Source of the DNA: Planctomycetota bacterium
GTDB lineage: Bacteria > Planctomycetota > MHYJ01 > WSZJ01
Direction of reading: 5' to 3'
DNA length: 64,000 nucleotides
Assembly (NCBI GenBank): GCA_038060895.1
Contig: JBBTCT010000020.1
Coordinates: 1 to 64,000, forward strand
Shown: positions 1 through 64,000 of the stretch, piece after piece
Layout: each line of letters starts with the position of its first letter
Position numbering within the stretch: the first letter of the stretch is position 1
Position numbers and translations under genes: made by a program
Notes under the pieces: model-generated
Seen by the model: only the letters and a program-made list of their open reading frames with translations
What the model was told of the DNA's origin: nothing
Database searches by the model: none

Positions 1-142
1 CGGCGGGTTGCGAGGCCCGATTGCGCGTTGGCGATCGATTTCTTCGCGCGCTCTCTGTGGGAACGGACGCACGCCGAGGGCCGGCGCAAGGACGGGCCTG
101 AACGTCGAACGCGCTGGCAGACCTCTGGTGCATACTCGCAGC

Positions 143-1879
143 ATGCGCGCCGAGACGGCTTACCTTTTTCGTCACGCGTTGCTGCGTGATGCGGCGTACC
201 AGCTCCAGCTCCCCCGCGACCGCGCCCGGCTGCACGCGCTGGCCTTTGCGGCGATCGAAGGACTCTGCGGCGGACGCGCCCCCGACGCGGCGCCGAAGCC
301 GTCCCTCGACGACCGGCGCACGCCCCACGCGACCGACCCGTTCGCCGCCGAGCTGGCAGGCCACGCCCGCGCGGCCGGGCTCGCCCCGCTGGCGCTCTAC
401 CTGAGACGCGCCGCCGAGCTGCTCGGCGCCGGGTTCCGATACGAAGACTCCCGCGCTTTCTGGGAACAGCACGCGTCGCTTCTCGAGGGAAGCGCCCGCG
501 GCAATGCGCTGCGAAGAGCCGGAAGAATGGCCCAGCTCGCGGGCAAGCCGGCCGAAGCGGAGTCGCTCTTTTCCGAGGCGCTGGCGGTGCAGCGAAGCGC
601 GGGCGACGGCCGGCTCGAGGGACTCGTCCACGGTCACCTCGCCAGCGTCTACCTCGACACCGAGCGGCCTACCGAGGCCGAGGCCGCGCTGAAGGAGAGC
701 CTGAAGCGCAGCCGGGAGTGCGGGGACACCGCGCTGGAGGCCGCCGCGCTCATCCAGCACGGCATGCTGGCGCGCACGAGAAGCGATTCGGCCCTCGAGG
801 AGGCGTCGTACCGGCAAGCACTCGAACGCCTTCGCGGGACGGGGGAGACGCGGCTTGAGGGTGTGGCGCTGGGAAACCTGGCCGTCGTCTGCTCGGAAAA
901 GGGCGCCGTGGAGGAATCCGAGAGCGCCTTCGAGGCCGCCCTCGCGCTTCACCGCCGCGCGGAAAACCCGGGTTCGATGGGAATGATCCTGAGTGGCCTC
1001 GCCAAGCTGCGGCACGAGACCGGCCGCACGGAAGAGGCCCTCGAGCTGAACCGCCGTGCGCTGGAGGCGTTCCGCCAGACCGGCAACCGCGCCATGGAAG
1101 GCACCGCGCTGGGAACCATCGGTTTTATCGCCACCGAGGCCGGCCGCACCGGCGAGGCGCGCCGCGCCTTCGAGGACGCGCTTTCCATCCTGCGCGAGGC
1201 CGGCAACCGCCGCGCCGAAGGCATCGCCCTCACGAACTTCGCCGTGCTCGAGATGGAGCTGGGCCGGAACGCCGAGGCCGAGGCGCTCCTCCGGCAGGCT
1301 CTCGCGATTCACCGGCAGACCGGCGATCGCCGCTCCGAGGCCGTGGCCCTCACCAACCTGGGCAACGTCTACCGCGTGACCGGCAGACATGCAGAAGCGG
1401 AGTCGACCTACAACGAGGCGCTCGGGTTCCTCCGCTCCGTCCGCCACCGGCGCTTCGAAGGCGTGATCCTCGGCAACCTCGGCCTCCTCCGCGAAAAAAC
1501 CGGCCGCGCCGAGGACGCCGCCCGCTTCCTCGCCAAGGCCCTGGCCATCCACCGCGAAGTCCATAACCTCAGGTACCAGGGACTCACGCTGGCCGACCTC
1601 GGGCGGCTGCGCCTCAAGGCAGGCCTGTTCGAGGAAGCGCTCCAGCTCATGGCCGAAGGGCTTCTCCTGCTTCAGTCCTGCCGGGACCCGCGGCGCGAGG
1701 GGGAAACGCACTGCCGGATCGCGCTGGCGCACGTCGGCCTCGGGCGGCGCGAGGAGGCCTGCGAAGCGTGGCGGCAGGGAGAGCGTCTGATGGAAAAAGC
1801 GGGAGGCGACGCGCTGGCGGACCTCCGGAAAGCGATGCAGGAAGCCTGCGCGAAAGCCGGGGCGCCGCCGCTGCCGTAA
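143..1879 (+). CDS. Tetratricopeptide-repeat protein resembling the C-terminal half of cyclase-AAA(STAND)-TPR proteins
   Basis: ATG at 143 gives MRAETAYLFRHALLRDAAYQ, the FRHxLxxxAAY motif that ends AAA/STAND modules. It is followed by about 10 TPR_12-like repeats (GNRRAEGIALTNLG..., ALAIHRE). The track's start at 8 looks over-extended. Confidence 0.85.
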   Translation: MRAETAYLFRHALLRDAAYQLQLPRDRARLHALAFAAIEGLCGGRAPDAAPKPSLDDRRTPHATDPFAAELAGHARAAGLAPLALYLRRAAELLGAGFRYEDSRAFWEQHASLLEGSARGNALRRAGRMAQLAGKPAEAESLFSEALAVQRSAGDGRLEGLVHGHLASVYLDTERPTEAEAALKESLKRSRECGDTALEAAALIQHGMLARTRSDSALEEASYRQALERLRGTGETRLEGVALGNLAVVCSEKGAVEESESAFEAALALHRRAENPGSMGMILSGLAKLRHETGRTEEALELNRRALEAFRQTGNRAMEGTALGTIGFIATEAGRTGEARRAFEDALSILREAGNRRAEGIALTNFAVLEMELGRNAEAEALLRQALAIHRQTGDRRSEAVALTNLGNVYRVTGRHAEAESTYNEALGFLRSVRHRRFEGVILGNLGLLREKTGRAEDAARFLAKALAIHREVHNLRYQGLTLADLGRLRLKAGLFEEALQLMAEGLLLLQSCRDPRREGETHCRIALAHVGLGRREEACEAWRQGERLMEKAGGDALADLRKAMQEACAKAGAPPLP

Positions 1880-2014
1880 CGTGCTCCGCGGCGCCGCCCA
1901 CGCCGAGCGGCGCTTCCAGCACGCCGCGCAGTGGGCAGCGCATCAGGTCTTCCGGTTGCTGGAAGATCAGCTTCGGCCACCACAGCCCCCGCGGCCGCGA
2001 GCCGGCGCACGCGC

Positions 2015-2043
2015 TTGACTCAAGCAGGCGCCCGCCGTATATA
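2015..2043 (+). promoter_or_regulatory. Sigma70-type promoter for the methyltransferase-TetR operon
   Basis: TTGACT (2015-2020), 17 bp spacer, TATATA (2038-2043). Confidence 0.7.
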
Positions 2044-2061
2044 TAAGTGAGCGCTCGCTTA
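2044..2061. promoter_or_regulatory. Palindromic operator, probably bound by the TetR protein
   Basis: TAAGTGAGC|GCTCGCTTA, an 18-bp palindrome with 1 mismatch, immediately after the -10 box. Confidence 0.7.
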
Positions 2062-2090
2062 CATTTCCCTCTTCAACCGGAGCTCCGCCG

Positions 2091-2966
2091 ATGTGCTCAC
2101 ACCACGCCCGTCACGCCCACCGCCTCCACGCGCTTCTCCTGATCCTCGCCCTCACAGGCGTTGCCGCCCTCGCGCTCCTGGCGCACGGCGTCTCCTGGTG
2201 GTACGCGCCTCTCGGCGCGGGCGCCGTCGTCGCCGTCCACCTCGCTCTCTTCGCCGGGCTTGCCGCGGCGGCACGCGGCGTGACCCGCGCCGGGCACGGG
2301 CCGGCGGGGCACGGACACGACGGGAGCCTCGTCCTCCATGGCGCGCGCGGGTACGACTGGTTCGTGCGGGCGTTCACGATGGGGCGTGAAGGGAAGCTCC
2401 GGCGGTGGGCGCTGGACCAGGGCGCGCTGAAGCCGGGAAGCTCCGTGCTCGACGTCGGCTCCGGGACGGGGACGCTTCTCATCGCGGCGGCCGGGCGCGT
2501 CGGTCCCTCAGGCAACCTCCAGGGCGTCGAGCTTTCACCGGAGATGTGCGCCCGGGCGCGGGACAAGGCGAAGCGCCGCGGCGTCGCGCTCACGATCACG
2601 GAGACCCCGGCGGAGAAGCTGCCCTTCCCGCCCGCGACTTTCGACGCGGCGTTCTGCACGCTCGTCCTCCACCACATGCCGGTCGCCACCCAGGAAGCGG
2701 CGATTCGCGAGATGCGCCGTGTCCTGAAGCCTGGCGGGCGGATCGTGCTCGTGGACTGGCGGACACCGAAGTCGTTCTTCCGGACGCTCTTCGACGGCAT
2801 GGGCCTCGTTTACCTGATGCACCGCCACGGACCTTCGCCGCTCGAAACCGGCCGGATCGAGCCGCTTCTCGCGGAACTCGGGCTGGAGGACCTCTCGCAT
2901 CCCGCTTACGGCGGCGGCGCCATCGGCGCGATCGTTGCCCGCGCGGGGGTGTCGCGGACAGAATGA
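2091..2966 (+). CDS. Class I SAM-dependent methyltransferase (UbiE-like) with N-terminal membrane hairpin
   Basis: VLDVGSGTG motif I, LPFPPATFD, EMRRVLKPGGRIVLVD; two hydrophobic helices and His-rich flanks at the N-terminus. Confidence 0.85.
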   Translation: MCSHHARHAHRLHALLLILALTGVAALALLAHGVSWWYAPLGAGAVVAVHLALFAGLAAAARGVTRAGHGPAGHGHDGSLVLHGARGYDWFVRAFTMGREGKLRRWALDQGALKPGSSVLDVGSGTGTLLIAAAGRVGPSGNLQGVELSPEMCARARDKAKRRGVALTITETPAEKLPFPPATFDAAFCTLVLHHMPVATQEAAIREMRRVLKPGGRIVLVDWRTPKSFFRTLFDGMGLVYLMHRHGPSPLETGRIEPLLAELGLEDLSHPAYGGGAIGAIVARAGVSRTE

Positions 2967-2975
2967 GGCCCGCCC

Positions 2976-3572
2976 ATGGGCCGCAAGAAGAACATCGAAG
3001 ACCACGAACTGCTCGAAGCCGCCCGCGCGGTGTTCGTGAAGAGGGGGTTCGCCGGGACGACGCGGGAGATCGCCCGGCGCGCCGGGATCTCGGAAGCGGT
3101 GATCTACCAGCGCCACTCGACCAAGGCGCACCTTTTCTTCGCCGCTATGACGCCGCCGGAGCCGGACTTCGCGAAGCTGCTCGAGCCGCCGGCCGATCCG
3201 CGGCGCGCCCGGGAGCACTTCGGGGACCTGGCAGTCGGCATGGTGAACTACTTTCGAAAGCTCGTGCCTATCTTCCTGCCGCTCCTCACACATCCCTCCT
3301 TCGACTTCGCGAAGTACTCGCGCCAGCGCGAGCACGGTCCCTTCGGCCGCATCCACGCCGGGTTCACGGAGTACCTCGAGAAGCAGCGGAAGCGCGGCCT
3401 CGTCGCCGCCCCGAACCTCCACGCCGCCGCGCTGACGCTCTTCGCGGCGCTTCACTTCCTGGCCATCATGGAAAAGCTCGGCGTCCACGGCGGCCGCTTT
3501 CCAGACGCCGGGGTCCGGGCTATCGCGAAGGCGATGTGGGAGGGGCTCGCGCCGCGGACGCGACAGGCTTGA
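2976..3572 (+). CDS. TetR/AcrR family regulator
   Basis: LLEAARAVFVKRGFAGTTREIARRAGISEAVIYQRHSTKAHLF HTH. Confidence 0.92.
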   Translation: MGRKKNIEDHELLEAARAVFVKRGFAGTTREIARRAGISEAVIYQRHSTKAHLFFAAMTPPEPDFAKLLEPPADPRRAREHFGDLAVGMVNYFRKLVPIFLPLLTHPSFDFAKYSRQREHGPFGRIHAGFTEYLEKQRKRGLVAAPNLHAAALTLFAALHFLAIMEKLGVHGGRFPDAGVRAIAKAMWEGLAPRTRQA

Positions 3573-3615
3573 CCCTCGACCTCTCGACCGCGTCCTTGTC
3601 CCGGAAGGCGTCGCG

Positions 3616-4392
3616 TCACCCCTTTAGAATTGCCTGCAGCTCCGGATCCACGTCCTCCTCACGCGCCGTGTACTCCCTCACGCGCTTGCGCAGCAGCCGC
3701 CGCAGGGACCCGCGGCAATATGCGAGGTAGTGGCGGACCTGCGTCTCGCTCACCGCAAACCGCCTCGCGACGAGTTCGTAGGTGACGCCGGGCATGTCGC
3801 CGTCCATGACGATCGTCTCGCGCGTGCCCTTGGTCAGGCCGCCGGGCTCGAGGCAGTACATGCGGAAGACGTCGAACCACACCGCCTTGCCTTCCTGGAT
3901 CAGCTCGACGCGCAGGTCGTCCACCGCGCTGTCCAGCACGCCCCGGAACCACTCGCGGTCGTAGGCTGCTTCGGGCTCCTCGTCGGTCGAGGCCGGCTCG
4001 AGGCGCTCGTAATCGCCCTCGCGGGCGTCGAGGCGGAAGACCGGTTTCGCAGGGCGACGGACGGACTCGTGGCGCTCCGCGTCGATCAGGAAGTGCGCGA
4101 GCGCGATCTTGAGGTAGCCGCGGAAGGAGCCGCGCTCGGGGTGCATGCGGGCGAGCGTGTCCTTCTCGAGAAGCTGCGTGAAGAACGCCTGCGTCAGGTC
4201 CTTGGCGTCCTCGTTCTTCTTGCGCCACGCGGCGCGGATGTAGGCGTAGACGGGCTTCCAGTAGGACCGGAACAGCCGGTCGAGGCACTCGCGATACTTC
4301 GGCGACTCGGGATTCGCCGCAGCGAGAATGTCCGACCACACCGTCGTTTCGAACGCGCGCGGGGTCCCGCCGATGTTGGTGTCAGGCGACAT
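3616..4392 (-). CDS. ECF RNA polymerase sigma factor (PVC-type)
   Basis: FETTVWSDILAA, YWKPVYAYIR, DAKDLTQAFF, RGSFRGYL, PEAAYDREW and a C-terminal HTH (TYELVARRFAVSETQVRHYL). Confidence 0.85.
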   Translation of the reverse strand: MSPDTNIGGTPRAFETTVWSDILAAANPESPKYRECLDRLFRSYWKPVYAYIRAAWRKKNEDAKDLTQAFFTQLLEKDTLARMHPERGSFRGYLKIALAHFLIDAERHESVRRPAKPVFRLDAREGDYERLEPASTDEEPEAAYDREWFRGVLDSAVDDLRVELIQEGKAVWFDVFRMYCLEPGGLTKGTRETIVMDGDMPGVTYELVARRFAVSETQVRHYLAYCRGSLRRLLRKRVREYTAREEDVDPELQAILKG

Positions 4393-4398
4393 CGACGG

Positions 4399-4809
4399 CT
4401 ACCCCTCCTTGGCCTGGAGCCCCTTCAGCCACATCGCGCCCAGCACCAGCATCGGCACGCACACCGCCGCAAGCGGCGCCCACGCTTCGAACACCGGCTT
4501 GCTCGAGAAGACCATCGTATGCCCGTTCGGGTGCACCGCCGTGAGGAGCCAGAACGCGCTGAACGCTCCGCCGCCGAGCATCGCAATTGCGCCCAGCTTG
4601 GGTGACTTCTTCGCCAGAACGCAAAGCGGGAGAATCGCCAGCGGGCCCGCGAGCAGGAAGATGGCGACCTTCATGAGCTGGTCGTTGGTGAGGCCATGAA
4701 GCGGCGAACCGCCGCCGCCGCCGGTGCCGACGGCGCACCAGCCGATGCCGCCGATGAACTCGGCGATCCCGATGATGAATCCGAGGCCGAGCATGGCCGA
4801 GCGCTTCAT
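4399..4809 (-). CDS. Small integral membrane protein (about 4 TM), upstream of the ECF gene
   Basis: ATG at 4809 with a GGAG RBS; four hydrophobic segments; stop lies 6 bp before the ECF start. Confidence 0.7.
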   Translation of the reverse strand: MKRSAMLGLGFIIGIAEFIGGIGWCAVGTGGGGGSPLHGLTNDQLMKVAIFLLAGPLAILPLCVLAKKSPKLGAIAMLGGGAFSAFWLLTAVHPNGHTMVFSSKPVFEAWAPLAAVCVPMLVLGAMWLKGLQAKEG

Positions 4810-4904
4810 GTGGCTCCCCCTGAGTGACTGCCCTGGGGTCATGCTAGCGCGGGGAGGGGGGGGAAACCAAGGAGGTTGGGGGTCTGGGGAGGGGAGACGA
4901 GCCG

Positions 4905-5039
4905 TATCCGCGGCTGTTTCCGCGGCATCCTTCCTTTATCCGCGAGTTCCTTTCATCGCTGCCCGCCGGCTGCGTTGCACCACAGAATGACCAGGGAATT
5001 CGCGGATGCGACCGGATGCCGCGGAAACGGCCGCGGATA
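4905..5039. repeat. Long imperfect inverted repeat (MITE-like hairpin)
   Basis: Arms 4905-4930 and 5014-5039 are 25/26 complementary; inner arms 4938-4950 and 4995-5007 are 12/13. Confidence 0.75.
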
Positions 5040-5086
5040 AAGCGACTGCATACGCCCCGCTGGCGTCGCGAGGCGGGAGAATCAAT

Positions 5087-5162
5087 GAAAATGAGCACAA
5101 ATTCGACAATACTTCATTTTCTTTATTTACATATTGATTTTCTAAATCTTATGCCGTATATT
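5087..5162 (+). promoter_or_regulatory. AT-rich promoter and inverted-repeat operator upstream of the DUF2089 operon
   Basis: TTGATT (5134-5139), 17 bp, TATATT (5157-5162); GAAAATGA (5087-5094) and TCATTTTC (5114-5121) form an inverted repeat. Confidence 0.6.
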
Positions 5163-5184
5163 CATGGCCGTTCCCGAGGCACCC

Positions 5185-5538
5185 ATGGATATCTCAAGAG
5201 CCCGCTGCGCCAGCTGCTCCCAGCCCATGATCCTTTCAAAAATGGTCTGCGAGCCCTGCAACCTCTCCCTCGAGGGCCACTTCGAGATCCCCCCCCTCGC
5301 ATCCCTCCCCCCCGAAGATCAACTCTTCGTCTCCGCCTTCGTCCGCCATCACGGCTCCCTCAAGAAGATGGAAGAGCTCTTCGACATCTCCTACCCCACC
5401 GTCAAGAACCGCCTGAACGCGATCGCCGCCGCCCTCGACAAGTCGTTTCGCGCTCCCTTGCCCCACGCCGCCATTCTCGAGCAGCTCGCCCGGGGGGAAA
5501 TCACCGTCGAGGATGCCCTGGAGCGGATCGGCGAATGA
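5185..5538 (+). CDS. DUF2089 family Zn-ribbon/HTH protein
   Basis: CASC...CEPC, EGHFEIPPLASL, GSLKKMEELFDISYPTVKNRL, and a SHOCT-like tail (ILEQLARGEITVEDAL). Confidence 0.85.
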   Translation: MDISRARCASCSQPMILSKMVCEPCNLSLEGHFEIPPLASLPPEDQLFVSAFVRHHGSLKKMEELFDISYPTVKNRLNAIAAALDKSFRAPLPHAAILEQLARGEITVEDALERIGE

Positions 5539-5585
5539 CGCCCCATGACCTCTTTATCGTCCTCGACCAGGAAAAGGAGTCGTCC

Positions 5586-5975
5586 ATGTCCACCGAACGC
5601 CGCCAGGTTCTCGATATGCTCGCACAGGGCAAGATCACGCCGGAAGACGCCGACCGCCTGCTTGAGAAACTCGCGGCGCCGAAGTCCGCCGAGAGTCAGC
5701 CCGCCGCCGGCGCCGCGCCGAAATACCTCCGCGTCACGGTCGATTCTTCCGACGGTGACAAGGTCAACGTCCGCGTCCCGCTCGCGCTCGTCCGCACCGG
5801 GATCAAACTGTCGGCAATGATGCCGAAGGCGGCCGGGGAGAAGCTCCAGGAGAGCGGGATCGACCTGTCGCACCTGAGCTCGCTGAAGGGCGAGGAGCTG
5901 ATCGACGCGCTGCGCGAGCTGACGGTGGACGTCAACTCGGCGGGCGGCGACAAGGTCAAGGTGTTCTGCGAGTAG
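5586..5975 (+). CDS. SHOCT-like domain protein, the usual DUF2089 partner
   Basis: AGGAG RBS; MSTERRQVLDMLAQGKITPEDADRLL, VNVRVPLALV, GDKVKVFCE. Confidence 0.8.
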   Translation: MSTERRQVLDMLAQGKITPEDADRLLEKLAAPKSAESQPAAGAAPKYLRVTVDSSDGDKVNVRVPLALVRTGIKLSAMMPKAAGEKLQESGIDLSHLSSLKGEELIDALRELTVDVNSAGGDKVKVFCE

Positions 5976-5983
5976 GACGCGGC

Positions 5984-6253
5984 CTACTCCACTTCGAAGA
6001 CCTCGCTCACCTCGACGGTCACGCCCGGCATTCCGGACGGCCGGATGACATCTCCGGGCCTGAAAACCCCCTTCTCGACCCACGCTTTGCCGCCATTTTC
6101 CAGCACGCGGATCGTCCGGGCATCGGGGTCGCCGATCCAGTAGATGAGCTCGGTGAGGCGGTCGTCCCCGAGGGCGAAGTAGTCGTCGACGGTCTTTGGG
6201 GGGTGGCGTGGGGCATGAAGGGAAGGATAGGTCGCTGTCGCATGGAGGTTCAA
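5984..6253 (-). pseudogene. Uma2 (DUF820) endonuclease remnant with internal deletion
   Basis: N-terminal TVDDYFALGDDRLTELI is joined directly to C-terminal YWIGDPDARTIRV...PGVTVEVSEVF; the PD-(D/E)xK core is absent. Confidence 0.75.
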
Positions 6254-6369
6254 CCCGAAAGGATGGTATGGTGCGAATGTAGTTTGTCCACGACTTCAAC
6301 ATGTCTACATGATACGATGGGATTACAGCGGCGTCAAGTGCCTTTGTTGGAATACTTCTCTTGCAGCAC

Positions 6370-7401
6370 CTACCGCCCTTCGAGGACCGCCGCTTCGACC
6401 TCGACCGGCGCCGCCCACACCTTCGTCCCGTCCGCGCCCACCCACCAGGCCTGGAGCAGGACCGCCACCGCGCCGGAGTCCGCCGACGCGTGGTTGATGT
6501 CAATGGTCCCGCTCGCGGCGCCTTTGCCCTCGTCGAGCGAAAGCGCCGCATCGCGCATCACCGCGGCGACCGGTTTCCACCTGCCCTCCGCTCCCGCGGC
6601 GGGCGCTTCCTTGAGCGCGTCCTTGCGAACCCAGGCGACGCCCCAGGACTGGAGCTTTCCCAGCGGGTCGAAAACGCCTGCGGTGACTTCGAGCCTCGGC
6701 TTGGGGCCGGCGGAGGGCACAGGTTTCGCCTCCACCTTGAGGATGCGCCCGCGCACGATCGACCGCAGGCCCTCAGGCGGCACGAGAAACACCATTTCCG
6801 TTCCCTGGATGCGCGACGTTGCAATTCCGACGAGCCGCCCGCGGCCGTCAATGACGGGGCCGCCGGAATTGCCGGGGTTCACGTCGCCGGAAAGCTGCAC
6901 GACGACACACTCCCCCGTTTCGTCGCGCCGCACTGCGGAAACCGAAACCTTCGTGACCGACGGAGCGGGGTTGTCCCCGGCCGTCGCGAGCGACGGCCCG
7001 AACGGAAACCCTGCTACGTAGACGCTCTCCGTCTCCTTCGCCTCGGTCTTCAGCGACAACTCGACCGGCGTTGGAATCTCGTCCGCCGTGAATCGCAGGC
7101 ACGCGACGTCGCGCTCCTTGTCGACGAACACGATGCGCGCTTCGACCTTCAACTCGCCGTCCCGCCCGCTTTTCAGGATCACCGTCGCCGTCTCCGTGTC
7201 CCGCACTACGTGCTCGCAGGTCAAAACCCAGCCGGTTTTGCCGTCCTTGCGGAAGAGGTAGCCGCTTCCCGTCTCAAGCCCGCGGAAACCAACGTGCTTC
7301 ACGTAGACCGTCGCATCCTTCAGCTTCACGAGCTGTGCGCCGGAAAGTTCCTCGGCGGCGGCGGGGAAAGCGAGCAGGGCGAAAAGGAGCGTGGCGCGCA
7401 T
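6370..7401 (-). CDS. Secreted trypsin-like (S1C) serine protease
   Basis: Signal peptide; catalytic triad motifs LTCEHVV, RDVACL, PGNSGGP. Confidence 0.9.
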   Translation of the reverse strand: MRATLLFALLAFPAAAEELSGAQLVKLKDATVYVKHVGFRGLETGSGYLFRKDGKTGWVLTCEHVVRDTETATVILKSGRDGELKVEARIVFVDKERDVACLRFTADEIPTPVELSLKTEAKETESVYVAGFPFGPSLATAGDNPAPSVTKVSVSAVRRDETGECVVVQLSGDVNPGNSGGPVIDGRGRLVGIATSRIQGTEMVFLVPPEGLRSIVRGRILKVEAKPVPSAGPKPRLEVTAGVFDPLGKLQSWGVAWVRKDALKEAPAAGAEGRWKPVAAVMRDAALSLDEGKGAASGTIDINHASADSGAVAVLLQAWWVGADGTKVWAAPVEVEAAVLEGR

Positions 7402-7477
7402 GGGCACAAGAGTCTAACGCAGTGGAAGCGCCGAAGGTCGGCGCAAAGACCGTCTGTTTCCCGAACGGAGAAACGCC

Positions 7478-7711
7478 GTGCTCGCCGGAGAGTCCGCGTA
7501 CACCTCCGACGACGACGTCTCGGCGCTCGCGGTGATGGTCGCGAGCCCCGACCCCGCGAAGCTCCGGGAGCTCCGGGGCCGCCTGGAGACGGGCAAGGCG
7601 ATGTTCGCGCCTCTGGACGCGCGTCGCGTCGGGGCTGCGGCACACAAGCGGGCGGCGCGCGAGCTGGACGAGCTGGAGAGCGCATTGACGAACCTGCTTG
7701 GGGCGAAATAG
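7478..7711 (+). CDS. Small helical hypothetical protein or gene remnant
   Basis: Gene-like codon use and amphipathic helices, but a weak start. Confidence 0.4.
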   Translation: MLAGESAYTSDDDVSALAVMVASPDPAKLRELRGRLETGKAMFAPLDARRVGAAAHKRAARELDELESALTNLLGAK

Positions 7712-7736
7712 AGGACCCCGGGACTAGAATCGCGCT

Positions 7737-8648
7737 GTGAACCACGATATCGCAGTCGCGTGGAACTGGGAGCACGACGAGGCCTTCGTCGCCGACCTCG
7801 AGCGCGCATGCCGGGGCCTGGGGCTGACGTTCGGGAGCGTCACGCCTGCGGGTGTCGAAGCGGCACTCGCCGCGGCGCAGGCGGGCGACCTCCGTTGGGG
7901 CGTGTTCCTCGACCGCGCATGGGAAAGCGACCCGCGCTTCCGTCGCCTGAATGACCTCGTCGCGACCACCGGGACCCGCATTCTCAACCCGGTGAAGCGG
8001 TCGCTGGGGATGGGAGACAAGGCCGCGGTGCACGGGCTTCTGCAGGAAAGGGGACTGCAGGTTCCACGCCTCATGGACTTCATGCCGGAGCAGTACTCAG
8101 AAGCGACCCTGGCGCTGGCGACGCGCGACTGGGTTCGGCCGCTCTGGCTCAAGCCGGCGTGTGGAGGGGGCGGGGACGGCGTGCTTGCGCTGAAAGAGCT
8201 TCCGGCGCAGTTCCCTGGCGGGGTGGAGTGGCTGAGGGAGCGCTTCGTGCTTCAGGAGAACGCGGAGCCGATGATCCTCGAAGGACGGCCGGCCTGGTTC
8301 CGGGTGATCCATGTTTTCGGGAAGAACTATCCGTTCTGGTGGCACCCCGTCAGCCACGTCTTCGCGCCCGTGACGCCCCAGGAAACCGGGGACTACTGTC
8401 TGAGGTGCGTCGCCGAGGCCGTCGCCGGCGTCGCCGCCGTCGCGGGCCTCGAGATCTTCTCGTGCGAAATCTCGCTCACTTCCCCCGGCTGCCCGCTCGT
8501 CATCGACCCCGTCAACGACCCGGTCGATTTCAGGCGATGCTCGCAGGCGCCGGACGCGATTCCCGACACCGCCCTTGCGTCGATCATCGGTACACTCGCA
8601 GCGGGAATCGCAGCGGTGCTGGGGCGCCACGGTCCGGCGCTCACATGA
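7737..8648 (+). CDS. ATP-grasp fold protein of unknown substrate
   Basis: NP...GDKAAVH..L...GLQVP, WLKPACGGGGDGV, FVLQE, WFRV, VIDPVND. Confidence 0.7.
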   Translation: MNHDIAVAWNWEHDEAFVADLERACRGLGLTFGSVTPAGVEAALAAAQAGDLRWGVFLDRAWESDPRFRRLNDLVATTGTRILNPVKRSLGMGDKAAVHGLLQERGLQVPRLMDFMPEQYSEATLALATRDWVRPLWLKPACGGGGDGVLALKELPAQFPGGVEWLRERFVLQENAEPMILEGRPAWFRVIHVFGKNYPFWWHPVSHVFAPVTPQETGDYCLRCVAEAVAGVAAVAGLEIFSCEISLTSPGCPLVIDPVNDPVDFRRCSQAPDAIPDTALASIIGTLAAGIAAVLGRHGPALT

Positions 8649-8666
8649 ACCCCGCGCAAAGAAGGG

Positions 8667-9503
8667 CTACTTCGCCTTCTCGTTGATCCGCACGAGGAAC
8701 TCCGCCGTCGCCCAGTCCTCCCACACGGTGTGCTTGTACTCCCGACTCTCGGAGAACTCGAGCAGGAACGAGCCGTGCACGAACGCGACCCCCGGCTTTT
8801 CGAGCGCGAACCACTTCGCCAGGTCGATCTCCTTCTCGAAGATCTCGCCGGGCTTCAGCTCGCGGATCACCGACAGCCCGCCGAGGTGCGCGTCGGAGCC
8901 GATGTCCGGGAGGACCTTGTCGCCGTCCGTCGCCCGGAACACGAACTGGTTGTCGCGCGCCGCGCGGTTCCGTCCGCCGTCCTGGAAAAAGACGGTCTTC
9001 GAGCCGACGTTTTCGATTCGAAGCGTCACGATCTTCGCCCCGTCCGCGTCGAATTCCTTCTGCTTCGGAACGAAACTCACCGCGAGCAGGTGTCCGGGGT
9101 GGGTGCGGAGCGCCGGCTTGATCTTGAAATGCGCCGCGACCGCTTCGGCGTTCTCCTTGCCGGAGATCGGGAAGTCGAGCCATGAAGCGGTCCTGGCCTC
9201 CGTCCCAGACCCGGTCTGTAGCCAGGCGCGGCCCTTCACGACCAGGACGTGCCGGAACGTGTCCAGTCCTTCCGCGAAGGGAACCTTGAGCGTGAGCCAG
9301 AATTCGCGGTTCGGGTTGTCCTGGGAAGTGATGCGAGCTTCCTGGATCTCGAAGGCGCATTTCTCGCCGAGGCCTACTTCGCGCCCGTCGGGCGCCACAG
9401 CCTTCTTTGCGTCTTTCGCTTCCGAACGCACGTACACGCCGTCATCCGGCGCTTCCGCAAGGGCGGCGCAGGCCAGCCCGAGCACGAGGAGCATGGTTTT
9501 CAT
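8667..9503 (-). CDS. Secreted hypothetical protein with an Ig-like C-terminal domain
   Basis: MKTMLLVLGLACAALA signal peptide at 9503; VTLRIENVG..., ELKPGE. The track's extension to 10199 overlaps a real + strand gene. Confidence 0.75.
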   Translation of the reverse strand: MKTMLLVLGLACAALAEAPDDGVYVRSEAKDAKKAVAPDGREVGLGEKCAFEIQEARITSQDNPNREFWLTLKVPFAEGLDTFRHVLVVKGRAWLQTGSGTEARTASWLDFPISGKENAEAVAAHFKIKPALRTHPGHLLAVSFVPKQKEFDADGAKIVTLRIENVGSKTVFFQDGGRNRAARDNQFVFRATDGDKVLPDIGSDAHLGGLSVIRELKPGEIFEKEIDLAKWFALEKPGVAFVHGSFLLEFSESREYKHTVWEDWATAEFLVRINEKAK

Positions 9504-9650
9504 GCTGTTCTGACGTCGCCGGCACGCCGTTGTTCCGAAGAATCCGGCGCAAGTCCTTCCCGGGCAAGCGGTCGCGCCGTTTCGGATTTCCGCTGACGGG
9601 GACCTCCTTCCCCGCGCACTGCTGATGCACCCACCTTTCGGAAGACTCCC

Positions 9651-10391
9651 ATGAACTCTTCTGTCCTCGTCGCCGGCCCTTCCCCCGAACGCCGCGAAGC
9701 CTTCATCGACGTCCTTCGCGACACGCCCCACACGCTCGCCGCGGAGACCGGCCGCGCCGACCAGGTCCTCGCGCTCATCGAGAAGCACGAACCGTGGTGC
9801 GTCGCGCTCGATCTCGCTCTCGCGCCCGTGAGCCTCGTGAAGCAGGTCCTCGCGAAGCACCCCGAGATCACGGTGCTCGCCCTTTACGACGAAGCGACTG
9901 CCGCCGACGTCCCCGAAGCCCGCCGCGCCGGCGTGTCCGAAGCGCTCCTCATGCCCGTCGAAGCCCCGAAGCTGATGCGCGTCCTCGCGAACCTCTCCAA
10001 CCCCAAGGGCCAGTCCGCGTCGCGCAAGTTCGTGGCCATGCGCCACAAGACGTCGCTCGCCGCCAGCTATAAGGCCGCCAACGAGGGCTTCCTCACCCGC
10101 CGCCGCTCCGCCATCGTTCTCGAACTCGGCCTCACCGACGTCGTCCTCCAGACGGAGGAGGCCTTCGCCCCCGGCCGCAACCTCGTCGCGACGATCCACA
10201 TCCCCGCCCAGGGCTCCCTCGGCGCCCAGTTCAACGTCGTGCGCGTCGAGCCGGCGCCGGTCTTCGGGAAGTTCCTGATCACGGTCGCGTGGCAGGACAT
10301 GAAGGAAGCGGACCGCGAGAGGCTGAAGGGGTTCTGCCGGCAGCTGCTGGCGAAGGTGCCATCGGGCGTCCCCGTCGTGGCGGGCGCCTGA
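9651..10391 (+). CDS. Receiver (REC)-like domain fused to a degenerate PilZ-like domain
   Basis: SVLVAG..., PWCVALDLAL, ARRAGVSEALLMPVE; C-terminal beta domain preceded by RKFVAMRH and ending DRERLKGFC. Confidence 0.65.
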   Translation: MNSSVLVAGPSPERREAFIDVLRDTPHTLAAETGRADQVLALIEKHEPWCVALDLALAPVSLVKQVLAKHPEITVLALYDEATAADVPEARRAGVSEALLMPVEAPKLMRVLANLSNPKGQSASRKFVAMRHKTSLAASYKAANEGFLTRRRSAIVLELGLTDVVLQTEEAFAPGRNLVATIHIPAQGSLGAQFNVVRVEPAPVFGKFLITVAWQDMKEADRERLKGFCRQLLAKVPSGVPVVAGA

Positions 10392-10568
10392 TTACCTGTT
10401 CTGGGCCCGGATCCGCTGAAGGATGCGCGTCGTCCGCCGACGCACATCATCTTCGCCCGTCTTGCGCGCCGCATCGACGAGTGCCTGGACGGCCCTGAGT
10501 CCCATCATCTGGAGGTTCGCCTCCGCGGCGTCGGCGGAGCACAAGAGGACGATGGCGAGAATGCGCAT
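10392..10568 (-). CDS. 58-aa protein with hydrophobic N-terminus and one HEAT-like helix pair (below the track cutoff)
   Basis: GGAGG RBS; MRILAIVLLCSADAAEANLQMMGLRAVQALVDAARKTGEDDVRRRTTRILQRIRAQNR*. Confidence 0.55.
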   Translation of the reverse strand: MRILAIVLLCSADAAEANLQMMGLRAVQALVDAARKTGEDDVRRRTTRILQRIRAQNR

Positions 10569-10694
10569 GAGCGGCCTCCGGGCAATCCCTGGTGTCAGTT
10601 TACTGAATTGGAGGAGCGCGCGTTAAAGCGCGGGCGAAGCGGCCGCGCCTGGGAGTCGAGCGGAGCAACGGAGCCGATCGAACTTCCAGCTATT

Positions 10695-13600
10695 TCACGG
10701 ATTCGCCCCTGGTCGACTCAGCGCAGCGTCTGCACGATTGCGGATTGCGGGATCGGAGGCCCTGGACCTGGCGGTCAAGAGGTCCACTCGAGCGCTTTGC
10801 TGGTCACCGACGGAGGCAAACAGCTCTCCACGAAGCAGATGTGCCTCTGCGCAACCCGGATCAATGACGATCGCCGCGTTGAACTCCTCCAGCGCATCGT
10901 TGTTCGCGTTCGCCCCGCCGCGCAAACGGATCGCGGCGCCTCGCCGGGCGCGAGCGACGGCGTTGCGGGGGTCGAGGTCGAGGGCCTGGTTGGCGTCGGC
11001 GAGGGCTGGGCCATGGGAGCCGCGGGCGAGGTGGATCAGGGCTCTCTGCGCGTACGTTTCCGCCCGGCGCGGCGCGGCCGCGATGGCGGTGTCCACATCG
11101 GTCTGCGCCCCGGTAAGGTCGTTCGCGGCGAGCCGGGCTGCGGAGCGGGCGAGAAGTGCCTCCGGGAGAGACGGCGCGCGGCGGACGGCCTCGTCGAGTT
11201 CTCGAAGCGCGTCGTCTCCCTTGCCCAGAGCGGAGAGGGCCTGCGCATAACGCACTCGCGGCACCGCAGTATGCGGCGCGCGTTTCACGGCCTCTCGCAA
11301 ATCGTCGGCGGCACCTTTCGCGTCCCCAACCGTGAGCTTCGCCGCTCCTCGCGCCGCCCAGGCGTCGGCGAGGTCGGGGGCGATTTCGAGAGCGCGGCCG
11401 AAGTCGGCGAGGGCGTCGGAAGCGTGGCCGGTGGCGAGGCGGGCGTGACCGCGGTGGAGGTAGGATTCGGGAGATTCGGCGGATTTCAACGAAGCGTCGT
11501 AGTCTGCGAGGGCGCCGACGGTATCGCCGCGTTTTTCACGAATGATGCCGCGGAGTCTCAGGAGGGAGGGGTCGTTCGACTTCGCTCGCAAGGCCGCTTC
11601 CACGTCTTCAAGCGCGCCGCCCCATTCGCCCTGGCGCAGTCGCGCTTCCGCTCTCAATCGAAGCGCGAGCACCTCTCTTGGCCGGAACTTCAGCGCTTCG
11701 CCGAAAGCGGCAACTGCTTCCGCTTCTTTGCCGTGCAATTTCAGCCACGCGCGCCCGGCCCAGGTCCACCCGTCCGGATCGGTGACGGTGGACTTCGCGT
11801 ACTCCGCCAATTGACGCGCTGCGTCATCGTCGTGGCCGTCGGCGAGGGCGAGAATGCCGGCGGCGAGCATGACTTCGCGGCGTTCGCGGGTGTGGCCCTG
11901 GACGAGCTTGAGCTCGTTCTCGATCTCCGTTCTCAACGCGCTCCCGTGCTCGCCGGTGTCGCGGTGATGGCCGCAGGCGTCGCGGCGGATTTCCTCGTAG
12001 CGCTCGAGTCTCAGGATGGCGCGCTCGAGGTGGGCGGTGGGGAAATACTCGGAGGTCGCGATGGCGCGGTCGAGCCAGGCGAGGGCGTCGTCGCGGCGGC
12101 CCTCGACGCGGCAGGCGCGGGACATCTCGAGGCAGGCCTCGGGGTTTTTGGGCTGCTCGCGGAGGGCGGCGCGGAATTCTTCGCGGGCGGACTCGGCCAG
12201 AGTTGAAAGCTCGGACTCGGTCCACTCTTTCGTGGAGAGGAGACGGTCGAGGCGCGTCAGGAGCGAGCGCCCGGCGTCGGCATGGACGCGCGCCCTTTCG
12301 CGCGCGAGTTCGGCGTCGTGCTCCTTCTTCGACCGCGAACGCCGCCAGATCCAGGCGATGAGGACGATGTTGACGACGCCTGCCAGGACGACCGTCGGGA
12401 CGCCGCGCGGGTCGGCGGCGCCGGTGATGCCGGCGACGGCGTAAGCGCCGATCAGGATGCCGAGGCAGGCGGCGACGCAGATCTGGATGACGATGTTTTT
12501 ATTTCGACGCAGCCGCCGCTTCACGCGACGCCACCCCGTCACCGGCTGCGCCCACACCGCTTCCCCGCGCCGGTGCCTCGCGAGATCCTCCGCGAACGCG
12601 TGCGCGTCCTGGTAGCGGTCCTCGCGGCGCTTCTCCATCGCCTTCAGGCACAGCGCCTCGAGATCCTCGTCCGCTTCGCGCGAACTCGTCGCCGGTCGAG
12701 GCGGCTCGTCCTCGAGGATGTGGCGGTAGAGGTCGACGAGCGACTCGGCCTCGAAGGGCATCTTGCCGGTGAGCATCTCGTAGAGCATGACGCCGAGCGC
12801 GTAGACGTCCGTCCGTCCGTCCACTTCCTGGACCTTTCCCTGCACCTGCTCTGGCGCCATGTACTGCGGCGTCCCGATCACCGCCTGCTCGCGCGTCAGC
12901 TTCGTCCCGAACATCTCCGTGTGCGCGACGCCGAAGTCCGTGAGCACGACGCGCCCGCCGCGGTCGACGAGGACGTTCGACGGCTTGAGATCGCGGTGGA
13001 TCACCCCCTTGCCGTGCGCAAACGACACCGCCCGCGCGACGTCTTCCAGCATGCGCAGCAGTTCCGGAAGCGGCGTCCGCTTCGCCGCGAGCACGTGGGC
13101 GAGGGTCGTGCCTTCGACGTAATCCATCGCAATGAAGTGCACGCTCTGCCCCATCGCGTCGCGCGCCATCGCGACTTCGTGGATGGCGATGATGTTCGGG
13201 TGGGAGAGCTGGGCGACGATGGCAGCCTCGCGGTGGAGGCGCGCGATGACTTTCGCGGTGGACTCGTTCTCCTTCAGGACCTTGAGCGCCACACGGCGTT
13301 TCAACTCCGGGTCTTCGGCCTCGTGCACCACCGCGACGCCCCCGCGCCCGATCTCCCGCGTCAGCGCGTACTTCCCGAGCCGCGGCCGCGTGTCCGTCGG
13401 GATTTGCACCGCGGGACGGATGCCGCTTCCCGTCGTCGTCTTCTTCGCCGATGCCGGCGCGTGCCCGAGCTCCAGCCCGCACTTCACGCACCGCAGCTTC
13501 ACGTCCGGCGGCTGCCCCGCGGTGTCGTAGACCCGGCCGCATTCGAGGCAGACGCGCAGCCCGACGTCCTGCAGGCCGGTGATGTCCGTGAAGCGCTGCG

Positions 13601-13817
13601 GCGTGAGCACGCCGCGGGACACCAGCACGTCCGACAGCCGCACCGCTTCTCCCGCCGCGCGCCGTCGGTCCCGCTCTTCAAGGCAGTCCTCCAGCTGCGC
13701 CGTGGACAGGAATTCCTTCTCCAGTGCCGTCCGGCAAAGCGCGGCTTCACGCACGTCCTCCTCGCCGGTCCCGGCGAGGAAATTGCGAAGGCGGTCTGCG
13801 GTGGAGGGAGAAGACAT
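10695..13817 (-). CDS. Hanks-type Ser/Thr kinase with Zn-ribbon, 2 TM helices and C-terminal TPRs
   Basis: IGRGGVAVV, VALKVL, HRDLKPSN, DFG, GTPQYMAPE; CLEC/CVKC; hydrophobic segments; many TPRs. Confidence 0.93.
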   Translation of the reverse strand: MSSPSTADRLRNFLAGTGEEDVREAALCRTALEKEFLSTAQLEDCLEERDRRRAAGEAVRLSDVLVSRGVLTPQRFTDITGLQDVGLRVCLECGRVYDTAGQPPDVKLRCVKCGLELGHAPASAKKTTTGSGIRPAVQIPTDTRPRLGKYALTREIGRGGVAVVHEAEDPELKRRVALKVLKENESTAKVIARLHREAAIVAQLSHPNIIAIHEVAMARDAMGQSVHFIAMDYVEGTTLAHVLAAKRTPLPELLRMLEDVARAVSFAHGKGVIHRDLKPSNVLVDRGGRVVLTDFGVAHTEMFGTKLTREQAVIGTPQYMAPEQVQGKVQEVDGRTDVYALGVMLYEMLTGKMPFEAESLVDLYRHILEDEPPRPATSSREADEDLEALCLKAMEKRREDRYQDAHAFAEDLARHRRGEAVWAQPVTGWRRVKRRLRRNKNIVIQICVAACLGILIGAYAVAGITGAADPRGVPTVVLAGVVNIVLIAWIWRRSRSKKEHDAELARERARVHADAGRSLLTRLDRLLSTKEWTESELSTLAESAREEFRAALREQPKNPEACLEMSRACRVEGRRDDALAWLDRAIATSEYFPTAHLERAILRLERYEEIRRDACGHHRDTGEHGSALRTEIENELKLVQGHTRERREVMLAAGILALADGHDDDAARQLAEYAKSTVTDPDGWTWAGRAWLKLHGKEAEAVAAFGEALKFRPREVLALRLRAEARLRQGEWGGALEDVEAALRAKSNDPSLLRLRGIIREKRGDTVGALADYDASLKSAESPESYLHRGHARLATGHASDALADFGRALEIAPDLADAWAARGAAKLTVGDAKGAADDLREAVKRAPHTAVPRVRYAQALSALGKGDDALRELDEAVRRAPSLPEALLARSAARLAANDLTGAQTDVDTAIAAAPRRAETYAQRALIHLARGSHGPALADANQALDLDPRNAVARARRGAAIRLRGGANANNDALEEFNAAIVIDPGCAEAHLLRGELFASVGDQQSARVDLLTARSRASDPAIRNRADAALSRPGANP

Positions 13818-13965
13818 GACCGCAGTCTAGCGACCGAAGGACCGAATTGCGCCGCTCGACGCTGACGGCGATTCCGCCGTTTTCCAATCGACCTGCCATC
13901 TCACCAACACCTGCCCAGCCCCGTACATCTTCCCGTCCCGGGGGGGACCCACACGGAGCCATCTC

Positions 13966-15015
13966 ATGAAACCGCTCGCCGCCCTTTTCCTCTTCGCCTC
14001 CGCCGCGCTCGCAGGCGACTGCAAGCGCGACTGCACGGGGATCGAGTGGACGCTGCCGTTCAAGGCGGCGCTGGAAAAGGCGAAGAAGGAAAACCGGCTG
14101 CTTTTGATCAAGCCGATCGCGTTCGGGACGGAGAAGAACGGCGGGTGGTGACCCGCCGCCGAAGTGCTGAGGGCGGGTCCCTTCAGCGACGAGCGCGTGC
14201 GCGGGCTGGCGAACCGGCGGTTTGTGGCGTTCTACTTCGACCTGGCGGACGGCGGCGCGGCGGGCGACCCGGACGCGCGGAAGTTCGTGGTGAAGCTCAA
14301 GAAGGAGCTCGGCGGGAACGGCGTGCCTCCGCCGAATGTGCTGATCGTGACGGCGGAGGGCGTGCTGATCGGGGAAGCGGGGAATTTCGCGAGCACGGAG
14401 GACGTGCATTCGGCGATGAAGAAAGCGCTCAAGGACCACCCCGAGTTCAACGCGGAAAGTGAGGCCGAGAAGGCCGCGGTGAAGCCGATTGAGAAAGCAC
14501 GGATCGCGTTCGAACTCGGAAAACGCAAAACCGCCGCGGAGCTTCTCGCCAAACCCGAAAACGAAGACGAGTGGCTCTTCCTCGCCCACATCCAGCGTTG
14601 GCGCGAGAAATGGGAGGAAATGGAAGCCGCGCTCTCTCACGTGAAGCGCGACGACCTGGTCGACGACGCAACGATGGAGCGCGCGTGGCGGCCGTGGCGC
14701 GAGGCGAAGTACGAGGCGCTTCGCGACGCGCTCGCAGATTTCCCTGCGGAGAGCAATCGCGCGACGGAGGCGCGGTACTTCGCGGCGCTGGCGCGGTATC
14801 AGCTCGGCGAGAAGAAGGAAGCGCTGAAAGCGTGGAAGGCGCTCGCGAAAACGCCGGACGAGGACCCCTGGGTTTACCGCGCGGACTGGGCCTACATGAC
14901 GGAGAAACAGCGCGGGAAGACATCGTTCTCGAGCGGGGACGCGGACCGCTCGCCGCTCGGGCGGATCGGGTACCTGGGGCGGGAGAATCCGGATCTGAAG
15001 GGTCCGGGAAAATAG
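13966..15015 (+). CDS. Secreted thioredoxin-fold + TPR protein with in-frame UGA (putative selenoprotein, 349 aa)
   Basis: Track ORFs 13966-14151 and 14164-15015 share a frame and are separated only by TGA 14149-14151. They read IEWTLPFKAALEKAKKENRLLLI...GGW-U-PAAEVLRAGPFSDERV...RFVAF, i.e. UGA at the WCxxC first-Cys position. A SECIS-like hairpin follows. Confidence 0.8.
14166..14187 (+). promoter_or_regulatory. Bacterial SECIS-like hairpin
   Basis: GCTGAGGG-CGGGT-CCCTTCAGC: 8-bp stem with a bulged U and a G-containing loop starting 23 nt after the UGA. Confidence 0.65.
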
Positions 15016-15226
15016 CGGCCTCCTTCATACGGCCCTCCGGCCGGAATGTCGTCGGGACGAGCGGGTGTCGGGATACGGAAGAGCCCCTTCAGGGAAGTGA
15101 TGACCTCGAGGTTGACCCGCGTTGGTTTCGCGGGGGCGCCCGAGACAAGAATAAGCAGGCGCTGCTGTATGCTCATCGGCGGGAAGTGATCTCACCTGGC
15201 CGCGGTTCTCCGGAAGGAATCCATCG

Positions 15227-16612
15227 ATGATCCGTCACCCAGTCCTCGCTGCAGTTTTCGTCCTCGCGCTGGGGCTTCTCAATTACCCCGGCGACGCGCC
15301 GGAGCCGGGCGGCAAATCGGCGCCGGAGCGGATGAAGGCGGGGAACTCGGCGCTGACGGCGAACTGGAAGGAATCGCGGAAGCGAAAAATCGAAGGGAAG
15401 ATGCACGATGGCCTGCTGGTCGACGTGAAGGTGGAGGAGGACGCGGACGCCCGGGTGGTAGCGGCGCGACGGGAAGAAAACGGGGCGACCTACCAGTTTC
15501 ATCCGGACCTGGTGGCGGAGGTAGACCGGGAGGTGAAGCGGACGGGCGACCGGAGCCTCTATGTGGCGGGCTGGGTGGTCAAGCCGCTCGAGTTGCCGGC
15601 ACAGGCGAAGCTTGTGGACGCCGAGGGAAACGCGCTCTACGTAGCGGAGGCCGCGTACTACCTTGGCGACGGGAGCCGGTCGGTCGCGCAGTATTTCATC
15701 GACTGGGAAGGGTTGGCATTCTCGGACAAGCTTGAGTACTGGCTTGAGATCGAGGTCGGTTGTTTCCGGATCACGGCGGACACGGGCTCGGTCATCGGCG
15801 CCGAGACATTTCGAGTCCGCGTCGACGCTCCGTACGGCTGCTGCTGTGGCGGGCAGCCGACCGGCTGCGGCCACTGCCAGCGGAGCATGACGGTCTCGCG
15901 GGGGCAAATGCGGAAGAAGGGCTGCCCGCAGCTTCAGAATCTCCCGGAATCGGCGTGCTGCCGGAAGCCGATGTTCCGGGACGCCGGGAATTGCCCTGGC
16001 GGGGGGCTTCCCAACCGGAACACGCGGGGCATCCAGTGCTGCGGCTCGATCGCGCAGGACTCAGCGCCGACGAGTGAGGACATCGGCGGGTGGCTCGCGG
16101 ATCACCTGAGGATGGGCGTTTTCTGCGGCGGCAAGGGTAAGTGCATCGGCCAGAAGCACACGAACGTCAACGAGATCGGGTTCTGGTTTCGCTGCCCCCT
16201 GAATCTCGCGGCGTGCGCAGCTGAAATCAAAGGGAACAAGTGCGCAAGCGCGGACTGCTGCTCTTCGGAGGCCTGCGTCGCGCGACTCGGACAGGGAGAG
16301 AATTCGAACTGGTACGGCGCCTGGTTCGGAAGCGGCGGCTGCTATCCGGGCGAAGTGGGACGCAACGGCTGCTACACGCCGGCCGAGCCGGCCGACAAGG
16401 GATGCCTTATCGGGTTCACCGGCTCGTGTGCCTGCAAGCTGCCGTGCGGGGAAGGGTATACGGCCGTGCGGGGAAAGGGTCCCGGATCGGTGAAGTTCGA
16501 CACGGTGAAGTGCGGCTCCACGAGTTGCGCCTTTGTGGGATCGGCTGGCGAATCCTGCCTTGGAGACGAAAAAGGACATCCCTGTTTCTGCTACACGATG
16601 GGAACCAAGTGA
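15227..16612 (+). CDS. Secreted cysteine-rich protein
   Basis: AAGGA RBS, signal peptide, about 30 Cys in the C-terminal ~260 aa. Confidence 0.8.
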   Translation: MIRHPVLAAVFVLALGLLNYPGDAPEPGGKSAPERMKAGNSALTANWKESRKRKIEGKMHDGLLVDVKVEEDADARVVAARREENGATYQFHPDLVAEVDREVKRTGDRSLYVAGWVVKPLELPAQAKLVDAEGNALYVAEAAYYLGDGSRSVAQYFIDWEGLAFSDKLEYWLEIEVGCFRITADTGSVIGAETFRVRVDAPYGCCCGGQPTGCGHCQRSMTVSRGQMRKKGCPQLQNLPESACCRKPMFRDAGNCPGGGLPNRNTRGIQCCGSIAQDSAPTSEDIGGWLADHLRMGVFCGGKGKCIGQKHTNVNEIGFWFRCPLNLAACAAEIKGNKCASADCCSSEACVARLGQGENSNWYGAWFGSGGCYPGEVGRNGCYTPAEPADKGCLIGFTGSCACKLPCGEGYTAVRGKGPGSVKFDTVKCGSTSCAFVGSAGESCLGDEKGHPCFCYTMGTK

Positions 16613-16613
16613 G

Positions 16614-17531
16614 ATGACGACACCGTCGAGCACGGCGCGGAGTCGCCGCACGCAGTGGAGCGTGGCGGCCGCCCTTGCCGTCGCCGTCGCGCTCGTCGCG
16701 GTCGCCCGAATGAATCGAAAGGTGGCGCCACGCGAGAGCGGCGGCCCTCCCGCCGTCAAGGCTCCCGCCATGCTGCCGGCCCCGCTTGCGGGATTGGGAA
16801 CCGTCCGCGGACGGCTCCTCCCCGCGGGTCTCAAAGGCGATGTCCTCATCGTTGCCGGGACGCGCCTCGTCGGCGGCTCCGGCATCGCTCCTGACGGGAC
16901 GTTTCTCATCCCGGATCTGCCACCGGGCCCGCATCGGCTCAACTACCGGCTTGAATGGGAAGGAAAGCTCTGGCTCGTGGAAGTACACGACGAAGGCGTG
17001 CCCGACGGGCGGCCCCTTCCAGCGACCCGCGACGGTGTCGAGGCGGCGCTGAAATCGATCCAGGGCGCGTTCGCGGGGCGCGATGCGGCGACTCTTCTCG
17101 CCAACTACTCGGACAAATTCGAGGACGGCCTCGGCACGCCGATCGCCGTGGTTCGGTCGTTTCACACGGAATCCCTGTCAGGCGCCGGACCGATGAAAGA
17201 CCTCTCGCGCGAGGCCTGGCTCATGGATGTGGCCGGAACCGACGACCACCCGGTCGCGAGCGTCAAGCTCCGCTTCCGGTTTCAGTCCTCCGACGGAGAC
17301 GCGGTGGAGCGCACGAACGATTTCCTCGTCCATTTCGCGCGTGAAGGAGCGGCCTGGAAGGTGACCGGAGAGCGCAAGCTGTGGACCGGCTCGATGAACG
17401 TCCTCGGACCGCAGGTCGAGACGCGCGTCTTTGTGACGCAGAACGCCGGCGTGGTCGAAGTGAAGGCGGGAGAGATCCTCGAACTGCCGGAACTGGATTT
17501 CGCGCCGCTCATCGACGCGAAGAAACTCTGA
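16614..17531 (+). CDS. Membrane-anchored protein with carboxypeptidase-regulatory-like and NTF2-like segments
   Basis: Starts 1 bp after the previous stop; TM helix; GTVRGRL...DGTFLIPDLPPGPHRL; helical/beta region ending FAREGAAWKV. Confidence 0.7.
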   Translation: MTTPSSTARSRRTQWSVAAALAVAVALVAVARMNRKVAPRESGGPPAVKAPAMLPAPLAGLGTVRGRLLPAGLKGDVLIVAGTRLVGGSGIAPDGTFLIPDLPPGPHRLNYRLEWEGKLWLVEVHDEGVPDGRPLPATRDGVEAALKSIQGAFAGRDAATLLANYSDKFEDGLGTPIAVVRSFHTESLSGAGPMKDLSREAWLMDVAGTDDHPVASVKLRFRFQSSDGDAVERTNDFLVHFAREGAAWKVTGERKLWTGSMNVLGPQVETRVFVTQNAGVVEVKAGEILELPELDFAPLIDAKKL

Positions 17532-17801
17532 AGAACTTCAGCGACGCTGAGCCTCGAGCGGCTGCTCGTGGACGAACAGGACTTGCCGGCGGACCGGGCA
17601 AAGGAAGTCCGGGGCTTGTCGAAGCGGAGTTGGCGCGGCGCGGCAAGGACACGGAGCCCGGCACGGCGACGTCCCGGGTCACGTCGCTCGCAACATCGGA
17701 TTCGGGCCCTGCATCGCGGTGGCCATCGAGAGCGAGTGAGTGGAATTCTCCCCTTCGCTTGCTCTAAGCTGCGCCCTCTCACACTCCCGGAGGACGGGCG
17801 A

Positions 17802-18027
17802 ATGACGCGTTCAGAAAACACACAATTATCATGGATCGTTCTTCTCGAATTGCTCGCGTCGTTCCCTTCTGCGGGTTCGGCCGGCGAGCCCGCGACCGCC
17901 GCTGAATTCCAGGAACGCGGCGCGAAGCGCGGCGGAAGCGGACCTTACAGGTGCGCTCCGCGACTACACGGAAGCGCTGAAGCTCGACCCGAACAATCCG
18001 AAGCCGCTGTGCAACCACGCATGGTGA
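17802..18027 (+). pseudogene. Frameshifted, truncated TPR protein remnant
   Basis: Signal-like N-terminus ...TAAEFQERGAKR, then in another frame ADLTGALRDYTEALKLDPNNPKPLCNHAW*. Confidence 0.55.
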
Positions 18028-18052
18028 CGCTTCGAGAAGAACTAGCCGCGCG

Positions 18053-18778
18053 ATGAGTGCCTCCGAGAGCGAATACGGCGTCCCCTTCCCGGGCCGCGAA
18101 GTCCCCCGCGAGCGGTGGACGACGACCGGGCTGCGCGACCCCGGGGGCGCCTTCGACTGGAACGCGGTCTTCGGCCGCGAGGCCCCGCGCGTCGTCGACC
18201 TCGGCTGCGGCAACGGCCGCTTTCTCATCGGCTCCGCGCTCGCCCGCCCCGGCTTCGACCATTTCGGCGTCGACACCGTCCAGGTCGCGATCGACTACGC
18301 GGCCCAGCGCGCGAACCGCCGCGGACTCGCCAACGTCCGTTTCGTCGTCGGCGACGCGGTCGTCTGGATGGAAGAGCGCTTCGCCGCAAATTCGCTCGAC
18401 GAGGTCCACATCTACCATCCGCAGCCGTACTACGAGGCCGACGCGGCGAGCCGTCGGCTGCTCACGCCGGCATTTCTCGAGCGGGCGTGGACGGTGCTGC
18501 GCCCCGGCGGGCTGGTCGTCCTCCAGACCGACAACAAGGACTACTGGACCTACCTGGTCGGCGCGGTGCAGAAACACTTCGAAGTCCAGAGCCTCCCCCT
18601 GGAATGGCCCGAAGCTCCTGACGGCCGCACGCGGCGGGAAATCCAGGCGCGGCAGAAAGGGCTTCGGGTGTGGCGGATGGAGGCGCGCCGCCGGAAGATC
18701 CCGCTCGCGATCGAGATCCCCGCTCCGGACTTCGACGCGAACCGCCCGCGCTTCCGCAAGCGAGGGAAATCGCGCTGA
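18053..18778 (+). CDS. trmB: tRNA (guanine-N7)-methyltransferase
   Basis: VDLGCGNGRFL, LANVRFVVGDA, SLDEVHIYHPQPY, RRLLTPAFL, LQTDNKDY. Confidence 0.85.
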   Translation: MSASESEYGVPFPGREVPRERWTTTGLRDPGGAFDWNAVFGREAPRVVDLGCGNGRFLIGSALARPGFDHFGVDTVQVAIDYAAQRANRRGLANVRFVVGDAVVWMEERFAANSLDEVHIYHPQPYYEADAASRRLLTPAFLERAWTVLRPGGLVVLQTDNKDYWTYLVGAVQKHFEVQSLPLEWPEAPDGRTRREIQARQKGLRVWRMEARRRKIPLAIEIPAPDFDANRPRFRKRGKSR

Positions 18779-18898
18779 GCGGGCTTCGGGGAATCCCCGG
18801 TCGCGGATTCAGGCCGCTTCCCGATGGAGTCGCCCCCGGCCGCCGTGCTGACATCTCCCCCGAGACAGGAACACCGACTCCCTGGGAGGGGACCAGCC

Positions 18899-19186
18899 AT
18901 GAACACGTCTTGCAGCCTGTATGCGCATGTGTCGTGCGACCGGGGCCTGATGGTCCGAATCTTCGAGAGCCTGCGCCACAAAGGCGACGTCCGGACGCGC
19001 GTCCTCTACGGGCGCCTGACCGCGACGGAGTCGTTTTTGGAAGCGGAGCTGTCGGGGAATTCGCACGCGATCGAGGAGGGCGTCCAGGCGTGCCGCGAGC
19101 TCGGCGCTTCCGTGAGCCTGGTTGCATCGCCGCAGTACCGGTACGACGGGGGCGTGGTGGCTTCTCCCCAGATGCCGGCGCTGTGA
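18899..19186 (+). CDS. Small NIL/ferredoxin-like fold protein
   Basis: GGAGG RBS; VRTRVLYGRL...LEAELSG...IEEGVQACRELGASV resembles the NIL domain pattern. Confidence 0.5.
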   Translation: MNTSCSLYAHVSCDRGLMVRIFESLRHKGDVRTRVLYGRLTATESFLEAELSGNSHAIEEGVQACRELGASVSLVASPQYRYDGGVVASPQMPAL

Positions 19187-19203
19187 CGGCTCAGGAGGTA
19201 GTT

Positions 19204-19254
19204 GGTAGGAGGTAGGAACGACCACTCGAACAAGGGTCGTTCCTACCCCCTACC
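19204..19254. terminator. Heptamer-built hairpin between convergent genes (probable bidirectional terminator)
   Basis: GGTAGGAGGTAGGAACGACC / GGTCGTTCCTACCCCCTACC, 19/20 complementary. Confidence 0.6.
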
Positions 19255-19274
19255 CACTGACTTCGGCCGCCTCC

Positions 19275-19643
19275 CTACTTATCACCCGTCGGCACTACAG
19301 TGGACGGCTCCACCATCAGCACCACCGCCCTCTTGGGCGCCCGCGTCCGGTGCAGCACGCCGTGCGGCACCATCAGCCCCTGGCCAGGGCCGAGCTCGAC
19401 GGTTCGGCCTTCGAGGTCGATGAAGAAAGTGCCCTCCAGCACCTGGAAGTACTCGTCCTCGCGGTCGTGCTTGTGCCAGTGGAACTCGCCCTCGAACACG
19501 CCCAGGCGGATGAGCGAGTCGTTCACCTTGCAGAGCGTCTGGTTCCACCACTTCACCGGGCACGCCTTCGCGAGCGCCGCCGCTTCGACAAGCTCGAGCG
19601 GGCCGTACTTCACGTCCATGTGGATGTCGTAGTTGGTTGGCAT
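19275..19643 (-). CDS. Cupin domain protein
   Basis: GEFHWHKHDREDEYFQVLEG...VPHGVLHRT. Confidence 0.9.
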   Translation of the reverse strand: MPTNYDIHMDVKYGPLELVEAAALAKACPVKWWNQTLCKVNDSLIRLGVFEGEFHWHKHDREDEYFQVLEGTFFIDLEGRTVELGPGQGLMVPHGVLHRTRAPKRAVVLMVEPSTVVPTGDK

Positions 19644-19652
19644 GGCGGGATC

Positions 19653-22600
19653 TTAGCGAAACGGATCCGCAATTTCTCCCCCGCCGCGGATGTCAAATTC
19701 GACCGGCTCGGAGACCGCCGGTTTGGGCTTGGGCAACCCGAAGCGCCCCCGCTCCGCCGCAGTCAGCTCCCGCGTTTTCAGTTTCAACGCGGCGGCCTGC
19801 GGGTCGAGCGGGTAGACGGCGGCCCGCTCTTGCGTCCAGGCGATGAATCTCCTGCCGTCCGTGCAGAAAATCGCTTCGGTCGCCTGGTCGGGATTGAGTG
19901 TCAGGATCAGTTTCAGCGACTCGGCTTCGACGAGGCGGACCCCCGAGGCCTGGCCCGCGAGAAGCGCCTTGGACCCGTCCTTGCTGAAGTGGGGGATGAC
20001 GACCTCCTGCTGGGGCCAGCTGAGGCTGGAGAGCAGGAAGCCCTTGCTCGCGTTCCAGAATCGCACGGTGGCATCAGAGCCGGTCGTGAGGAGGTAGGGT
20101 CCCTTCGGCTGAAACTCCAGGCACGAAACCGTCGGCTCGTGCGCGTGGATGCGCCGCACGACTGAGCCGTCCGCGGTGCTCATCACGACGACGTCGGCGG
20201 AGCCCTCCTCGGTGAACGCGACCAGCGAGGCATCGTCGGAAATCGCGGCCTGCGTGACGCGGTCGCTCCCGAACGCGACCACGGACTGTCGATCGCCGGT
20301 GGAAGCCTTCCGGATCTCGCCGCCTGAGGGCGTGAAGACCAGGAACCACTCCCCTCCCGGGCTCCACGCCGCGAGGCGGCGCGCTCTTCCCTCCGGAAGC
20401 CAGCGGTCCAGGATCATGCCCTTGTTCGGCTCGAGGAGCAGGACAGGGCCCTCGTCGAACAGGGCCAGGAGCCGGCCGTCCGTCGGGGAGAGATAGCGGC
20501 GCACGGGGATACGTTCCGGTGGATTCCAGCTCTCCCAGGGTTGGCCCGTGGTCGTACTCACACTCAAGAGCGGATCGTCGATCGAACGCGTCGCGAGCGC
20601 GCTTCCGCCGTCGTGCAGGTAGATCACCGTGCCGAGTTGGGCAGGCGGCAGAATCTCGGAGATTCCACGCCTGCCGCGGAGGTCCCACACCGTGGCTGTG
20701 CCGTCCGCCGAAGCGCTGATGAGCGCGTGGCCCCCCCGGACGTCGAGGGCGCGAATCGTGTTCTCGTGGCCGCGCAGCCTCTTCGGGACGGACTTTACCG
20801 TCAAGTCGCGCACGAAAACGTCGGAGCCCTCCGCCGCCGCAAACGCTTTCCACCCCAGGCAAGCGACGGGTTCCGTCCCGAACGGCCCGACGCGCATCAT
20901 GCCGGAGCCGTCTGCCGCAAAAATCCGCACTTCCCACGCGCCCGCGCGCTTCACCGTCGCGGCGACGCGCCCGTCCCCCTGTGCTTCCAGCCGCATATCC
21001 TCGACCGCGAATTCGAGGTTCAGCGCTCCCGAATGCTCCCCGGACTTCGCTTCCAGCTTGTGAATGGCGCCGTTCAGGGCTCCCACATAGAGGAAGCGCC
21101 CGTCCGGTGTCCACGCGGTGTCGAGGACGGCGTAATGGCTCATGTCGGCTCGGTACAGCTCGTTTCCGGACTCCGCGTCGTAGATCCGGGCGACACCATC
21201 GGGGGATCCCACGGAGATGCTGCGGCCGTCGGGGCTCCAGCGGGCGGAGGTCGCGGGTGACTTCGAGCCTTGAAGCGGCTTTTCAAGGCCGTCGTCGAGG
21301 CTCCACAGGAAAGGCGGAGCCTTCTCGAGCAGGACGACGGCGCGATTCCGCTGCGACACGACGGAGCGGACGGGGCTCCCGAGATCTTCCAGTGCATGCA
21401 CGGGCGTCCCGTGGTGGGCCTCCCACAACCGCACGGCGCCGTCGACTCCCCAGGACAGGAGACTCGCCCCTCCGTCGCAGAACTCCACGCCAGTCACGGA
21501 GCCCCTGTGCCCCAGGACCTGCCAGTTCAAATCCCCGGTGGTCCCATGGAAACAGTGCACGGTTCCTGCCTCACCGCCGGCCGCGACCATTCCGCGCATC
21601 CCGCCCATCGTGACGCAGGACAGCGGCGTCCGCGCTTCGAACCGCCGCCACTCGGACAACTGCGAGAGCGCGGCCATGAGCGCGTCGTTCGCGGCGGGGC
21701 CGGGGGCGCGATCGGCGGCCTCGAGGCCGAGGAGGAGGGAAAGGCCGGGGTTCGTGTCGGCGAGCTGAGTCGCGATCGCCGCAAGGCGCTGGCCCTCCGC
21801 CAGGACGAGCGCTCTCTCCGCCTTCTCCTTCTCCATCTTCGCGTTCGCGGCGCTGGCACGGGCGATCTCCAGCGCGGACGCAGCATTACGGCTCTGGTCG
21901 ATCGCGACCTTCGCGTCCTGCGCCGACTGCTGCGCGTAGACCGTCGAGATGACGGCCGCGGCGACGCAGACGAGGAAGAGCGCGGCAAGCGTAGCGGCGA
22001 GGCCGCGATTGCGGCGGACGAAGCGGCGCACCTGTTCTTCGAGGGAGTAGGTGTAGACCGACAGCGTGCGCCCGTCCCGGAACGCCTTCACTTCGTCGGC
22101 AAGCTGCTTGGCGGACGCCATCCGCTTGTCGCGGTCGCGCTCCATCGCGCTCTCTACCAGGGCCGCGAGCTCCGGCGGCGCTTCGCGCTCGCGGTCCAGC
22201 ACCGGGATCGGGCGCTCGTTCTTCACCGCGTTCATGAGCGTCGCCATGTCCGCGAACAGGAAGGGCATGCAGCCGGTCACGATCTCGTAGAGCATCGCGC
22301 CGAGCGAATAGACGTCGCTCTTCTCGTCCACCAGCTCGATCTTCCCCTGCGCCTGCTCCGGCGGCATGTACGACGGCGTGCCGAGCACGTCGCCGGCATA
22401 GGTCAGCTTCGACGACCCCGTGACCGGGTTCTTCCCGAACGACCGCGTCTGCCCTTTCAGCTTCTCGACGTTCGTGTCGACCTGTCCCTTCACGCACGCC
22501 AGCCCCCAGTCGAGCACCAGCGTTTCCCCGTACTCGCCAAGCATCACGTTCGCGGGCTTGAGGTCGCGGTTCACCACGCCGCGCGAATGCGCGTACGCGA

Positions 22601-23312
22601 CCGCGTTGCACACGTCCGCGAAGGCGTCGAGGAGCGACAGCCGCTTCGCGAGCGCCTCCCCCGGGGTGAGCGCCTTGTCACTGCCGATGGCCTCGAGCCG
22701 CCCCGCCATCGTCTCTCCCCGCACGAACTTCATCGTGTAGAAGATCGACCCGTCGGCGTTCCGGCCGATCTCGTGCACGGGAACGATGTTCGGGTGCTCG
22801 AGCTGCGACGTGATGCGGGCTTCCCTCAGGAAGCGCTCCAGGTCCTGCGTTGACGCGGTCGCGCCGGGCGCGAGGATCTCCTTGATCGCGATGTCGCGGC
22901 CCATGAGCGTGTCGGCGGCGATCAGGATCCGCCCCATCCCGCCGCGCGCGTGCTCCTTCTTCACCTCGTAACGCTTTTCCGGGATCTCGAACCGAAACGT
23001 GTCCGGGCGCGGGGGGCCCGGGAGCTCTTCGCTGCGGATCGTGACGGGCGTGGCCGGCATCGACATCGGCGGCGGCACCATCGACGCCCTGAACGTCGGC
23101 ATCACCGCGGCCGCGTACAGCGACGGATCGAGCCCCGAGGACTCGAGAAAGAAGCGTGCTGCTTCCGGGTCGGCATCCAGACGGTCGACCTCCTCGCGCA
23201 CCGAGGCGCGCCACGCCCCCGCGCCGTCTCCGCCCGCCGCGGCCGCAGCAGCCTGCTCGGGCGTCAGCAGCCCGCGCTTCAGCGCAGCCGCCGCTTCAAG
23301 GAGACGACGCAT
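19653..23312 (-). CDS. Ser/Thr kinase with TM/coiled-coil and WD40 beta-propellers
   Basis: HARGGMG, RDLKPAN, DWG, GTPSYMPPE; GHRGSVTGV, DGAVRLWE, GHENTIRAL, DATVRFWN. Confidence 0.93.
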   Translation of the reverse strand: MRRLLEAAAALKRGLLTPEQAAAAAAGGDGAGAWRASVREEVDRLDADPEAARFFLESSGLDPSLYAAAVMPTFRASMVPPPMSMPATPVTIRSEELPGPPRPDTFRFEIPEKRYEVKKEHARGGMGRILIAADTLMGRDIAIKEILAPGATASTQDLERFLREARITSQLEHPNIVPVHEIGRNADGSIFYTMKFVRGETMAGRLEAIGSDKALTPGEALAKRLSLLDAFADVCNAVAYAHSRGVVNRDLKPANVMLGEYGETLVLDWGLACVKGQVDTNVEKLKGQTRSFGKNPVTGSSKLTYAGDVLGTPSYMPPEQAQGKIELVDEKSDVYSLGAMLYEIVTGCMPFLFADMATLMNAVKNERPIPVLDREREAPPELAALVESAMERDRDKRMASAKQLADEVKAFRDGRTLSVYTYSLEEQVRRFVRRNRGLAATLAALFLVCVAAAVISTVYAQQSAQDAKVAIDQSRNAASALEIARASAANAKMEKEKAERALVLAEGQRLAAIATQLADTNPGLSLLLGLEAADRAPGPAANDALMAALSQLSEWRRFEARTPLSCVTMGGMRGMVAAGGEAGTVHCFHGTTGDLNWQVLGHRGSVTGVEFCDGGASLLSWGVDGAVRLWEAHHGTPVHALEDLGSPVRSVVSQRNRAVVLLEKAPPFLWSLDDGLEKPLQGSKSPATSARWSPDGRSISVGSPDGVARIYDAESGNELYRADMSHYAVLDTAWTPDGRFLYVGALNGAIHKLEAKSGEHSGALNLEFAVEDMRLEAQGDGRVAATVKRAGAWEVRIFAADGSGMMRVGPFGTEPVACLGWKAFAAAEGSDVFVRDLTVKSVPKRLRGHENTIRALDVRGGHALISASADGTATVWDLRGRRGISEILPPAQLGTVIYLHDGGSALATRSIDDPLLSVSTTTGQPWESWNPPERIPVRRYLSPTDGRLLALFDEGPVLLLEPNKGMILDRWLPEGRARRLAAWSPGGEWFLVFTPSGGEIRKASTGDRQSVVAFGSDRVTQAAISDDASLVAFTEEGSADVVVMSTADGSVVRRIHAHEPTVSCLEFQPKGPYLLTTGSDATVRFWNASKGFLLSSLSWPQQEVVIPHFSKDGSKALLAGQASGVRLVEAESLKLILTLNPDQATEAIFCTDGRRFIAWTQERAAVYPLDPQAAALKLKTRELTAAERGRFGLPKPKPAVSEPVEFDIRGGGEIADPFR

Positions 23313-23345
23313 TCACCCTCCGGGGAAAGTCCGACGCGACGCAGT

Positions 23346-25442
23346 CTACTTGCCGCCCTCGAGATCCGGCATGACGCTCCGCAACACGCCGAGGATGTTG
23401 CTGTAGTCGTCGGTCCAGGGACGGCGCGCCGGGTCCGGGACGAGGGCGGTCGCTTCGTTGAAGTCCTTGAGCGGCTCGATGCTCCCGGGGTCCTCGAGTA
23501 TCAGCGTCCACGTCGAGGCGCGCCAGAATCGCTCTTCCTCGGCCCGCGCGCGGACCTGAAGCGCCTTCCAGCCGACGGACTCGGCGCCCCTGGCGACGAC
23601 GGGGGCGAGGTCGAGGAAGTGGTTCGTGATGTGGATCGCGAGCGTGCCGCCCGGTTTCAGGTGCCGGCGGTAGAGCGCGAACGCTTCGGCGGTGAGCAGG
23701 TGCGTCGGGATGGCGTCGCCGGCGAAGGCGTCGACGAGGAGGACATCGAAGTGCTGGTCGGGTTCGCGTTCGAGGGCCAGGCGGCCATCGCCGAGGACGA
23801 CGTCGATCCGGGCAGGCGATCCGGTGAGGTACGTGAACTGCGTGCGGGCGAGGTCGATGATGAGGGGGCTGATTTCATAGAAGCGGTACTCGTCGCCCGC
23901 GCGGCCGTACGACGCGAGGGTCCCGGTGCCGAGGCCGATGACGCCGACCTTCTGGGCGGCGGGGCGGGGGGTGCGGGTGAGGGCTAGAGCCGCACCGGAC
24001 CACGGGGAGTAGTAGGAGGTGGGGAGAAGCGCGCGCGTCGGGTCGAGGAACTGCTCGCCGTGGTTGATGATGCCGTGGCGCAGCATGCGCACGTTGTCCT
24101 TTCCGTCCTTGCTGTGTTTGTCGCTGACACGCAGGCCGCCGTAGAAGTCGCGCACCATCACGCGCTGGCTGGCCTGCAGTCGCCGGTACTGGAACCCGAG
24201 CGCCACCGCGCCGACCACGCCCGCGCAGGCGGCCATGCCCCACGCGGTGCGAAAGAGCCGCTTCGGAATCTTTTCCGGAGGCCCGCGCCGGATCGCGACG
24301 AGCGCGAGCGCCGCGCAGGCGATGAGCCCCAGCGGAAGCTCGGAGTACCCGGAGAAGATGCGCGGCGCGAGGATTCCGACGAACAGTCCACCGAGCGCGC
24401 CGCCGGCCGCGATGCACAGGTAAAACGACGTGAGGTGCGCGGGGTGCGGCCGCAGAAGCGCCAGCTCCCCGTGGCACACCATGCAGCACACGAACAGCCC
24501 GATCGAAAACACGGGGAGCAGCAGCCAGAGCGTCACGCCCTCGGTCTCGGGCCCCAGGAGCAGCGTCATCCCCCCGAGGACGAAAAACAACATCGGCACA
24601 AACGTCCCTCGCCGGTACCAGATGCGCGAGTCGAAGCAGAGGATGAACGTCAGCAGGTACAGGCTGAGCGGCAGCACCCACAGGAACGGCACCGACGCCA
24701 CGTTCTGCGTCAGGTGACAGCTAACACCCATGAGCAGGACCGAAGCGCATGCCGACAGGGCCACCCAGAGGAAGCGGTCGAAGCGCTTCGGCGACGGCGG
24801 CTCCGTTTCCTTCAGCACCGCAACGGCGGCCGTCAGCGCGCGCGAGGACTTCAGCGCGACAGCGCCGCACAGCACCGCGAACCCCCCGTACGCCGCGGAC
24901 CACACGTGCATCTGGCTCCGTAGCCCCAGGAACGGCTCCACGACGACGGGATAGCTGACGAGCGCGACGAGCGAGCCGACGTTCGAGAGCGCGAACAGGC
25001 GCCATGGAAGTCCTTCCGGATGCGCCCGCGCATACCACGCCTGCAGCAGCGGCGACGTCGCCGCAAGCAGCACGTAAGGCAGCCCGACCGAAATCGAAAG
25101 CAGGCCGAGAATCCGCAGCGTCGGGTCCTCCCCGCCGAGCGGCTTCCAGCCCACCGACGGATTTACCGGCAGCACCGCCAGCGACAGCAGCAGCAGCAGC
25201 GAATGGATGCACGCCTGCGTCCCCGGCCGGAAAAACCGGATCAGCCCATGCGCATACAAGTACCCCAGCAGCAGCCCCACCTGGAAAAACAGCAGGCAAG
25301 CGATCCACACCGAAGCCGCCCCCCCGAACCACGGCAGGATCGCCTTCGCCGCCATCGGCTGAACCTGAAACAGCAGAAACGCCGCCGGCGCGATGACGAG
25401 GGCGTGCGCGAGGGTGGAGGGCGGCGCGGGCGGAGAGGACAT
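23346..25442 (-). CDS. Fused MFS/spermidine-synthase-like membrane methyltransferase
   Basis: AFLLFQVQP...LPWFGG, LFALSNVGSL, CHGELA; VGVIGLGTGTLA, DAFAGDAIPTHLLT, WTDDYSN. Confidence 0.9.
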   Translation of the reverse strand: MSSPPAPPSTLAHALVIAPAAFLLFQVQPMAAKAILPWFGGAASVWIACLLFFQVGLLLGYLYAHGLIRFFRPGTQACIHSLLLLLSLAVLPVNPSVGWKPLGGEDPTLRILGLLSISVGLPYVLLAATSPLLQAWYARAHPEGLPWRLFALSNVGSLVALVSYPVVVEPFLGLRSQMHVWSAAYGGFAVLCGAVALKSSRALTAAVAVLKETEPPSPKRFDRFLWVALSACASVLLMGVSCHLTQNVASVPFLWVLPLSLYLLTFILCFDSRIWYRRGTFVPMLFFVLGGMTLLLGPETEGVTLWLLLPVFSIGLFVCCMVCHGELALLRPHPAHLTSFYLCIAAGGALGGLFVGILAPRIFSGYSELPLGLIACAALALVAIRRGPPEKIPKRLFRTAWGMAACAGVVGAVALGFQYRRLQASQRVMVRDFYGGLRVSDKHSKDGKDNVRMLRHGIINHGEQFLDPTRALLPTSYYSPWSGAALALTRTPRPAAQKVGVIGLGTGTLASYGRAGDEYRFYEISPLIIDLARTQFTYLTGSPARIDVVLGDGRLALEREPDQHFDVLLVDAFAGDAIPTHLLTAEAFALYRRHLKPGGTLAIHITNHFLDLAPVVARGAESVGWKALQVRARAEEERFWRASTWTLILEDPGSIEPLKDFNEATALVPDPARRPWTDDYSNILGVLRSVMPDLEGGK

Positions 25443-25448
25443 TGGAGA
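25423..25448. repeat. Direct repeat copy 1 (spans the start codon of the spermidine-synthase-like gene)
   Basis: 24/26 identical to 26194-26219. Confidence 0.75.
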
Positions 25449-25500
25449 AGTCTACCCCTGCCGGGAATGGCTGCGCCTTCTACATTCCTCGGGCGGGCTG

Positions 25501-25674
25501 CTACTTTCCCTTCGAGCGAGCCTTGCCCTTCAACTCAAGCACGAGTCGGTGCGCTTCCTCAAGCCAGCGGATCTTTTCGGAAAACGGGAGCCGCGCCATT
25601 CGCTTCAGTTGCGCCTGACGGTGGTCCTCCCAGCCGCAGGGCCAGGCTTTTCCGGAGCGAGATGCTCTCGCCAT
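25501..25674 (-). CDS. 57-aa partner of the nucleotidyltransferase (putative TA component; below the track cutoff)
   Basis: TAAATG coupling to the upstream gene; MARASRSGKAWPCGWEDHRQAQLKRMARLPFSEKIRWLEEAHRLVLELKGKARSKGK*. Confidence 0.7.
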   Translation of the reverse strand: MARASRSGKAWPCGWEDHRQAQLKRMARLPFSEKIRWLEEAHRLVLELKGKARSKGK

Positions 25675-26175
25675 TTACTTCTCCCTTCCCAACGATTGGA
25701 GAGCCCTGATGTCCTGCAGATCCTGCGGACGACCCGCCTTTCGCTTCAGGAAAAGCAGGTCCTTGTATCCCGCGATACTCGCCCTCACCCCCGGCACAAC
25801 CTCCAGCCGCCTTCTCCGCGAGAATGCCTTCGCGAAAGGAAATGGAGCCTTCACGAACAGATCAACTTCTGTCATCGCGTATCTATCGCTGAAGAGCGAA
25901 AAGACCTTCATGTTCCTCTTCCGGACCCACAGCGAGCGAAGGCGGGAATCCGCGAATTGCTCGATGGAAACCGGGACTCGCGGTCGATAGCCCAGCTTTC
26001 GGAAAACCTCGAGGGCTCGTAGCAAGTTCTTCTCTTTCAGGTCCACGATGAGATCCACATCTGCCGTCATCCGGACGTAGCCGTGAGCGACGACCGCGAG
26101 TCCCCCGACCAGGAGGTAGCGCACGCGGGCTCGGTTGAGGGCACGGAAAATCGTCTGGACGGCCGCGGAATCCAT
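25675..26175 (-). CDS. Nucleotidyltransferase family protein (DUF6036/AbiEii-like)
   Basis: YLLVGGLAVVAHGYVRMTADVDL, EVDLF, DLLFLKRKAGRPQDLQDI. Confidence 0.85.
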   Translation of the reverse strand: MDSAAVQTIFRALNRARVRYLLVGGLAVVAHGYVRMTADVDLIVDLKEKNLLRALEVFRKLGYRPRVPVSIEQFADSRLRSLWVRKRNMKVFSLFSDRYAMTEVDLFVKAPFPFAKAFSRRRRLEVVPGVRASIAGYKDLLFLKRKAGRPQDLQDIRALQSLGREK

Positions 26176-26193
26176 GGGCCCAAGTCTAAGCGA

Positions 26194-26219
26194 GGCTCGG
26201 GCGGGGAGGACATTGGAGA
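26194..26219. repeat. Direct repeat copy 2
   Basis: 24/26 identical to 25423-25448. Confidence 0.75.
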
Positions 26220-26283
26220 TTGTACGCGGGGAAACGAGCCCAATTGTCCTTTTCAGAAGGACAATTCCGACAAAAGTTGTCCT

Positions 26284-26586
26284 TCATGGAAGGACAAGTG
26301 GGGAGGCAGCGGTTCCGTGACTCCAGAGCGCCGCAGCGTCGATTGCCTTGAGTGCCGCGTGGCGATCGGCGCCGTAAACCGCGGGCAGAAGCAACCACGT
26401 CAATCGTCCGAGCTCCGCCTCGACGGGAATGTCGATGAATATCGGTCCTGAGTCATCGATTGCGCGGACGCATAGCGCTTCGAGCTTGTAAGAGTCAGCT
26501 GTGCCCAACCTTGCAAGGCCTGATCCCGTCAGAAGCACGGGCTGGTCTTGCCCGAGTAACGCTTCAAGGTACTTCCAAGCATCCAC
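26284..26586 (-). CDS. Hypothetical protein or remnant
   Basis: 100-aa ORF filling the gap after the kinase; lower GC; no recognised motif. Confidence 0.35.
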   Translation of the reverse strand: MDAWKYLEALLGQDQPVLLTGSGLARLGTADSYKLEALCVRAIDDSGPIFIDIPVEAELGRLTWLLLPAVYGADRHAALKAIDAAALWSHGTAASPLVLP

Positions 26587-26623
26587 GGAAAAAGAGCTCG
26601 CCGAATCAGAAAGCGACGTTTGC

Positions 26624-29600
26624 TCAGGTTGCCGTACCCAACTTCACCACGCACCCCACCCTGATCCCAAAGTCGAACACCACCAGCTTCGCCCCCAACG
26701 CGGTCCGGTCGCTTGCGCGCATTTCGATCGCGGGCCGAGCCCACGTTCCTCCCCGGAACTGCCGCCGCCCGGGCCAGTCGCTGCCGGCGTCGTCGAGGCA
26801 GGCGTCGCGGGTGTTGCCGGCAAGGCCGCGGACACCGTAGGGGGATTCGTCGTCGGGGAAGGCGGAGACGGGGACGGGGCGCGGGCCACCCTCGTGCGAA
26901 CGCTCGCCGTTGCACCAGCGCGGGTCGAGGTGGCGGCCCCACGGGTAGAAGCGCCGGTCGGGGCCGCGGGCGGCTTTCTCCCACTGGAAGCTGGTGGGCA
27001 GCGTGACGAGGACGCCGTCGCGCGAGCGCTTCCAGTTCGCGAAGGCCACCGCGTCTTCCCAGGAGACGCCGGCGACGGGCCAGTCGTCCTGCCAGTCGAT
27101 GGGGACGTTGGGGAGGCGGCGGGCGCCGGCGATGGACCAGGGGGGGCCGGACCAGAGCGGCGGGGCGGCGGGGGCTTCTCGCGGGGCGCGGCGGGTCGCT
27201 TCTTCTTTCGTCAGCGCGTTCAGGAACTCCGCGTACTCGCGGCAGGTCACCGGCCGCTTCGCCAGGAAGAACACCGGGAGGTCGCGCGTCTCCGCGAGTC
27301 CGGCGTAAGGATTCTCCCGGTCGCCCTGGAACCCGAACGTTCCCTCGGCGACCGGGGCGAAGCCTTCCGGGATTTCGGCGGGCTTGAAGAGCGTGACGTC
27401 CTGATCGACATGGCCGCCGCGGGGGACGAAGACGGGGACGCGGGCCGGGGCACGGCCCTCGCGGGCGACGATGAGCAGGTACGAACCCATCGGGAACGCG
27501 CGCCGGGGGATCGGCGTGCGGCCCAGGTGGAGGCCCGGGCCCTGCGGTCGGAAGGCGGAGTCCTTTTCGTACAGCGCGTCGAGCGCGGCCGCGGGAACGG
27601 CGGGGCCTTCGGGACCGGACGGTGTCACCGGGATGAGGCGGCGGCCGATTTCCTCGTGGCGGAAGAGCCACACGTCGCTTCCCGGGAGATCGTTCGCGGC
27701 GCAGGTGCCGCCGTGGACGCGCAGGCGGACGGCGGCGCGCGGCTCCAGCACGGGCAGACCCTCGGCTCCCGGAGTGCCCGCGATCGACCGCCCCGAGTAC
27801 GCGTGCCACTTCCCCGCCGCCAGTTCTTCCGGAAACACCGTCCGGCCTCTCGTCAGGCAGTCGCACGAAAACGCCGACGTCCGCACCTCGAGCGTACCCT
27901 CGCCGCGCAATTGCGCCTGCAGCCGCCCGTCGTTGTGCTCCTCCGCGACGCGCCGGTGCACCAGCGCCGCCGCTTCTTCGCCGGCGTCCTCGGCCCCGAG
28001 GAAACTCTCCCAGGCGAGGTCGGCCATGATCGCGCGCGCGTCGGCGTGCTCACGGTCGTGCTCGAGCGCGCGCGTCAGTGCCGTCACGGCGTCCGCGTGC
28101 GCCGTCGCCGCCTGCCGTGAGAGCTCCTTCGCACGGTCCTCCGCTTCCCAGAGCGCTGTCTTGTCCGCCAGGGGAGCGGTCGCCGCTTCCAGCCGCTTCG
28201 CCTCCGCCGTCGCCGTGGCCGCCTCCGCGCGCAGTTTCATCCGCCGGGCGAGCGCGCCCCGAACCAGGTCCACCGCCGCGTCCGCTTCCGCCCGCTGCCG
28301 CTCGCGACGCTTGACTCCTTCGAGGAACAGCTGCAACTCGTCGTGGAGTTCGCGGGCGGTCTGGAAGCGATCCTCTGGTTTTCGCGCGAGGGCGCGGAGG
28401 CAGATGGCGTCGAGTTCCGGCGGGACGGGGTCGCCGGCGTGGGTGGTGGAAGAGGGAGGGGAGGGATCCGGAAGGCGCGTTTCGCGGGCCTTTGAGGGCG
28501 GGGTGATGCTGCCGTCGCGGACCCGGGTGATGACCTCTTCGACGCTGCCTCCCTCGAAGGGCGGCCGCAGGGCGAGGATCTCGTAGAGGATAGCGCCGAG
28601 GGAGTAGATGTCGCTCCGGGGGTCGATGTCATCGACGCGTCCCTCGGCCTGCTCGGGGCTCATGTAGGCCGGCGTACCGATGATGTCGCCCTCGAAGGTC
28701 AGGTTCGTGGCGCGAGAGAGCGCGATGACTTCGGAGTCGGAGCTGCGTTCCCGCGCGGTGGTGCCGGCGACGCGCACCGTGGTCGCGGGCCTCTTGCCGT
28801 CCGCGTTCGCAGGTCTGGGCGCGGCCACCCCCCGCGGTGCAGGCTCCCCGGCGCTCACGGCTTCCCCCGATACCGCCGTCTTCAGCTCCTTCGCCAGCCC
28901 CCAGTCCACCACCAGCGTTTCGCCGTAATCGCCGATCATGATGTTCGAAGGCTTGAGGTCGCGGTGAATCACGCCGCGGTCGTGCGCAAATGCCATCCCG
29001 AGGCAGACGTCCTGGAAGACGCGCAACAGCCGTCCGCGCGACCACATCCGCCGCGCGCCGGCCTGTCCCTCCGCCAGCGACCTCAGCACCTGGTCGAGAT
29101 CCCGGCCGCGCACACGCTTCATCGCCAGGAAAACCTGCCCGTGCCCGTCCGCCGCCACCATCGTCCCGAAGTCGTAGACGGGGATGATCGCCGGGTGCTC
29201 GAGCTTCGCCGCCAGCCGCGCTTCCCGGGCGAATCGCTCCTCCGTGTCCCCTGGCTGCTGGTCGTGCAGGATCTTGACGGCGACTTCGCGGCGAAGCGCC
29301 GCATCCCAGGCTTCGACGACCCGTCCCAGTCCTCCGCGGCCGAGCTCGGACATGAGCTGGTACCGGTCCGGCGCCGCGGGGGGCGGTCCCTTTCCCGCGC
29401 CTTCGGCGGCCCGCGCCCGCGACGGTGTCACGCGCAGCCACGCGTCCGCCTCCGCCTTCACGATCGCCGCTTGCTCCGGAGACAGGGTGCCCTTGGAGAC
29501 GAGGAACTCACCCAGCGGTTTCTTCTCGCCCTGCATCCAGGGTCCCGCCGCGTCCACGAGCTTGTCCTGCGTGAGGAAATCCCGCCGGAGGGCGAGGAGG

Positions 29601-29629
29601 GCGAAGAGCAGATCGGAGTCAGGGACCAT
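26624..29629 (-). CDS. Ser/Thr kinase-PEGA-FGE/sulfatase-modifying-factor (CLec) protein, paralog 1
   Basis: LGRGGLG, HRDLKPSN, DWG, GTPAYMSPE; PVTCREYAEFLN, PVAGVSWEDA, LPTSFQWEKAARG, SPYGVRGLAGN, RGGTW. Confidence 0.92.
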   Translation of the reverse strand: MVPDSDLLFALLALRRDFLTQDKLVDAAGPWMQGEKKPLGEFLVSKGTLSPEQAAIVKAEADAWLRVTPSRARAAEGAGKGPPPAAPDRYQLMSELGRGGLGRVVEAWDAALRREVAVKILHDQQPGDTEERFAREARLAAKLEHPAIIPVYDFGTMVAADGHGQVFLAMKRVRGRDLDQVLRSLAEGQAGARRMWSRGRLLRVFQDVCLGMAFAHDRGVIHRDLKPSNIMIGDYGETLVVDWGLAKELKTAVSGEAVSAGEPAPRGVAAPRPANADGKRPATTVRVAGTTARERSSDSEVIALSRATNLTFEGDIIGTPAYMSPEQAEGRVDDIDPRSDIYSLGAILYEILALRPPFEGGSVEEVITRVRDGSITPPSKARETRLPDPSPPSSTTHAGDPVPPELDAICLRALARKPEDRFQTARELHDELQLFLEGVKRRERQRAEADAAVDLVRGALARRMKLRAEAATATAEAKRLEAATAPLADKTALWEAEDRAKELSRQAATAHADAVTALTRALEHDREHADARAIMADLAWESFLGAEDAGEEAAALVHRRVAEEHNDGRLQAQLRGEGTLEVRTSAFSCDCLTRGRTVFPEELAAGKWHAYSGRSIAGTPGAEGLPVLEPRAAVRLRVHGGTCAANDLPGSDVWLFRHEEIGRRLIPVTPSGPEGPAVPAAALDALYEKDSAFRPQGPGLHLGRTPIPRRAFPMGSYLLIVAREGRAPARVPVFVPRGGHVDQDVTLFKPAEIPEGFAPVAEGTFGFQGDRENPYAGLAETRDLPVFFLAKRPVTCREYAEFLNALTKEEATRRAPREAPAAPPLWSGPPWSIAGARRLPNVPIDWQDDWPVAGVSWEDAVAFANWKRSRDGVLVTLPTSFQWEKAARGPDRRFYPWGRHLDPRWCNGERSHEGGPRPVPVSAFPDDESPYGVRGLAGNTRDACLDDAGSDWPGRRQFRGGTWARPAIEMRASDRTALGAKLVVFDFGIRVGCVVKLGTAT

Positions 29630-29700
29630 GGGAAGGAGGCATTTTGTCGCAACTGGAGGCGTCGGCTAACAGTTTCCGGATCGCCGGGAGTCGTGCACAG

Positions 29701-29737
29701 GAAATGAAAACGGGACGGCCACTGGGCCGCCCCGCTG
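29701..29737 (-). terminator. Rho-independent terminator
   Basis: Minus strand GCGGGGCGGCC-CAGT-GGCCGTCCCGT then TTTCATTT, just after the stop at 29767. Confidence 0.65.
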
Positions 29738-29766
29738 GTTCTTCGATTTCCCGGCCAGGCTGCTCC

Positions 29767-30513
29767 TTAGTTCCCTTCCGAGCCTCCGCGTCCGCTCCGC
29801 CGACCGCCGCCGCCGAAGCCGCCGCCGAACATCCCCATCGGCGTCTTGGCGATTTCGTCGTACTTGACGCCCTGTTCGGGGGTCAGCACGGCCTTGATCT
29901 GCGTGTCCGTCTCCGACTTCAGCGCGACCATTTTCTCGCGCGGATCCTCGCCTTCCTTGCGGCTCGTGAGGGCCTCGCGGAACGCGACCGACTGCTTGTT
30001 GACGATGTCCGTCACCTGGGCCTTCTGTTGCTCGGTCAGACCCAGTTCCTTCACGAGGTTGTCCACCATCCCCTGAGTCGCCCGCCCCATCCACTCGCTG
30101 GTCCGCTTCGCGTCCGCGTCCTTCTTCTCCTGCTCCTTCGCCGCGAGCACCGCTTCGACCGCCGCTCGCAGGTCGGCATTGATCGGCGTCGTCGCGGTCG
30201 AGCCGTCCGTCCGGGGCGTCGGGGGGGTGCCCTTCGAAGCGGCGACAATCGTCTCCTGCTCGGTCTTCACGGCGGCCATCTCAGCCTTGAGATTTTTGAT
30301 CTCCTGGGTCACTTCAGCCATGCTCGCCGACGAGCCGGAAGAAGCACTTCCCGCACTGGACGCGGCGGGCGGAGGGGCGTTTTGCAGCTTCACGAGGCGC
30401 TCTTCCATTTCGGAAAGCGACCCGGACACCTTGCGCAGCTCGTTGACGCAGAATCCGACGCCGGCGCAGGCGAGAAGCGCCACGAAGGCGCTGATGGCAG
30501 AGCACTTGTTCAC
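29767..30513 (-). CDS. Membrane-anchored coiled-coil protein with Spy/CpxP-like (LTxxQ) C-terminus
   Basis: GTG start; N-terminal hydrophobic helix; ELGLTEQQKAQV, KAVLTPEQGVKY; Gly/Arg tail. Confidence 0.75.
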   Translation of the reverse strand: MNKCSAISAFVALLACAGVGFCVNELRKVSGSLSEMEERLVKLQNAPPPAASSAGSASSGSSASMAEVTQEIKNLKAEMAAVKTEQETIVAASKGTPPTPRTDGSTATTPINADLRAAVEAVLAAKEQEKKDADAKRTSEWMGRATQGMVDNLVKELGLTEQQKAQVTDIVNKQSVAFREALTSRKEGEDPREKMVALKSETDTQIKAVLTPEQGVKYDEIAKTPMGMFGGGFGGGGRRSGRGGSEGN

Positions 30514-30633
30514 GGGAATCCCTTTCTCTGGAAGCGGTTGCAACCGGCTATGTTACCCCGCCGGAGGGGTGATTCGGCGCTGGAACTGAGAGATTTACGG
30601 GGCGGAAGGCGGCCCGTTAGGGAATCCGCTGGC

Positions 30634-32841
30634 CTACTTCGAGGCCAGCGCGCGCTCTGCCATGGCCCGGACGTGGGCGTCGGAATCGCGCAGCGCGTCC
30701 TCCAGCATGGCCCGTGCGGCATCCCCTTCCCGGAATCCCAGTGCGCCCACGGCCGCCAGTCGCACGGCCGGTGCTGCGTCCGTCCGGGCGCTCGCGAGCA
30801 GCGCCTCGGCCCGCTCTCCCTTCACGAACCTCAGCGCGAACGCCGCCCGGGCGCGCGTGTGCACGTCGTCGCGCGCGAGGAACTTCTCGACCTCGCCCAG
30901 CGTGCCGGGAAGCCCGGCGTTGCCGAGCGACTCGAGGTAATTGCTCTGCCAGTCGGGGTCGCTGGAAGCGCGTCCCAGGGACTTGAGGGTGTCGGCGAGT
31001 TCTTCGGCGCGCGCGGTATCGGCTTTCCGCGCCAGCATCCCGAGGGCGAGCAAGGCTGGCTCCGCGGACGGATCGCCGAATCTTGCTGCGGCGCGGGCGG
31101 CGGCTTCCGCTCCCGCGGGCGGGGCGTCGGCCATCGCGAGGCCGGTGAAGGCGTTCCCCCGGATGTCGGGTTCAAGGGCGGTGTTCGCGGCGACTTCGAG
31201 GAGGGCCTGGAGCGAACGCGGCGTCTCGGCGGCGCCGAGGGCGTCGGTGAGGGCGACGCGGACCGCGGGGTGAGCCGTGGCCTGCAGGATCACCTCAAGC
31301 GCCACCGAAACCGCCGAATCGTCGAGCTTGAGGATCGCCGCGAGCCGGTCCACGAGTTCCGCGGCCTCCTGCGAATCCAGCTGGTCCGCGGCGGCTAGTC
31401 CCTCCAGTCGCGCGATCGCGTCGTCGATCGACATCCCACCGGTCACCCCGCGCAGGCGCGCGACTTCCGCCTGGCCAGCAAGCTTCGCCGCGAGATCCCC
31501 GCTTCCCGGCTTCATTCCTTCCCCATTTGCACGGAACGCTTTCGCCATAGAAGCGCCGTTGGCGGCGAGATTTTCGTCACGCGCGGCCGAAGCGAATCTC
31601 ATTCCGCCCGCCGTCGAGGACGTGATCGTCTGCGCGAACTCCTTGCCCTCGAGGCGCAGCTTTTCGTCAACGCGGAAAGTGCGGAAGCGTCCGTTGCCCG
31701 AATCCCAGAGGGCCACCGCGCCGCCCTCGAGCGACGCCTTGGCGTCGTCCGCGGACATCGAGCCGGTGCCGGCGGGAGACTGGCAGGTGAGCTGTTCGTA
31801 GGCGGCCTTCGTGCGCTCGATCCGCGCGGTCTTCCCATCGGCCGTCGAAAAGCCGCCTTCGGAAGCGTAGTCGGCGACGTACTGGCCGGTCGCGTCCGCT
31901 TCCGTCGCCCTCCACGCCGCCAGGGGTGTCTCCGGCAGCGTCACCCTCGCCGTCAGCACGACCGCCGACAAGAGCGCCTGCACCCAGGGCGTCGTCCCTT
32001 TCGCGAACGCCACGCCCTCGATGCCGCCTCGACGCGTCATCGTCACGAGCGCTTCGCGGTTCAGCTCGGACCGGAGCGCGTCGAGCGACCCGGCCCGTTC
32101 ACCCGGGGCGGCGGCCACGGCATCGGCCGCGTCGCCCCGCAGGTCCAGCGACATGGAGGAGAAGCGCCAGCCGACGACAATCTTCTCCCCCGCTTCATAA
32201 ACGGCCAGGTCCGCGCGCCCGCCCAGGCGCCAGCCAAGGCGGACGTCTCGAATCTGGGACGCCGTAACGCTTCCGCCACGACGCTGGGCGGTTTCCATGA
32301 AGCCGGCGCTCAGGCCGACGTTCAGGTTCTGCACGAACTCGAAGTTGTAGGTGAGGACGTCGCCGGCGCGGTAACCGAAGGCAAGTCCGTCGAGCGAAGG
32401 CGCTGAATCTTTCGTCAGCGACTTCTCCAGATCTTCAATCGAATTTGCGATCGCCGGAATTGCGAAGGCGATTTCAGCGGGCGCGGCGGCAGGCTCGGGC
32501 CGATTCCAGAGCCACACGGAGGCAACCAGCGTCGCCGCGATGGCAGCGCCGCCGAGAGCGAGTGCGGCGCGGAACCAGAAGCGTGTGTCAAAGGTGCGCG
32601 GAACTTTCGGAAGGGGCGCGGGCGGCGGAACGACGGCGGCTGCGCGTTCCTTTTTGCGTTTCTGTTTCCGTTCCTGCCTGGAGGGCGAAGCGACCGGCTT
32701 CACGGCCGGCGGCTCAACTTCCTCGAACGGGGCCGCTTCTTCGAGAACCGCCGTCCCGACGCTCTCCTCTTCGGAAACGCCGTCCCACGAAATAAGGGGG
32801 AACGGGTCCGAGGGGTCCGGGCGGCGCTTCTTGCGGCTCAT
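30634..32841 (-). CDS. Membrane-anchored protein: vitellogenin-N-like beta domain + HEAT-repeat superhelix
   Basis: One TM helix; YRAGDVLTYNFEF, WRATEADATGQYVADY, IERTKAAY; HEAT repeats ALGAAETP, ESLGNAG, VRLAAVGAL. Confidence 0.75.
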   Translation of the reverse strand: MSRKKRRPDPSDPFPLISWDGVSEEESVGTAVLEEAAPFEEVEPPAVKPVASPSRQERKQKRKKERAAAVVPPPAPLPKVPRTFDTRFWFRAALALGGAAIAATLVASVWLWNRPEPAAAPAEIAFAIPAIANSIEDLEKSLTKDSAPSLDGLAFGYRAGDVLTYNFEFVQNLNVGLSAGFMETAQRRGGSVTASQIRDVRLGWRLGGRADLAVYEAGEKIVVGWRFSSMSLDLRGDAADAVAAAPGERAGSLDALRSELNREALVTMTRRGGIEGVAFAKGTTPWVQALLSAVVLTARVTLPETPLAAWRATEADATGQYVADYASEGGFSTADGKTARIERTKAAYEQLTCQSPAGTGSMSADDAKASLEGGAVALWDSGNGRFRTFRVDEKLRLEGKEFAQTITSSTAGGMRFASAARDENLAANGASMAKAFRANGEGMKPGSGDLAAKLAGQAEVARLRGVTGGMSIDDAIARLEGLAAADQLDSQEAAELVDRLAAILKLDDSAVSVALEVILQATAHPAVRVALTDALGAAETPRSLQALLEVAANTALEPDIRGNAFTGLAMADAPPAGAEAAARAAARFGDPSAEPALLALGMLARKADTARAEELADTLKSLGRASSDPDWQSNYLESLGNAGLPGTLGEVEKFLARDDVHTRARAAFALRFVKGERAEALLASARTDAAPAVRLAAVGALGFREGDAARAMLEDALRDSDAHVRAMAERALASK

Positions 32842-32857
32842 GGGCGGGGGAAAGAGC

Positions 32858-32889
32858 AAAGCGAGGGGAGGCTCATCGCCTCCCCCCGC
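32858..32889 (-). terminator. Hairpin/terminator between the beta-rich gene and the HEAT gene
   Basis: GCGAGGGGAGGC-TCATC-GCCTCCCCCCGC, followed on the minus strand by TTTGCTCTTTT. Confidence 0.55.
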
Positions 32890-32898
32890 GGGTTTGCT

Positions 32899-33663
32899 CT
32901 AGAGCTCTCTCGTCCAGGCCCAGGTCTTGTCGTAGATGTAATCCTTGTAGAACGTCACGGGAGGCAGGGAGAACCCGAAGAACGACGCCGCGAAAGCCAG
33001 GTCGATGACCGAGCTGGCCTTCACGGATCCCATTGCGTAGAGGTAAGAGAAGTTCGCTTCCAGCTCGCCTTTCGGCTTCACCTCGATCACGGTCACCTTG
33101 ACGACCAGGCTGCCCGAGAAGATCGGGATCGAGATCCCGGCGCTGCCGGTTGCTTTCAGGTCGAAAGCGGCCGAGCCGTCCGCGCCCGCGCCCGTGGGCG
33201 TCAGGGCGAGGTTCATGCTGGCGTCCACGACCCACTTGCAGTCCGTCGAGACCGAGACCGGTGCGCCGAACACCATGAAGGTCGCCGACTTCTCGAACAC
33301 CGTCTTGGACTTCTTCCAGGACCACTTCCACGACTTCGACAACGACTTGTGGTAGACGACCGATCCCATGTAAGTCACGGTCGCTTCGGCCGAGCCGGAA
33401 CCGAGAGTCTGGGAAGCGGAGTACTCGGCGGTGAAGAGCGCGTAGCTGGTCCCCATAAAGATGCCGGTGGCAGCGAGGGACGCTTCGCAATCGGCGGACG
33501 TCGGGGTGTTTTCCATCCAGAAGCTGCCGGAGTAGGCGCCGCCGATGGTGTGGCCGCCGAAAGAACCGGCGAAGTCGTACTCGTAGGTCTTGGCGCTGGC
33601 CGTGCCGGCCGAAGCGAGGAGCAGAATCGCAGCGGCGAAGGTCGGGAAGAACCTGCGGGTCAT
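32899..33663 (-). CDS. Secreted all-beta amphipathic protein
   Basis: GGAGG RBS, signal peptide (ASA|K), alternating strand pattern rich in S/A/G/F/W, TFMVFGAPVSVS. Confidence 0.8.
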   Translation of the reverse strand: MTRRFFPTFAAAILLLASAGTASAKTYEYDFAGSFGGHTIGGAYSGSFWMENTPTSADCEASLAATGIFMGTSYALFTAEYSASQTLGSGSAEATVTYMGSVVYHKSLSKSWKWSWKKSKTVFEKSATFMVFGAPVSVSTDCKWVVDASMNLALTPTGAGADGSAAFDLKATGSAGISIPIFSGSLVVKVTVIEVKPKGELEANFSYLYAMGSVKASSVIDLAFAASFFGFSLPPVTFYKDYIYDKTWAWTREL

Positions 33664-33859
33664 GGGGCCTCCGGATTAGAGATGATGAGCGGATGGGGCA
33701 GTTGTCCCCACCCATCAGTGCGCAGGAGGCAGCGAATCCTCAGTGCTGTTGTGAGAATTGCGCATGGTGCATTTCTGAAAGGGTTTACGGCGGAATTGGC
33801 GCGTGCGGAAACTGTCAGAGTCCTTGAGGAGCAGCGGTCTCTTTCCGGGCGGTCTTGCA

Positions 33860-34292
33860 CGGTCGTCTCCGCTTCGAGCCAGCCTTTCCCTCGCCCCCCT
33901 GATCGCCTCGTGCAGCTTCCGTTGCAGCAACCTCCGCGGCAGCACCTTCGTCCAATAGGTCGCCACCCGAATCCGGCACTTCTCCAGCTCCAGCAGCTCG
34001 ACCGTCTCCTGCCGGGCGCCGGCGCACAGGATCAGGCCGATCGGCGGGTCTTCACCCTTTCGGCGTTCGTGCTTCTCGAGCCAGTTCAGTACGGATCGCG
34101 AAACGCGAGATCCGGTGTCATCCGGTCCTGCGCGCGCACAGTCGCCAGTTCGTGGCGGATCAGCGATCGCGGCTTTCTGGAGAGGGCCGTGCGCTCAAAG
34201 AGCATCCCGGCGATCTTCTGCCTGAGCATGCGGACACTCCATCTTTCGAGCCGGCACATCTCCGCATAAAAGGTCCGCTGGAGTTCATCCTG
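33860..34292 (-). pseudogene. YhcG/DUF1016 nuclease remnant (no 5' end, internal deletion)
   Basis: RTFYAEMCRLERWSVRMLRQKIAGMLFERTALS...FRDPY* then, in another frame, LNWLEKHERRKGEDPPIGLILC...IRVATYWT. Confidence 0.8.
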
Positions 34293-34518
34293 TCGGCATG
34301 ACGGCCTCCGTTGACGGGATCCAGCCGCCTCCTTCGTGGAGGCGGCAAGCCAGGAGGCCGGGCGCGTCTGCTCGAATGCTCGAAGTTGCGCTGCGCTTTG
34401 CGTTCGCCCGGCAGCACGTTCGATCCGGGATTCTTCGAAGAGGCCATGGCCGAGTCAATCCCTCCACGCACAAAATCGCCCGGGAGCAGCGCGCCAGATC
34501 ACCGCAACAATCTGCTCG

Positions 34519-35388
34519 TCAACGTCGACGTGACCCACGCACGAGCGCGCGCGCCCTCGTCGAGCGCCATCTCTTCCCCTTTCCAGCTGTGAGCCCAATG
34601 CGCCGGAAACGAGAAGTGGATCCATTGACTGCAAGCAGCGCCGCGAGAGGATCTGGGCCGGCCGCCGCCAGCTGGTGAAACGCTTCGAGGAATGACGCGA
34701 GGGTATTGAAAGGGTCGTAGATCCGCCGCCGGGAGGCTACGGCGGCACAAACCCGAAGCGTCTCGCGGGCGCTGGCCGGATCGCCGGTCGACATTGCCGC
34801 GACTTCTGCAAGCCGAAGGCTGAGCCATGTCGCCTTTGCCGTTACGAGATGGACCCACCGCTTCACGGCACGCGTGAATTCCCGTGTGGACACCCCAGCC
34901 CTCGGCAATTCCGCGTCCCATCGCGACGTGGCCGCGTTCCGAAACAGCGCGCTCTCCCGCCGGCCGAGATGCGCTTCCAGAAGGGGCAACTCCGAGACCG
35001 CAAGCTTCTTGAAGGCACGAAGCAGCGCGAGGCGGACGCTTCCGGCTCTGGCTCGCGTCCGGTACCACCTCGGGTCGGTGCGGTCCGTGACCCTCGGAAC
35101 GCGGACTGAAAGTACCGGCACGCGGTGACCCAGACTCTTTGCGGCTTTGCGGCAGATTCGAAGCGCGAATTTCTGCGTTCCCGCCGCGATGGCGCGCAGA
35201 CTCCGGCACAGGTCCGGCGCGAGCCATGCGTGTCCGGCCAGCGCACGGCCGAGGCCGGAGGAACCGCGCGCGGCGGCCAGGCGGGCCCATTCGCGATTCT
35301 CTCCCGACACATTCCTCTCCATCTCCGGTTCCGCGACGGGGCCTCCGGTCCGGCACTTCCTGACCTCTGCGACTCGGCGCGCCGTCAT
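34519..35388 (-). CDS. Basic orphan hypothetical protein
   Basis: ATGA overlap with the MFS stop; no recognised motif. Confidence 0.4.
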   Translation of the reverse strand: MTARRVAEVRKCRTGGPVAEPEMERNVSGENREWARLAAARGSSGLGRALAGHAWLAPDLCRSLRAIAAGTQKFALRICRKAAKSLGHRVPVLSVRVPRVTDRTDPRWYRTRARAGSVRLALLRAFKKLAVSELPLLEAHLGRRESALFRNAATSRWDAELPRAGVSTREFTRAVKRWVHLVTAKATWLSLRLAEVAAMSTGDPASARETLRVCAAVASRRRIYDPFNTLASFLEAFHQLAAAGPDPLAALLAVNGSTSRFRRIGLTAGKGKRWRSTRARALVRGSRRR

Positions 35389-36650
35389 GAAGCGACGGCT
35401 CCCTTGCTCGCTTCCAGCCCCCGGAGCGCCTCGGCCGCCTCACGGCGCTTCACGCGCCCGTAGACCATCGTGATGAGGGGCGGAAGGGCCAGAGAAAGCG
35501 CGATCGCTGTGAAGACGACCTTGTCCATGCCGACGAGCGAGCGGTCGGGGGCTTCGCGGAGGAGAGAGGACGCGAGCCCGGCGCAGACGGAAGCGGAGAG
35601 GTGCTGCACGGCGGACTGGGCGGACATGAAGCTCGCGCGCTGGTGGGCGAGCGGGACGCGCGTGGAGAGGGAGTTCATGGGGACGTTTCGGAAGGACATG
35701 CCGAGCATGAACCAGACGAAGATGAGCATGACGGGAAGGGGGCCGACGTGGGCGTACCCGAACCAGAGAACGGCGACGAAGACGACGGTGCCGATCGTGG
35801 AAACAGGGGGCGGTCCGAAACGGTCGACGAGGCGGCCGATGGCGGGCATGGCGAGGAAGGAGAGTGCGCCGCCGGCCATGTAGAGCCAGCCGAGGTGGGC
35901 GCGGGGGTAGTGGTAGTTGAACTGCAGGAACGGCGAGATGTTCGGGATCACCATGAAGGCGGCGCCGTAGACGGTCGCGACGGCGGCGAGAGCGGCGAGC
36001 GCCGCGGGGTCGCGGAAGACGGAGAGCATGCCGGAGCCGGCGGGGCGCGGATGCGCAAGGTGGCCCTTCATCACGGGCATCAGGAACACCGCTCCGGCCG
36101 CGACCGCGAACCCCAGCGCCGCGACGCAGAAAAACGGCGCGCGCCAGTCGGCCAGGCGCGCGAGCTCGAGCCCGGCCGGCACGCCGATGACGCTCGCGAC
36201 CGAGAACGCCGCCATGACCGCACCCATGGCTCTTCCCCGCCGCGACGGCGGGATCACGTCCGCAATGATCGAGAGCGAGATCGACGTCGCCGGCCCGCCG
36301 AACGCCCCCGCCGCGATGCGCGCGGCCATGAGCGTCTTGAGGCCGATCGCAAACCCCCCGGCCGCCGTCCCGATCACCAGCCCCAGCATCGCGACCGCCA
36401 GCGCCTTCCGGCGGTCGAACCGGTCGAGAAACAGACTGCAGACGATTCCCGATACCGCGGCCGCCCCCGTATAGGCGCCGCCGATCCACCCGATGTGAGA
36501 ATTCGGAATGCCCAGCTTCACGCCGAAATCCGGCCCCAGCGGCATCACCATCATGAAGTCCAGGATGTTCACGAACTGCACCGCGCCGATGAGGAAGAGG
36601 ATGCTGCGCTCGGAGCGGGGGGGCGCGGGATGCTGGGGAAACTGAATCAC
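35385..36650 (-). CDS. MFS transporter
   Basis: QFVNILDFMMVMPLGP, DRFDRRK, GRLVDRFG; about 12 TM. Confidence 0.92.
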   Translation of the reverse strand: MIQFPQHPAPPRSERSILFLIGAVQFVNILDFMMVMPLGPDFGVKLGIPNSHIGWIGGAYTGAAAVSGIVCSLFLDRFDRRKALAVAMLGLVIGTAAGGFAIGLKTLMAARIAAGAFGGPATSISLSIIADVIPPSRRGRAMGAVMAAFSVASVIGVPAGLELARLADWRAPFFCVAALGFAVAAGAVFLMPVMKGHLAHPRPAGSGMLSVFRDPAALAALAAVATVYGAAFMVIPNISPFLQFNYHYPRAHLGWLYMAGGALSFLAMPAIGRLVDRFGPPPVSTIGTVVFVAVLWFGYAHVGPLPVMLIFVWFMLGMSFRNVPMNSLSTRVPLAHQRASFMSAQSAVQHLSASVCAGLASSLLREAPDRSLVGMDKVVFTAIALSLALPPLITMVYGRVKRREAAEALRGLEASKGAVAS

Positions 36651-36737
36651 GGATTGCGCACGATACGACTCAGCGTTCCGGCGGCTTAAGATTTCTTCCG
36701 ACGGGTGCTTCCACCCGACCGGCGCCGCTCCCGCAGG

Positions 36738-39668
36738 TCACCGGCCCCCGAGCCGGACGGCCACCGCGGTCCGGACACCGAATCCGTTTCCCGGCCCGTT
36801 GATGACGCCGCCCTGGTGAAGCGTCGTGCGGCCGATCACGAAGGGGCGGTTCCACGAGCTGCCGCGGCGGCACCGCCACTTTCGGTACCCCTCGCCCGCG
36901 TCGCTCAGGCAGTAGCATGTGGCGTTTCCGCTGAGGCCCCGGATCCCCCAGGGGGACTCGTCCCACGGGAAGGAATCGACCGGCGCGGGGGCGGAAGCGT
37001 CCGGCTTCGACTGGTTCGAGCAGGACAGGGCGGCGAACCCGTGGTCCCCCCAGACGTAGCGCCGGAGCCCTGCGCCGCGCGCCGCGCGCTCCCAGAGGTA
37101 GCGCGAGGGAGTCGTGAAGAGCCACCCGGTTTTCCCGGAACGCCCGCGGACGAAGTGCTGCGCGTCCGTCCACGAGAGCCCCAGCACGGGCCATTCTTCT
37201 TCCCAATCCGCTCCGCAGTTCTCCAGCCGCGCCGCACGCGCCTGCTCCGAGTCCGGCGCCGCAGCCATCCATGCCGCAGTCGGCACCACCCAGCCCGAGG
37301 CGCTTCGCGGCCAGAACCACCCCGCCCGCTCCGCCGCGCGCGGCGCATGGTTCCGTGCTTCGCCCGGATCGCGCTTTTCGAGATCGTTCAGCCAGGCGGC
37401 GTACTCGCGGCACGTCACAGGGAAATGCGCGAGAAACGCATCCTCGACATCGGCCATGCGGCGCGGGGGGTCGAGCTGGCCGGTTTCGCTGATGCTCTGG
37501 AATCGTCCGCCGAGGACCGGAATGTGGCCGGGGGGGATTTCCTCGGGCGAGAAGAGAGTGGCTTCGACAACGCAATCTTCGCCGCGGCGGATTTCAAACG
37601 GCACGCGCTGGGGAAAACGGTCGGGCGCGACGACGATGAGGAGCCCCTCGCCACGCGGCCACGGCCGGCGTGCGACGGGCGTCCTCCCGAGGTACCACCC
37701 GGGGCCGCGAGGGCGGAACGGCGAACGACCGAAGAGCGCTTCCAGCACCGCCGTGGGAACCGGGGGACCGGGCGGCGCATTCTTCGGGGTCTCCGGTAGC
37801 AGGCGCCTGTGCTCCGACACGTAATGGAAGGCCCACACTTCCGCGCCGGCCACCTCCTGAGGCCGGCACGACGCCACGTGAACCCGCAGCCGCTTCGGCG
37901 CATCGCGCTCCAGCTCCGGAAGGCAATCCGTGTCGACGCCATCCAGCCGCCGGCCGGACCAGGGGTGATACCCCTCGACGGAAAGCTCGTGCGGGGCGAC
38001 GTCTCTCCCCTCGACGAGACAGCGGCATGGGTACGCCCGCGTCCGAAGCGAAATTGCCCCTTCGTCGCGCAGCCGCTCCGTGAACGCTCCGTCGTTGAAC
38101 GCCACGACGCGCCGGCGGGCAAGAATCTCGCCACGCCAGTCGTCGTGTTGCTCCGCGTCGAGGAAGCGCTCCCAGTGGACTTCCGCTTTGAGTACGCGCG
38201 CTTCGGCGTGGTCGGGAAGCAGCGACAGCGCTCCGTCGAACGCGTCGTCCGCGTCGGCCAGCGCCTGCACGCTCTCCAGTTCCAGCTGATTCGCGCGGTC
38301 CTCCAGCCCGAACGCCTCCGCGTGCGCCTCGACCGGCGCGCCCGGCGGCACCCGCCGCTCTTCGTCGTCCGCCTGCTTCTTCGCCGCCGCCGCGTCCGCC
38401 GACAGAGACTTCCACCGCGCCAGCGAGGCCTTGCCCTCGTTCATGCGCTCCGCCGCGAGCCGCTCGCGACGGTCGCGCTCCGTGGTGCCTTCCAGCCAGG
38501 CGTCCAGGTCGATCTGAAGCGCCCGCGCCGACGGATGCCGGTCCGTGGACTGGTACGCCATCGCCTTCAGGCAGATCGCCTCCAGGTCCGGCGGGCACGC
38601 GTTGAACTTCGACGGCGGGTCCAGCTTCCCATTGACCACCCGCGACACGACTTCCACCGCCGTCCCGCCATCGTGCGGCGGCCGACCGGTCAGGACTTCG
38701 TAGAGCGTCGCGCCGAGCGCGTAGACGTCGCTTCGCTCGTCGATTGCCGTCAGCCATCCCATCGCCTGCTCCGGCGGCATATACGCCGGCGTCCCGAGGA
38801 TGTCCCCTTCGAGCGTGAGGTTCGCGGTCTCCTCCTGCTTCGCGATCCGCCCAGGGCGAGCGGCTGCCGTGGAAGCGCGCCGGAGCTGGCTCGGGCGGTC
38901 CTCCTCGCCGAGAAGCCGCGCGAGCCCCCAGTCCACGACCAGCACTTCGCCGAAATCGCCCAGCATGATGTTCGCGGGCTTGAGATCCCGGTGCACCACT
39001 CCCTGCGAATGCGCGTACGCCACCGCCCGGCACGCGTCGCGGACGGCCTCCACGAGCTTCCGAAGCGGCCGGCCTTCCGCAATCGCCCACCCCAGGTCGC
39101 GCCCTACGATCTTCTTCATGCACAGGAACGATTCCTTCGTCGAAGGAAGCACCCCGACTTCGTGCACGGTGACGATGTTCGGGTGGTCGAAGCGCCCCGT
39201 GATGCGGGCTTCCCAGCGGAAACGCTCGAGCAGGTCCCCCGGGGCGTCTTCCAGCATGAGTTTCAGCGCGACCTTGCGACCAAGCTCGCGGTCCATTGCC
39301 TCGACCACGCGCCCGACCCCGCCGCGCCCGAGTTCCGCGCCGAGCTCGTACTTCTGGTCGTGCGCCTCCGCAGGCGCTTCCGGCGCCGCGGGTCGCGGAC
39401 GCCGGAGCGCGACCAGCGTCTCCCGCAGCGCCGGCGACATCGGCGCGACCGTGCTCGTCTGCGCGTGCTCCCACTCCGCGACCAGCGCCCCCAGCTCCGC
39501 CAGCTGCGCCTCCGTCAGGTACCGCGCTTCCACCAGCAGCTTCCCCACGTCCATCGAGGGCGTCGCCATCCACATCGCCGTCGCTTCCATAAGCCGTTCG
39601 CGGGAGAGCCAGCCGCGCTGGAACGCGAGCAGGGCGAGCAGCAGAGGGCCGGGCACGGGGGCGGACAT
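36738..39668 (-). CDS. Ser/Thr kinase-PEGA-FGE/CLec protein, paralog 2
   Basis: LGRGGVG, HRDLKPAN, DWG, GTPAYMPPE; PVTCREY, WERAARG, SPWGIRGLSGN, RGSSW. Confidence 0.92.
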   Translation of the reverse strand: MSAPVPGPLLLALLAFQRGWLSRERLMEATAMWMATPSMDVGKLLVEARYLTEAQLAELGALVAEWEHAQTSTVAPMSPALRETLVALRRPRPAAPEAPAEAHDQKYELGAELGRGGVGRVVEAMDRELGRKVALKLMLEDAPGDLLERFRWEARITGRFDHPNIVTVHEVGVLPSTKESFLCMKKIVGRDLGWAIAEGRPLRKLVEAVRDACRAVAYAHSQGVVHRDLKPANIMLGDFGEVLVVDWGLARLLGEEDRPSQLRRASTAAARPGRIAKQEETANLTLEGDILGTPAYMPPEQAMGWLTAIDERSDVYALGATLYEVLTGRPPHDGGTAVEVVSRVVNGKLDPPSKFNACPPDLEAICLKAMAYQSTDRHPSARALQIDLDAWLEGTTERDRRERLAAERMNEGKASLARWKSLSADAAAAKKQADDEERRVPPGAPVEAHAEAFGLEDRANQLELESVQALADADDAFDGALSLLPDHAEARVLKAEVHWERFLDAEQHDDWRGEILARRRVVAFNDGAFTERLRDEGAISLRTRAYPCRCLVEGRDVAPHELSVEGYHPWSGRRLDGVDTDCLPELERDAPKRLRVHVASCRPQEVAGAEVWAFHYVSEHRRLLPETPKNAPPGPPVPTAVLEALFGRSPFRPRGPGWYLGRTPVARRPWPRGEGLLIVVAPDRFPQRVPFEIRRGEDCVVEATLFSPEEIPPGHIPVLGGRFQSISETGQLDPPRRMADVEDAFLAHFPVTCREYAAWLNDLEKRDPGEARNHAPRAAERAGWFWPRSASGWVVPTAAWMAAAPDSEQARAARLENCGADWEEEWPVLGLSWTDAQHFVRGRSGKTGWLFTTPSRYLWERAARGAGLRRYVWGDHGFAALSCSNQSKPDASAPAPVDSFPWDESPWGIRGLSGNATCYCLSDAGEGYRKWRCRRGSSWNRPFVIGRTTLHQGGVINGPGNGFGVRTAVAVRLGGR

Positions 39669-39744
39669 GGAGCGCGAATCGTGGCGATTTTGGGGGGGCG
39701 GGTCAAGCGGGGGTCGAGCGGCCTACGCCCTTGACCTGAACACT

Positions 39745-40923
39745 TCATGGCACTTGCCGTTTCCTCACGCCGAATCCCTTGGGACCCGCAAGCGCATCCA
39801 CGCCCTCGTCCCGGATCGGCCCCCCCTCCGTCCGAGCGAACAAGTCCGCCAACGACGTCGCATCGCCGACGTCCGTCGCCTCCTGCCCCCTGGAACGAAG
39901 CCACTCCGTCGCGACGACGCGGGGGAGCAGAGGGAAACGAACATGCGCGACGCAGCGCCCGGAACGGAGGAACGCAGGGTCGATCTGCTCGACTTCCTCG
40001 TTGAAAGTAATGAGGAAGAGATCTTCTCGCCCCTGTCCGAGCAGCCCATCCGTCATGTTGAGCAGCCGGCCGAGGACGTCCGATCCACTTTCGCCATGCC
40101 GGAACAGGAGCGAAGCCGAGTCTTCGAGGATGAAGAGCCTGCGCCGGGCCGGCGCTCTTTCGACACGCTCGTGCGCAAGCCCGTCGAGCACATCGTCGAT
40201 GTCCTCGAAGCCCGCGGACCTTTCCAGCGGATCGCTGGCCAGATCAAAGTAGTACTCCGGATGTTTCGCAAACTTCTCCGGGTCGGCGAGCACGGTCGGC
40301 ACGTACTGCGTCCGCCACGAACGCATCAGGGCACGCAGCGCAAAGGTCTTCCCCGTCCCGGTTGGCCCGTGCCAGACGATGAGCTGTCCGCGTTTCCGCG
40401 GATCGGGAAGCGCGAGAAGTGCGTCCACAGCGGCTCGGGTAGCGTCGGCGTAGTTTCCGCGGATCGCCTCCCATTCCGGGCAGCGCACAAACTGCGACAC
40501 GTTTCGAGTGCCGTACTCCTCCAGGACACAGAAGTCCGCCCAGACGCCGTCGGCGCGCTCCTCATTTTCTTTCGGCGACCTGGGCCCGAGGAGTCGAAGG
40601 ACCTCGTCGATCAGCGCCTGCACATCGTTCGAAGCGCTCAATCCCTCGATGTGCGCTCTTCCCCGGGCAAATTGGATTTCGACGACGTCTCCCCCGCGCT
40701 TTAGCGAAATCCTCCAGGTCTTCTCGCCGACGGAGAGGTCGAACCACTCGAACCCCTTGAGCAGGTCGACGACATCCTGCCAGGTCGCTGCAGGGTCGAA
40801 GCGGATGTCGCGGGTCGCGACGGATCGAGGCAGGAATTCTCCGAGTGACTCGCCGTACGTTCTGTGGCGAAAGTGTTCCTGCCACATCGCTGACGACAGG
40901 CTGAGACGGACATGGGGAGGCAT
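39745..40923 (-). CDS. AAA+ ATPase (BCS1/DUF5925-like)
   Basis: Walker A HGPTGTGKT, Walker B LFILED, LLNMTDGLLGQG, ITFN...IDPAFLRSGR. Confidence 0.85.
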   Translation of the reverse strand: MPPHVRLSLSSAMWQEHFRHRTYGESLGEFLPRSVATRDIRFDPAATWQDVVDLLKGFEWFDLSVGEKTWRISLKRGGDVVEIQFARGRAHIEGLSASNDVQALIDEVLRLLGPRSPKENEERADGVWADFCVLEEYGTRNVSQFVRCPEWEAIRGNYADATRAAVDALLALPDPRKRGQLIVWHGPTGTGKTFALRALMRSWRTQYVPTVLADPEKFAKHPEYYFDLASDPLERSAGFEDIDDVLDGLAHERVERAPARRRLFILEDSASLLFRHGESGSDVLGRLLNMTDGLLGQGREDLFLITFNEEVEQIDPAFLRSGRCVAHVRFPLLPRVVATEWLRSRGQEATDVGDATSLADLFARTEGGPIRDEGVDALAGPKGFGVRKRQVP

Positions 40924-41970
40924 TTATTTCTCCGGTTCAGGAGGAGTTAGGGAAAGGTCTTCCGACCTTGGAAGCGCGCCGCGCAGGTTCCTGGGCAGGG
41001 ATTCCACGATCCTTGTTCTCCATTCCGCGACGCCGATGGGCTTGTCGATGTCGCGAAGTGCGTATTCGACCGTGATGCGATCCCTGCCCCCGGCCAGGAT
41101 CAGCCCGATGGTCGGCGCGTCGGACTCGTGCCGCATCCGGTCGTCCACCAAGGAGAGATGGAAGTTCAGCTTGCCGGCATGTTCCGGCTCGAAGTCCCCG
41201 GTCTTGAGGTCGACGACGATGAAGCAGCGGAGCTTGAGGTGATAGAAGAGAAGGTCGATGGTATAGGTCTTGCCCGCGAGGTCGAACGTGACTTGCCGGC
41301 CCACGAAGGCGAAGCCGATACCGAGTTCCAGAAGCAGCTTCTGGACGTGATCGATCAGGCCTTTCTCGAGTTCTCGTTCTTTCGCGTCTCCCGAAAGCGT
41401 CAGGAAGTCGAAGTTGTAGGGATCCTTGAGGAGTTGCTGCGCCAGATCGGACTGAGGTGAGGGCAACGTCTGGGCAAAGTTGGTTATGGCCTTGCCTTCA
41501 CGGTCATGAAGGCGCGACTCGATCTGATACTGCAGGATCGCGCGCGACCAGCCGTGCTCGAGGGCCCTTCGGGCGTACCAGGACCGGATCTCTGGATCCT
41601 TGAGCTTCGTAAGCAGCGAAAGGTTATGCCCCCACGGCAATTGTCTAACAGGCTGTTGGACTATTTCGAGATCGGGCCATGCCTCGGCAAAGGCTCTCAT
41701 GAAAAGGAGGTTGGCCCGGGAGAAGCCGCGCATGTCCGGGAACTCCTTGCGAAGATCCTTGGCGAGCCGATCGACGACTTTGGATCCCCACCCTTCCGCG
41801 CGCTGCGAAAGAAGGATGCTTCGCTCGATGCTCCAGTGCAGCATGACCAATTCCGTGTTAACGGCCGTCGCAGCCTTGATTTGCGCGATGCGAACGCGGG
41901 ACTTGAGGTCCGCGAGAAGAGGGCCGTAGCCCGGTGGAAGAGCCGGTGGAGGATGCGGGCTCGGTGGCAA
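40924..41970 (-). CDS. YhcG/DUF1016 PD-(D/E)xK nuclease family protein
   Basis: AVNTELVMLHWSI, GFSRANLLFMR, QLPWGHN, LKDPYNFDFL, IDLLFYHLKLRCFIVVDLK, PTIGLIL. The start is uncertain; TTG at 41970 was chosen. Confidence 0.9.
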   Translation of the reverse strand: MPPSPHPPPALPPGYGPLLADLKSRVRIAQIKAATAVNTELVMLHWSIERSILLSQRAEGWGSKVVDRLAKDLRKEFPDMRGFSRANLLFMRAFAEAWPDLEIVQQPVRQLPWGHNLSLLTKLKDPEIRSWYARRALEHGWSRAILQYQIESRLHDREGKAITNFAQTLPSPQSDLAQQLLKDPYNFDFLTLSGDAKERELEKGLIDHVQKLLLELGIGFAFVGRQVTFDLAGKTYTIDLLFYHLKLRCFIVVDLKTGDFEPEHAGKLNFHLSLVDDRMRHESDAPTIGLILAGGRDRITVEYALRDIDKPIGVAEWRTRIVESLPRNLRGALPRSEDLSLTPPEPEK

Positions 41971-42225
41971 GAGGACGCCCTCTTCGCTGAACTCCCGCCT
42001 GCGCAAGCGGGTCAGTGAAAAGCAGGCCGCCGAGGTTGCCGGGTAGGATGAGGCGGGCGGCTGCGTTCGAAGGGCGCGAGAACCTGCAGGAAAATTCCGG
42101 GTTTGCCTCACTTCAAGGTGCCCGCAGGTGGTCATCCAAATATTAGCCTATGTTTGTATTATGTCAAGTTATATTTAGTAATATGTTGCATTCTTCCTTG
42201 ACTCGAACTGTGACTTCCAACGGGC

Positions 42226-42324
42226 GCTTCCCCACGTCCATCCTCGGCGTCGCCATCCACATCGCCGTGGCTTCCATCAGCAGCTCGCCCGACAACCAGC
42301 CGCGCTGGAACGCGAATCGTGGCG
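42226..42324 (-). pseudogene. Duplicated fragment of the 5' end of kinase paralog 2
   Basis: 42226-42315 aligns ungapped with 39539-39628, and 42311-42324 (CGCGAATCGTGGCG) matches 39673-39686. Confidence 0.8.
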
Positions 42325-42360
42325 GTGATCCACCGCTTCGAGGAAGTACATTGGAAGCGC

Positions 42361-43767
42361 ATGGGCATCCTCCTGAACGACGTGCATTCCCGCCTGAACC
42401 CCACCGAAGTGGCGAGCGTGCGCACGCCGGGTTCGGAGGACGAAGTGTGCGCGATCGTGGCCGAGGCTCGCCGGACGGGCGCCCGGATCTCGGTGAGCGG
42501 CGGGCGTCACTCGATGGGCGGGCAGCAGTTCGGGGCGGGCACGATTCACGTCGACTGTCGCGGGCTGCAGGAGGTCCGCGCGTTCGATGCGGATCGCGGG
42601 CTTCTCGAGATCGGCGCTGGCGCGCTATGGCCGCGGATCATCGACGCGACTTACGAAGCGCAGCCCGGGGAGGTCAAGCGCTGGGGGATCCGCCAGAAGC
42701 AGACTGGGGCCGACGACCTGACGTTGGCCGGAGCCATCTCCGCCAACGCTCACGGCCGCGGCCTGAACATGCAGCCGATCGTCGACGACATCGAGGACGT
42801 CACGGTCGTGACGCCGGCCGGCGACCTCGTGCGGGCGAGCCGAAGCGAAAACCCGGAGCTCTTCTCGCTCGTCGCTGGCGGCTACGGGCTCTTCGGTATC
42901 CTCGTTCGCGCGACGCTACGACTCGGTCCCCGCCTGAAACTGCGCCGCCTGGTCGACATCGTGGACATCGACGACGCGATGACCGCCGTGGGCCGCAAGG
43001 TCGACGACGGATGCCTCTTCGGCGACTTCCAGTACGCGATCGACCCCAACGACGACTCGTTCCTGCGGCGGGGGGTTTTCACCTGCTACAAACCCGTGCC
43101 CGCGGAAACGCCGATCTCAGAAGCGGGCGCCGACCTGCGCCGCGAGGACTGGCTGGGCCTGCTGCGCCTCGCCCACACGAACAAGCCCGAGGCCTTCCGC
43201 CTCTACGCCCGGCACTACCTCGACACGCACGGGCGCATCTACTGGTCCGACACGATGCAGCGCTCGACGTACATCCCGACGTACGCGGAGTTCCTTGCGG
43301 AAGCGCTCGGCCGCGAGAGCCCGGAGTCGCTGATGATCACCGAGCTGTACGTCCCTCCCGAGGGCGTCGTCCCGTTCATGGGCCGCGCCCGCGCCGTCCT
43401 TCGGGCGACCGGCGTCGAGGACATCTACGGCACGATCCGCGCAATCCGCCGCGACACGTCGTCGTTCCTGCCGTGGGCCCGCGGCGACTGGGCCTGCGTG
43501 ATCTTCAACCTCCGCACCCCCCACACCCCCGAGGGCATCGACCGTAGCCGCCGCACCGCGCGCGGCCTGATCAACGCCGCGGCCGACCTCGGCGGCTCTT
43601 TCTTCCTCGCCTACCACCGCTGGACGACCCGCGAACTGCTCCTCCGCTGCCACCCGCGCCTCCCGGAATTCCTGGCCGCGAAGCGCCGCCTCGATCCCGA
43701 CGACCGGCTCGTCAGCGACTGGCTGCGAGGCATCCGTGAAATCCTGGAACCGGGCGCCCCGGCATGA
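42361..43767 (+). CDS. FAD-binding oxidoreductase (VAO/PCMH family, DprE1-like)
   Basis: GGRHSMGGQQF, LTLAGAISANAHGRG, ELFSLVAGGYGLFGI, GGSFFLAYH, KRRLDP. Confidence 0.88.
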   Translation: MGILLNDVHSRLNPTEVASVRTPGSEDEVCAIVAEARRTGARISVSGGRHSMGGQQFGAGTIHVDCRGLQEVRAFDADRGLLEIGAGALWPRIIDATYEAQPGEVKRWGIRQKQTGADDLTLAGAISANAHGRGLNMQPIVDDIEDVTVVTPAGDLVRASRSENPELFSLVAGGYGLFGILVRATLRLGPRLKLRRLVDIVDIDDAMTAVGRKVDDGCLFGDFQYAIDPNDDSFLRRGVFTCYKPVPAETPISEAGADLRREDWLGLLRLAHTNKPEAFRLYARHYLDTHGRIYWSDTMQRSTYIPTYAEFLAEALGRESPESLMITELYVPPEGVVPFMGRARAVLRATGVEDIYGTIRAIRRDTSSFLPWARGDWACVIFNLRTPHTPEGIDRSRRTARGLINAAADLGGSFFLAYHRWTTRELLLRCHPRLPEFLAAKRRLDPDDRLVSDWLRGIREILEPGAPA

Positions 43768-44651
43768 AATCCGGCGAGCCCAGCGCCACCGCGAGGCTCA
43801 TCGCCGCCGCGACGATCTATTCTTCGATTCGCACAGACCAATCCGCGCTCGTTCCAAAGGAAGCGGCCACCTGGTGCGAACGCCTCCTCGCCGCGTCACC
43901 GGGCGGCCGCCGATGGCTCAAGTCCGTGCGCAGCCCGGTGGACCGGGCGTTTTTCTCCCTGATCGAGAAGTTCACGCTCCCGGGCATCACGCGCCACTAT
44001 CAGCTCCGCAAACGCTGGATCGAGCGCGCCTGGAAGCAGGCGCTCGACCTCGGCTTCCGCCAACTCCTCGTCCTCGGCGCAGGCCTGGACACGCTGACGC
44101 TCCGCGAGGCCGAACGCGACCCCACCCTCCGCCTCGTCGAGGTCGATCACCCCGCGACGCAGACGGTGAAGCAGCAAGCGTTTCAATTGCACGGCCTGAC
44201 GGGACGTGTCCGCCTCGTCCCGGCCGATCTCTCGCTCACCTCCCTGGCGGAGGCGCTCGCGGGCAACCTGGAACTCGACAAGCCCATGTTCGTCGTCGCG
44301 GAAGGCCTGCTCATGTACCTCGACGAGTCGCGCGTCCGCGCGCTCATGAGAGCCGTGGCGGAACTGCCCGTGCCCCGGGTCCAATTCGCGATGACCCACA
44401 TGGATGGCCCCGCCGGCTTCACGCCCCACAGCCGCCTCGTCGACCTCTGGCTGCGCTTCCGCAGCGAGCCGTTCCGCTGGTCGGCGTCGGACGCCGAAGT
44501 ACGCGCGATGCTGGAACAATGCGGCTGGCGCGTGATGCGGCAGGTTCGGGGGGAGGAGATTGCGCGAGAACTGGGTCTTTCGGAGGCGCGGGAGCTGAAG
44601 GGGGAGAACATCGCGCTGGCGGAAAAAAGCGCCAACGAGCTCAAATCGTGA
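43764..44651 (+). CDS. SAM-dependent methyltransferase, LCM/TcmP-like
   Basis: ATGA overlap; PSATA, QLLVLGAGLDT, EVDHPATQ, VAEGLLMYL. Confidence 0.88.
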   Translation: MKSGEPSATARLIAAATIYSSIRTDQSALVPKEAATWCERLLAASPGGRRWLKSVRSPVDRAFFSLIEKFTLPGITRHYQLRKRWIERAWKQALDLGFRQLLVLGAGLDTLTLREAERDPTLRLVEVDHPATQTVKQQAFQLHGLTGRVRLVPADLSLTSLAEALAGNLELDKPMFVVAEGLLMYLDESRVRALMRAVAELPVPRVQFAMTHMDGPAGFTPHSRLVDLWLRFRSEPFRWSASDAEVRAMLEQCGWRVMRQVRGEEIARELGLSEARELKGENIALAEKSANELKS

Positions 44652-44708
44652 TGGTCGGGCTCCTGGCTGAAGTGAGTGGTTTGCTCTCTGGGAAGCGACG
44701 GGGATATC

Positions 44709-45191
44709 ATGACGGTCATGACGACACCTCCCGTGCGCTGCGAGTCTTGCGGACAGAATCAGGGAACGGTGCGTGTGGCCCACATCGAGTACGAGAAAGT
44801 GGAGCACGAGCGCCTTCTCTGCCACGACTGCGCCGTCAAGGAGGGAGTGCTCGGAAGAGCCCGCTCGCGAACTTTCGAAGAACTGGCAGGCACTCTCAAG
44901 GACATCGAGAAGCTCCTCGCATTCATGAAGCGCAATCACGCCTCCGAGCTGCGAATCGTTGCCGACGCCCGGCCTTCGTTCCAGGTCAACGGTTCATGGG
45001 TTTCCGTCGGGAATCGCCCTCTCTCCGACGGCGAAATCCGCAGAATGTTCGCTGAAGTGAAAGCGGCTGACCCCTTCGTCGCCGGCACGGATGTCTCCGT
45101 GTCCTGCACCGTGCCCAGCTACGGAACCTTCCTTGTCCGCGCGTCTCTCGTCGACGGCAAGCCGGGGTTCTCGGCTGTACCCCAGCCGTGA
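44709..45191 (+). CDS. McsA-like Zn finger fused to a PilT N-terminal-like domain
   Basis: CESC...LCHDCA; DIEKLLAFMKRNHASELRIVADARPSFQVNG...PLSDGEIRRM...VPSYGTF. Confidence 0.65.
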   Translation: MTVMTTPPVRCESCGQNQGTVRVAHIEYEKVEHERLLCHDCAVKEGVLGRARSRTFEELAGTLKDIEKLLAFMKRNHASELRIVADARPSFQVNGSWVSVGNRPLSDGEIRRMFAEVKAADPFVAGTDVSVSCTVPSYGTFLVRASLVDGKPGFSAVPQP

Positions 45192-45339
45192 CGGCGCTTC
45201 ACCGCTTCCCAACGCGGAGCTTCGTCAGACGCGTCCAGCCCGAAACCCGCGGCGGCAAGGCGGTTCCATTCTTCCCGAACGTAGGACGACCGTCCGCCGC
45301 GGAGGCGAATTCAGCGTTCCTATGAGCAGCGTGCTTCCA

Positions 45340-45549
45340 CTAAGACTCGCGTACGACTTCGGAATGGACAATGGTCTCGGCCGCGAAACTAGTGAGATCA
45401 AGGTCACGCGCACCGCGGCCCTGCGACACGAGGCCGCGCCGGTACCATTCGACGGCGGAAGCGAGCCGGACATCCGCCGCGAATTCGTCCGCGGTGCGGT
45501 GCACGGTCTTCAGGATGTCCTCAGGAAACCGAACCGCTAGCTCGGACAC
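45340..45549 (-). pseudogene. UPF0175 family antitoxin-like gene, 3' end disrupted
   Basis: AGGAGG RBS + GTG; SELAVRFPEDIL...DEFAADVRLASAVEWYRRGLVSQGRGA, after which similarity is lost. Confidence 0.65.
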
Positions 45550-45674
45550 TTGATCCTCCTGGTGAACGGCTGCTGCATTCTTGCAGACTCCAGACTTCCG
45601 CCGGATGCGCCCCCCGCCCTCGGGTGCATGGCCGGACTTGCGGGGGGCAACACGGCAGGGGCATCGGGACGAAG

Positions 45675-45835
45675 GGCTGGGGCCGGGGTGGGGCTCGGGC
45701 GGGGGCGGCGCAGCAGACGGGCGTGGAATCACGGGCTCGTCCCATTCCTGCCTGTCTCCCCGCCCGATCACGAGCGTTGGCCCAAGCCCAAGCCCCAGCC
45801 CACCCCGGCCCCAGCCCGCGCTCGCCCCATCCCCT
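45675..45835. repeat. Hexamer-repeat imperfect hairpin downstream of kinase paralog 3
   Basis: GGGCTGGGGCCGGGGTGGGGCTCGGGC paired with CCCAAGCCCAAGCCCCAGCCCACCCCGGCCCCAGCCC. Confidence 0.6.
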
Positions 45836-45893
45836 GTCGTTTTTCCACCGCACATCCGGCCATGCACCCCCCGCCCTCTCCTGCTTCGCCCTC

Positions 45894-48800
45894 TCAGGAA
45901 GAAAGCGTCGGCGCCACAGCCGAAGAAAGCCGTATCCCGATCGCGCCGTTCACCTCCCGCGTGACCCCGCCGCTCCGGTACATCGCGCGCGCCAGCATGC
46001 CGCTTCGCGCCCAGCTCCCGCCGCGCGTGATGCGGCGGCCGGGAAGCATGTCGTTGGGCTCGTTGAGGCAGCGGTCGCTGGAATTGCCGCCGAGGCCGCG
46101 GACGCCGTAGGGGGACTCGTCGGTCGGGTAGGTAGACACGGGGTATGGGCGGCCGCCCGTGCGATGCGACTGCTGGGAGCTCGCGAACGTCGCTTCCCAG
46201 GTTGAGCCCCACGGGTAGACGCGTCCGTCGGGGCCGCGGACGGATTTCTCCCACTGCTTTTCCGTGGGGAGATGAAAGAGGCGGCCGGCGCGAAGCGAGG
46301 ACCACTTTGAATACACGACGCCGTCCTCCCACGAAATGCCGGTGACGGGCCAGTCTTCCTCCCAGTCGATGGTGGTGTTCGTGAGCTTGGCGACCTGGGC
46401 GCGAACCGCTTCCGGCGCGGCCTTGAGCCAATCGGCGGTCGGCACGGCGTAGCCCTTGGCGGCGTCGAGGGGCCAGTAGAACCCGCTCTTGTCGGCGGCG
46501 CGCGGGACGCGTCGGGCCGCTTCTTCAGGCGCCGTGCGCCGGACGTCATTGAGGTAGTCGGCGTACTCGCGGCAGGTGACGGGGTTGCGGGCGATCAAGA
46601 AGTCGGGAAGCGTCAGGTGCTCGAGGGGGTTGGGGGCGAGGCCGACCTTGTCGCCGCTGTACTTGAATTCCCCGGCAGCGACGGGGAGGAAGCCGGCGGG
46701 GATCTCTTCGGGGGCCCAGAGGGTGAGGTCGAGTTCGATGTCGTGCTGGCGGACGACGACGATGGGGACACGCTGGGGAGCGCGGCCTTCGGCGACGACG
46801 ATGAGGAGCCAGGAGCCCATCGGCCACGGCTGCCTCGGGATCGGGGTGCGTCCGAGGTAGACGCCGCCGCCGCGGGGGCGGAAGGGCGAGCTGCCGAAGA
46901 GCGCGTCGAGAACAGCGCGCGGCACCTGTGTGGCGCCACCGTGAGGGGTCGTGGGTATGAGCAGGCGGTCGAGTTCCTCGTAGCGGAACGCCCAGACTTG
47001 CGCGCCGTTGAGCGGGGCGGGCTTGCAGGAAGCGGAGTGCAGACGCAGGTGGTGGGCCTCGTGAGGTTCGAGCTCGCGGAGGCCGAGGCCGTCGGGCTGG
47101 TCGAGCGAGCGGCCGCTCCAGGGGTGGAGGCCGAGGACGCCGAGTTCGTCGCTGCGGACAAGCCGCCCGTGCGAGAGGCAGCGGCACGGGAAGACGCGCG
47201 TGCGGATCGAAAGCGCTCCGTCGCCACGGAGGCGCGCGTCAAGAACACCGTCATTGAACTGCTCCGCCGTCTGCCGGTTGAGCTGCATGTCTCGTTCGTC
47301 GCCAGCGGATTCGGCCTCCAGGAAGCGCTCCCAGTACATCTCGGCTTTGACTTCGCGGGCCTCGTGGTGGCCGGGGACGTTGGAAAGCGCGGACGCCAGC
47401 GCGGCATCGGCCTCCGTGAACGCCGTGATCGAGTCGCGGTCGAGGGTGCGCGCCCGCTCTTCCATGTCCCACAGCGGTTTCCGGCCCGAAGGACCCTCGT
47501 ACTCGGGAATGCTCTCGTGGAGCCGCATGACCTCGGCGTTCGCGTCGGCCGCTTCTTTCGTGAGCGCGCGCCACCTCGCGACCGCGTCGCGCGCTTTGCC
47601 GACCTGCCCGGCGGCGAGTCCTTCGCGCCGCTCCTTCTCCTTCGTACCTTCGAGGTACGACTCCACGTCCGCCGCGAGCTCGCCCGCCGTTGCAAACCGG
47701 TCCTCCTGCCGGCGCGCCATCGCCTTGAGACAGATCGCCTCGAGTTCCGGCGGGACGTGGGCGCGGGCGGACGGAGGCATGAGCGGGCTGGCGACAACTT
47801 TCTTCACGACCTCCTCCGCCGTCTTCCCCTCATAAGGCGGCCGCCCCACAAGAATCTCGTAGAGGATCGCACCGAGCGAATACACGTCGCTCCTCTCATC
47901 CAGCGACTCCCGGTCTCCCCGCGCCTGCTCCGGCGACATGTAAGCGGGCGTCCCGAGGATCTCTCCCGTCTCCGTCACCGGCCGCGAAGCATCCGCCGCC
48001 GTCATTTTCGCGGCCGACTTCTGCCCCATCCCCATCCCTATCCCCATCCCTCCCGATCCCCCGGCCCGTTCCTCCCCCATCCCCGGCCGTTCGCCCCTGT
48101 CTTTCGCCAACCCCCAATCACAAACCAGCACCTCTCCGAATTCCCCGAGCATCACATTCGCTGGCTTCAGATCCCGGTGAATCACCCCCTTCGAATGCGC
48201 AAACGCCACCGCACGGCACACATCCCGGAACGCTTCCACCAGCCGCCGCAACGTCCACCGCCCGACCGTCGCGCGTCCCTCCTCGTCGTCCTTCGCCCGT
48301 TCGCGAATCACATGATGCATGTCGCGCCCGTAAATGCGCTTCATGCAGAAGTAAATCTCCTTCGACCCCGGCAACGCGCCCACCTCGTGCACCGGGACGA
48401 TGTTCGGGTGCTCCAGCTTTCCCGTGATGCGCGCTTCCCAGCGGAAGCGCTCCAGCGCATCTCCCGGCGCGTTCTCCAGCATGAGTTTCAGTGCAACCGT
48501 CCGGCCAATTTCCGCGTCCGTCGCCTCGATGACGCGCGCGATCCCGCCGCGGCCGATTTCAGGGCCGAGCTGGAAGCGTTCGCCGGGGCCGAGCGGTTCT
48601 GGTGAGAGGTGCGGGTTGGAGCCGCCGGCCTTCGGCATGACGATCGTGTCCATCGACTCGTTGGCCGACGGCTGGTAACCAGCCGGGAGCCCGCGCCCCG
48701 TCGTGCGCGCCATGTGCGCCGAGACGAGCCCCGCAAGGGCTTCGCGCTGTACTTCCGTGATGAAGCGCTTCTCGATCAGCACGTCGCCGAGGTCGCGCTG

Positions 48801-48908
48801 GGGTTTTTCGGCCCAGGTCGCGAGGGCCGCGACCAGCTGCTCCTTGGAGATATAGTTGAGCTGGAGGGCGAGGACACCCGGGAGCAGGCGGGCTTCGCGG
48901 TCGTTCAT
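45894..48908 (-). CDS. Ser/Thr kinase-PEGA-FGE/CLec protein, paralog 3
   Basis: IGRGGIA, HRDLKPAN, DWG, GTPAYMSPE; PVTCREY, LPTEKQWEKSVRG, SPYGVRGLGGN, RGGSW. Confidence 0.92.
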   Translation of the reverse strand: MNDREARLLPGVLALQLNYISKEQLVAALATWAEKPQRDLGDVLIEKRFITEVQREALAGLVSAHMARTTGRGLPAGYQPSANESMDTIVMPKAGGSNPHLSPEPLGPGERFQLGPEIGRGGIARVIEATDAEIGRTVALKLMLENAPGDALERFRWEARITGKLEHPNIVPVHEVGALPGSKEIYFCMKRIYGRDMHHVIRERAKDDEEGRATVGRWTLRRLVEAFRDVCRAVAFAHSKGVIHRDLKPANVMLGEFGEVLVCDWGLAKDRGERPGMGEERAGGSGGMGIGMGMGQKSAAKMTAADASRPVTETGEILGTPAYMSPEQARGDRESLDERSDVYSLGAILYEILVGRPPYEGKTAEEVVKKVVASPLMPPSARAHVPPELEAICLKAMARRQEDRFATAGELAADVESYLEGTKEKERREGLAAGQVGKARDAVARWRALTKEAADANAEVMRLHESIPEYEGPSGRKPLWDMEERARTLDRDSITAFTEADAALASALSNVPGHHEAREVKAEMYWERFLEAESAGDERDMQLNRQTAEQFNDGVLDARLRGDGALSIRTRVFPCRCLSHGRLVRSDELGVLGLHPWSGRSLDQPDGLGLRELEPHEAHHLRLHSASCKPAPLNGAQVWAFRYEELDRLLIPTTPHGGATQVPRAVLDALFGSSPFRPRGGGVYLGRTPIPRQPWPMGSWLLIVVAEGRAPQRVPIVVVRQHDIELDLTLWAPEEIPAGFLPVAAGEFKYSGDKVGLAPNPLEHLTLPDFLIARNPVTCREYADYLNDVRRTAPEEAARRVPRAADKSGFYWPLDAAKGYAVPTADWLKAAPEAVRAQVAKLTNTTIDWEEDWPVTGISWEDGVVYSKWSSLRAGRLFHLPTEKQWEKSVRGPDGRVYPWGSTWEATFASSQQSHRTGGRPYPVSTYPTDESPYGVRGLGGNSSDRCLNEPNDMLPGRRITRGGSWARSGMLARAMYRSGGVTREVNGAIGIRLSSAVAPTLSS

Positions 48909-48937
48909 GGGAGAGAGATTACTTCAATGGTGACGGC

Positions 48938-49019
48938 GGGGTTGGGAGTTTTGAGTTCCGGAGGTTGTGTTCCGGGATCCGGGTTCCGGGTGGGGTCTGG
49001 AGTTTCGAGTTGGGAGTTA
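48938..49019. repeat. Degenerate heptamer tandem repeats in a divergent intergenic region
   Basis: GGGAGTT / TTGAGTT / CCGGGTT / TCGAGTT units. Confidence 0.55.
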
Positions 49020-49053
49020 TAGTAGGGAGCGGGGGGATTGCTGCGGAGCTGGC

Positions 49054-50370
49054 ATGTCGCGAATCGTCGCCTTAGTTCTGCTGCTCGCCTGCCGGCTCGC
49101 GGCAGCGACTCCCGAGGCTGTCCTCGCGGAAGACCACGCGAAACTCGCGACCGAGGCGGAAAAACTCGGGCTGCGCGAGGAAGCTGCTCAGGAAGCGCGC
49201 ACCGTGCTGCGGCTGGCGCCGGAACACGCGGCGGCGAAGGCGCTGCTGGAGAAGCTCGGGCCGGTCCGGATCGTCGAGTGGCCCGATCCGCTGCACGCCA
49301 GGTTTGTCGCCTGGTCGAAGAAACGAGCGGGGGTCCGCATGGCGGGGGCGAAGAAACTCGCGACCTCGGCGACTGCGGCCGAGAAGGCGGGGAATGCGGA
49401 CGAAGCGAAGCGCCTGCGCGAGCTCGCCATCGCGGAGGATCCCGACTGCGCGGACGCGCGCAAGGCGATGGGGATGGAGAAGGTGGATGTGGCCGGGTGG
49501 GTGACGAAAGAGGAGGCCGCCCAGCGGAGAAAGGGATTGTTGCCGGTTGGCGCGGAATGGCTGCCGGCGAAGGATGCGGCGGCGCGCCACTCGAAATGGG
49601 CCGAGGCTTGGGAAGTCCGCTCGGCGCACTTTCTCGTCCGCACGAACGCTTCGGAAAAGGAAGGACTCGCGATGGCGGCACGCGCGGAGGAGCTGCTCGT
49701 CGCGCTCCGCCGTGAGCTGGAAGGCGCGACCGACCCCATGCCTCCGCCCGCCGCGCCGTACGAAATCCACTTCTACGCCGCTCGCGCCGACCTCGACGCC
49801 CACATCGACTCCGTGCACGCCGGAAAGGCCTTCCTCAAGTCCATGGGTGGCTTCTACTCGCCCCAGGACAAGACGTCGCACTTCTGCCCGCCCGCCGAGA
49901 GAGCCATCTCGACGCTCGACGACATCGTGCGCCACGAAGCGACGCACCACCTCCTGAGCGAGCTCTGGCCGAACGCGGCCATGCACTTCAAGCCGGGCTT
50001 CTGGGCGTGGGAAGGGATCGCGTGCTACTTCGAAACGATCGAGGTCCGCGACGGCAAGATCCTCACGGGGCGCGCTTCACATGCGCGCCTCGTCACCGCG
50101 AAGGACGACATGCAGAAGGGAAAATTCAAGACGCTGGAGGAGCTGGCGGCGGCGGACCAGAACGGGCTCGGGAGCGCCTACGAGCAGGCGGCGGCGCTGA
50201 CGCATTTCTTCATGCACTCGGAGGGCGGCAAGAAGCGGGAGAAGTTCGTGGAGTACCTGAAAATCGTGTCGAAGGGCGCGGGCGACGCGACGGCATGGGA
50301 GACTTGTTTCGGGAAGAAGCCGGCTGACATGCAGGCGGAGTGGCTGGCGTACCTGAAGGGGCTGAAGTGA
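49054..50370 (+). CDS. Secreted DUF1570-like zinc-peptidase-motif protein
   Basis: Signal peptide; SAHFLVRTN, GGFYSP, RHEATHHL (HExxH), WAWEGIACYFE, YEQAAALTHFF. Confidence 0.8.
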   Translation: MSRIVALVLLLACRLAAATPEAVLAEDHAKLATEAEKLGLREEAAQEARTVLRLAPEHAAAKALLEKLGPVRIVEWPDPLHARFVAWSKKRAGVRMAGAKKLATSATAAEKAGNADEAKRLRELAIAEDPDCADARKAMGMEKVDVAGWVTKEEAAQRRKGLLPVGAEWLPAKDAAARHSKWAEAWEVRSAHFLVRTNASEKEGLAMAARAEELLVALRRELEGATDPMPPPAAPYEIHFYAARADLDAHIDSVHAGKAFLKSMGGFYSPQDKTSHFCPPAERAISTLDDIVRHEATHHLLSELWPNAAMHFKPGFWAWEGIACYFETIEVRDGKILTGRASHARLVTAKDDMQKGKFKTLEELAAADQNGLGSAYEQAAALTHFFMHSEGGKKREKFVEYLKIVSKGAGDATAWETCFGKKPADMQAEWLAYLKGLK

Positions 50371-50417
50371 CGGCATTGACGCACTGCGTCAATCAAAGTT
50401 CCGGTTAAGATCCTGCC

Positions 50418-51968
50418 ATGTCCGCCCCGATCCCGCTCGTCCTGGCCCTCGTCGCCGAGGCGGACCACCCTGCCGGCGGCGCACTCCGCGAAAGGCTCGC
50501 CTCACTGGGCGGCGAGGTCCGCACAGGGCCGTCCGCCGTGGTGATCACCTGGGAGGACAGTCGCGGCCGCGAGGAGTTCGCGATCCGTGCGGCGCGCGAC
50601 GCCGTGAAGTTCGCCCGGGACGCCGGGCTGGCCGCGCGCGCCGCGGTGCACCTCGGCCTGCCCGACCCGTCGCCCGGCGCGTTCGCCATGGCCCGGGCGG
50701 CGCCCGACGGTGCCGTTTGGGTGTCCAAGGCAGTCGAACGCCTCGTCCCGCGGAGATTCCGCTTCACGGAACTGCCCGTCCTGCAGGTCGGCGCCGAAGC
50801 CGTGCCTCCTTACGAGGCCGGAGAAGAACTCGGTTCCCCCGGCGAGTTCGGCTCGGGCGAGGAGCTCGGCCCCTTCATCGAACGCCAGAGCGCGATCACC
50901 ACGCTTCACGCAACCCAGACATCGCTGCTCCTCATCGGCCCCCCCGGCTCGGGACGCGCCCGCCTCCTGCGCGTGTGCCGCGAAACCCGCCGGGCCACGG
51001 GCTCGTGGGTCGCCGTCGGCCGATGCGGCGAGCGCCCGGCGTCGCCCGGCGGCGCGTTCGGGCAGATGCTCTGCGCCGAGGCCGCCGCTTCGGGATTCGA
51101 CCGCTGGGACGGCGAACGGGTTGTCGCGGCTGTAAAACGGCTCGGCGGAAGCGCGGAGGACGCCGACACGCTCGCCTTGTCGCTGGGGCTTCGCCTGAAC
51201 GAAGAGGGCGCTTCGCCGGCGCCCGCTCCCGACGCGATGCGCGCCGCCTGGGGGCGGCTCCTCGAGGGAATGAAGCCGCGCCCGCTGCTCTGCCTCGAGA
51301 ATCTCGGACGCGCGACGGCCGAGGAAGTGGCGATTCTCGAGTCGCTCCCTCCCGCGGCGGCAACGGTGCTGGCGACGGGCGAGTCTCTCGTCAAATCGAA
51401 GCGCGGCTTTCTGCCCGTCCCGCTCCGGGAAATGTCACCCGATGCGAGCCGGAAACTTGCCGCGCGCGTCCAGCTGGCGCCCGGCATCATGGCCGCCGGG
51501 AATCCGCTCCTCATCGAGCAACTCGGAGCGCTCTGCGCCGAAGCGGGCAACGATGCGGCGGTCGACGCCTTCGCGGCCCCCGACCCGCTGCACGACGCCA
51601 TCGATGCGCGGTTCGAAGCTCTCCCCCTCGAGGCTCGCGAGACGCTGGCCGCCGCTTCGATCCTCGGGCGCTCGTTCTGGAGATTTGCGCTGGAACGGGT
51701 GCTGGGACACGACGCGGAAGAGGGGCTGCAGAAGGCCCGGCACGGCGGCTGGATCCTCGAACGCGAAGGTTCGCTCATGCGGGCCGACGGCGAGCTGCTC
51801 TTCCGCCACGACCTCCTGCGCGAGGCCGCGGAATCTTCGCTCGCGCCGGGCGCGCCGCAGCAGCTGCACGCGGTGGCGGCGGCGTTCTACGAACAGCGCG
51901 CGCCGCTCGCCGGACCGGCGACGGCGGCGCGGGCGGCGTGGCACCGGGCTGAAGCGGCGCGAGCCTGA
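50418..51968 (+). CDS. Degenerate cyclase + AAA/STAND-like protein lacking the TPR tail
   Basis: ARAAVHLG...GAVWVS (class III cyclase relic); PFIER, IGPPGSGRARL (Walker A K>R), LCLENL, AGNPLLIEQL, IDARFEAL, AASILGRSF, FRHDLLREAA. Confidence 0.7.
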   Translation: MSAPIPLVLALVAEADHPAGGALRERLASLGGEVRTGPSAVVITWEDSRGREEFAIRAARDAVKFARDAGLAARAAVHLGLPDPSPGAFAMARAAPDGAVWVSKAVERLVPRRFRFTELPVLQVGAEAVPPYEAGEELGSPGEFGSGEELGPFIERQSAITTLHATQTSLLLIGPPGSGRARLLRVCRETRRATGSWVAVGRCGERPASPGGAFGQMLCAEAAASGFDRWDGERVVAAVKRLGGSAEDADTLALSLGLRLNEEGASPAPAPDAMRAAWGRLLEGMKPRPLLCLENLGRATAEEVAILESLPPAAATVLATGESLVKSKRGFLPVPLREMSPDASRKLAARVQLAPGIMAAGNPLLIEQLGALCAEAGNDAAVDAFAAPDPLHDAIDARFEALPLEARETLAAASILGRSFWRFALERVLGHDAEEGLQKARHGGWILEREGSLMRADGELLFRHDLLREAAESSLAPGAPQQLHAVAAAFYEQRAPLAGPATAARAAWHRAEAARA

Positions 51969-52012
51969 TTGAAGTTGCGGGGTCGTGAAGGGCCTGCCAT
52001 TCTCTCGCGCCG

Positions 52013-53017
52013 ATGACGACGAGTCCGGGGAAGTTGCTGGGCTGGAGCGCGGCCGCGGGGTTCGCGGTGTGGTGCCTCCTGAGCGCGGCGGTGCACGCCC
52101 GGTGGACGACGCTGGGTCTCGAATGGGGCGTGCAGCTCAACATCACGGGAATTTTCATGCTGGGGCTGCTCGTGACGACGCCCCTGGCGCTGCTGCTCAG
52201 CGCCCCGGCGGGTTCCGCGGGCAGCGCCGCATGGCGTGCGGCGGCGTGGCTTCAGCCCCCGGCCGCCGCGGCGGCGTTCGGGTCCTTCTTCGTCGCGCCG
52301 GGCGCTATCGCCGCGGCGCTGGTCGTGCCCTGGGCTGCGATGAGCGTGTGCGCGGCGGCGACCGGCCTCGGACGATTCCTCGAGCACCGATTCAGGCAGC
52401 CTGAAGAACTCGCCATTGACGCCGGACTTGCCATGCTGCCGGTCGGGGCGGCTTGGCTGGCAGCCTCGCGGGCCGGGGTGGAGCCCATGGGATTCCGCGA
52501 GCCTTTCGTCCTGCTCACGGCCGTGCATTTCCATTTCGCCGGGCTCGCCGCGACCGTGATCGTCGGCCTCGCGGGACGCCGGCTGCGGGCGTGGAACTCG
52601 AAGATCCTCCCCCTCTATCTGGTCCTGGCCGCGGGCGTGGTCCTCGGCGTCCCTCTCCTCGCAGCCGGCATCGCTTCGCACACGAAGTTCGAAGTCGTCG
52701 CCGCCCTCATCCTGGCCTTCTCGCTCGGTGGGTTCTGCCTCTTCGCCCTCTTCGCCGTCGTCCCGCGCCTCGACGGATGGCCGGCCAGGATCCTGCTGGG
52801 CCTCGCGCTTCTGGCGGCCGTCTGGTCGATGCACTACGCCGGGCACTACGCAGCCGGCGTTGCTCGCGGCGTGATCCCGCCGAAATACTCCCTTCCGAAA
52901 ATGGCCTCCGTTCACGGACTGCTCAACGCCCTCGGCTTCTCTCTCTGCGGTCTGCTAGGCTGGCTCGCAGCGGAACGGGCGGAACGGAAGAACCGCAAAT
53001 CGGGGAAAACGACGTGA
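52013..53017 (+). CDS. YndJ-like membrane protein
   Basis: EPFVLLTAVHFHFAG, MASVHGLLNALGFSLCGLLGW. Confidence 0.8.
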   Translation: MTTSPGKLLGWSAAAGFAVWCLLSAAVHARWTTLGLEWGVQLNITGIFMLGLLVTTPLALLLSAPAGSAGSAAWRAAAWLQPPAAAAAFGSFFVAPGAIAAALVVPWAAMSVCAAATGLGRFLEHRFRQPEELAIDAGLAMLPVGAAWLAASRAGVEPMGFREPFVLLTAVHFHFAGLAATVIVGLAGRRLRAWNSKILPLYLVLAAGVVLGVPLLAAGIASHTKFEVVAALILAFSLGGFCLFALFAVVPRLDGWPARILLGLALLAAVWSMHYAGHYAAGVARGVIPPKYSLPKMASVHGLLNALGFSLCGLLGWLAAERAERKNRKSGKTT

Positions 53018-54027
53018 AGAAAATGCTGATCGCCGGAACCGTTCTCCTGGCCTCTTCCGCCGTCGCCGAACGCGAAGCGCGGACCTTTGAAATGAAGAGT
53101 CTCGACGTCGCCGCTCCCGACGGGAGGATCGTCGCGACCACGAAAGGGTTCGTGGCTCTCGAGCGCGGCAAGGACGGCGACCGGATCGTGCACCGCAACC
53201 GGGACGGGAAGGAAATCGATGAGCTCCTGAACCTGGAAGCGCGGGTCGGCCGCTGGTGGGCGGCGCCCGACGGCAGCTCGGCGGTGGTGCTGGAGGGCGT
53301 CAACGTGCTGTCGCTGTGGCTTCCCGCCGTCGTGGGCGGCTTCGCCAGACCGGAGCATCTCCTCGCGGGGGACGTCGCCTACTCGCCCGACGGCAAACGC
53401 ATCGCGTTCCGGTCGGGCGACCAGGTCGTCGCCCGCGACGCAATGCCGAAAGGCTGGCGCGTTGAAATCCCGGCGTCGCCCGTGCTCGAAGGGCCGCTGT
53501 GGTCCGGCGACGGCGCTTCCCTGGTCGCCGTCACCGGCAAGTCGAGCGTCGTCAATGGCGTGCTGAAATCGTCCCCGGACTCCGTCGAGTGGTGCGACCC
53601 CAGGGCCGAAAAGCCGGAATGGAAAAAGCTCTTCCACTCCGAAGGCGGCACCATCGCCCATCTCGCGGCCGACCTTTCCGGACGCCGCGTGGCCTTCGTC
53701 GAGATCAAGGACGGCTGGAAGCTGCGCCTCCTCGACCTCGACAAGGGTGAACTCGATGTCCTCGACGAAAGCGGCGGGACGAGGAGCGTCGTGTTCACGC
53801 CTGCGGGCGACCTGCTTTTGACGGCCGACACCCGGTCCGGGCGGGTCGAGGCCTGGCTCATCGGGACGGTCCGCGGCGGCACAAAGCGCGGCGTCTCTCG
53901 AGATCGCGTTGCCGAACTTCCCGACGCCGACGTGGTCGCGGCGTCCGCAGCCGCGGGCGACTTGTGGTTCGTCACGCACACGGCGGGGAGCAAGGACTTC
54001 AAAGTCGTGCGCGTCACGCCCAAATAG
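53014..54027 (+). CDS. Secreted TolB-like beta-propeller protein
   Basis: GTGA overlap; signal peptide; YSPDGKRIAF, WSGDG, FTPAGD repeats. Confidence 0.75.
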   Translation: MKKMLIAGTVLLASSAVAEREARTFEMKSLDVAAPDGRIVATTKGFVALERGKDGDRIVHRNRDGKEIDELLNLEARVGRWWAAPDGSSAVVLEGVNVLSLWLPAVVGGFARPEHLLAGDVAYSPDGKRIAFRSGDQVVARDAMPKGWRVEIPASPVLEGPLWSGDGASLVAVTGKSSVVNGVLKSSPDSVEWCDPRAEKPEWKKLFHSEGGTIAHLAADLSGRRVAFVEIKDGWKLRLLDLDKGELDVLDESGGTRSVVFTPAGDLLLTADTRSGRVEAWLIGTVRGGTKRGVSRDRVAELPDADVVAASAAAGDLWFVTHTAGSKDFKVVRVTPK

Positions 54028-54081
54028 GAACTTCGTCCCTTCCGCAGCGTCCAAGGAAGACCCTTCCATCCCGGAGGCACG

Positions 54082-55095
54082 ATGCGCCGAACCGTTGCCC
54101 TGTTCGCCCTGACCCCGCTGGTCGCCCTGCTCCTGGTAACCGCCGCGGAAGCGAAGCGCGCCCGGCGCACGCCGGTCAACACGCCGACGGGCGTTGTCGT
54201 GGATGGACCGCAGCTGGCGGCGTACGGGAAAGGATTCGCGGTCTGCCGCAACGCGGATTTGAAGGGCGAAATCGTGGCCTGCGACGCAGATGGCAAGAAC
54301 CCCAGGACGCTCGTGTCGGCGAAAGCGCCGATCTCAGCCTGGAGCCCTTCCCCGAAGGAAGGCGTGATCGCCTGGATATCGGGCGGGAAGCTCTTCCTGC
54401 GAAGCACCCCGGACGGAGAAGAACTCGACCTGGGGCTTGCAGAGCCCGTCCGGCCCGCTTTTTCGCGTGACGGGAAGATCGTGGCTTTTGTGTCGAAGGG
54501 AAACCTGGTGCTGCGCGACACGGAAGGAGAACGCCGGCGCGAAATAGCTCCCAGGGAGGGCCGCGTCATCGAGGGAATCGACTTCGCGGGCGACGGCAAG
54601 TGGATGATGGCGCTGACCGCTCCGGTCACCAAGGACGCCCGGGCGCCGGTAGACACAATCGAGCGGCTCGACTCGTCCGAGGAGTCTCCCGATTTCGAGC
54701 CCCTTCAATCTTTGGAGGACGGCCGCTTCCGTTCGGTGTGCGTCTCCCCCGTCGACGACCAGGTCGCCTTCGTCGAAGGGTCGGAGAAGGATTCTGAGTC
54801 CGTCCTTCACGTCCTCGCCCTCAGTACAGGCATCCGGAACGAATTCGGGGCCACCGGTGACTTCCGCGAGATCGCGTTCTCCGCGGACGGCCGCTGGCTT
54901 CTGCAGAATCTCGGAGGCGTGATTCACATGCAGCAGCTCTTCCGCTCCGGCACGGCACGGTCGTTTTACCGCGAAATCCTGACGGTCGGCGACGGCAAGG
55001 CGGATTCCCGCCCCGTCGCGGGCAAGGGCGGCATGTGGTTCCTGCGCGGAAAGCCCGGCGGCACGTTAGAGGTCGTCAAGGCCGAGCTGGATTAA
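54082..55095 (+). CDS. Secreted TolB-like beta-propeller protein (probable tandem paralog)
   Basis: GGAGG RBS; signal peptide; FSRDGKIVAF, FAGDGK, FSADGRWL. Confidence 0.75.
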   Translation: MRRTVALFALTPLVALLLVTAAEAKRARRTPVNTPTGVVVDGPQLAAYGKGFAVCRNADLKGEIVACDADGKNPRTLVSAKAPISAWSPSPKEGVIAWISGGKLFLRSTPDGEELDLGLAEPVRPAFSRDGKIVAFVSKGNLVLRDTEGERRREIAPREGRVIEGIDFAGDGKWMMALTAPVTKDARAPVDTIERLDSSEESPDFEPLQSLEDGRFRSVCVSPVDDQVAFVEGSEKDSESVLHVLALSTGIRNEFGATGDFREIAFSADGRWLLQNLGGVIHMQQLFRSGTARSFYREILTVGDGKADSRPVAGKGGMWFLRGKPGGTLEVVKAELD

Positions 55096-56260
55096 CGGCG
55101 CGCACCGGTTTCCGCACCGCCAGAAGCATCGCGCACGCGACGAGCGCGATGGCCGCTTCCGTGAGAAACGCGGTTTTCGGGCTGAAACTCTCGGAGAGGG
55201 CGCCAAACAGGAAGGATGCCGGCAGCGCTGTGATTCCGACGGCGAAGTAGAAGAGGCCGAAGGCGGTTCCCTTGAGCTCGGGAGGGACGAGGTCCGCGAC
55301 CACCGCCCGCTGCACTGAAGTGGCGAGCGCATTGAAGAGCGTATAGGCCGCCAGACAGAGGAGGAAGGGCGCGGGTTTCGAGGCAAAAGCAAAGCCGCAG
55401 TAGACCGCGGCGTAGATCAGCCAGCCGGCCAGAACGACCCGGCGCCGATCGAATCGGTCCGCGATCGCGCCCCCGGCGAGGGCCACCATGCCTTTCAGCA
55501 CGCTGAAGCCCGACCATGCCACTGTCGCCCAACCCAGCGGAATTCCTACTTCGGGCATCCGCTGGACGAGAAAGGCATCCGAGGAGTTGGCGAGCGTGAA
55601 CACCGCGACCGTCGCCAGGAACCACCGGAAGTTCCCGCTGAATGGTCGCAACGAAAGACTCAATGGCTTGGCCTCCGCCCGGGAGGGAACTTCGCGCACC
55701 AGGAACCCAATGAACATCATCACGAACGCGGCGGGCACCGCCGTCCAGAGGAACACGCTTCGAAAACTCATCCCCGACGCCAGCATCGCGCCCGCGACCA
55801 GCGGGCCGACCGCAGCCCCGAATTGGTCCATCGCGTTCTGGAGCCCGTAGGCCCTGCCCCGCGCCTCTGAGTCGCACGAATCGGCGATCAACGCATCGCG
55901 CGCGGCAAGCCTCGTTCCCTTGCCCAGCCGGTCCGCCATCCGGATCACGAAGACATGCCAGGGCGCGGTGACAATCGCGTAGAGGGGCCGCATGGCAGAA
56001 GACAGAAAGTAGCCCCAGAAAATGAAGGGCTTCCGCTTCCCCGCGCGATCGGACGCCCATCCGGAGAAGATCCTCAGAAGTGCGGCGAGGGAGTCGGCGG
56101 CCCCTTCGATCAGGCCGAGCGTCGCCTTCGAGGCGCCCAGGACCGTGGTGAGAAAGTGCGGCATGAGCGGAAAGACCATTTCCGAGGCGAAGTCGGTGAA
56201 GAAAGAGGCGAAGCCGAGCCAGAGGACGTTCGGGCGGAGGCCGTGGAAGAGGCGTTTCAC
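55076..56260 (-). CDS. MFS transporter
   Basis: SFFTDFASEMVFPL, GWASDRAGKRK, DRLGKGTRLAARDALIAD, LANSSDAFL. Confidence 0.92.
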   Translation of the reverse strand: MKRLFHGLRPNVLWLGFASFFTDFASEMVFPLMPHFLTTVLGASKATLGLIEGAADSLAALLRIFSGWASDRAGKRKPFIFWGYFLSSAMRPLYAIVTAPWHVFVIRMADRLGKGTRLAARDALIADSCDSEARGRAYGLQNAMDQFGAAVGPLVAGAMLASGMSFRSVFLWTAVPAAFVMMFIGFLVREVPSRAEAKPLSLSLRPFSGNFRWFLATVAVFTLANSSDAFLVQRMPEVGIPLGWATVAWSGFSVLKGMVALAGGAIADRFDRRRVVLAGWLIYAAVYCGFAFASKPAPFLLCLAAYTLFNALATSVQRAVVADLVPPELKGTAFGLFYFAVGITALPASFLFGALSESFSPKTAFLTEAAIALVACAMLLAVRKPVRAVNPARP

Positions 56261-56282
56261 CGGGGCGAGAGGCTACGGGAGG

Positions 56283-56421
56283 GGAAAAACGGCCACAACG
56301 AAACAAAAAGGGAAAAACGAAAAACAAAAAACGAAAAGTTCACGACCACCTCGCGGCGGCCGTTCCCTTTTCGTTTTTCCTTTTTGCTTTTTCGTTTTTC
56401 TTTTCGTTGTTGCCGTTTTCC
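56283..56421. repeat. ~140-bp imperfect palindrome built from AAAACGA-type heptamers
   Basis: A-rich arm 56283-56338 and complementary T-rich arm 56367-56421. Confidence 0.8.
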
Positions 56422-56425
56422 AGTC

Positions 56426-59400
56426 CTATTTCTTCATCCTCTCGACTTCGACGCCCTGCTGCCTGTTCCGCAGGTTCTTGTTGTAGTTGTCTTCCATCTC
56501 GTCGTTGGCCGACTTCAGCTCCTGGTCAAGCAGTTCCTTCTGCTGCTCGGACAGTTTCTTTGCAGCGGCCGGCATGTCGGCCTTGCGCCGCGCATCCTCG
56601 ATCTGCCCGATCACGCTCGCGCCGCGATGCATGGCGACATGGCCGTCCTTCTCGGCGACGACGATCGCGAGGCCGCGCACGCCGGCGGTCTCCCAGATTC
56701 CGCGCAGGTCCGTCTTGTCGCTGGCGATCCTCTGGTCATCGGTTCCGAAGATCGTGACCTTGACGCTTTCCGCGAAGCCGCCGCTGGCCACGTCGGAGAT
56801 GTTCACGCGGACGTTGCCGTCGGATTCCTCCTGCACGGCCATGGAAAGGTTTGAGCGGAGGATGATGCCGGAAGCGAAGAAGTCGCCGGCCTTGACGCCG
56901 ACGAGGTAGGCGCCGGGGTCCTTGAGGTCGAGCGTGAAGGTCTGCTTCTCACGGCGGCGGGCGTTGGGGTGGTCGAGCTTGAAGGTCTTTTCGAAGACGG
57001 GCTTGATTCCGGCGACTTCGACCGTCGATGCGTCCACCAGGTTCTTGCGGCGAAGGGCGAGCATCGTGAGGTCCACCTTGTAGGCCCGGACGTGCGCTTC
57101 CGCCACTCCCGCGTATTCGAGCTCGAGCTCGGCGGCCTTTGCCAGCGGGGCCAGGGTCACGTCCTTCACGGAGATCGCTTCACGCTCAAGGAATGCGATC
57201 GACCGCGCCGCGTCGGCGGACTTCGCCTTCACCTTCTTGTAGTTCTCCACCGCCTTGTCCATCTCGCCCTTCGCGTGGAAGATCTGCGCCTTCATCAGCA
57301 CCGCCTGGGTCCGGATCACTCCGGGGCCCGGGTTCGCTTTCGCTCCGTAGTCGAACGTCTCCAGCTTGTCGCAGAGCGTGAGGGCCTCGGGGAACTTCTT
57401 CTGCGCGAACAGCGCGAACGCCTGCGTGTAGTCGAACGTGTCGATGAAGCGCGACTTGATGAAGCGCGCGGCGGCCAGCCGTGCGGCACCGTCGGCGAGG
57501 TCGAACTTGCCGGCCTCGAGGTACGCGCTGCAGAGCGAGAGCATCGCCCGGTCGTTCTCCTCGTGCGCGGGGAACCAGGCGAGGACGTGCTCGAAGGCGG
57601 CCGCCGATTCGACCAGCAGCTCTTCGCGCGTCAGCGCCTTGTCGTTCTTCTCGGCGGTCGTCTTGTGCGACTTCGCCTTCGAATACAGCCGCTGGCCGAA
57701 GCCGAAGAGCATTTCGCGGTTGAGCGAGCTGTCGGGGTAATCGGAGAGGAGGGTCTTCATCCACGCGACCGAGTCTTTCATCCGTCCGAGGTCCTCGAGC
57801 GCGCCCGCGAGATTCGCCTCCTGCAGGAAGTACGCGTCGCACGCGCCGCTCGAGACCTGCATCGAGCGTTCGTGCTCGTTCACGGCGGCGTACGCCTTCG
57901 CGATCGCGCGGATCTTGTCGAACGGCACGACTTCGCCGGGGGCCTTTTCCTTCAGGACCTCGAAGTACTTCACGACGGTCTCGTTCTCGCCCAGCTCCAC
58001 CGCGCTGTAACCCAGCATGCGGGCCGCGCTGGCGGCGACGGCGTCCAGGAGCGTGCCCTTTTCAAAAAGCGGAAGGAGCATGTCGCGGCATTCCTTCCAC
58101 TTCTTCTTCTCGAACAGGATCGCGCCGGCTGTAGTTCTCTCGCCGTGTGTCCAGCTCCAACCGTCGCGGAAGGCCGCTCCGGGCGCAAGCACCTCGATCT
58201 CGGGATAGGCGGCGGGCGCATCGGAGTAGGCCAGGAACGTCACTTCGACCTTCCGTTCCGCCTCGGCCTGCGGCGCCAGCAGGACGCGCAGGTCGGCCCT
58301 GCCGAACTGGAGGCCGGTGTTGCGCGGCAGCTCCACGATGGAGTATTGGGTCGTCGGGCCGGTCACGGTGAGCTCGTACTTCACGCGGAACCAGCTCCCG
58401 GCGGCGACTTTCGACATCGACGGGTTTTCGACGGGCTCCTTGACCGTCGCGGCCACGGGCGTCGCTACCTTCCCCTCCACGATCGAGTGCGGCCATTCGG
58501 CGGTCCGCTTGACGGCGACCTTGACCGCAGGTTCGGGCACGACGCCGGTCTCCCTTGAGGCCATCGCATAGAAAGTCCCGGTTCCGGTCGGATCGACGAC
58601 TCCGTCCGTCGCCGTCAATTCTCCAAATCCCTTCACGGACTGCCCGTCCACCTTGACTTCCGTTACGCCACCCTTGTCGGGAGTCGTCTGCATCGCGAGC
58701 GCGAGAGCCGCCCGCTCGAAGGCCGTCTTCGGCCGGCGCGCCAGAAGCCAGGCGCGGGACTTCGGCAGAAGTGCGTGCGCCGGATCGATCTCCGCCATCG
58801 CGAGGGCCGCAAGGGCGGTCGTGGCGTACGTCGTGTTCGCCGAATCCGCCTGCGCCACTGACGTCGCTTCCCAGTGGTCTTCCTTCGCTGCCTTCGCCAG
58901 CTTCTCCAGCGCCGACTTTGCTTCGTCCGTCTTCTCTGCCGCCTTCATCGCGAGCGCGACGCAGGCGAGCGCGCGGGGAGAGAGAGTGTCCACGCCGCGC
59001 CACAGCCGGAAGAGGAACCCGTACTCCGCGTGCTTGCCGCGGGAGAGCGCGAACAGGATGAGGGCCTTCGTGTCATCGGACGTCGCCTGCGCGAAGCGCT
59101 GCTTGAGCAGCGCCGGGTCGGGCTCGATGTCGAATTCCGCCGCCTTGGCCTCGGCCGCGGCGAGGTAGAGCAGGACCGGCCACGCCGCGTCGTTCACGGC
59201 GGCGTCGCCGAGCCCCTGCGCGCGAAGAGCTGCGAACTCCATCACCGCCAGTTTCGTCACGTCCGTCTTCTCGAAGCGGTGCCGCGCCAGCCTTGCGATG
59301 AGCCGGGTGGCGACGTCGGAAGCGCGGGTCAGGTCGTCTCTGCCTTCCGCGAGCGCCTCGAGGAGGGCCGCCGGAGACGTCGCGACGAAGATCCGCGTTT

Positions 59401-62400
59401 TCCCCTGGCCGTCGAGCTTGAGCTCCGTCTTCGCCGTGAAGGCGCCTCCTTTTTCGGCCACGACCGAGGGGCCCTTGGCACGCATGGCCACCGTCACATC
59501 CCGTTTCGCGCCGTCCACGCTGACGGAAGCGACAGGCGCCGCCGTCCAGTCGAGGTCCTTTTCGGCGGTGGAGCGCGCGGCAACCTTGACCTTCGTCTCG
59601 GTGCCATTCAGGACGATCGACGCTTCGGCTTCGGCCGCGGACCAGTTGGTGAGGAGGACGACGGCGGACGTCTTCTCGCCTTCGACCGCGCTGTCCGGGA
59701 ATCGAACTTCAGCGAAGACGGAGGCGCGCACTTTCACCGTGGCCTCGGCGGTTGCGATCGCGTTCCCGCCATCGATCGACCACGCCTGGAGCTCGATGTC
59801 TTCGCGCCTGCCGGGAGCCTTGAACCGGAACGTCGCGATCCCGTCGGCTCCCGCTTCCGCAGAAACCCAGACGTACGGCACGGGTTGAGCAGAGGGAGAG
59901 TGGCCTGCGCCCGACGACCCTCCGCCGCGGGCGACGAGGTTCCTCTTGCCGCCCAGGCGGCCGCCGTAGCGCCCGCCGCCGCCACCGCCGCCGGCCACCT
60001 CCTCGGCATCCTCGTTGTGGTCCTTCTCGGACTGCTTCATCTTGTCGAGGTTGTTCTCGAGCATGACGCGCCGGCTCTGGCCGCGATCCAGCTGTTCCAG
60101 CCTCGCGAGCGCGTCAAGCAGTTGCGGGTCCACCTGCTGCGTCTGCCACGTGAACGCCGTCGCCACGGAGGAGTCCGCCGCGAAATACGCCCCGGGACGC
60201 ATCGGGTTGAAAGCGCCAGTGTCGATTCCCGTCGTGATTTCCGCCGACGACAGCAGCCAGACCTCGCTGCCCGGCTTCGCCGTCACCTTCACCACGATCT
60301 CCTCGCCCGGCTTCACTTCCTTCTTCTCGGGCTCGATCTTCACTTCAGGCGCCTTCAGGGCAAAATCTCGCACGTCCGCGTGGAACTTCCCGCCCTGCAT
60401 CATCATCACCGTCACGCTGAAGTCGCGCGTCGTGGACGGCGGCGCGTTCAGCGTCACGGCGTTTTTTCCCTTCTCGAGCGTCACCGCCAGCACCTGCTCG
60501 ACCTTCTCCCCTTCGATCGTCACGAACGCCAGTCCCTTTTCGAGGCGGGACAGCACCGTCAGTTCCACCGGCTTCCCGGGCTCAAACGTGTCCGCGCCGG
60601 AAAGAAGCCGCAGCTTGCGCTCTTCCTTGTCGTCCATCACCGCCACCGCCGTCTGGAGCCTCGTCGGCATCCCGTCGGCGTCCTTCGTCGTCACCGTGAT
60701 CGTGTGCACGCCCGCGTCGTTGGCGCTCCACGCGAACTTCGCCTTGCCCTCCTTGTCGGTCGTGGCGTCGCCCTGGGCGACGGGGAAGCGCTGTCCGGCT
60801 TCGTTCGTGCGGACGACGGTCCAGCGGAACGCCGCGCTGAACGGCGTGTCGTCGGCTCTCTTCGCCGTGAAGGCGATCGTCTTGGGCTCGCCGGCGACGA
60901 CCGGCTCGGTCACGCGCGACTCGTCGTCGAACGTGATCGCCGGCGTGCGGGGAAGCACCGGCACACGCAGGACGTCCGCGGCCCCTTCCGTGCTCAGCTG
61001 TACGACCGCGAGGCCGTCGCGGAAAAAGCGGTCCGTGTCGCGGATCTGAATCGCGAGCGTCCCGTCGGCGGCCGTCATGGCGTCGCGCCACTCCAGATCC
61101 CCCGGCGCGAGAATCCGCACCCAGCGTCCGCCCAGCGGGCGGTTCCACTCGTCCCGCAGGATCGCCGTGATGTCCACGTTGTCTCCTACGAACTTCGGCG
61201 CATCGTCCGAGATGTATTCGAAATGCGGGAAGCGCCGCGCCGCGGCCGCGATCGAGACTTCCACCGCGCCGAGAAGCTTTTCCAGCGGCAGCGCCTTTTC
61301 AACGACCGACACCGTCACATTTGAGTGCAGCCCTTTCGGCATCGTGAACGCCATCGCCGCCGTCCCGAACTTCGAGAGCGCGACGGTCGCTTCGTGGAAC
61401 ACGATCCCCTGCCCGCTCACCGCGCGCAGGATGTAGTTCTTGTCCTTCGGCAGCAGGTACGCGCCGCCGTCGGCGTCGCGGACGACCAGCCGCACCTTCA
61501 CCTCGTCCCCGTCGCCGTACAACGACCGGTCCGTCAGGATCAGCACCCGCGGCTCGCGCTTCGGCGCGATCGGAAGCGCGCCCATTGCCATGTCCCGGAA
61601 CGCAAGGTGCCCGTTCGACTCGGCCAGAATCGAGAGGCTTGACGGCCGCATGTCGTCCTTCCACGTCTTCACGTGCTTCCCGTCCGCCGCCATCCGGACG
61701 TTGGCGTTCTCGACGCGTTCGCCCGTCCGCTGGTTCTGCACGACCACCGTCGCGCCGCTCCTGCCCGCGCGTGCGATCATCGCCAGGTCCGACACGATCA
61801 CGATCGTCTTCGCTTCCTGCGTGCCGATCGAGGCGGACACGACGTACGCGCCCGGGTCCTTCTTCGGGAGTTCGACGTCGAGTTTCATCTCCTTGAAGCG
61901 CCTGTAGTCCTTCACCGGCACTTCCCATTCCTTGTCCGGGGCGATCACGGCAACTTCGAGCGAATCGAGCCCGGTCGTCGCGGCGCGCTTCTCGAAGTAG
62001 TCCTTGAGATCGAGTGTCCAGAAGCGGAATTTCACGGTCTCGACGTTGCGGACCGTGAGCTTCACCGCCGGCGTCTCGGCGCCCGTGAAGACTTTCTCGC
62101 TCGAGAGCGCGAGCGACTTGTTCTGCAGCGTCTGCAGGAACTGCTGCGCCTGCCCCTGGAAGTTTCCGCCGACCTTCGGCAGTTCCTTCATCGCCGTCTC
62201 GAAGTCGTCGAGCTCGCCCGCGTACGCCTTCGCGGCCTCAAACCGCGCCTGGTGCCCTTCGTTGTATCCCTGGAACTTCGTCGCGACCCGCATCCACGTC
62301 TCGACCGCTTCCTTCCATTTCTTTTCTTCCGCAAACGTCTGCCCCACGCGGAACGCCATCGCCGCCGCGCGGCCGTCCGTCGGGTGAAGCGCCGCGAATT

Positions 62401-63625
62401 CTTCCGCCGCCGCGCGCGCCGCCGCCCAGTCCTTGCGCACGAACGCCCTGCCCGCCGCCTCGAACCTCACGTCCGCAATCGCCTGCCGCACCTCGGGCCA
62501 GCGCGGAGAATCGGGGAAGCGCTTCAGGAAGTCCTCGAACGTCGCGATCGCCTTCGCGTCGTCCATGTCCGCGCGCCAGAGCCACGCCACGCGCAGCAGC
62601 GCCTCGGGAGCGCGTTCGTCCTTTGCGTTGGCGTCTGCGAATGCCGTCAACTCCTTGCGCGCGTCGTCGCGAAGTTCTTCATATTGCGCCAGGGCGATCC
62701 CGGCCAGGTACCCCGCCTTCGGGCCCCAATCGCTCTTCGCGTAGTCCTTTGCGCAGCGCCGCAGAAGCGGCAGCGCCCGGCGCAGTTCCTCGATCGATCC
62801 CGTCTGCCCGGCCTCGTTCACATGCAGCAGCGCCGCCAGCCAGAGAGCTTCCGATGCCCGCGCCGACGCCGCGAACTCCGTCGGGATCCTCAACCACGCC
62901 GCCTTCGCGTCGAACGGCCGGCCGGTGTCGCGGAGGGCCGTGGCCTGCGCGAAGAGCGCCTCGTCGAGCTTTGCGGCCTTCGGGAACTTCTCGAAGAACT
63001 CCTTGCACGCCTTGAGAAGCTGCGCCCGGTCCATGTTCCCTTTCAGCTGGCACGTGATGACGTCGATCCGCACTCCCTCTTCGTCTGCGCCGAGCGCTTC
63101 CAGCTCCAGCGCCTTCGCCAGGAGATTCCGCGCCGCCTGGAAATTCGCGACGAACGTCGGGTCCTTCGCTTCCCTGGGATTCAGGAACTCGCGCCCGGCC
63201 TCGACGTAGATCATCGCGATCTTCCTGCGCCGCTCCGGCGCCGTTACGGCCGCGACTTGCGCGTCGTAAATCTGTCCCGCCAGCGCGAATTCTTTCCTGG
63301 CCGCCAGCACGTCTCCCTTCTTGTACAGCGCCTTCATCCGGAACCCGCTAGCCGGGTAGTCCTTCACGAGGCGGTCGAGCGAAGCGATCGCTTCGTCGTT
63401 CTTCTTCGCGTTCTGCTGCGCCGTCGCGATGAGCAGCAGGATCTCGTCCTGACCGGACTTCGCTTCGCCGAGCGCCTGCGTCAGCAGCTGTTCCGCTTTC
63501 GCGTAATCGCGATCCTTGAGCGCGGTTTCGCCCGCGGACCGCGCATCGGACGGCGGCGGGTCGGCGTTGACGAAGCAGATGGCGGCAAGCAGAACGGCGC
63601 AGAGAGCGAAGCGGCGCTGGCGCAT
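56426..63625 (-). CDS. Giant secreted TPR + alpha-2-macroglobulin-like (MG domain) protein, ~2400 aa
   Basis: AGGAG RBS + signal peptide; BamD-like TPRs; IVSDLAMIAR, LTDRSLYGDGDEV, LSKFGTA, KPGEEIVVKV, GADGIATFRFKAP, VRFPDSAVEGE; helical TED-like region. Confidence 0.85.
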   Translation of the reverse strand: MRQRRFALCAVLLAAICFVNADPPPSDARSAGETALKDRDYAKAEQLLTQALGEAKSGQDEILLLIATAQQNAKKNDEAIASLDRLVKDYPASGFRMKALYKKGDVLAARKEFALAGQIYDAQVAAVTAPERRRKIAMIYVEAGREFLNPREAKDPTFVANFQAARNLLAKALELEALGADEEGVRIDVITCQLKGNMDRAQLLKACKEFFEKFPKAAKLDEALFAQATALRDTGRPFDAKAAWLRIPTEFAASARASEALWLAALLHVNEAGQTGSIEELRRALPLLRRCAKDYAKSDWGPKAGYLAGIALAQYEELRDDARKELTAFADANAKDERAPEALLRVAWLWRADMDDAKAIATFEDFLKRFPDSPRWPEVRQAIADVRFEAAGRAFVRKDWAAARAAAEEFAALHPTDGRAAAMAFRVGQTFAEEKKWKEAVETWMRVATKFQGYNEGHQARFEAAKAYAGELDDFETAMKELPKVGGNFQGQAQQFLQTLQNKSLALSSEKVFTGAETPAVKLTVRNVETVKFRFWTLDLKDYFEKRAATTGLDSLEVAVIAPDKEWEVPVKDYRRFKEMKLDVELPKKDPGAYVVSASIGTQEAKTIVIVSDLAMIARAGRSGATVVVQNQRTGERVENANVRMAADGKHVKTWKDDMRPSSLSILAESNGHLAFRDMAMGALPIAPKREPRVLILTDRSLYGDGDEVKVRLVVRDADGGAYLLPKDKNYILRAVSGQGIVFHEATVALSKFGTAAMAFTMPKGLHSNVTVSVVEKALPLEKLLGAVEVSIAAAARRFPHFEYISDDAPKFVGDNVDITAILRDEWNRPLGGRWVRILAPGDLEWRDAMTAADGTLAIQIRDTDRFFRDGLAVVQLSTEGAADVLRVPVLPRTPAITFDDESRVTEPVVAGEPKTIAFTAKRADDTPFSAAFRWTVVRTNEAGQRFPVAQGDATTDKEGKAKFAWSANDAGVHTITVTTKDADGMPTRLQTAVAVMDDKEERKLRLLSGADTFEPGKPVELTVLSRLEKGLAFVTIEGEKVEQVLAVTLEKGKNAVTLNAPPSTTRDFSVTVMMMQGGKFHADVRDFALKAPEVKIEPEKKEVKPGEEIVVKVTAKPGSEVWLLSSAEITTGIDTGAFNPMRPGAYFAADSSVATAFTWQTQQVDPQLLDALARLEQLDRGQSRRVMLENNLDKMKQSEKDHNEDAEEVAGGGGGGGRYGGRLGGKRNLVARGGGSSGAGHSPSAQPVPYVWVSAEAGADGIATFRFKAPGRREDIELQAWSIDGGNAIATAEATVKVRASVFAEVRFPDSAVEGEKTSAVVLLTNWSAAEAEASIVLNGTETKVKVAARSTAEKDLDWTAAPVASVSVDGAKRDVTVAMRAKGPSVVAEKGGAFTAKTELKLDGQGKTRIFVATSPAALLEALAEGRDDLTRASDVATRLIARLARHRFEKTDVTKLAVMEFAALRAQGLGDAAVNDAAWPVLLYLAAAEAKAAEFDIEPDPALLKQRFAQATSDDTKALILFALSRGKHAEYGFLFRLWRGVDTLSPRALACVALAMKAAEKTDEAKSALEKLAKAAKEDHWEATSVAQADSANTTYATTALAALAMAEIDPAHALLPKSRAWLLARRPKTAFERAALALAMQTTPDKGGVTEVKVDGQSVKGFGELTATDGVVDPTGTGTFYAMASRETGVVPEPAVKVAVKRTAEWPHSIVEGKVATPVAATVKEPVENPSMSKVAAGSWFRVKYELTVTGPTTQYSIVELPRNTGLQFGRADLRVLLAPQAEAERKVEVTFLAYSDAPAAYPEIEVLAPGAAFRDGWSWTHGERTTAGAILFEKKKWKECRDMLLPLFEKGTLLDAVAASAARMLGYSAVELGENETVVKYFEVLKEKAPGEVVPFDKIRAIAKAYAAVNEHERSMQVSSGACDAYFLQEANLAGALEDLGRMKDSVAWMKTLLSDYPDSSLNREMLFGFGQRLYSKAKSHKTTAEKNDKALTREELLVESAAAFEHVLAWFPAHEENDRAMLSLCSAYLEAGKFDLADGAARLAAARFIKSRFIDTFDYTQAFALFAQKKFPEALTLCDKLETFDYGAKANPGPGVIRTQAVLMKAQIFHAKGEMDKAVENYKKVKAKSADAARSIAFLEREAISVKDVTLAPLAKAAELELEYAGVAEAHVRAYKVDLTMLALRRKNLVDASTVEVAGIKPVFEKTFKLDHPNARRREKQTFTLDLKDPGAYLVGVKAGDFFASGIILRSNLSMAVQEESDGNVRVNISDVASGGFAESVKVTIFGTDDQRIASDKTDLRGIWETAGVRGLAIVVAEKDGHVAMHRGASVIGQIEDARRKADMPAAAKKLSEQQKELLDQELKSANDEMEDNYNKNLRNRQQGVEVERMKK

Positions 63626-63831
63626 GGCGAGGTCTCCTGTGTACACCGCCCCCGGAGTGCCCGGGGGCTGTGAATAAGACGTCTTTGGCGGGCGATTGGT
63701 TCGGAAGAGTTTCAGAACCCTGAACAAGGGCCGAACAGGATACACACCCGCACGAACGGATACACCGTCGGCACGAGATCCCCGGGCAAGAGATGCTGGA
63801 TCAAGGAGGAAAAGCAATTCTCAAGCCGCGG

Positions 63832-63999
63832 TCAGACCCCGGTCGGGAGGCACAGCCGGAATCCGTAATTGCGGTAACAGGTCGTCGGGACGGTCCCCTG
63901 TCGCTCCTCGCATTTCGCCCACGTCGGCGAGTGATACCACGCACCGCCACGGATGCACCGGTAGTGACGGTAGGGCTTTTCGGGGGCGTTCCAGCACCA
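63832..63999 (-). CDS. 3' end of a fourth FGE/CLec-domain gene (runs off the window)
   Basis: WCWNAPEKPYRHYRCIRGGAWYHSPTWAKCEERQGTVPTTCYRNYGFRLCLPTGV*; RGGxW and GFR motifs. Confidence 0.8.
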   Translation of the reverse strand, partial: WCWNAPEKPYRHYRCIRGGAWYHSPTWAKCEERQGTVPTTCYRNYGFRLCLPTGV

Positions 64000-64000
64000 G

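Follow-up and report, generated by a model that had tools for sequence, protein, structure and literature searches.

Planctomycete kinase-FGE paralogs with divergent C-terminal tips that appear mostly inherited and stable between species

DGRs are already known to target fusions of a kinase to an FGE-type lectin domain, chiefly in cyanobacteria. In the cyanobacterial work (PMC7517822), STK-CLec DGR proteins carry an N-terminal kinase and a C-terminal CLec domain that varies in its last part; they are mostly cytosolic and have many paralogs per genome, only some of which are tied to a DGR, with membership of a CLec cluster corresponding to over 30% pairwise identity. The same work proposes that they let the kinase recognise a ligand or substrate, and reports that cyanobacterial DGRs can act on remote targets. 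A limited full-text literature search found no publication on the kinase-FGE family of Planctomycetota.

Here we analyse a window of 64,000 nucleotides (the whole stretch of DNA under study) from a groundwater planctomycete, G000, whose assembly amounts to 5.4 Mb and is 86.5% complete. The window contains three full kinase-FGE genes and the 3' end of a fourth. By tip we mean the 24 residues between the RGGxW and G[FIV]R motifs.

26624..29629, minus strand: paralog 1 (P0001), 1001 aa; stop-free ORF with Pfam support
about 28355-29362, minus strand: P0001 kinase (Pkinase domain)
26663-27346, minus strand: P0001 FGE/CLec domain (Pfam FGE-sulfatase)
26669..26740, minus strand: P0001 tip, residues 964-987, ARPAIEMRASDRTALGAKLVVFDF
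36738..39668, minus strand: paralog 2 (P0002), 976 aa, architecture as in P0001; stop-free ORF with Pfam support
38628-39350, minus strand: P0002 kinase
36900-37529, minus strand: P0002 FGE domain
36780..36851, minus strand: P0002 tip, residues 940-963, NRPFVIGRTTLHQGGVINGPGNGF
45894..48908, minus strand: paralog 3 (P0003), 1004 aa, architecture as in P0001; stop-free ORF with Pfam support
47706-48572, minus strand: P0003 kinase
45927-46691, minus strand: P0003 FGE domain
45939..46010, minus strand: P0003 tip, residues 967-990, ARSGMLARAMYRSGGVTREVNGAI
63832..64000, minus strand: fourth kinase-FGE gene, 3' end only; the whole gene is C20:63832-66837, 1001 aa
63865-63936, minus strand: tip of the fourth gene, YHSPTWAKCEERQGTVPTTCYRNY

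The full proteins are built in the same order: a conserved N-terminal module, a Ser/Thr kinase, a helical linker, a beta-sandwich middle domain and the FGE/CLec domain. In each of them Pfam recognises Pkinase (115-131 bits) and FGE-sulfatase (50-94 bits, cut-off 23.3), P0002 having the weakest FGE score at 50.5 bits; the tail of the fourth gene, 55 aa on its own, gives no Pfam match. The motifs VA[VL]K, HRDLKP[AS]N, DWGL and GTPAYM[SP]PE are present in every full protein, with DWG in place of DFG. Given a PF00069 score above cut-off, the catalytic Lys, the HRD loop, DxG and APE, these are Hanks-type Ser/Thr kinases, and apparently active ones. In the comparison with contigs of public runs, the numerous 'other letters' and joints at 28.6-29.0 kb and 38.7-39.3 kb stem from cross-mapping of other kinase genes. 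No TM-like segment is found in P0001-P0003, the highest 19-residue Kyte-Doolittle means (1.14-1.67) falling within predicted beta strands. For the N-terminal module of about 60 aa, a Pfam search up to E 1 returned nothing meaningful, and its only NCBIfam match, in P0003, is a sub-threshold one to an MshE-related c-di-GMP motif (26.6 bits against 38). The middle domain, which matches no Pfam family, holds four invariant Cys/His of the composition Cys3His.

The family extends well beyond the window. G000 contains 31 FGE-domain matches in 30 ORFs, 25 of them with an HRD kinase motif, six of these on the contig of the window; 21 of the FGE genes are of the DWG type without a TM segment. Overall, P0001-P0003 are only 42-46% identical to one another, and it is at the tip that the family diverges most between paralogs. 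Among 20 full-length G000 paralogs, mean pairwise column identity in the tip is 0.17, compared with 0.41 overall, a value as low being reached by just 0.4% of 842 windows. Across 83 homologs the tip is the lowest of 422 24-residue windows (0.213 against 0.463). Its length is constant and free of indels throughout, and the scaffold R/R/G positions are kept, both R in 73-74 of the 83 homologs and G in 57. The preliminary description of the window, made from its letters, had reported three full minus-strand paralogs and a fourth tail, proteins lacking a TM helix, four tip strings with their scaffold motifs, and tips that 'differ completely'; these observations are confirmed, every tip being present as written, while its expanded family was, if anything, understated.

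Between species, the picture is one of conservation. One-to-one orthologs of the window genes occur in four to five congeners, and the adjacency of P0002 and P0003 is preserved in five. P0003 is 90, 84, 84, 82 and 66% identical to its orthologs in G002, G003, G004, G001 and G007, respectively, the runner-up match being at 51%; P0002 is 89, 69, 68 and 67% identical to those in G002, G003, G004 and G001; P0001 is 72% identical to those in G001, G003 and G004, and its G002 copy lies in two pieces (84% and 78%). The P0001 tip is more similar to its orthologs (0.83-0.96) than the whole protein is (0.72-0.84), with a dN/dS of 0.07-0.24. The P0003 tip behaves alike, at 0.96-1.00 in four orthologs against 0.81-0.90 for the whole protein; its identity to the distant G007 ortholog is 0.50. 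With G007 left out, dN/dS for these two tips is 0.00-0.35 over eight pairs and at most 0.24 in seven, and in most pairs they are better kept than kinase, linker or scaffold. They are nearly identical between species whose dS in the same codons is 0.3-1.2. A DGR target would show a variable region that differs between close relatives within unchanged flanks, a pattern absent from the P0001 and P0003 tips. In public runs, assembled contigs, one of them from another study, span the tail of paralog 1 without a single differing letter, and contigs of four runs, a contig type (Logan) that drops rare variants, list no variant in the three tails.

P0002 departs from this pattern. Its tip is 0.92 identical to the G002 ortholog and 0.25-0.33 identical to those of G001, G003 and G004, with a dN/dS of 0.8-1.2 over 24 codons and five sequences; from these three orthologs the scaffold diverges too (0.66-0.69 identity overall). 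Such values would fit relaxed or diversifying selection. Over 13 clear ortholog pairs between G000 and G003, median identity is 0.83 in the tip and 0.77 in the scaffold; the tip lies above the scaffold in eight pairs, does not in five, and falls far below it in two (0.42 against 0.71 and 0.58 against 0.76).

A complete DGR, ordered target-Avd-RT-TR, is carried by the congener G006 and acts on a member of the same family.

L027:3006-6281: kinase-FGE gene, target of the DGR
L027:6134-6213: variable region (VR) of the target
L027:7785-7864: template repeat (TR)

The target is 49% identical to P0001, 45% to P0003 and 59% to the G000 protein encoded at C40:23805-26837. Its VR and TR differ at 10 of 80 positions, nine of them TR adenines in AAC codons, and the Avd scores 86.1 bits on NF033474. 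The VR is the RGGxW...RTG part of the tip and reaches only to about tip position 20, so that in this family member the tip segment is a DGR variable region. Elsewhere in G006, the tail on C134 may be a second target, being 80% identical to the TR over 66 nt with several mismatches at non-adenines; the tail on C176, with a TR match of only 73%, was rejected as a target. RTs related to that of G006 occur in eight of 56 genomes of the class. A caspase-Tudor gene adjoins the target and is the only gene of the locus with a G000 counterpart (C1:433636-434697), beside which G000 has neither a kinase-FGE gene nor a cassette.

We now propose, with a probability of about 0.8, that the family in G000 is a germline-encoded set of cytoplasmic sensor kinases in which every paralog has a fixed ligand-binding tip of its own, and that it operates without a DGR in this genome. 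The genome would encode about 21 cytoplasmic Hanks-type Ser/Thr kinases, four of them in the window, each ending in a putative ligand-binding site. As the tips appear to be germline-encoded, specific to each paralog and mostly under purifying selection, each kinase may recognise its own fixed ligand, either an activator or a substrate to phosphorylate, and binding at the tip would thereby control or direct the kinase. Diversity would arise by duplication, divergence and turnover of genes, and not through a DGR in G000. The tips thus seem, on comparative grounds, to be inherited, mostly stable between species and mostly not actively hypermutated in G000. The preliminary description was right that the tip is the segment DGRs mutagenise in FGE-type targets, as the G006 cassette illustrates; its idea of ongoing hypervariation in the window genes finds no support, given the one-to-one orthologs, the P0001 and P0003 tips whose identity exceeds that of the whole protein, the higher median identity of tips over the 13 ortholog pairs and the lack of DGR parts in the assembly. 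It had named two observations that would speak against itself: conserved one-to-one orthologs, which exist, and tips no more divergent than other loops, which is not the case between paralogs. On the whole, its interpretation is partly supported.

The repertoire could also be immune-like, the germline-encoded tip recognising an invader molecule and the kinase triggering defence. The family is large and turns over between species (for 15 of 28 G000 FGE genes, G003 offers no clear reciprocal-best partner), some tips evolve fast, and the G006 target adjoins the caspase-Tudor gene; two reports propose FGE-type domains as invader sensors in conflict systems, planctomycete systems included (PMC7159879, PMC10907252). 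However, no defence-type partner of the window genes is kept across species; P0002 has an AAA ATPase and a YhcG nuclease as neighbours, and the P0002-P0003 spacing of the congeners lacks both. Purifying selection acts on most tips, and this speaks for stable ligands that are probably endogenous or environmental. Stable tips would be more readily explained by fixed ligands than by an arms race, with the fast P0002 tip and the high gene turnover as exceptions, and we regard an immune role as unlikely, if worth keeping in mind.

The tips, variable within a fixed length and an anchoring scaffold, may be a fossil record of DGR activity: cassettes like that of G006 would have made new ones repeatedly, after which the cassette was lost and the genes were duplicated and held by purifying selection. 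Among 23 G000 tips aligned to the TR of G006, variability peaks in the TR-Asn columns (0.10, with scaffold columns at 0.40). Codons of the NNC type make up 72 of 138 there (0.52); the scaffold columns have 0.48 and the genes as a whole 0.42 (p 0.016 for the latter comparison), and K/E/Q/M/W account for 16 of 138 against a background of 17.4% (p 0.07). Tip positions past the extent of the G006 VR are equally variable. We consider such an origin doubtful. Were it true, a germline sensor repertoire would have been seeded by a somatic-type diversifier, and the genus would hold one scaffold in a 'live' state, under a DGR, and a 'frozen' one, in the paralogs.

It is improbable that the tip is an unconstrained, drifting surface loop devoid of specificity, in a domain of structural or dimerisation use only. 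This would suit the P0002 tip, with its dN/dS near 1 and the weakest FGE domain, and the low overall identity of the paralogs. It sits poorly with the low dN/dS of the P0001 and P0003 tips, with the ortholog pairs in which the tip surpasses the scaffold, with the fixed tip length and kept R/R/G scaffold, and with a G006 DGR that picks exactly this segment. In a model of the C-terminal 445 aa of P0003 (residues 560-1004; mean pLDDT 95.7, pTM 0.94), moreover, the tip has a pLDDT of 95-96.

This model and Pfam agree on a C-terminal CLec/FGE-type fold, as expected of DGR targets. With E values from 1e-13 to 1e-16, Foldseek relates the model to CalU17, ToxD and FGE/SUMF proteins. Enzymes (FGE, EgtB and OvsA) head the list of fold matches, and public names of relatives read 'bifunctional serine/threonine-protein kinase/formylglycine-generating enzyme family protein' or 'SUMF1/EgtB/PvdO family nonheme iron enzyme'. 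It is nevertheless highly improbable that the proteins are kinases joined to a formylglycine-generating or EgtB-like enzyme whose active site is the C-terminal segment. An active site should be the best conserved part, and no window of the domain is less conserved than the tip. The copper-binding catalytic cysteine pair of FGE, which we take to lie in the C-terminal segment matching the tip, has no equivalent in the family tips: no Cys is conserved there (the fullest Cys column counts eight of 83 homologs and four of 23 G000 tips), and the P0002 and P0003 tips are Cys-free. The NCBIfam matches place the proteins far below membership of the EgtB/OvoA-type sulfoxide synthases (EgtB, TIGR03440: 34.3 and 20.5 bits, cut-off 360; SenA: 29 and 23.7 bits, cut-off 420), and the non-enzymatic TvpA, PvdO and PorK, which share the fold, match the model as well. 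For the Planctomycetota DWG kinase-FGE family, the label 'bifunctional kinase/formylglycine-generating enzyme' is probably misleading.

We searched the G000 assembly for a DGR of its own. Just two genes match RVT_1; both were rejected as DGR RTs, one being retron-type (NF038233, 220.8 bits) and the other group-II-like and next to an integrase. The G006 RT as query found nothing in G000 (best E 0.27), and no Avd passes the cut-off (best 26.6 bits against 80). Compared by blastn with G000, the last 243 nt of the 30 FGE genes gave 350 matches, namely 31 to themselves, 265 to other FGE genes and 54 elsewhere, none of the 54 showing the adenine-only mismatches of a template repeat. With the G006 TR as query, the sole matches are paralog tails on C40 and C29 (~71% identity); none lies in the window genes. 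Thus neither the DGR RT nor the adenine-mismatched template repeat for which the preliminary description had suggested a search is found in the assembly, although its incompleteness means that a DGR could sit in the missing part. That a DGR elsewhere in the genome now diversifies the window genes as remote targets, in the cyanobacterial manner, is scarcely credible, since the genuine VR of G006, the related RTs in the class and that missing part are outweighed by the lack of any DGR component or TR match to these genes, by P0001 and P0003 tips that barely change across species and by a P0001 tail unaltered in contigs of a second study.

Altogether, the genus provides a clean comparative set: each genome has about 20 paralogs that differ in their tips, most tips are stable between species, which implies defined, retrievable ligands, and one member in a sister species has its tip under DGR mutagenesis. 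Such a set lets one compare gene duplication with DGRs as possible alternative means of diversifying sensors on a single scaffold, and look for the tip positions on which specificity depends.

Among solved structures, the best sequence matches are ToxD (PDB 7spq, E 8.7e-15) and CalU17 (6vqp, E 4.9e-11), and the tip aligns residue for residue with the G.LAR...R.G segment of ToxD; unlike the window proteins, these are stand-alone proteins of ~320 aa from toxoflavin and calicheamicin biosynthetic clusters, with no sign of a shared function. FGE/SUMF1 (PDB 1y1e, 6s07) shares PF03781 and the fold (E about 1e-14, TM 0.65 on target), whereas the window proteins are kinase-fused and cytoplasmic, with a C-terminal segment that is the least conserved and has no conserved cysteine pair. 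Treponema denticola TvpA (PDB 2y3c), which we take to be a DGR-diversified lipoprotein without a kinase, has the fold of the P0003 model (Foldseek E 1.1e-10, TM 0.61 on target) at 17% sequence identity, and its surface is variable at the C-terminus. The G006 target belongs to the same family and has the same architecture as the window genes, but has Avd, RT and TR downstream of it and bears adenine-specific VR/TR mismatches. The cyanobacterial STK-CLec proteins, compared by architecture only, resemble the G000 family in domain layout, cytosolic type and number of paralogs; the G000 family differs in its phylum and in having no DGR in the assembly, and adds a helical linker, a Cys/His beta-sandwich middle domain and the DWG motif.

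Kinase-FGE genes of the window all lie on its minus strand:

26624-29629, minus: P1 (P0001), clean translation, 1001 residues
36738-39668, minus: P2 (P0002), clean translation, 976 residues
45894-48908, minus: P3 (P0003), clean translation, 1004 residues
63832-63999, minus: open frame, 3' end of a fourth kinase-FGE gene of 1001 aa, continuing to position 66837 of the contig (C20)

Translation thus bears out the three full paralogs and the fourth FGE tail of the preliminary description, and its four tip strings and scaffold motifs were recovered letter for letter. Each full protein carries a Pkinase and a C-terminal FGE-sulfatase domain, both well over the Pfam cut-off, with 42-46% pairwise identity among the three. 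All three retain the kinase motifs VAxK, HRDLKPxN, DWG and TPxYMxPE, and a hydrophobicity scan gave no TM-like segment in any of them, as previously described. Together these features make cytoplasmic, probably active kinases a fair reading, activity being judged from the motifs.

Outside these domains, a conserved N-terminal module (LL.ALLALQ...LG..L; 48735-48866, P3 residues 15-58, with counterparts in P1 and P2) has no Pfam match; its sole match is a sub-threshold NCBIfam model, the MshE-related c-di-GMP-binding motif (26.6 bits, cut-off 38). The middle beta-sandwich domain matches no Pfam family either. Its residues C575, C577, H624 and C628 (P3 numbering; 47025-47186, residues 575-628) are invariant in 83 of 83 homologues and may form a putative Cys3His metal site. 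The window also encodes two Ser/Thr kinases of other architectures, kinase-TPR and kinase-WD40 (10695-13817 and 19653-23312), and, immediately downstream of kinase-FGE gene four, a 2463-aa ORF (56426-63817) with TPR repeats and alpha-2-macroglobulin-type domains (A2M_BRD, MG2, A2M).

The expanded family proposed from three genes and a tail is real, its size having been understated. Across the assembly (5.4 Mb, 47 contigs, 86.5% complete) there are 31 FGE-sulfatase matches in 30 ORFs, 25 of which bear the HRD kinase motif; six family genes lie on contig C20, whose positions 1-64000 are the window, and Pkinase matches total 132. In 21 of the 25, DWG replaces the canonical DFG and no hydrophobic segment occurs. 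In the remaining four this motif is DFG, DLG or absent, and a TM-like segment separates kinase from FGE, which would suit a receptor-type topology.

Between paralogs, the tip, 24 residues near the C-terminus between the scaffold motifs RGGxW and G[FIV]R, is more divergent than chance. Over 20 aligned full-length paralogs of this genome, mean pairwise column identity was 0.17 in the gap-free tip window vs 0.41 in all windows, with only 0.4% of 842 windows as low. Among 83 homologues from many MAGs, it scored below every other of the 422 windows along the C-terminal 445 residues (0.213 vs a mean of 0.463), in agreement with the original remark that residues between the scaffold motifs differ completely; two arginine positions are retained by 73-74 of the 83 and one glycine by 57.

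Between species, each window gene has one clear orthologue in congeners. For P3, identities are 90, 84, 84, 82 and 66% in G002, G003, G004, G001 and G007 (next-best match 51%). P1 orthologues are 72% identical in G001, G003 and G004, and G002 holds two contig-end pieces at 84% and 78%; none was found in G007 at E 1e-200. For P2 the values are 89, 69, 68 and 67% in G002, G003, G004 and G001, and the gene at the corresponding position in G007 is 54% identical. Five congeners conserve the P2-P3 neighbourhood, with 0.2-2.2 kb between the two genes vs 6.2 kb in the window, where the extra stretch (39745-45893) has a lower G+C of 0.641, encodes an AAA ATPase, a DUF1016/YhcG PDDEXK nuclease, a FAD-binding protein and an LCM-type methyltransferase, and may be an inserted island.

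In most orthologue pairs the P1 and P3 tips have changed less than the kinase, the linker or the FGE scaffold. Tip identity is 0.83-0.96 for P1 (whole protein 0.72-0.84) and 0.96-1.00 in four P3 orthologues (whole protein 0.81-0.90), falling to 0.50 in the distant G007. The P2 tip is the exception: 0.92 identical in the closest species and 0.25-0.33 in three others. At codon level, tip dN/dS is 0.07-0.24 for P1 and 0.8-1.2 for P2, the latter from 24 codons only. With single clear orthologues and two tips that outconserve their proteins, the window genes are not hypervariable in the sense of a diversity-generating retroelement (DGR).

Genome-wide, we compared the family with that of G003 (94% complete, 26 FGE matches): 13 of 28 FGE genes had a clear reciprocal-best partner. 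Median identity in these pairs was 0.83 in the tip vs 0.77 in the rest of the C-terminal 300 residues; tip identity lay above that of the scaffold in eight pairs and not above it in five. The other 15, three tandem genes on contig C14 among them, had no such partner, which suggests rapid gain and loss within the family.

The preliminary description also called for a search for a DGR reverse transcriptase (RT) and a template differing at adenines; neither was found in this assembly, 86.5% complete. Only two RVT_1 genes are present. One (352 aa) is retron-type (NF038233, 220.8 bits; Ec67-type, 226.9 bits) and adjoins a DNA polymerase III alpha-like gene (locus C17:31648-35229); the other (469 aa) is group-II-intron-like and lies beside a tyrosine-integrase-like ORF (locus C26:89337-92987). 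Permissive blastn with the last 243 nt of the 30 FGE genes returned 350 matches (31 self, 265 other FGE tails, 54 elsewhere), and none of the 54 short matches outside FGE genes showed an adenine-only mismatch pattern. No Avd exceeded the cut-off of 80 in this genome (best 26.6 bits, away from any RT). Contigs from four public runs cover the window region, two possibly from the source, the other two from a separate study; those spanning the tails held no differing letter, and no variant is listed in any tail, although contigs cannot reveal rare variants.

A scan of relatives for RVT_1 pointed to congener G006, where a kinase-FGE family gene is followed 0.6 kb downstream by an RT. L027:3006-7864 (L027 being G006:C6:36000-48000) forms a complete DGR:

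L027:3006-6281: target, kinase-FGE (Pkinase 117 bits, FGE-sulfatase 76 bits)
L027:6331-6681: Avd (NF033474 86.1 bits, cut-off 80; bAvd 57.1 bits)
L027:6681-7784: RT (RVT_1 65.7 bits)
L027:7785-7864: template repeat (TR), 80 nt, matching the target variable region (VR) at 6134-6213

Of the 10 mismatches that separate TR from VR, 9 fall on template adenines within AAC codons. In the protein, the VR corresponds to the RGGxW...R..RTG stretch of the tip. For a family member in a congener, the early view of this segment as a DGR-mutagenised surface stands. Among six genomes of the genus (ours and five of seven congeners), G006 alone has an Avd over cut-off, and neither its RT nor its Avd has a counterpart in our genome. 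There the G006 target has its nearest relative outside the window, in C40:23805-26837 (59% identity), whose tip is 0.88 identical to that of the G003 orthologue. Within the class, 8 of 56 genomes carry related RTs, three of the loci having CLec-type VR/TR pairs. The pairs of these three loci (in G008, G046 and G035) span 80-123 nt, are 80-86% identical and, where sequences are shown, have A-rich AAC codons in the TR and a VR ending in the CLec-type G[FV]R motif; their contigs end before the targets' N-terminal domains. Upstream of the G006 target lies a caspase (EACC1-associated type) fused to Tudor-knot/chromo-like domains (L027:862-1968), whose orthologue in our genome (C1:433636-434697, 73% identity) adjoins no kinase-FGE gene or DGR.

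We modelled the C-terminal 445 residues of P3 from an alignment of 83 homologues (mean pLDDT 95.7, tip 95-96; pTM 0.94). Foldseek matched the FGE-like part to CalU17, ToxD, human and bacterial FGE and pFGE (E 1e-13 to 6e-16), to the DGR variable protein TvpA (E 1e-10), and also to EgtB, OvsA, PvdO and PorK. ToxD is the closest solved relative by sequence, its C-terminal segment aligning with the tip. No cysteine is conserved in the tip among the aligned homologues; since we take the catalytic cysteine pair of FGE to sit in the corresponding segment, a catalytic FGE role is unlikely. For EgtB or SenA identity, model scores were far below cut-off.

We propose that the lectin-fold tip of each cytoplasmic kinase would bind one defined partner, either a ligand acting as the kinase's switch or a substrate recruited by the tip; passages of PMC7517822 propose both options for cyanobacterial kinase-CLec proteins. 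A functional, specific binding surface is indicated because most tips are under purifying selection, because paralog tips diverge completely at fixed length, and because a sister-species DGR targets the same segment. Diversity in our genome is probably germline, arising as genes duplicate, diverge and turn over. An immune-like role is possible: sections of PMC7159879 and PMC10907252 propose one for FGE-type domains in conflict systems, planctomycete ones included, and the G006 DGR target adjoins the caspase-Tudor gene. However, no defence partner accompanies the window genes across species, and the tips are mostly stable.

Close relatives in databases are Planctomycetota or Planctomycetia MAG proteins labelled 'protein kinase', 'SUMF1/EgtB/PvdO family nonheme iron enzyme' or 'bifunctional serine/threonine-protein kinase/formylglycine-generating enzyme family protein', so the architecture is already in routine annotation. 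A full-text literature search, supplements aside, found no paper on this Planctomycetota family. Comparable proteins appear in portions of earlier work: cyanobacterial kinase-CLec proteins, both DGR targets and non-diversified paralogs (PMC7517822), Pkn1/PknD-named targets with the VR inside the CLec domain in MAG surveys (PMC11661182), one listed kinase-containing target type (PMC5758913) and a kinase plus FGE-sulfatase organisation in a bacterial kinome atlas (bioRxiv 10.1101/2025.01.12.632604). The window genes thus extend a known type, and what they add is a single genus in which frozen paralog tips contrast with a presumably live DGR on the same scaffold.
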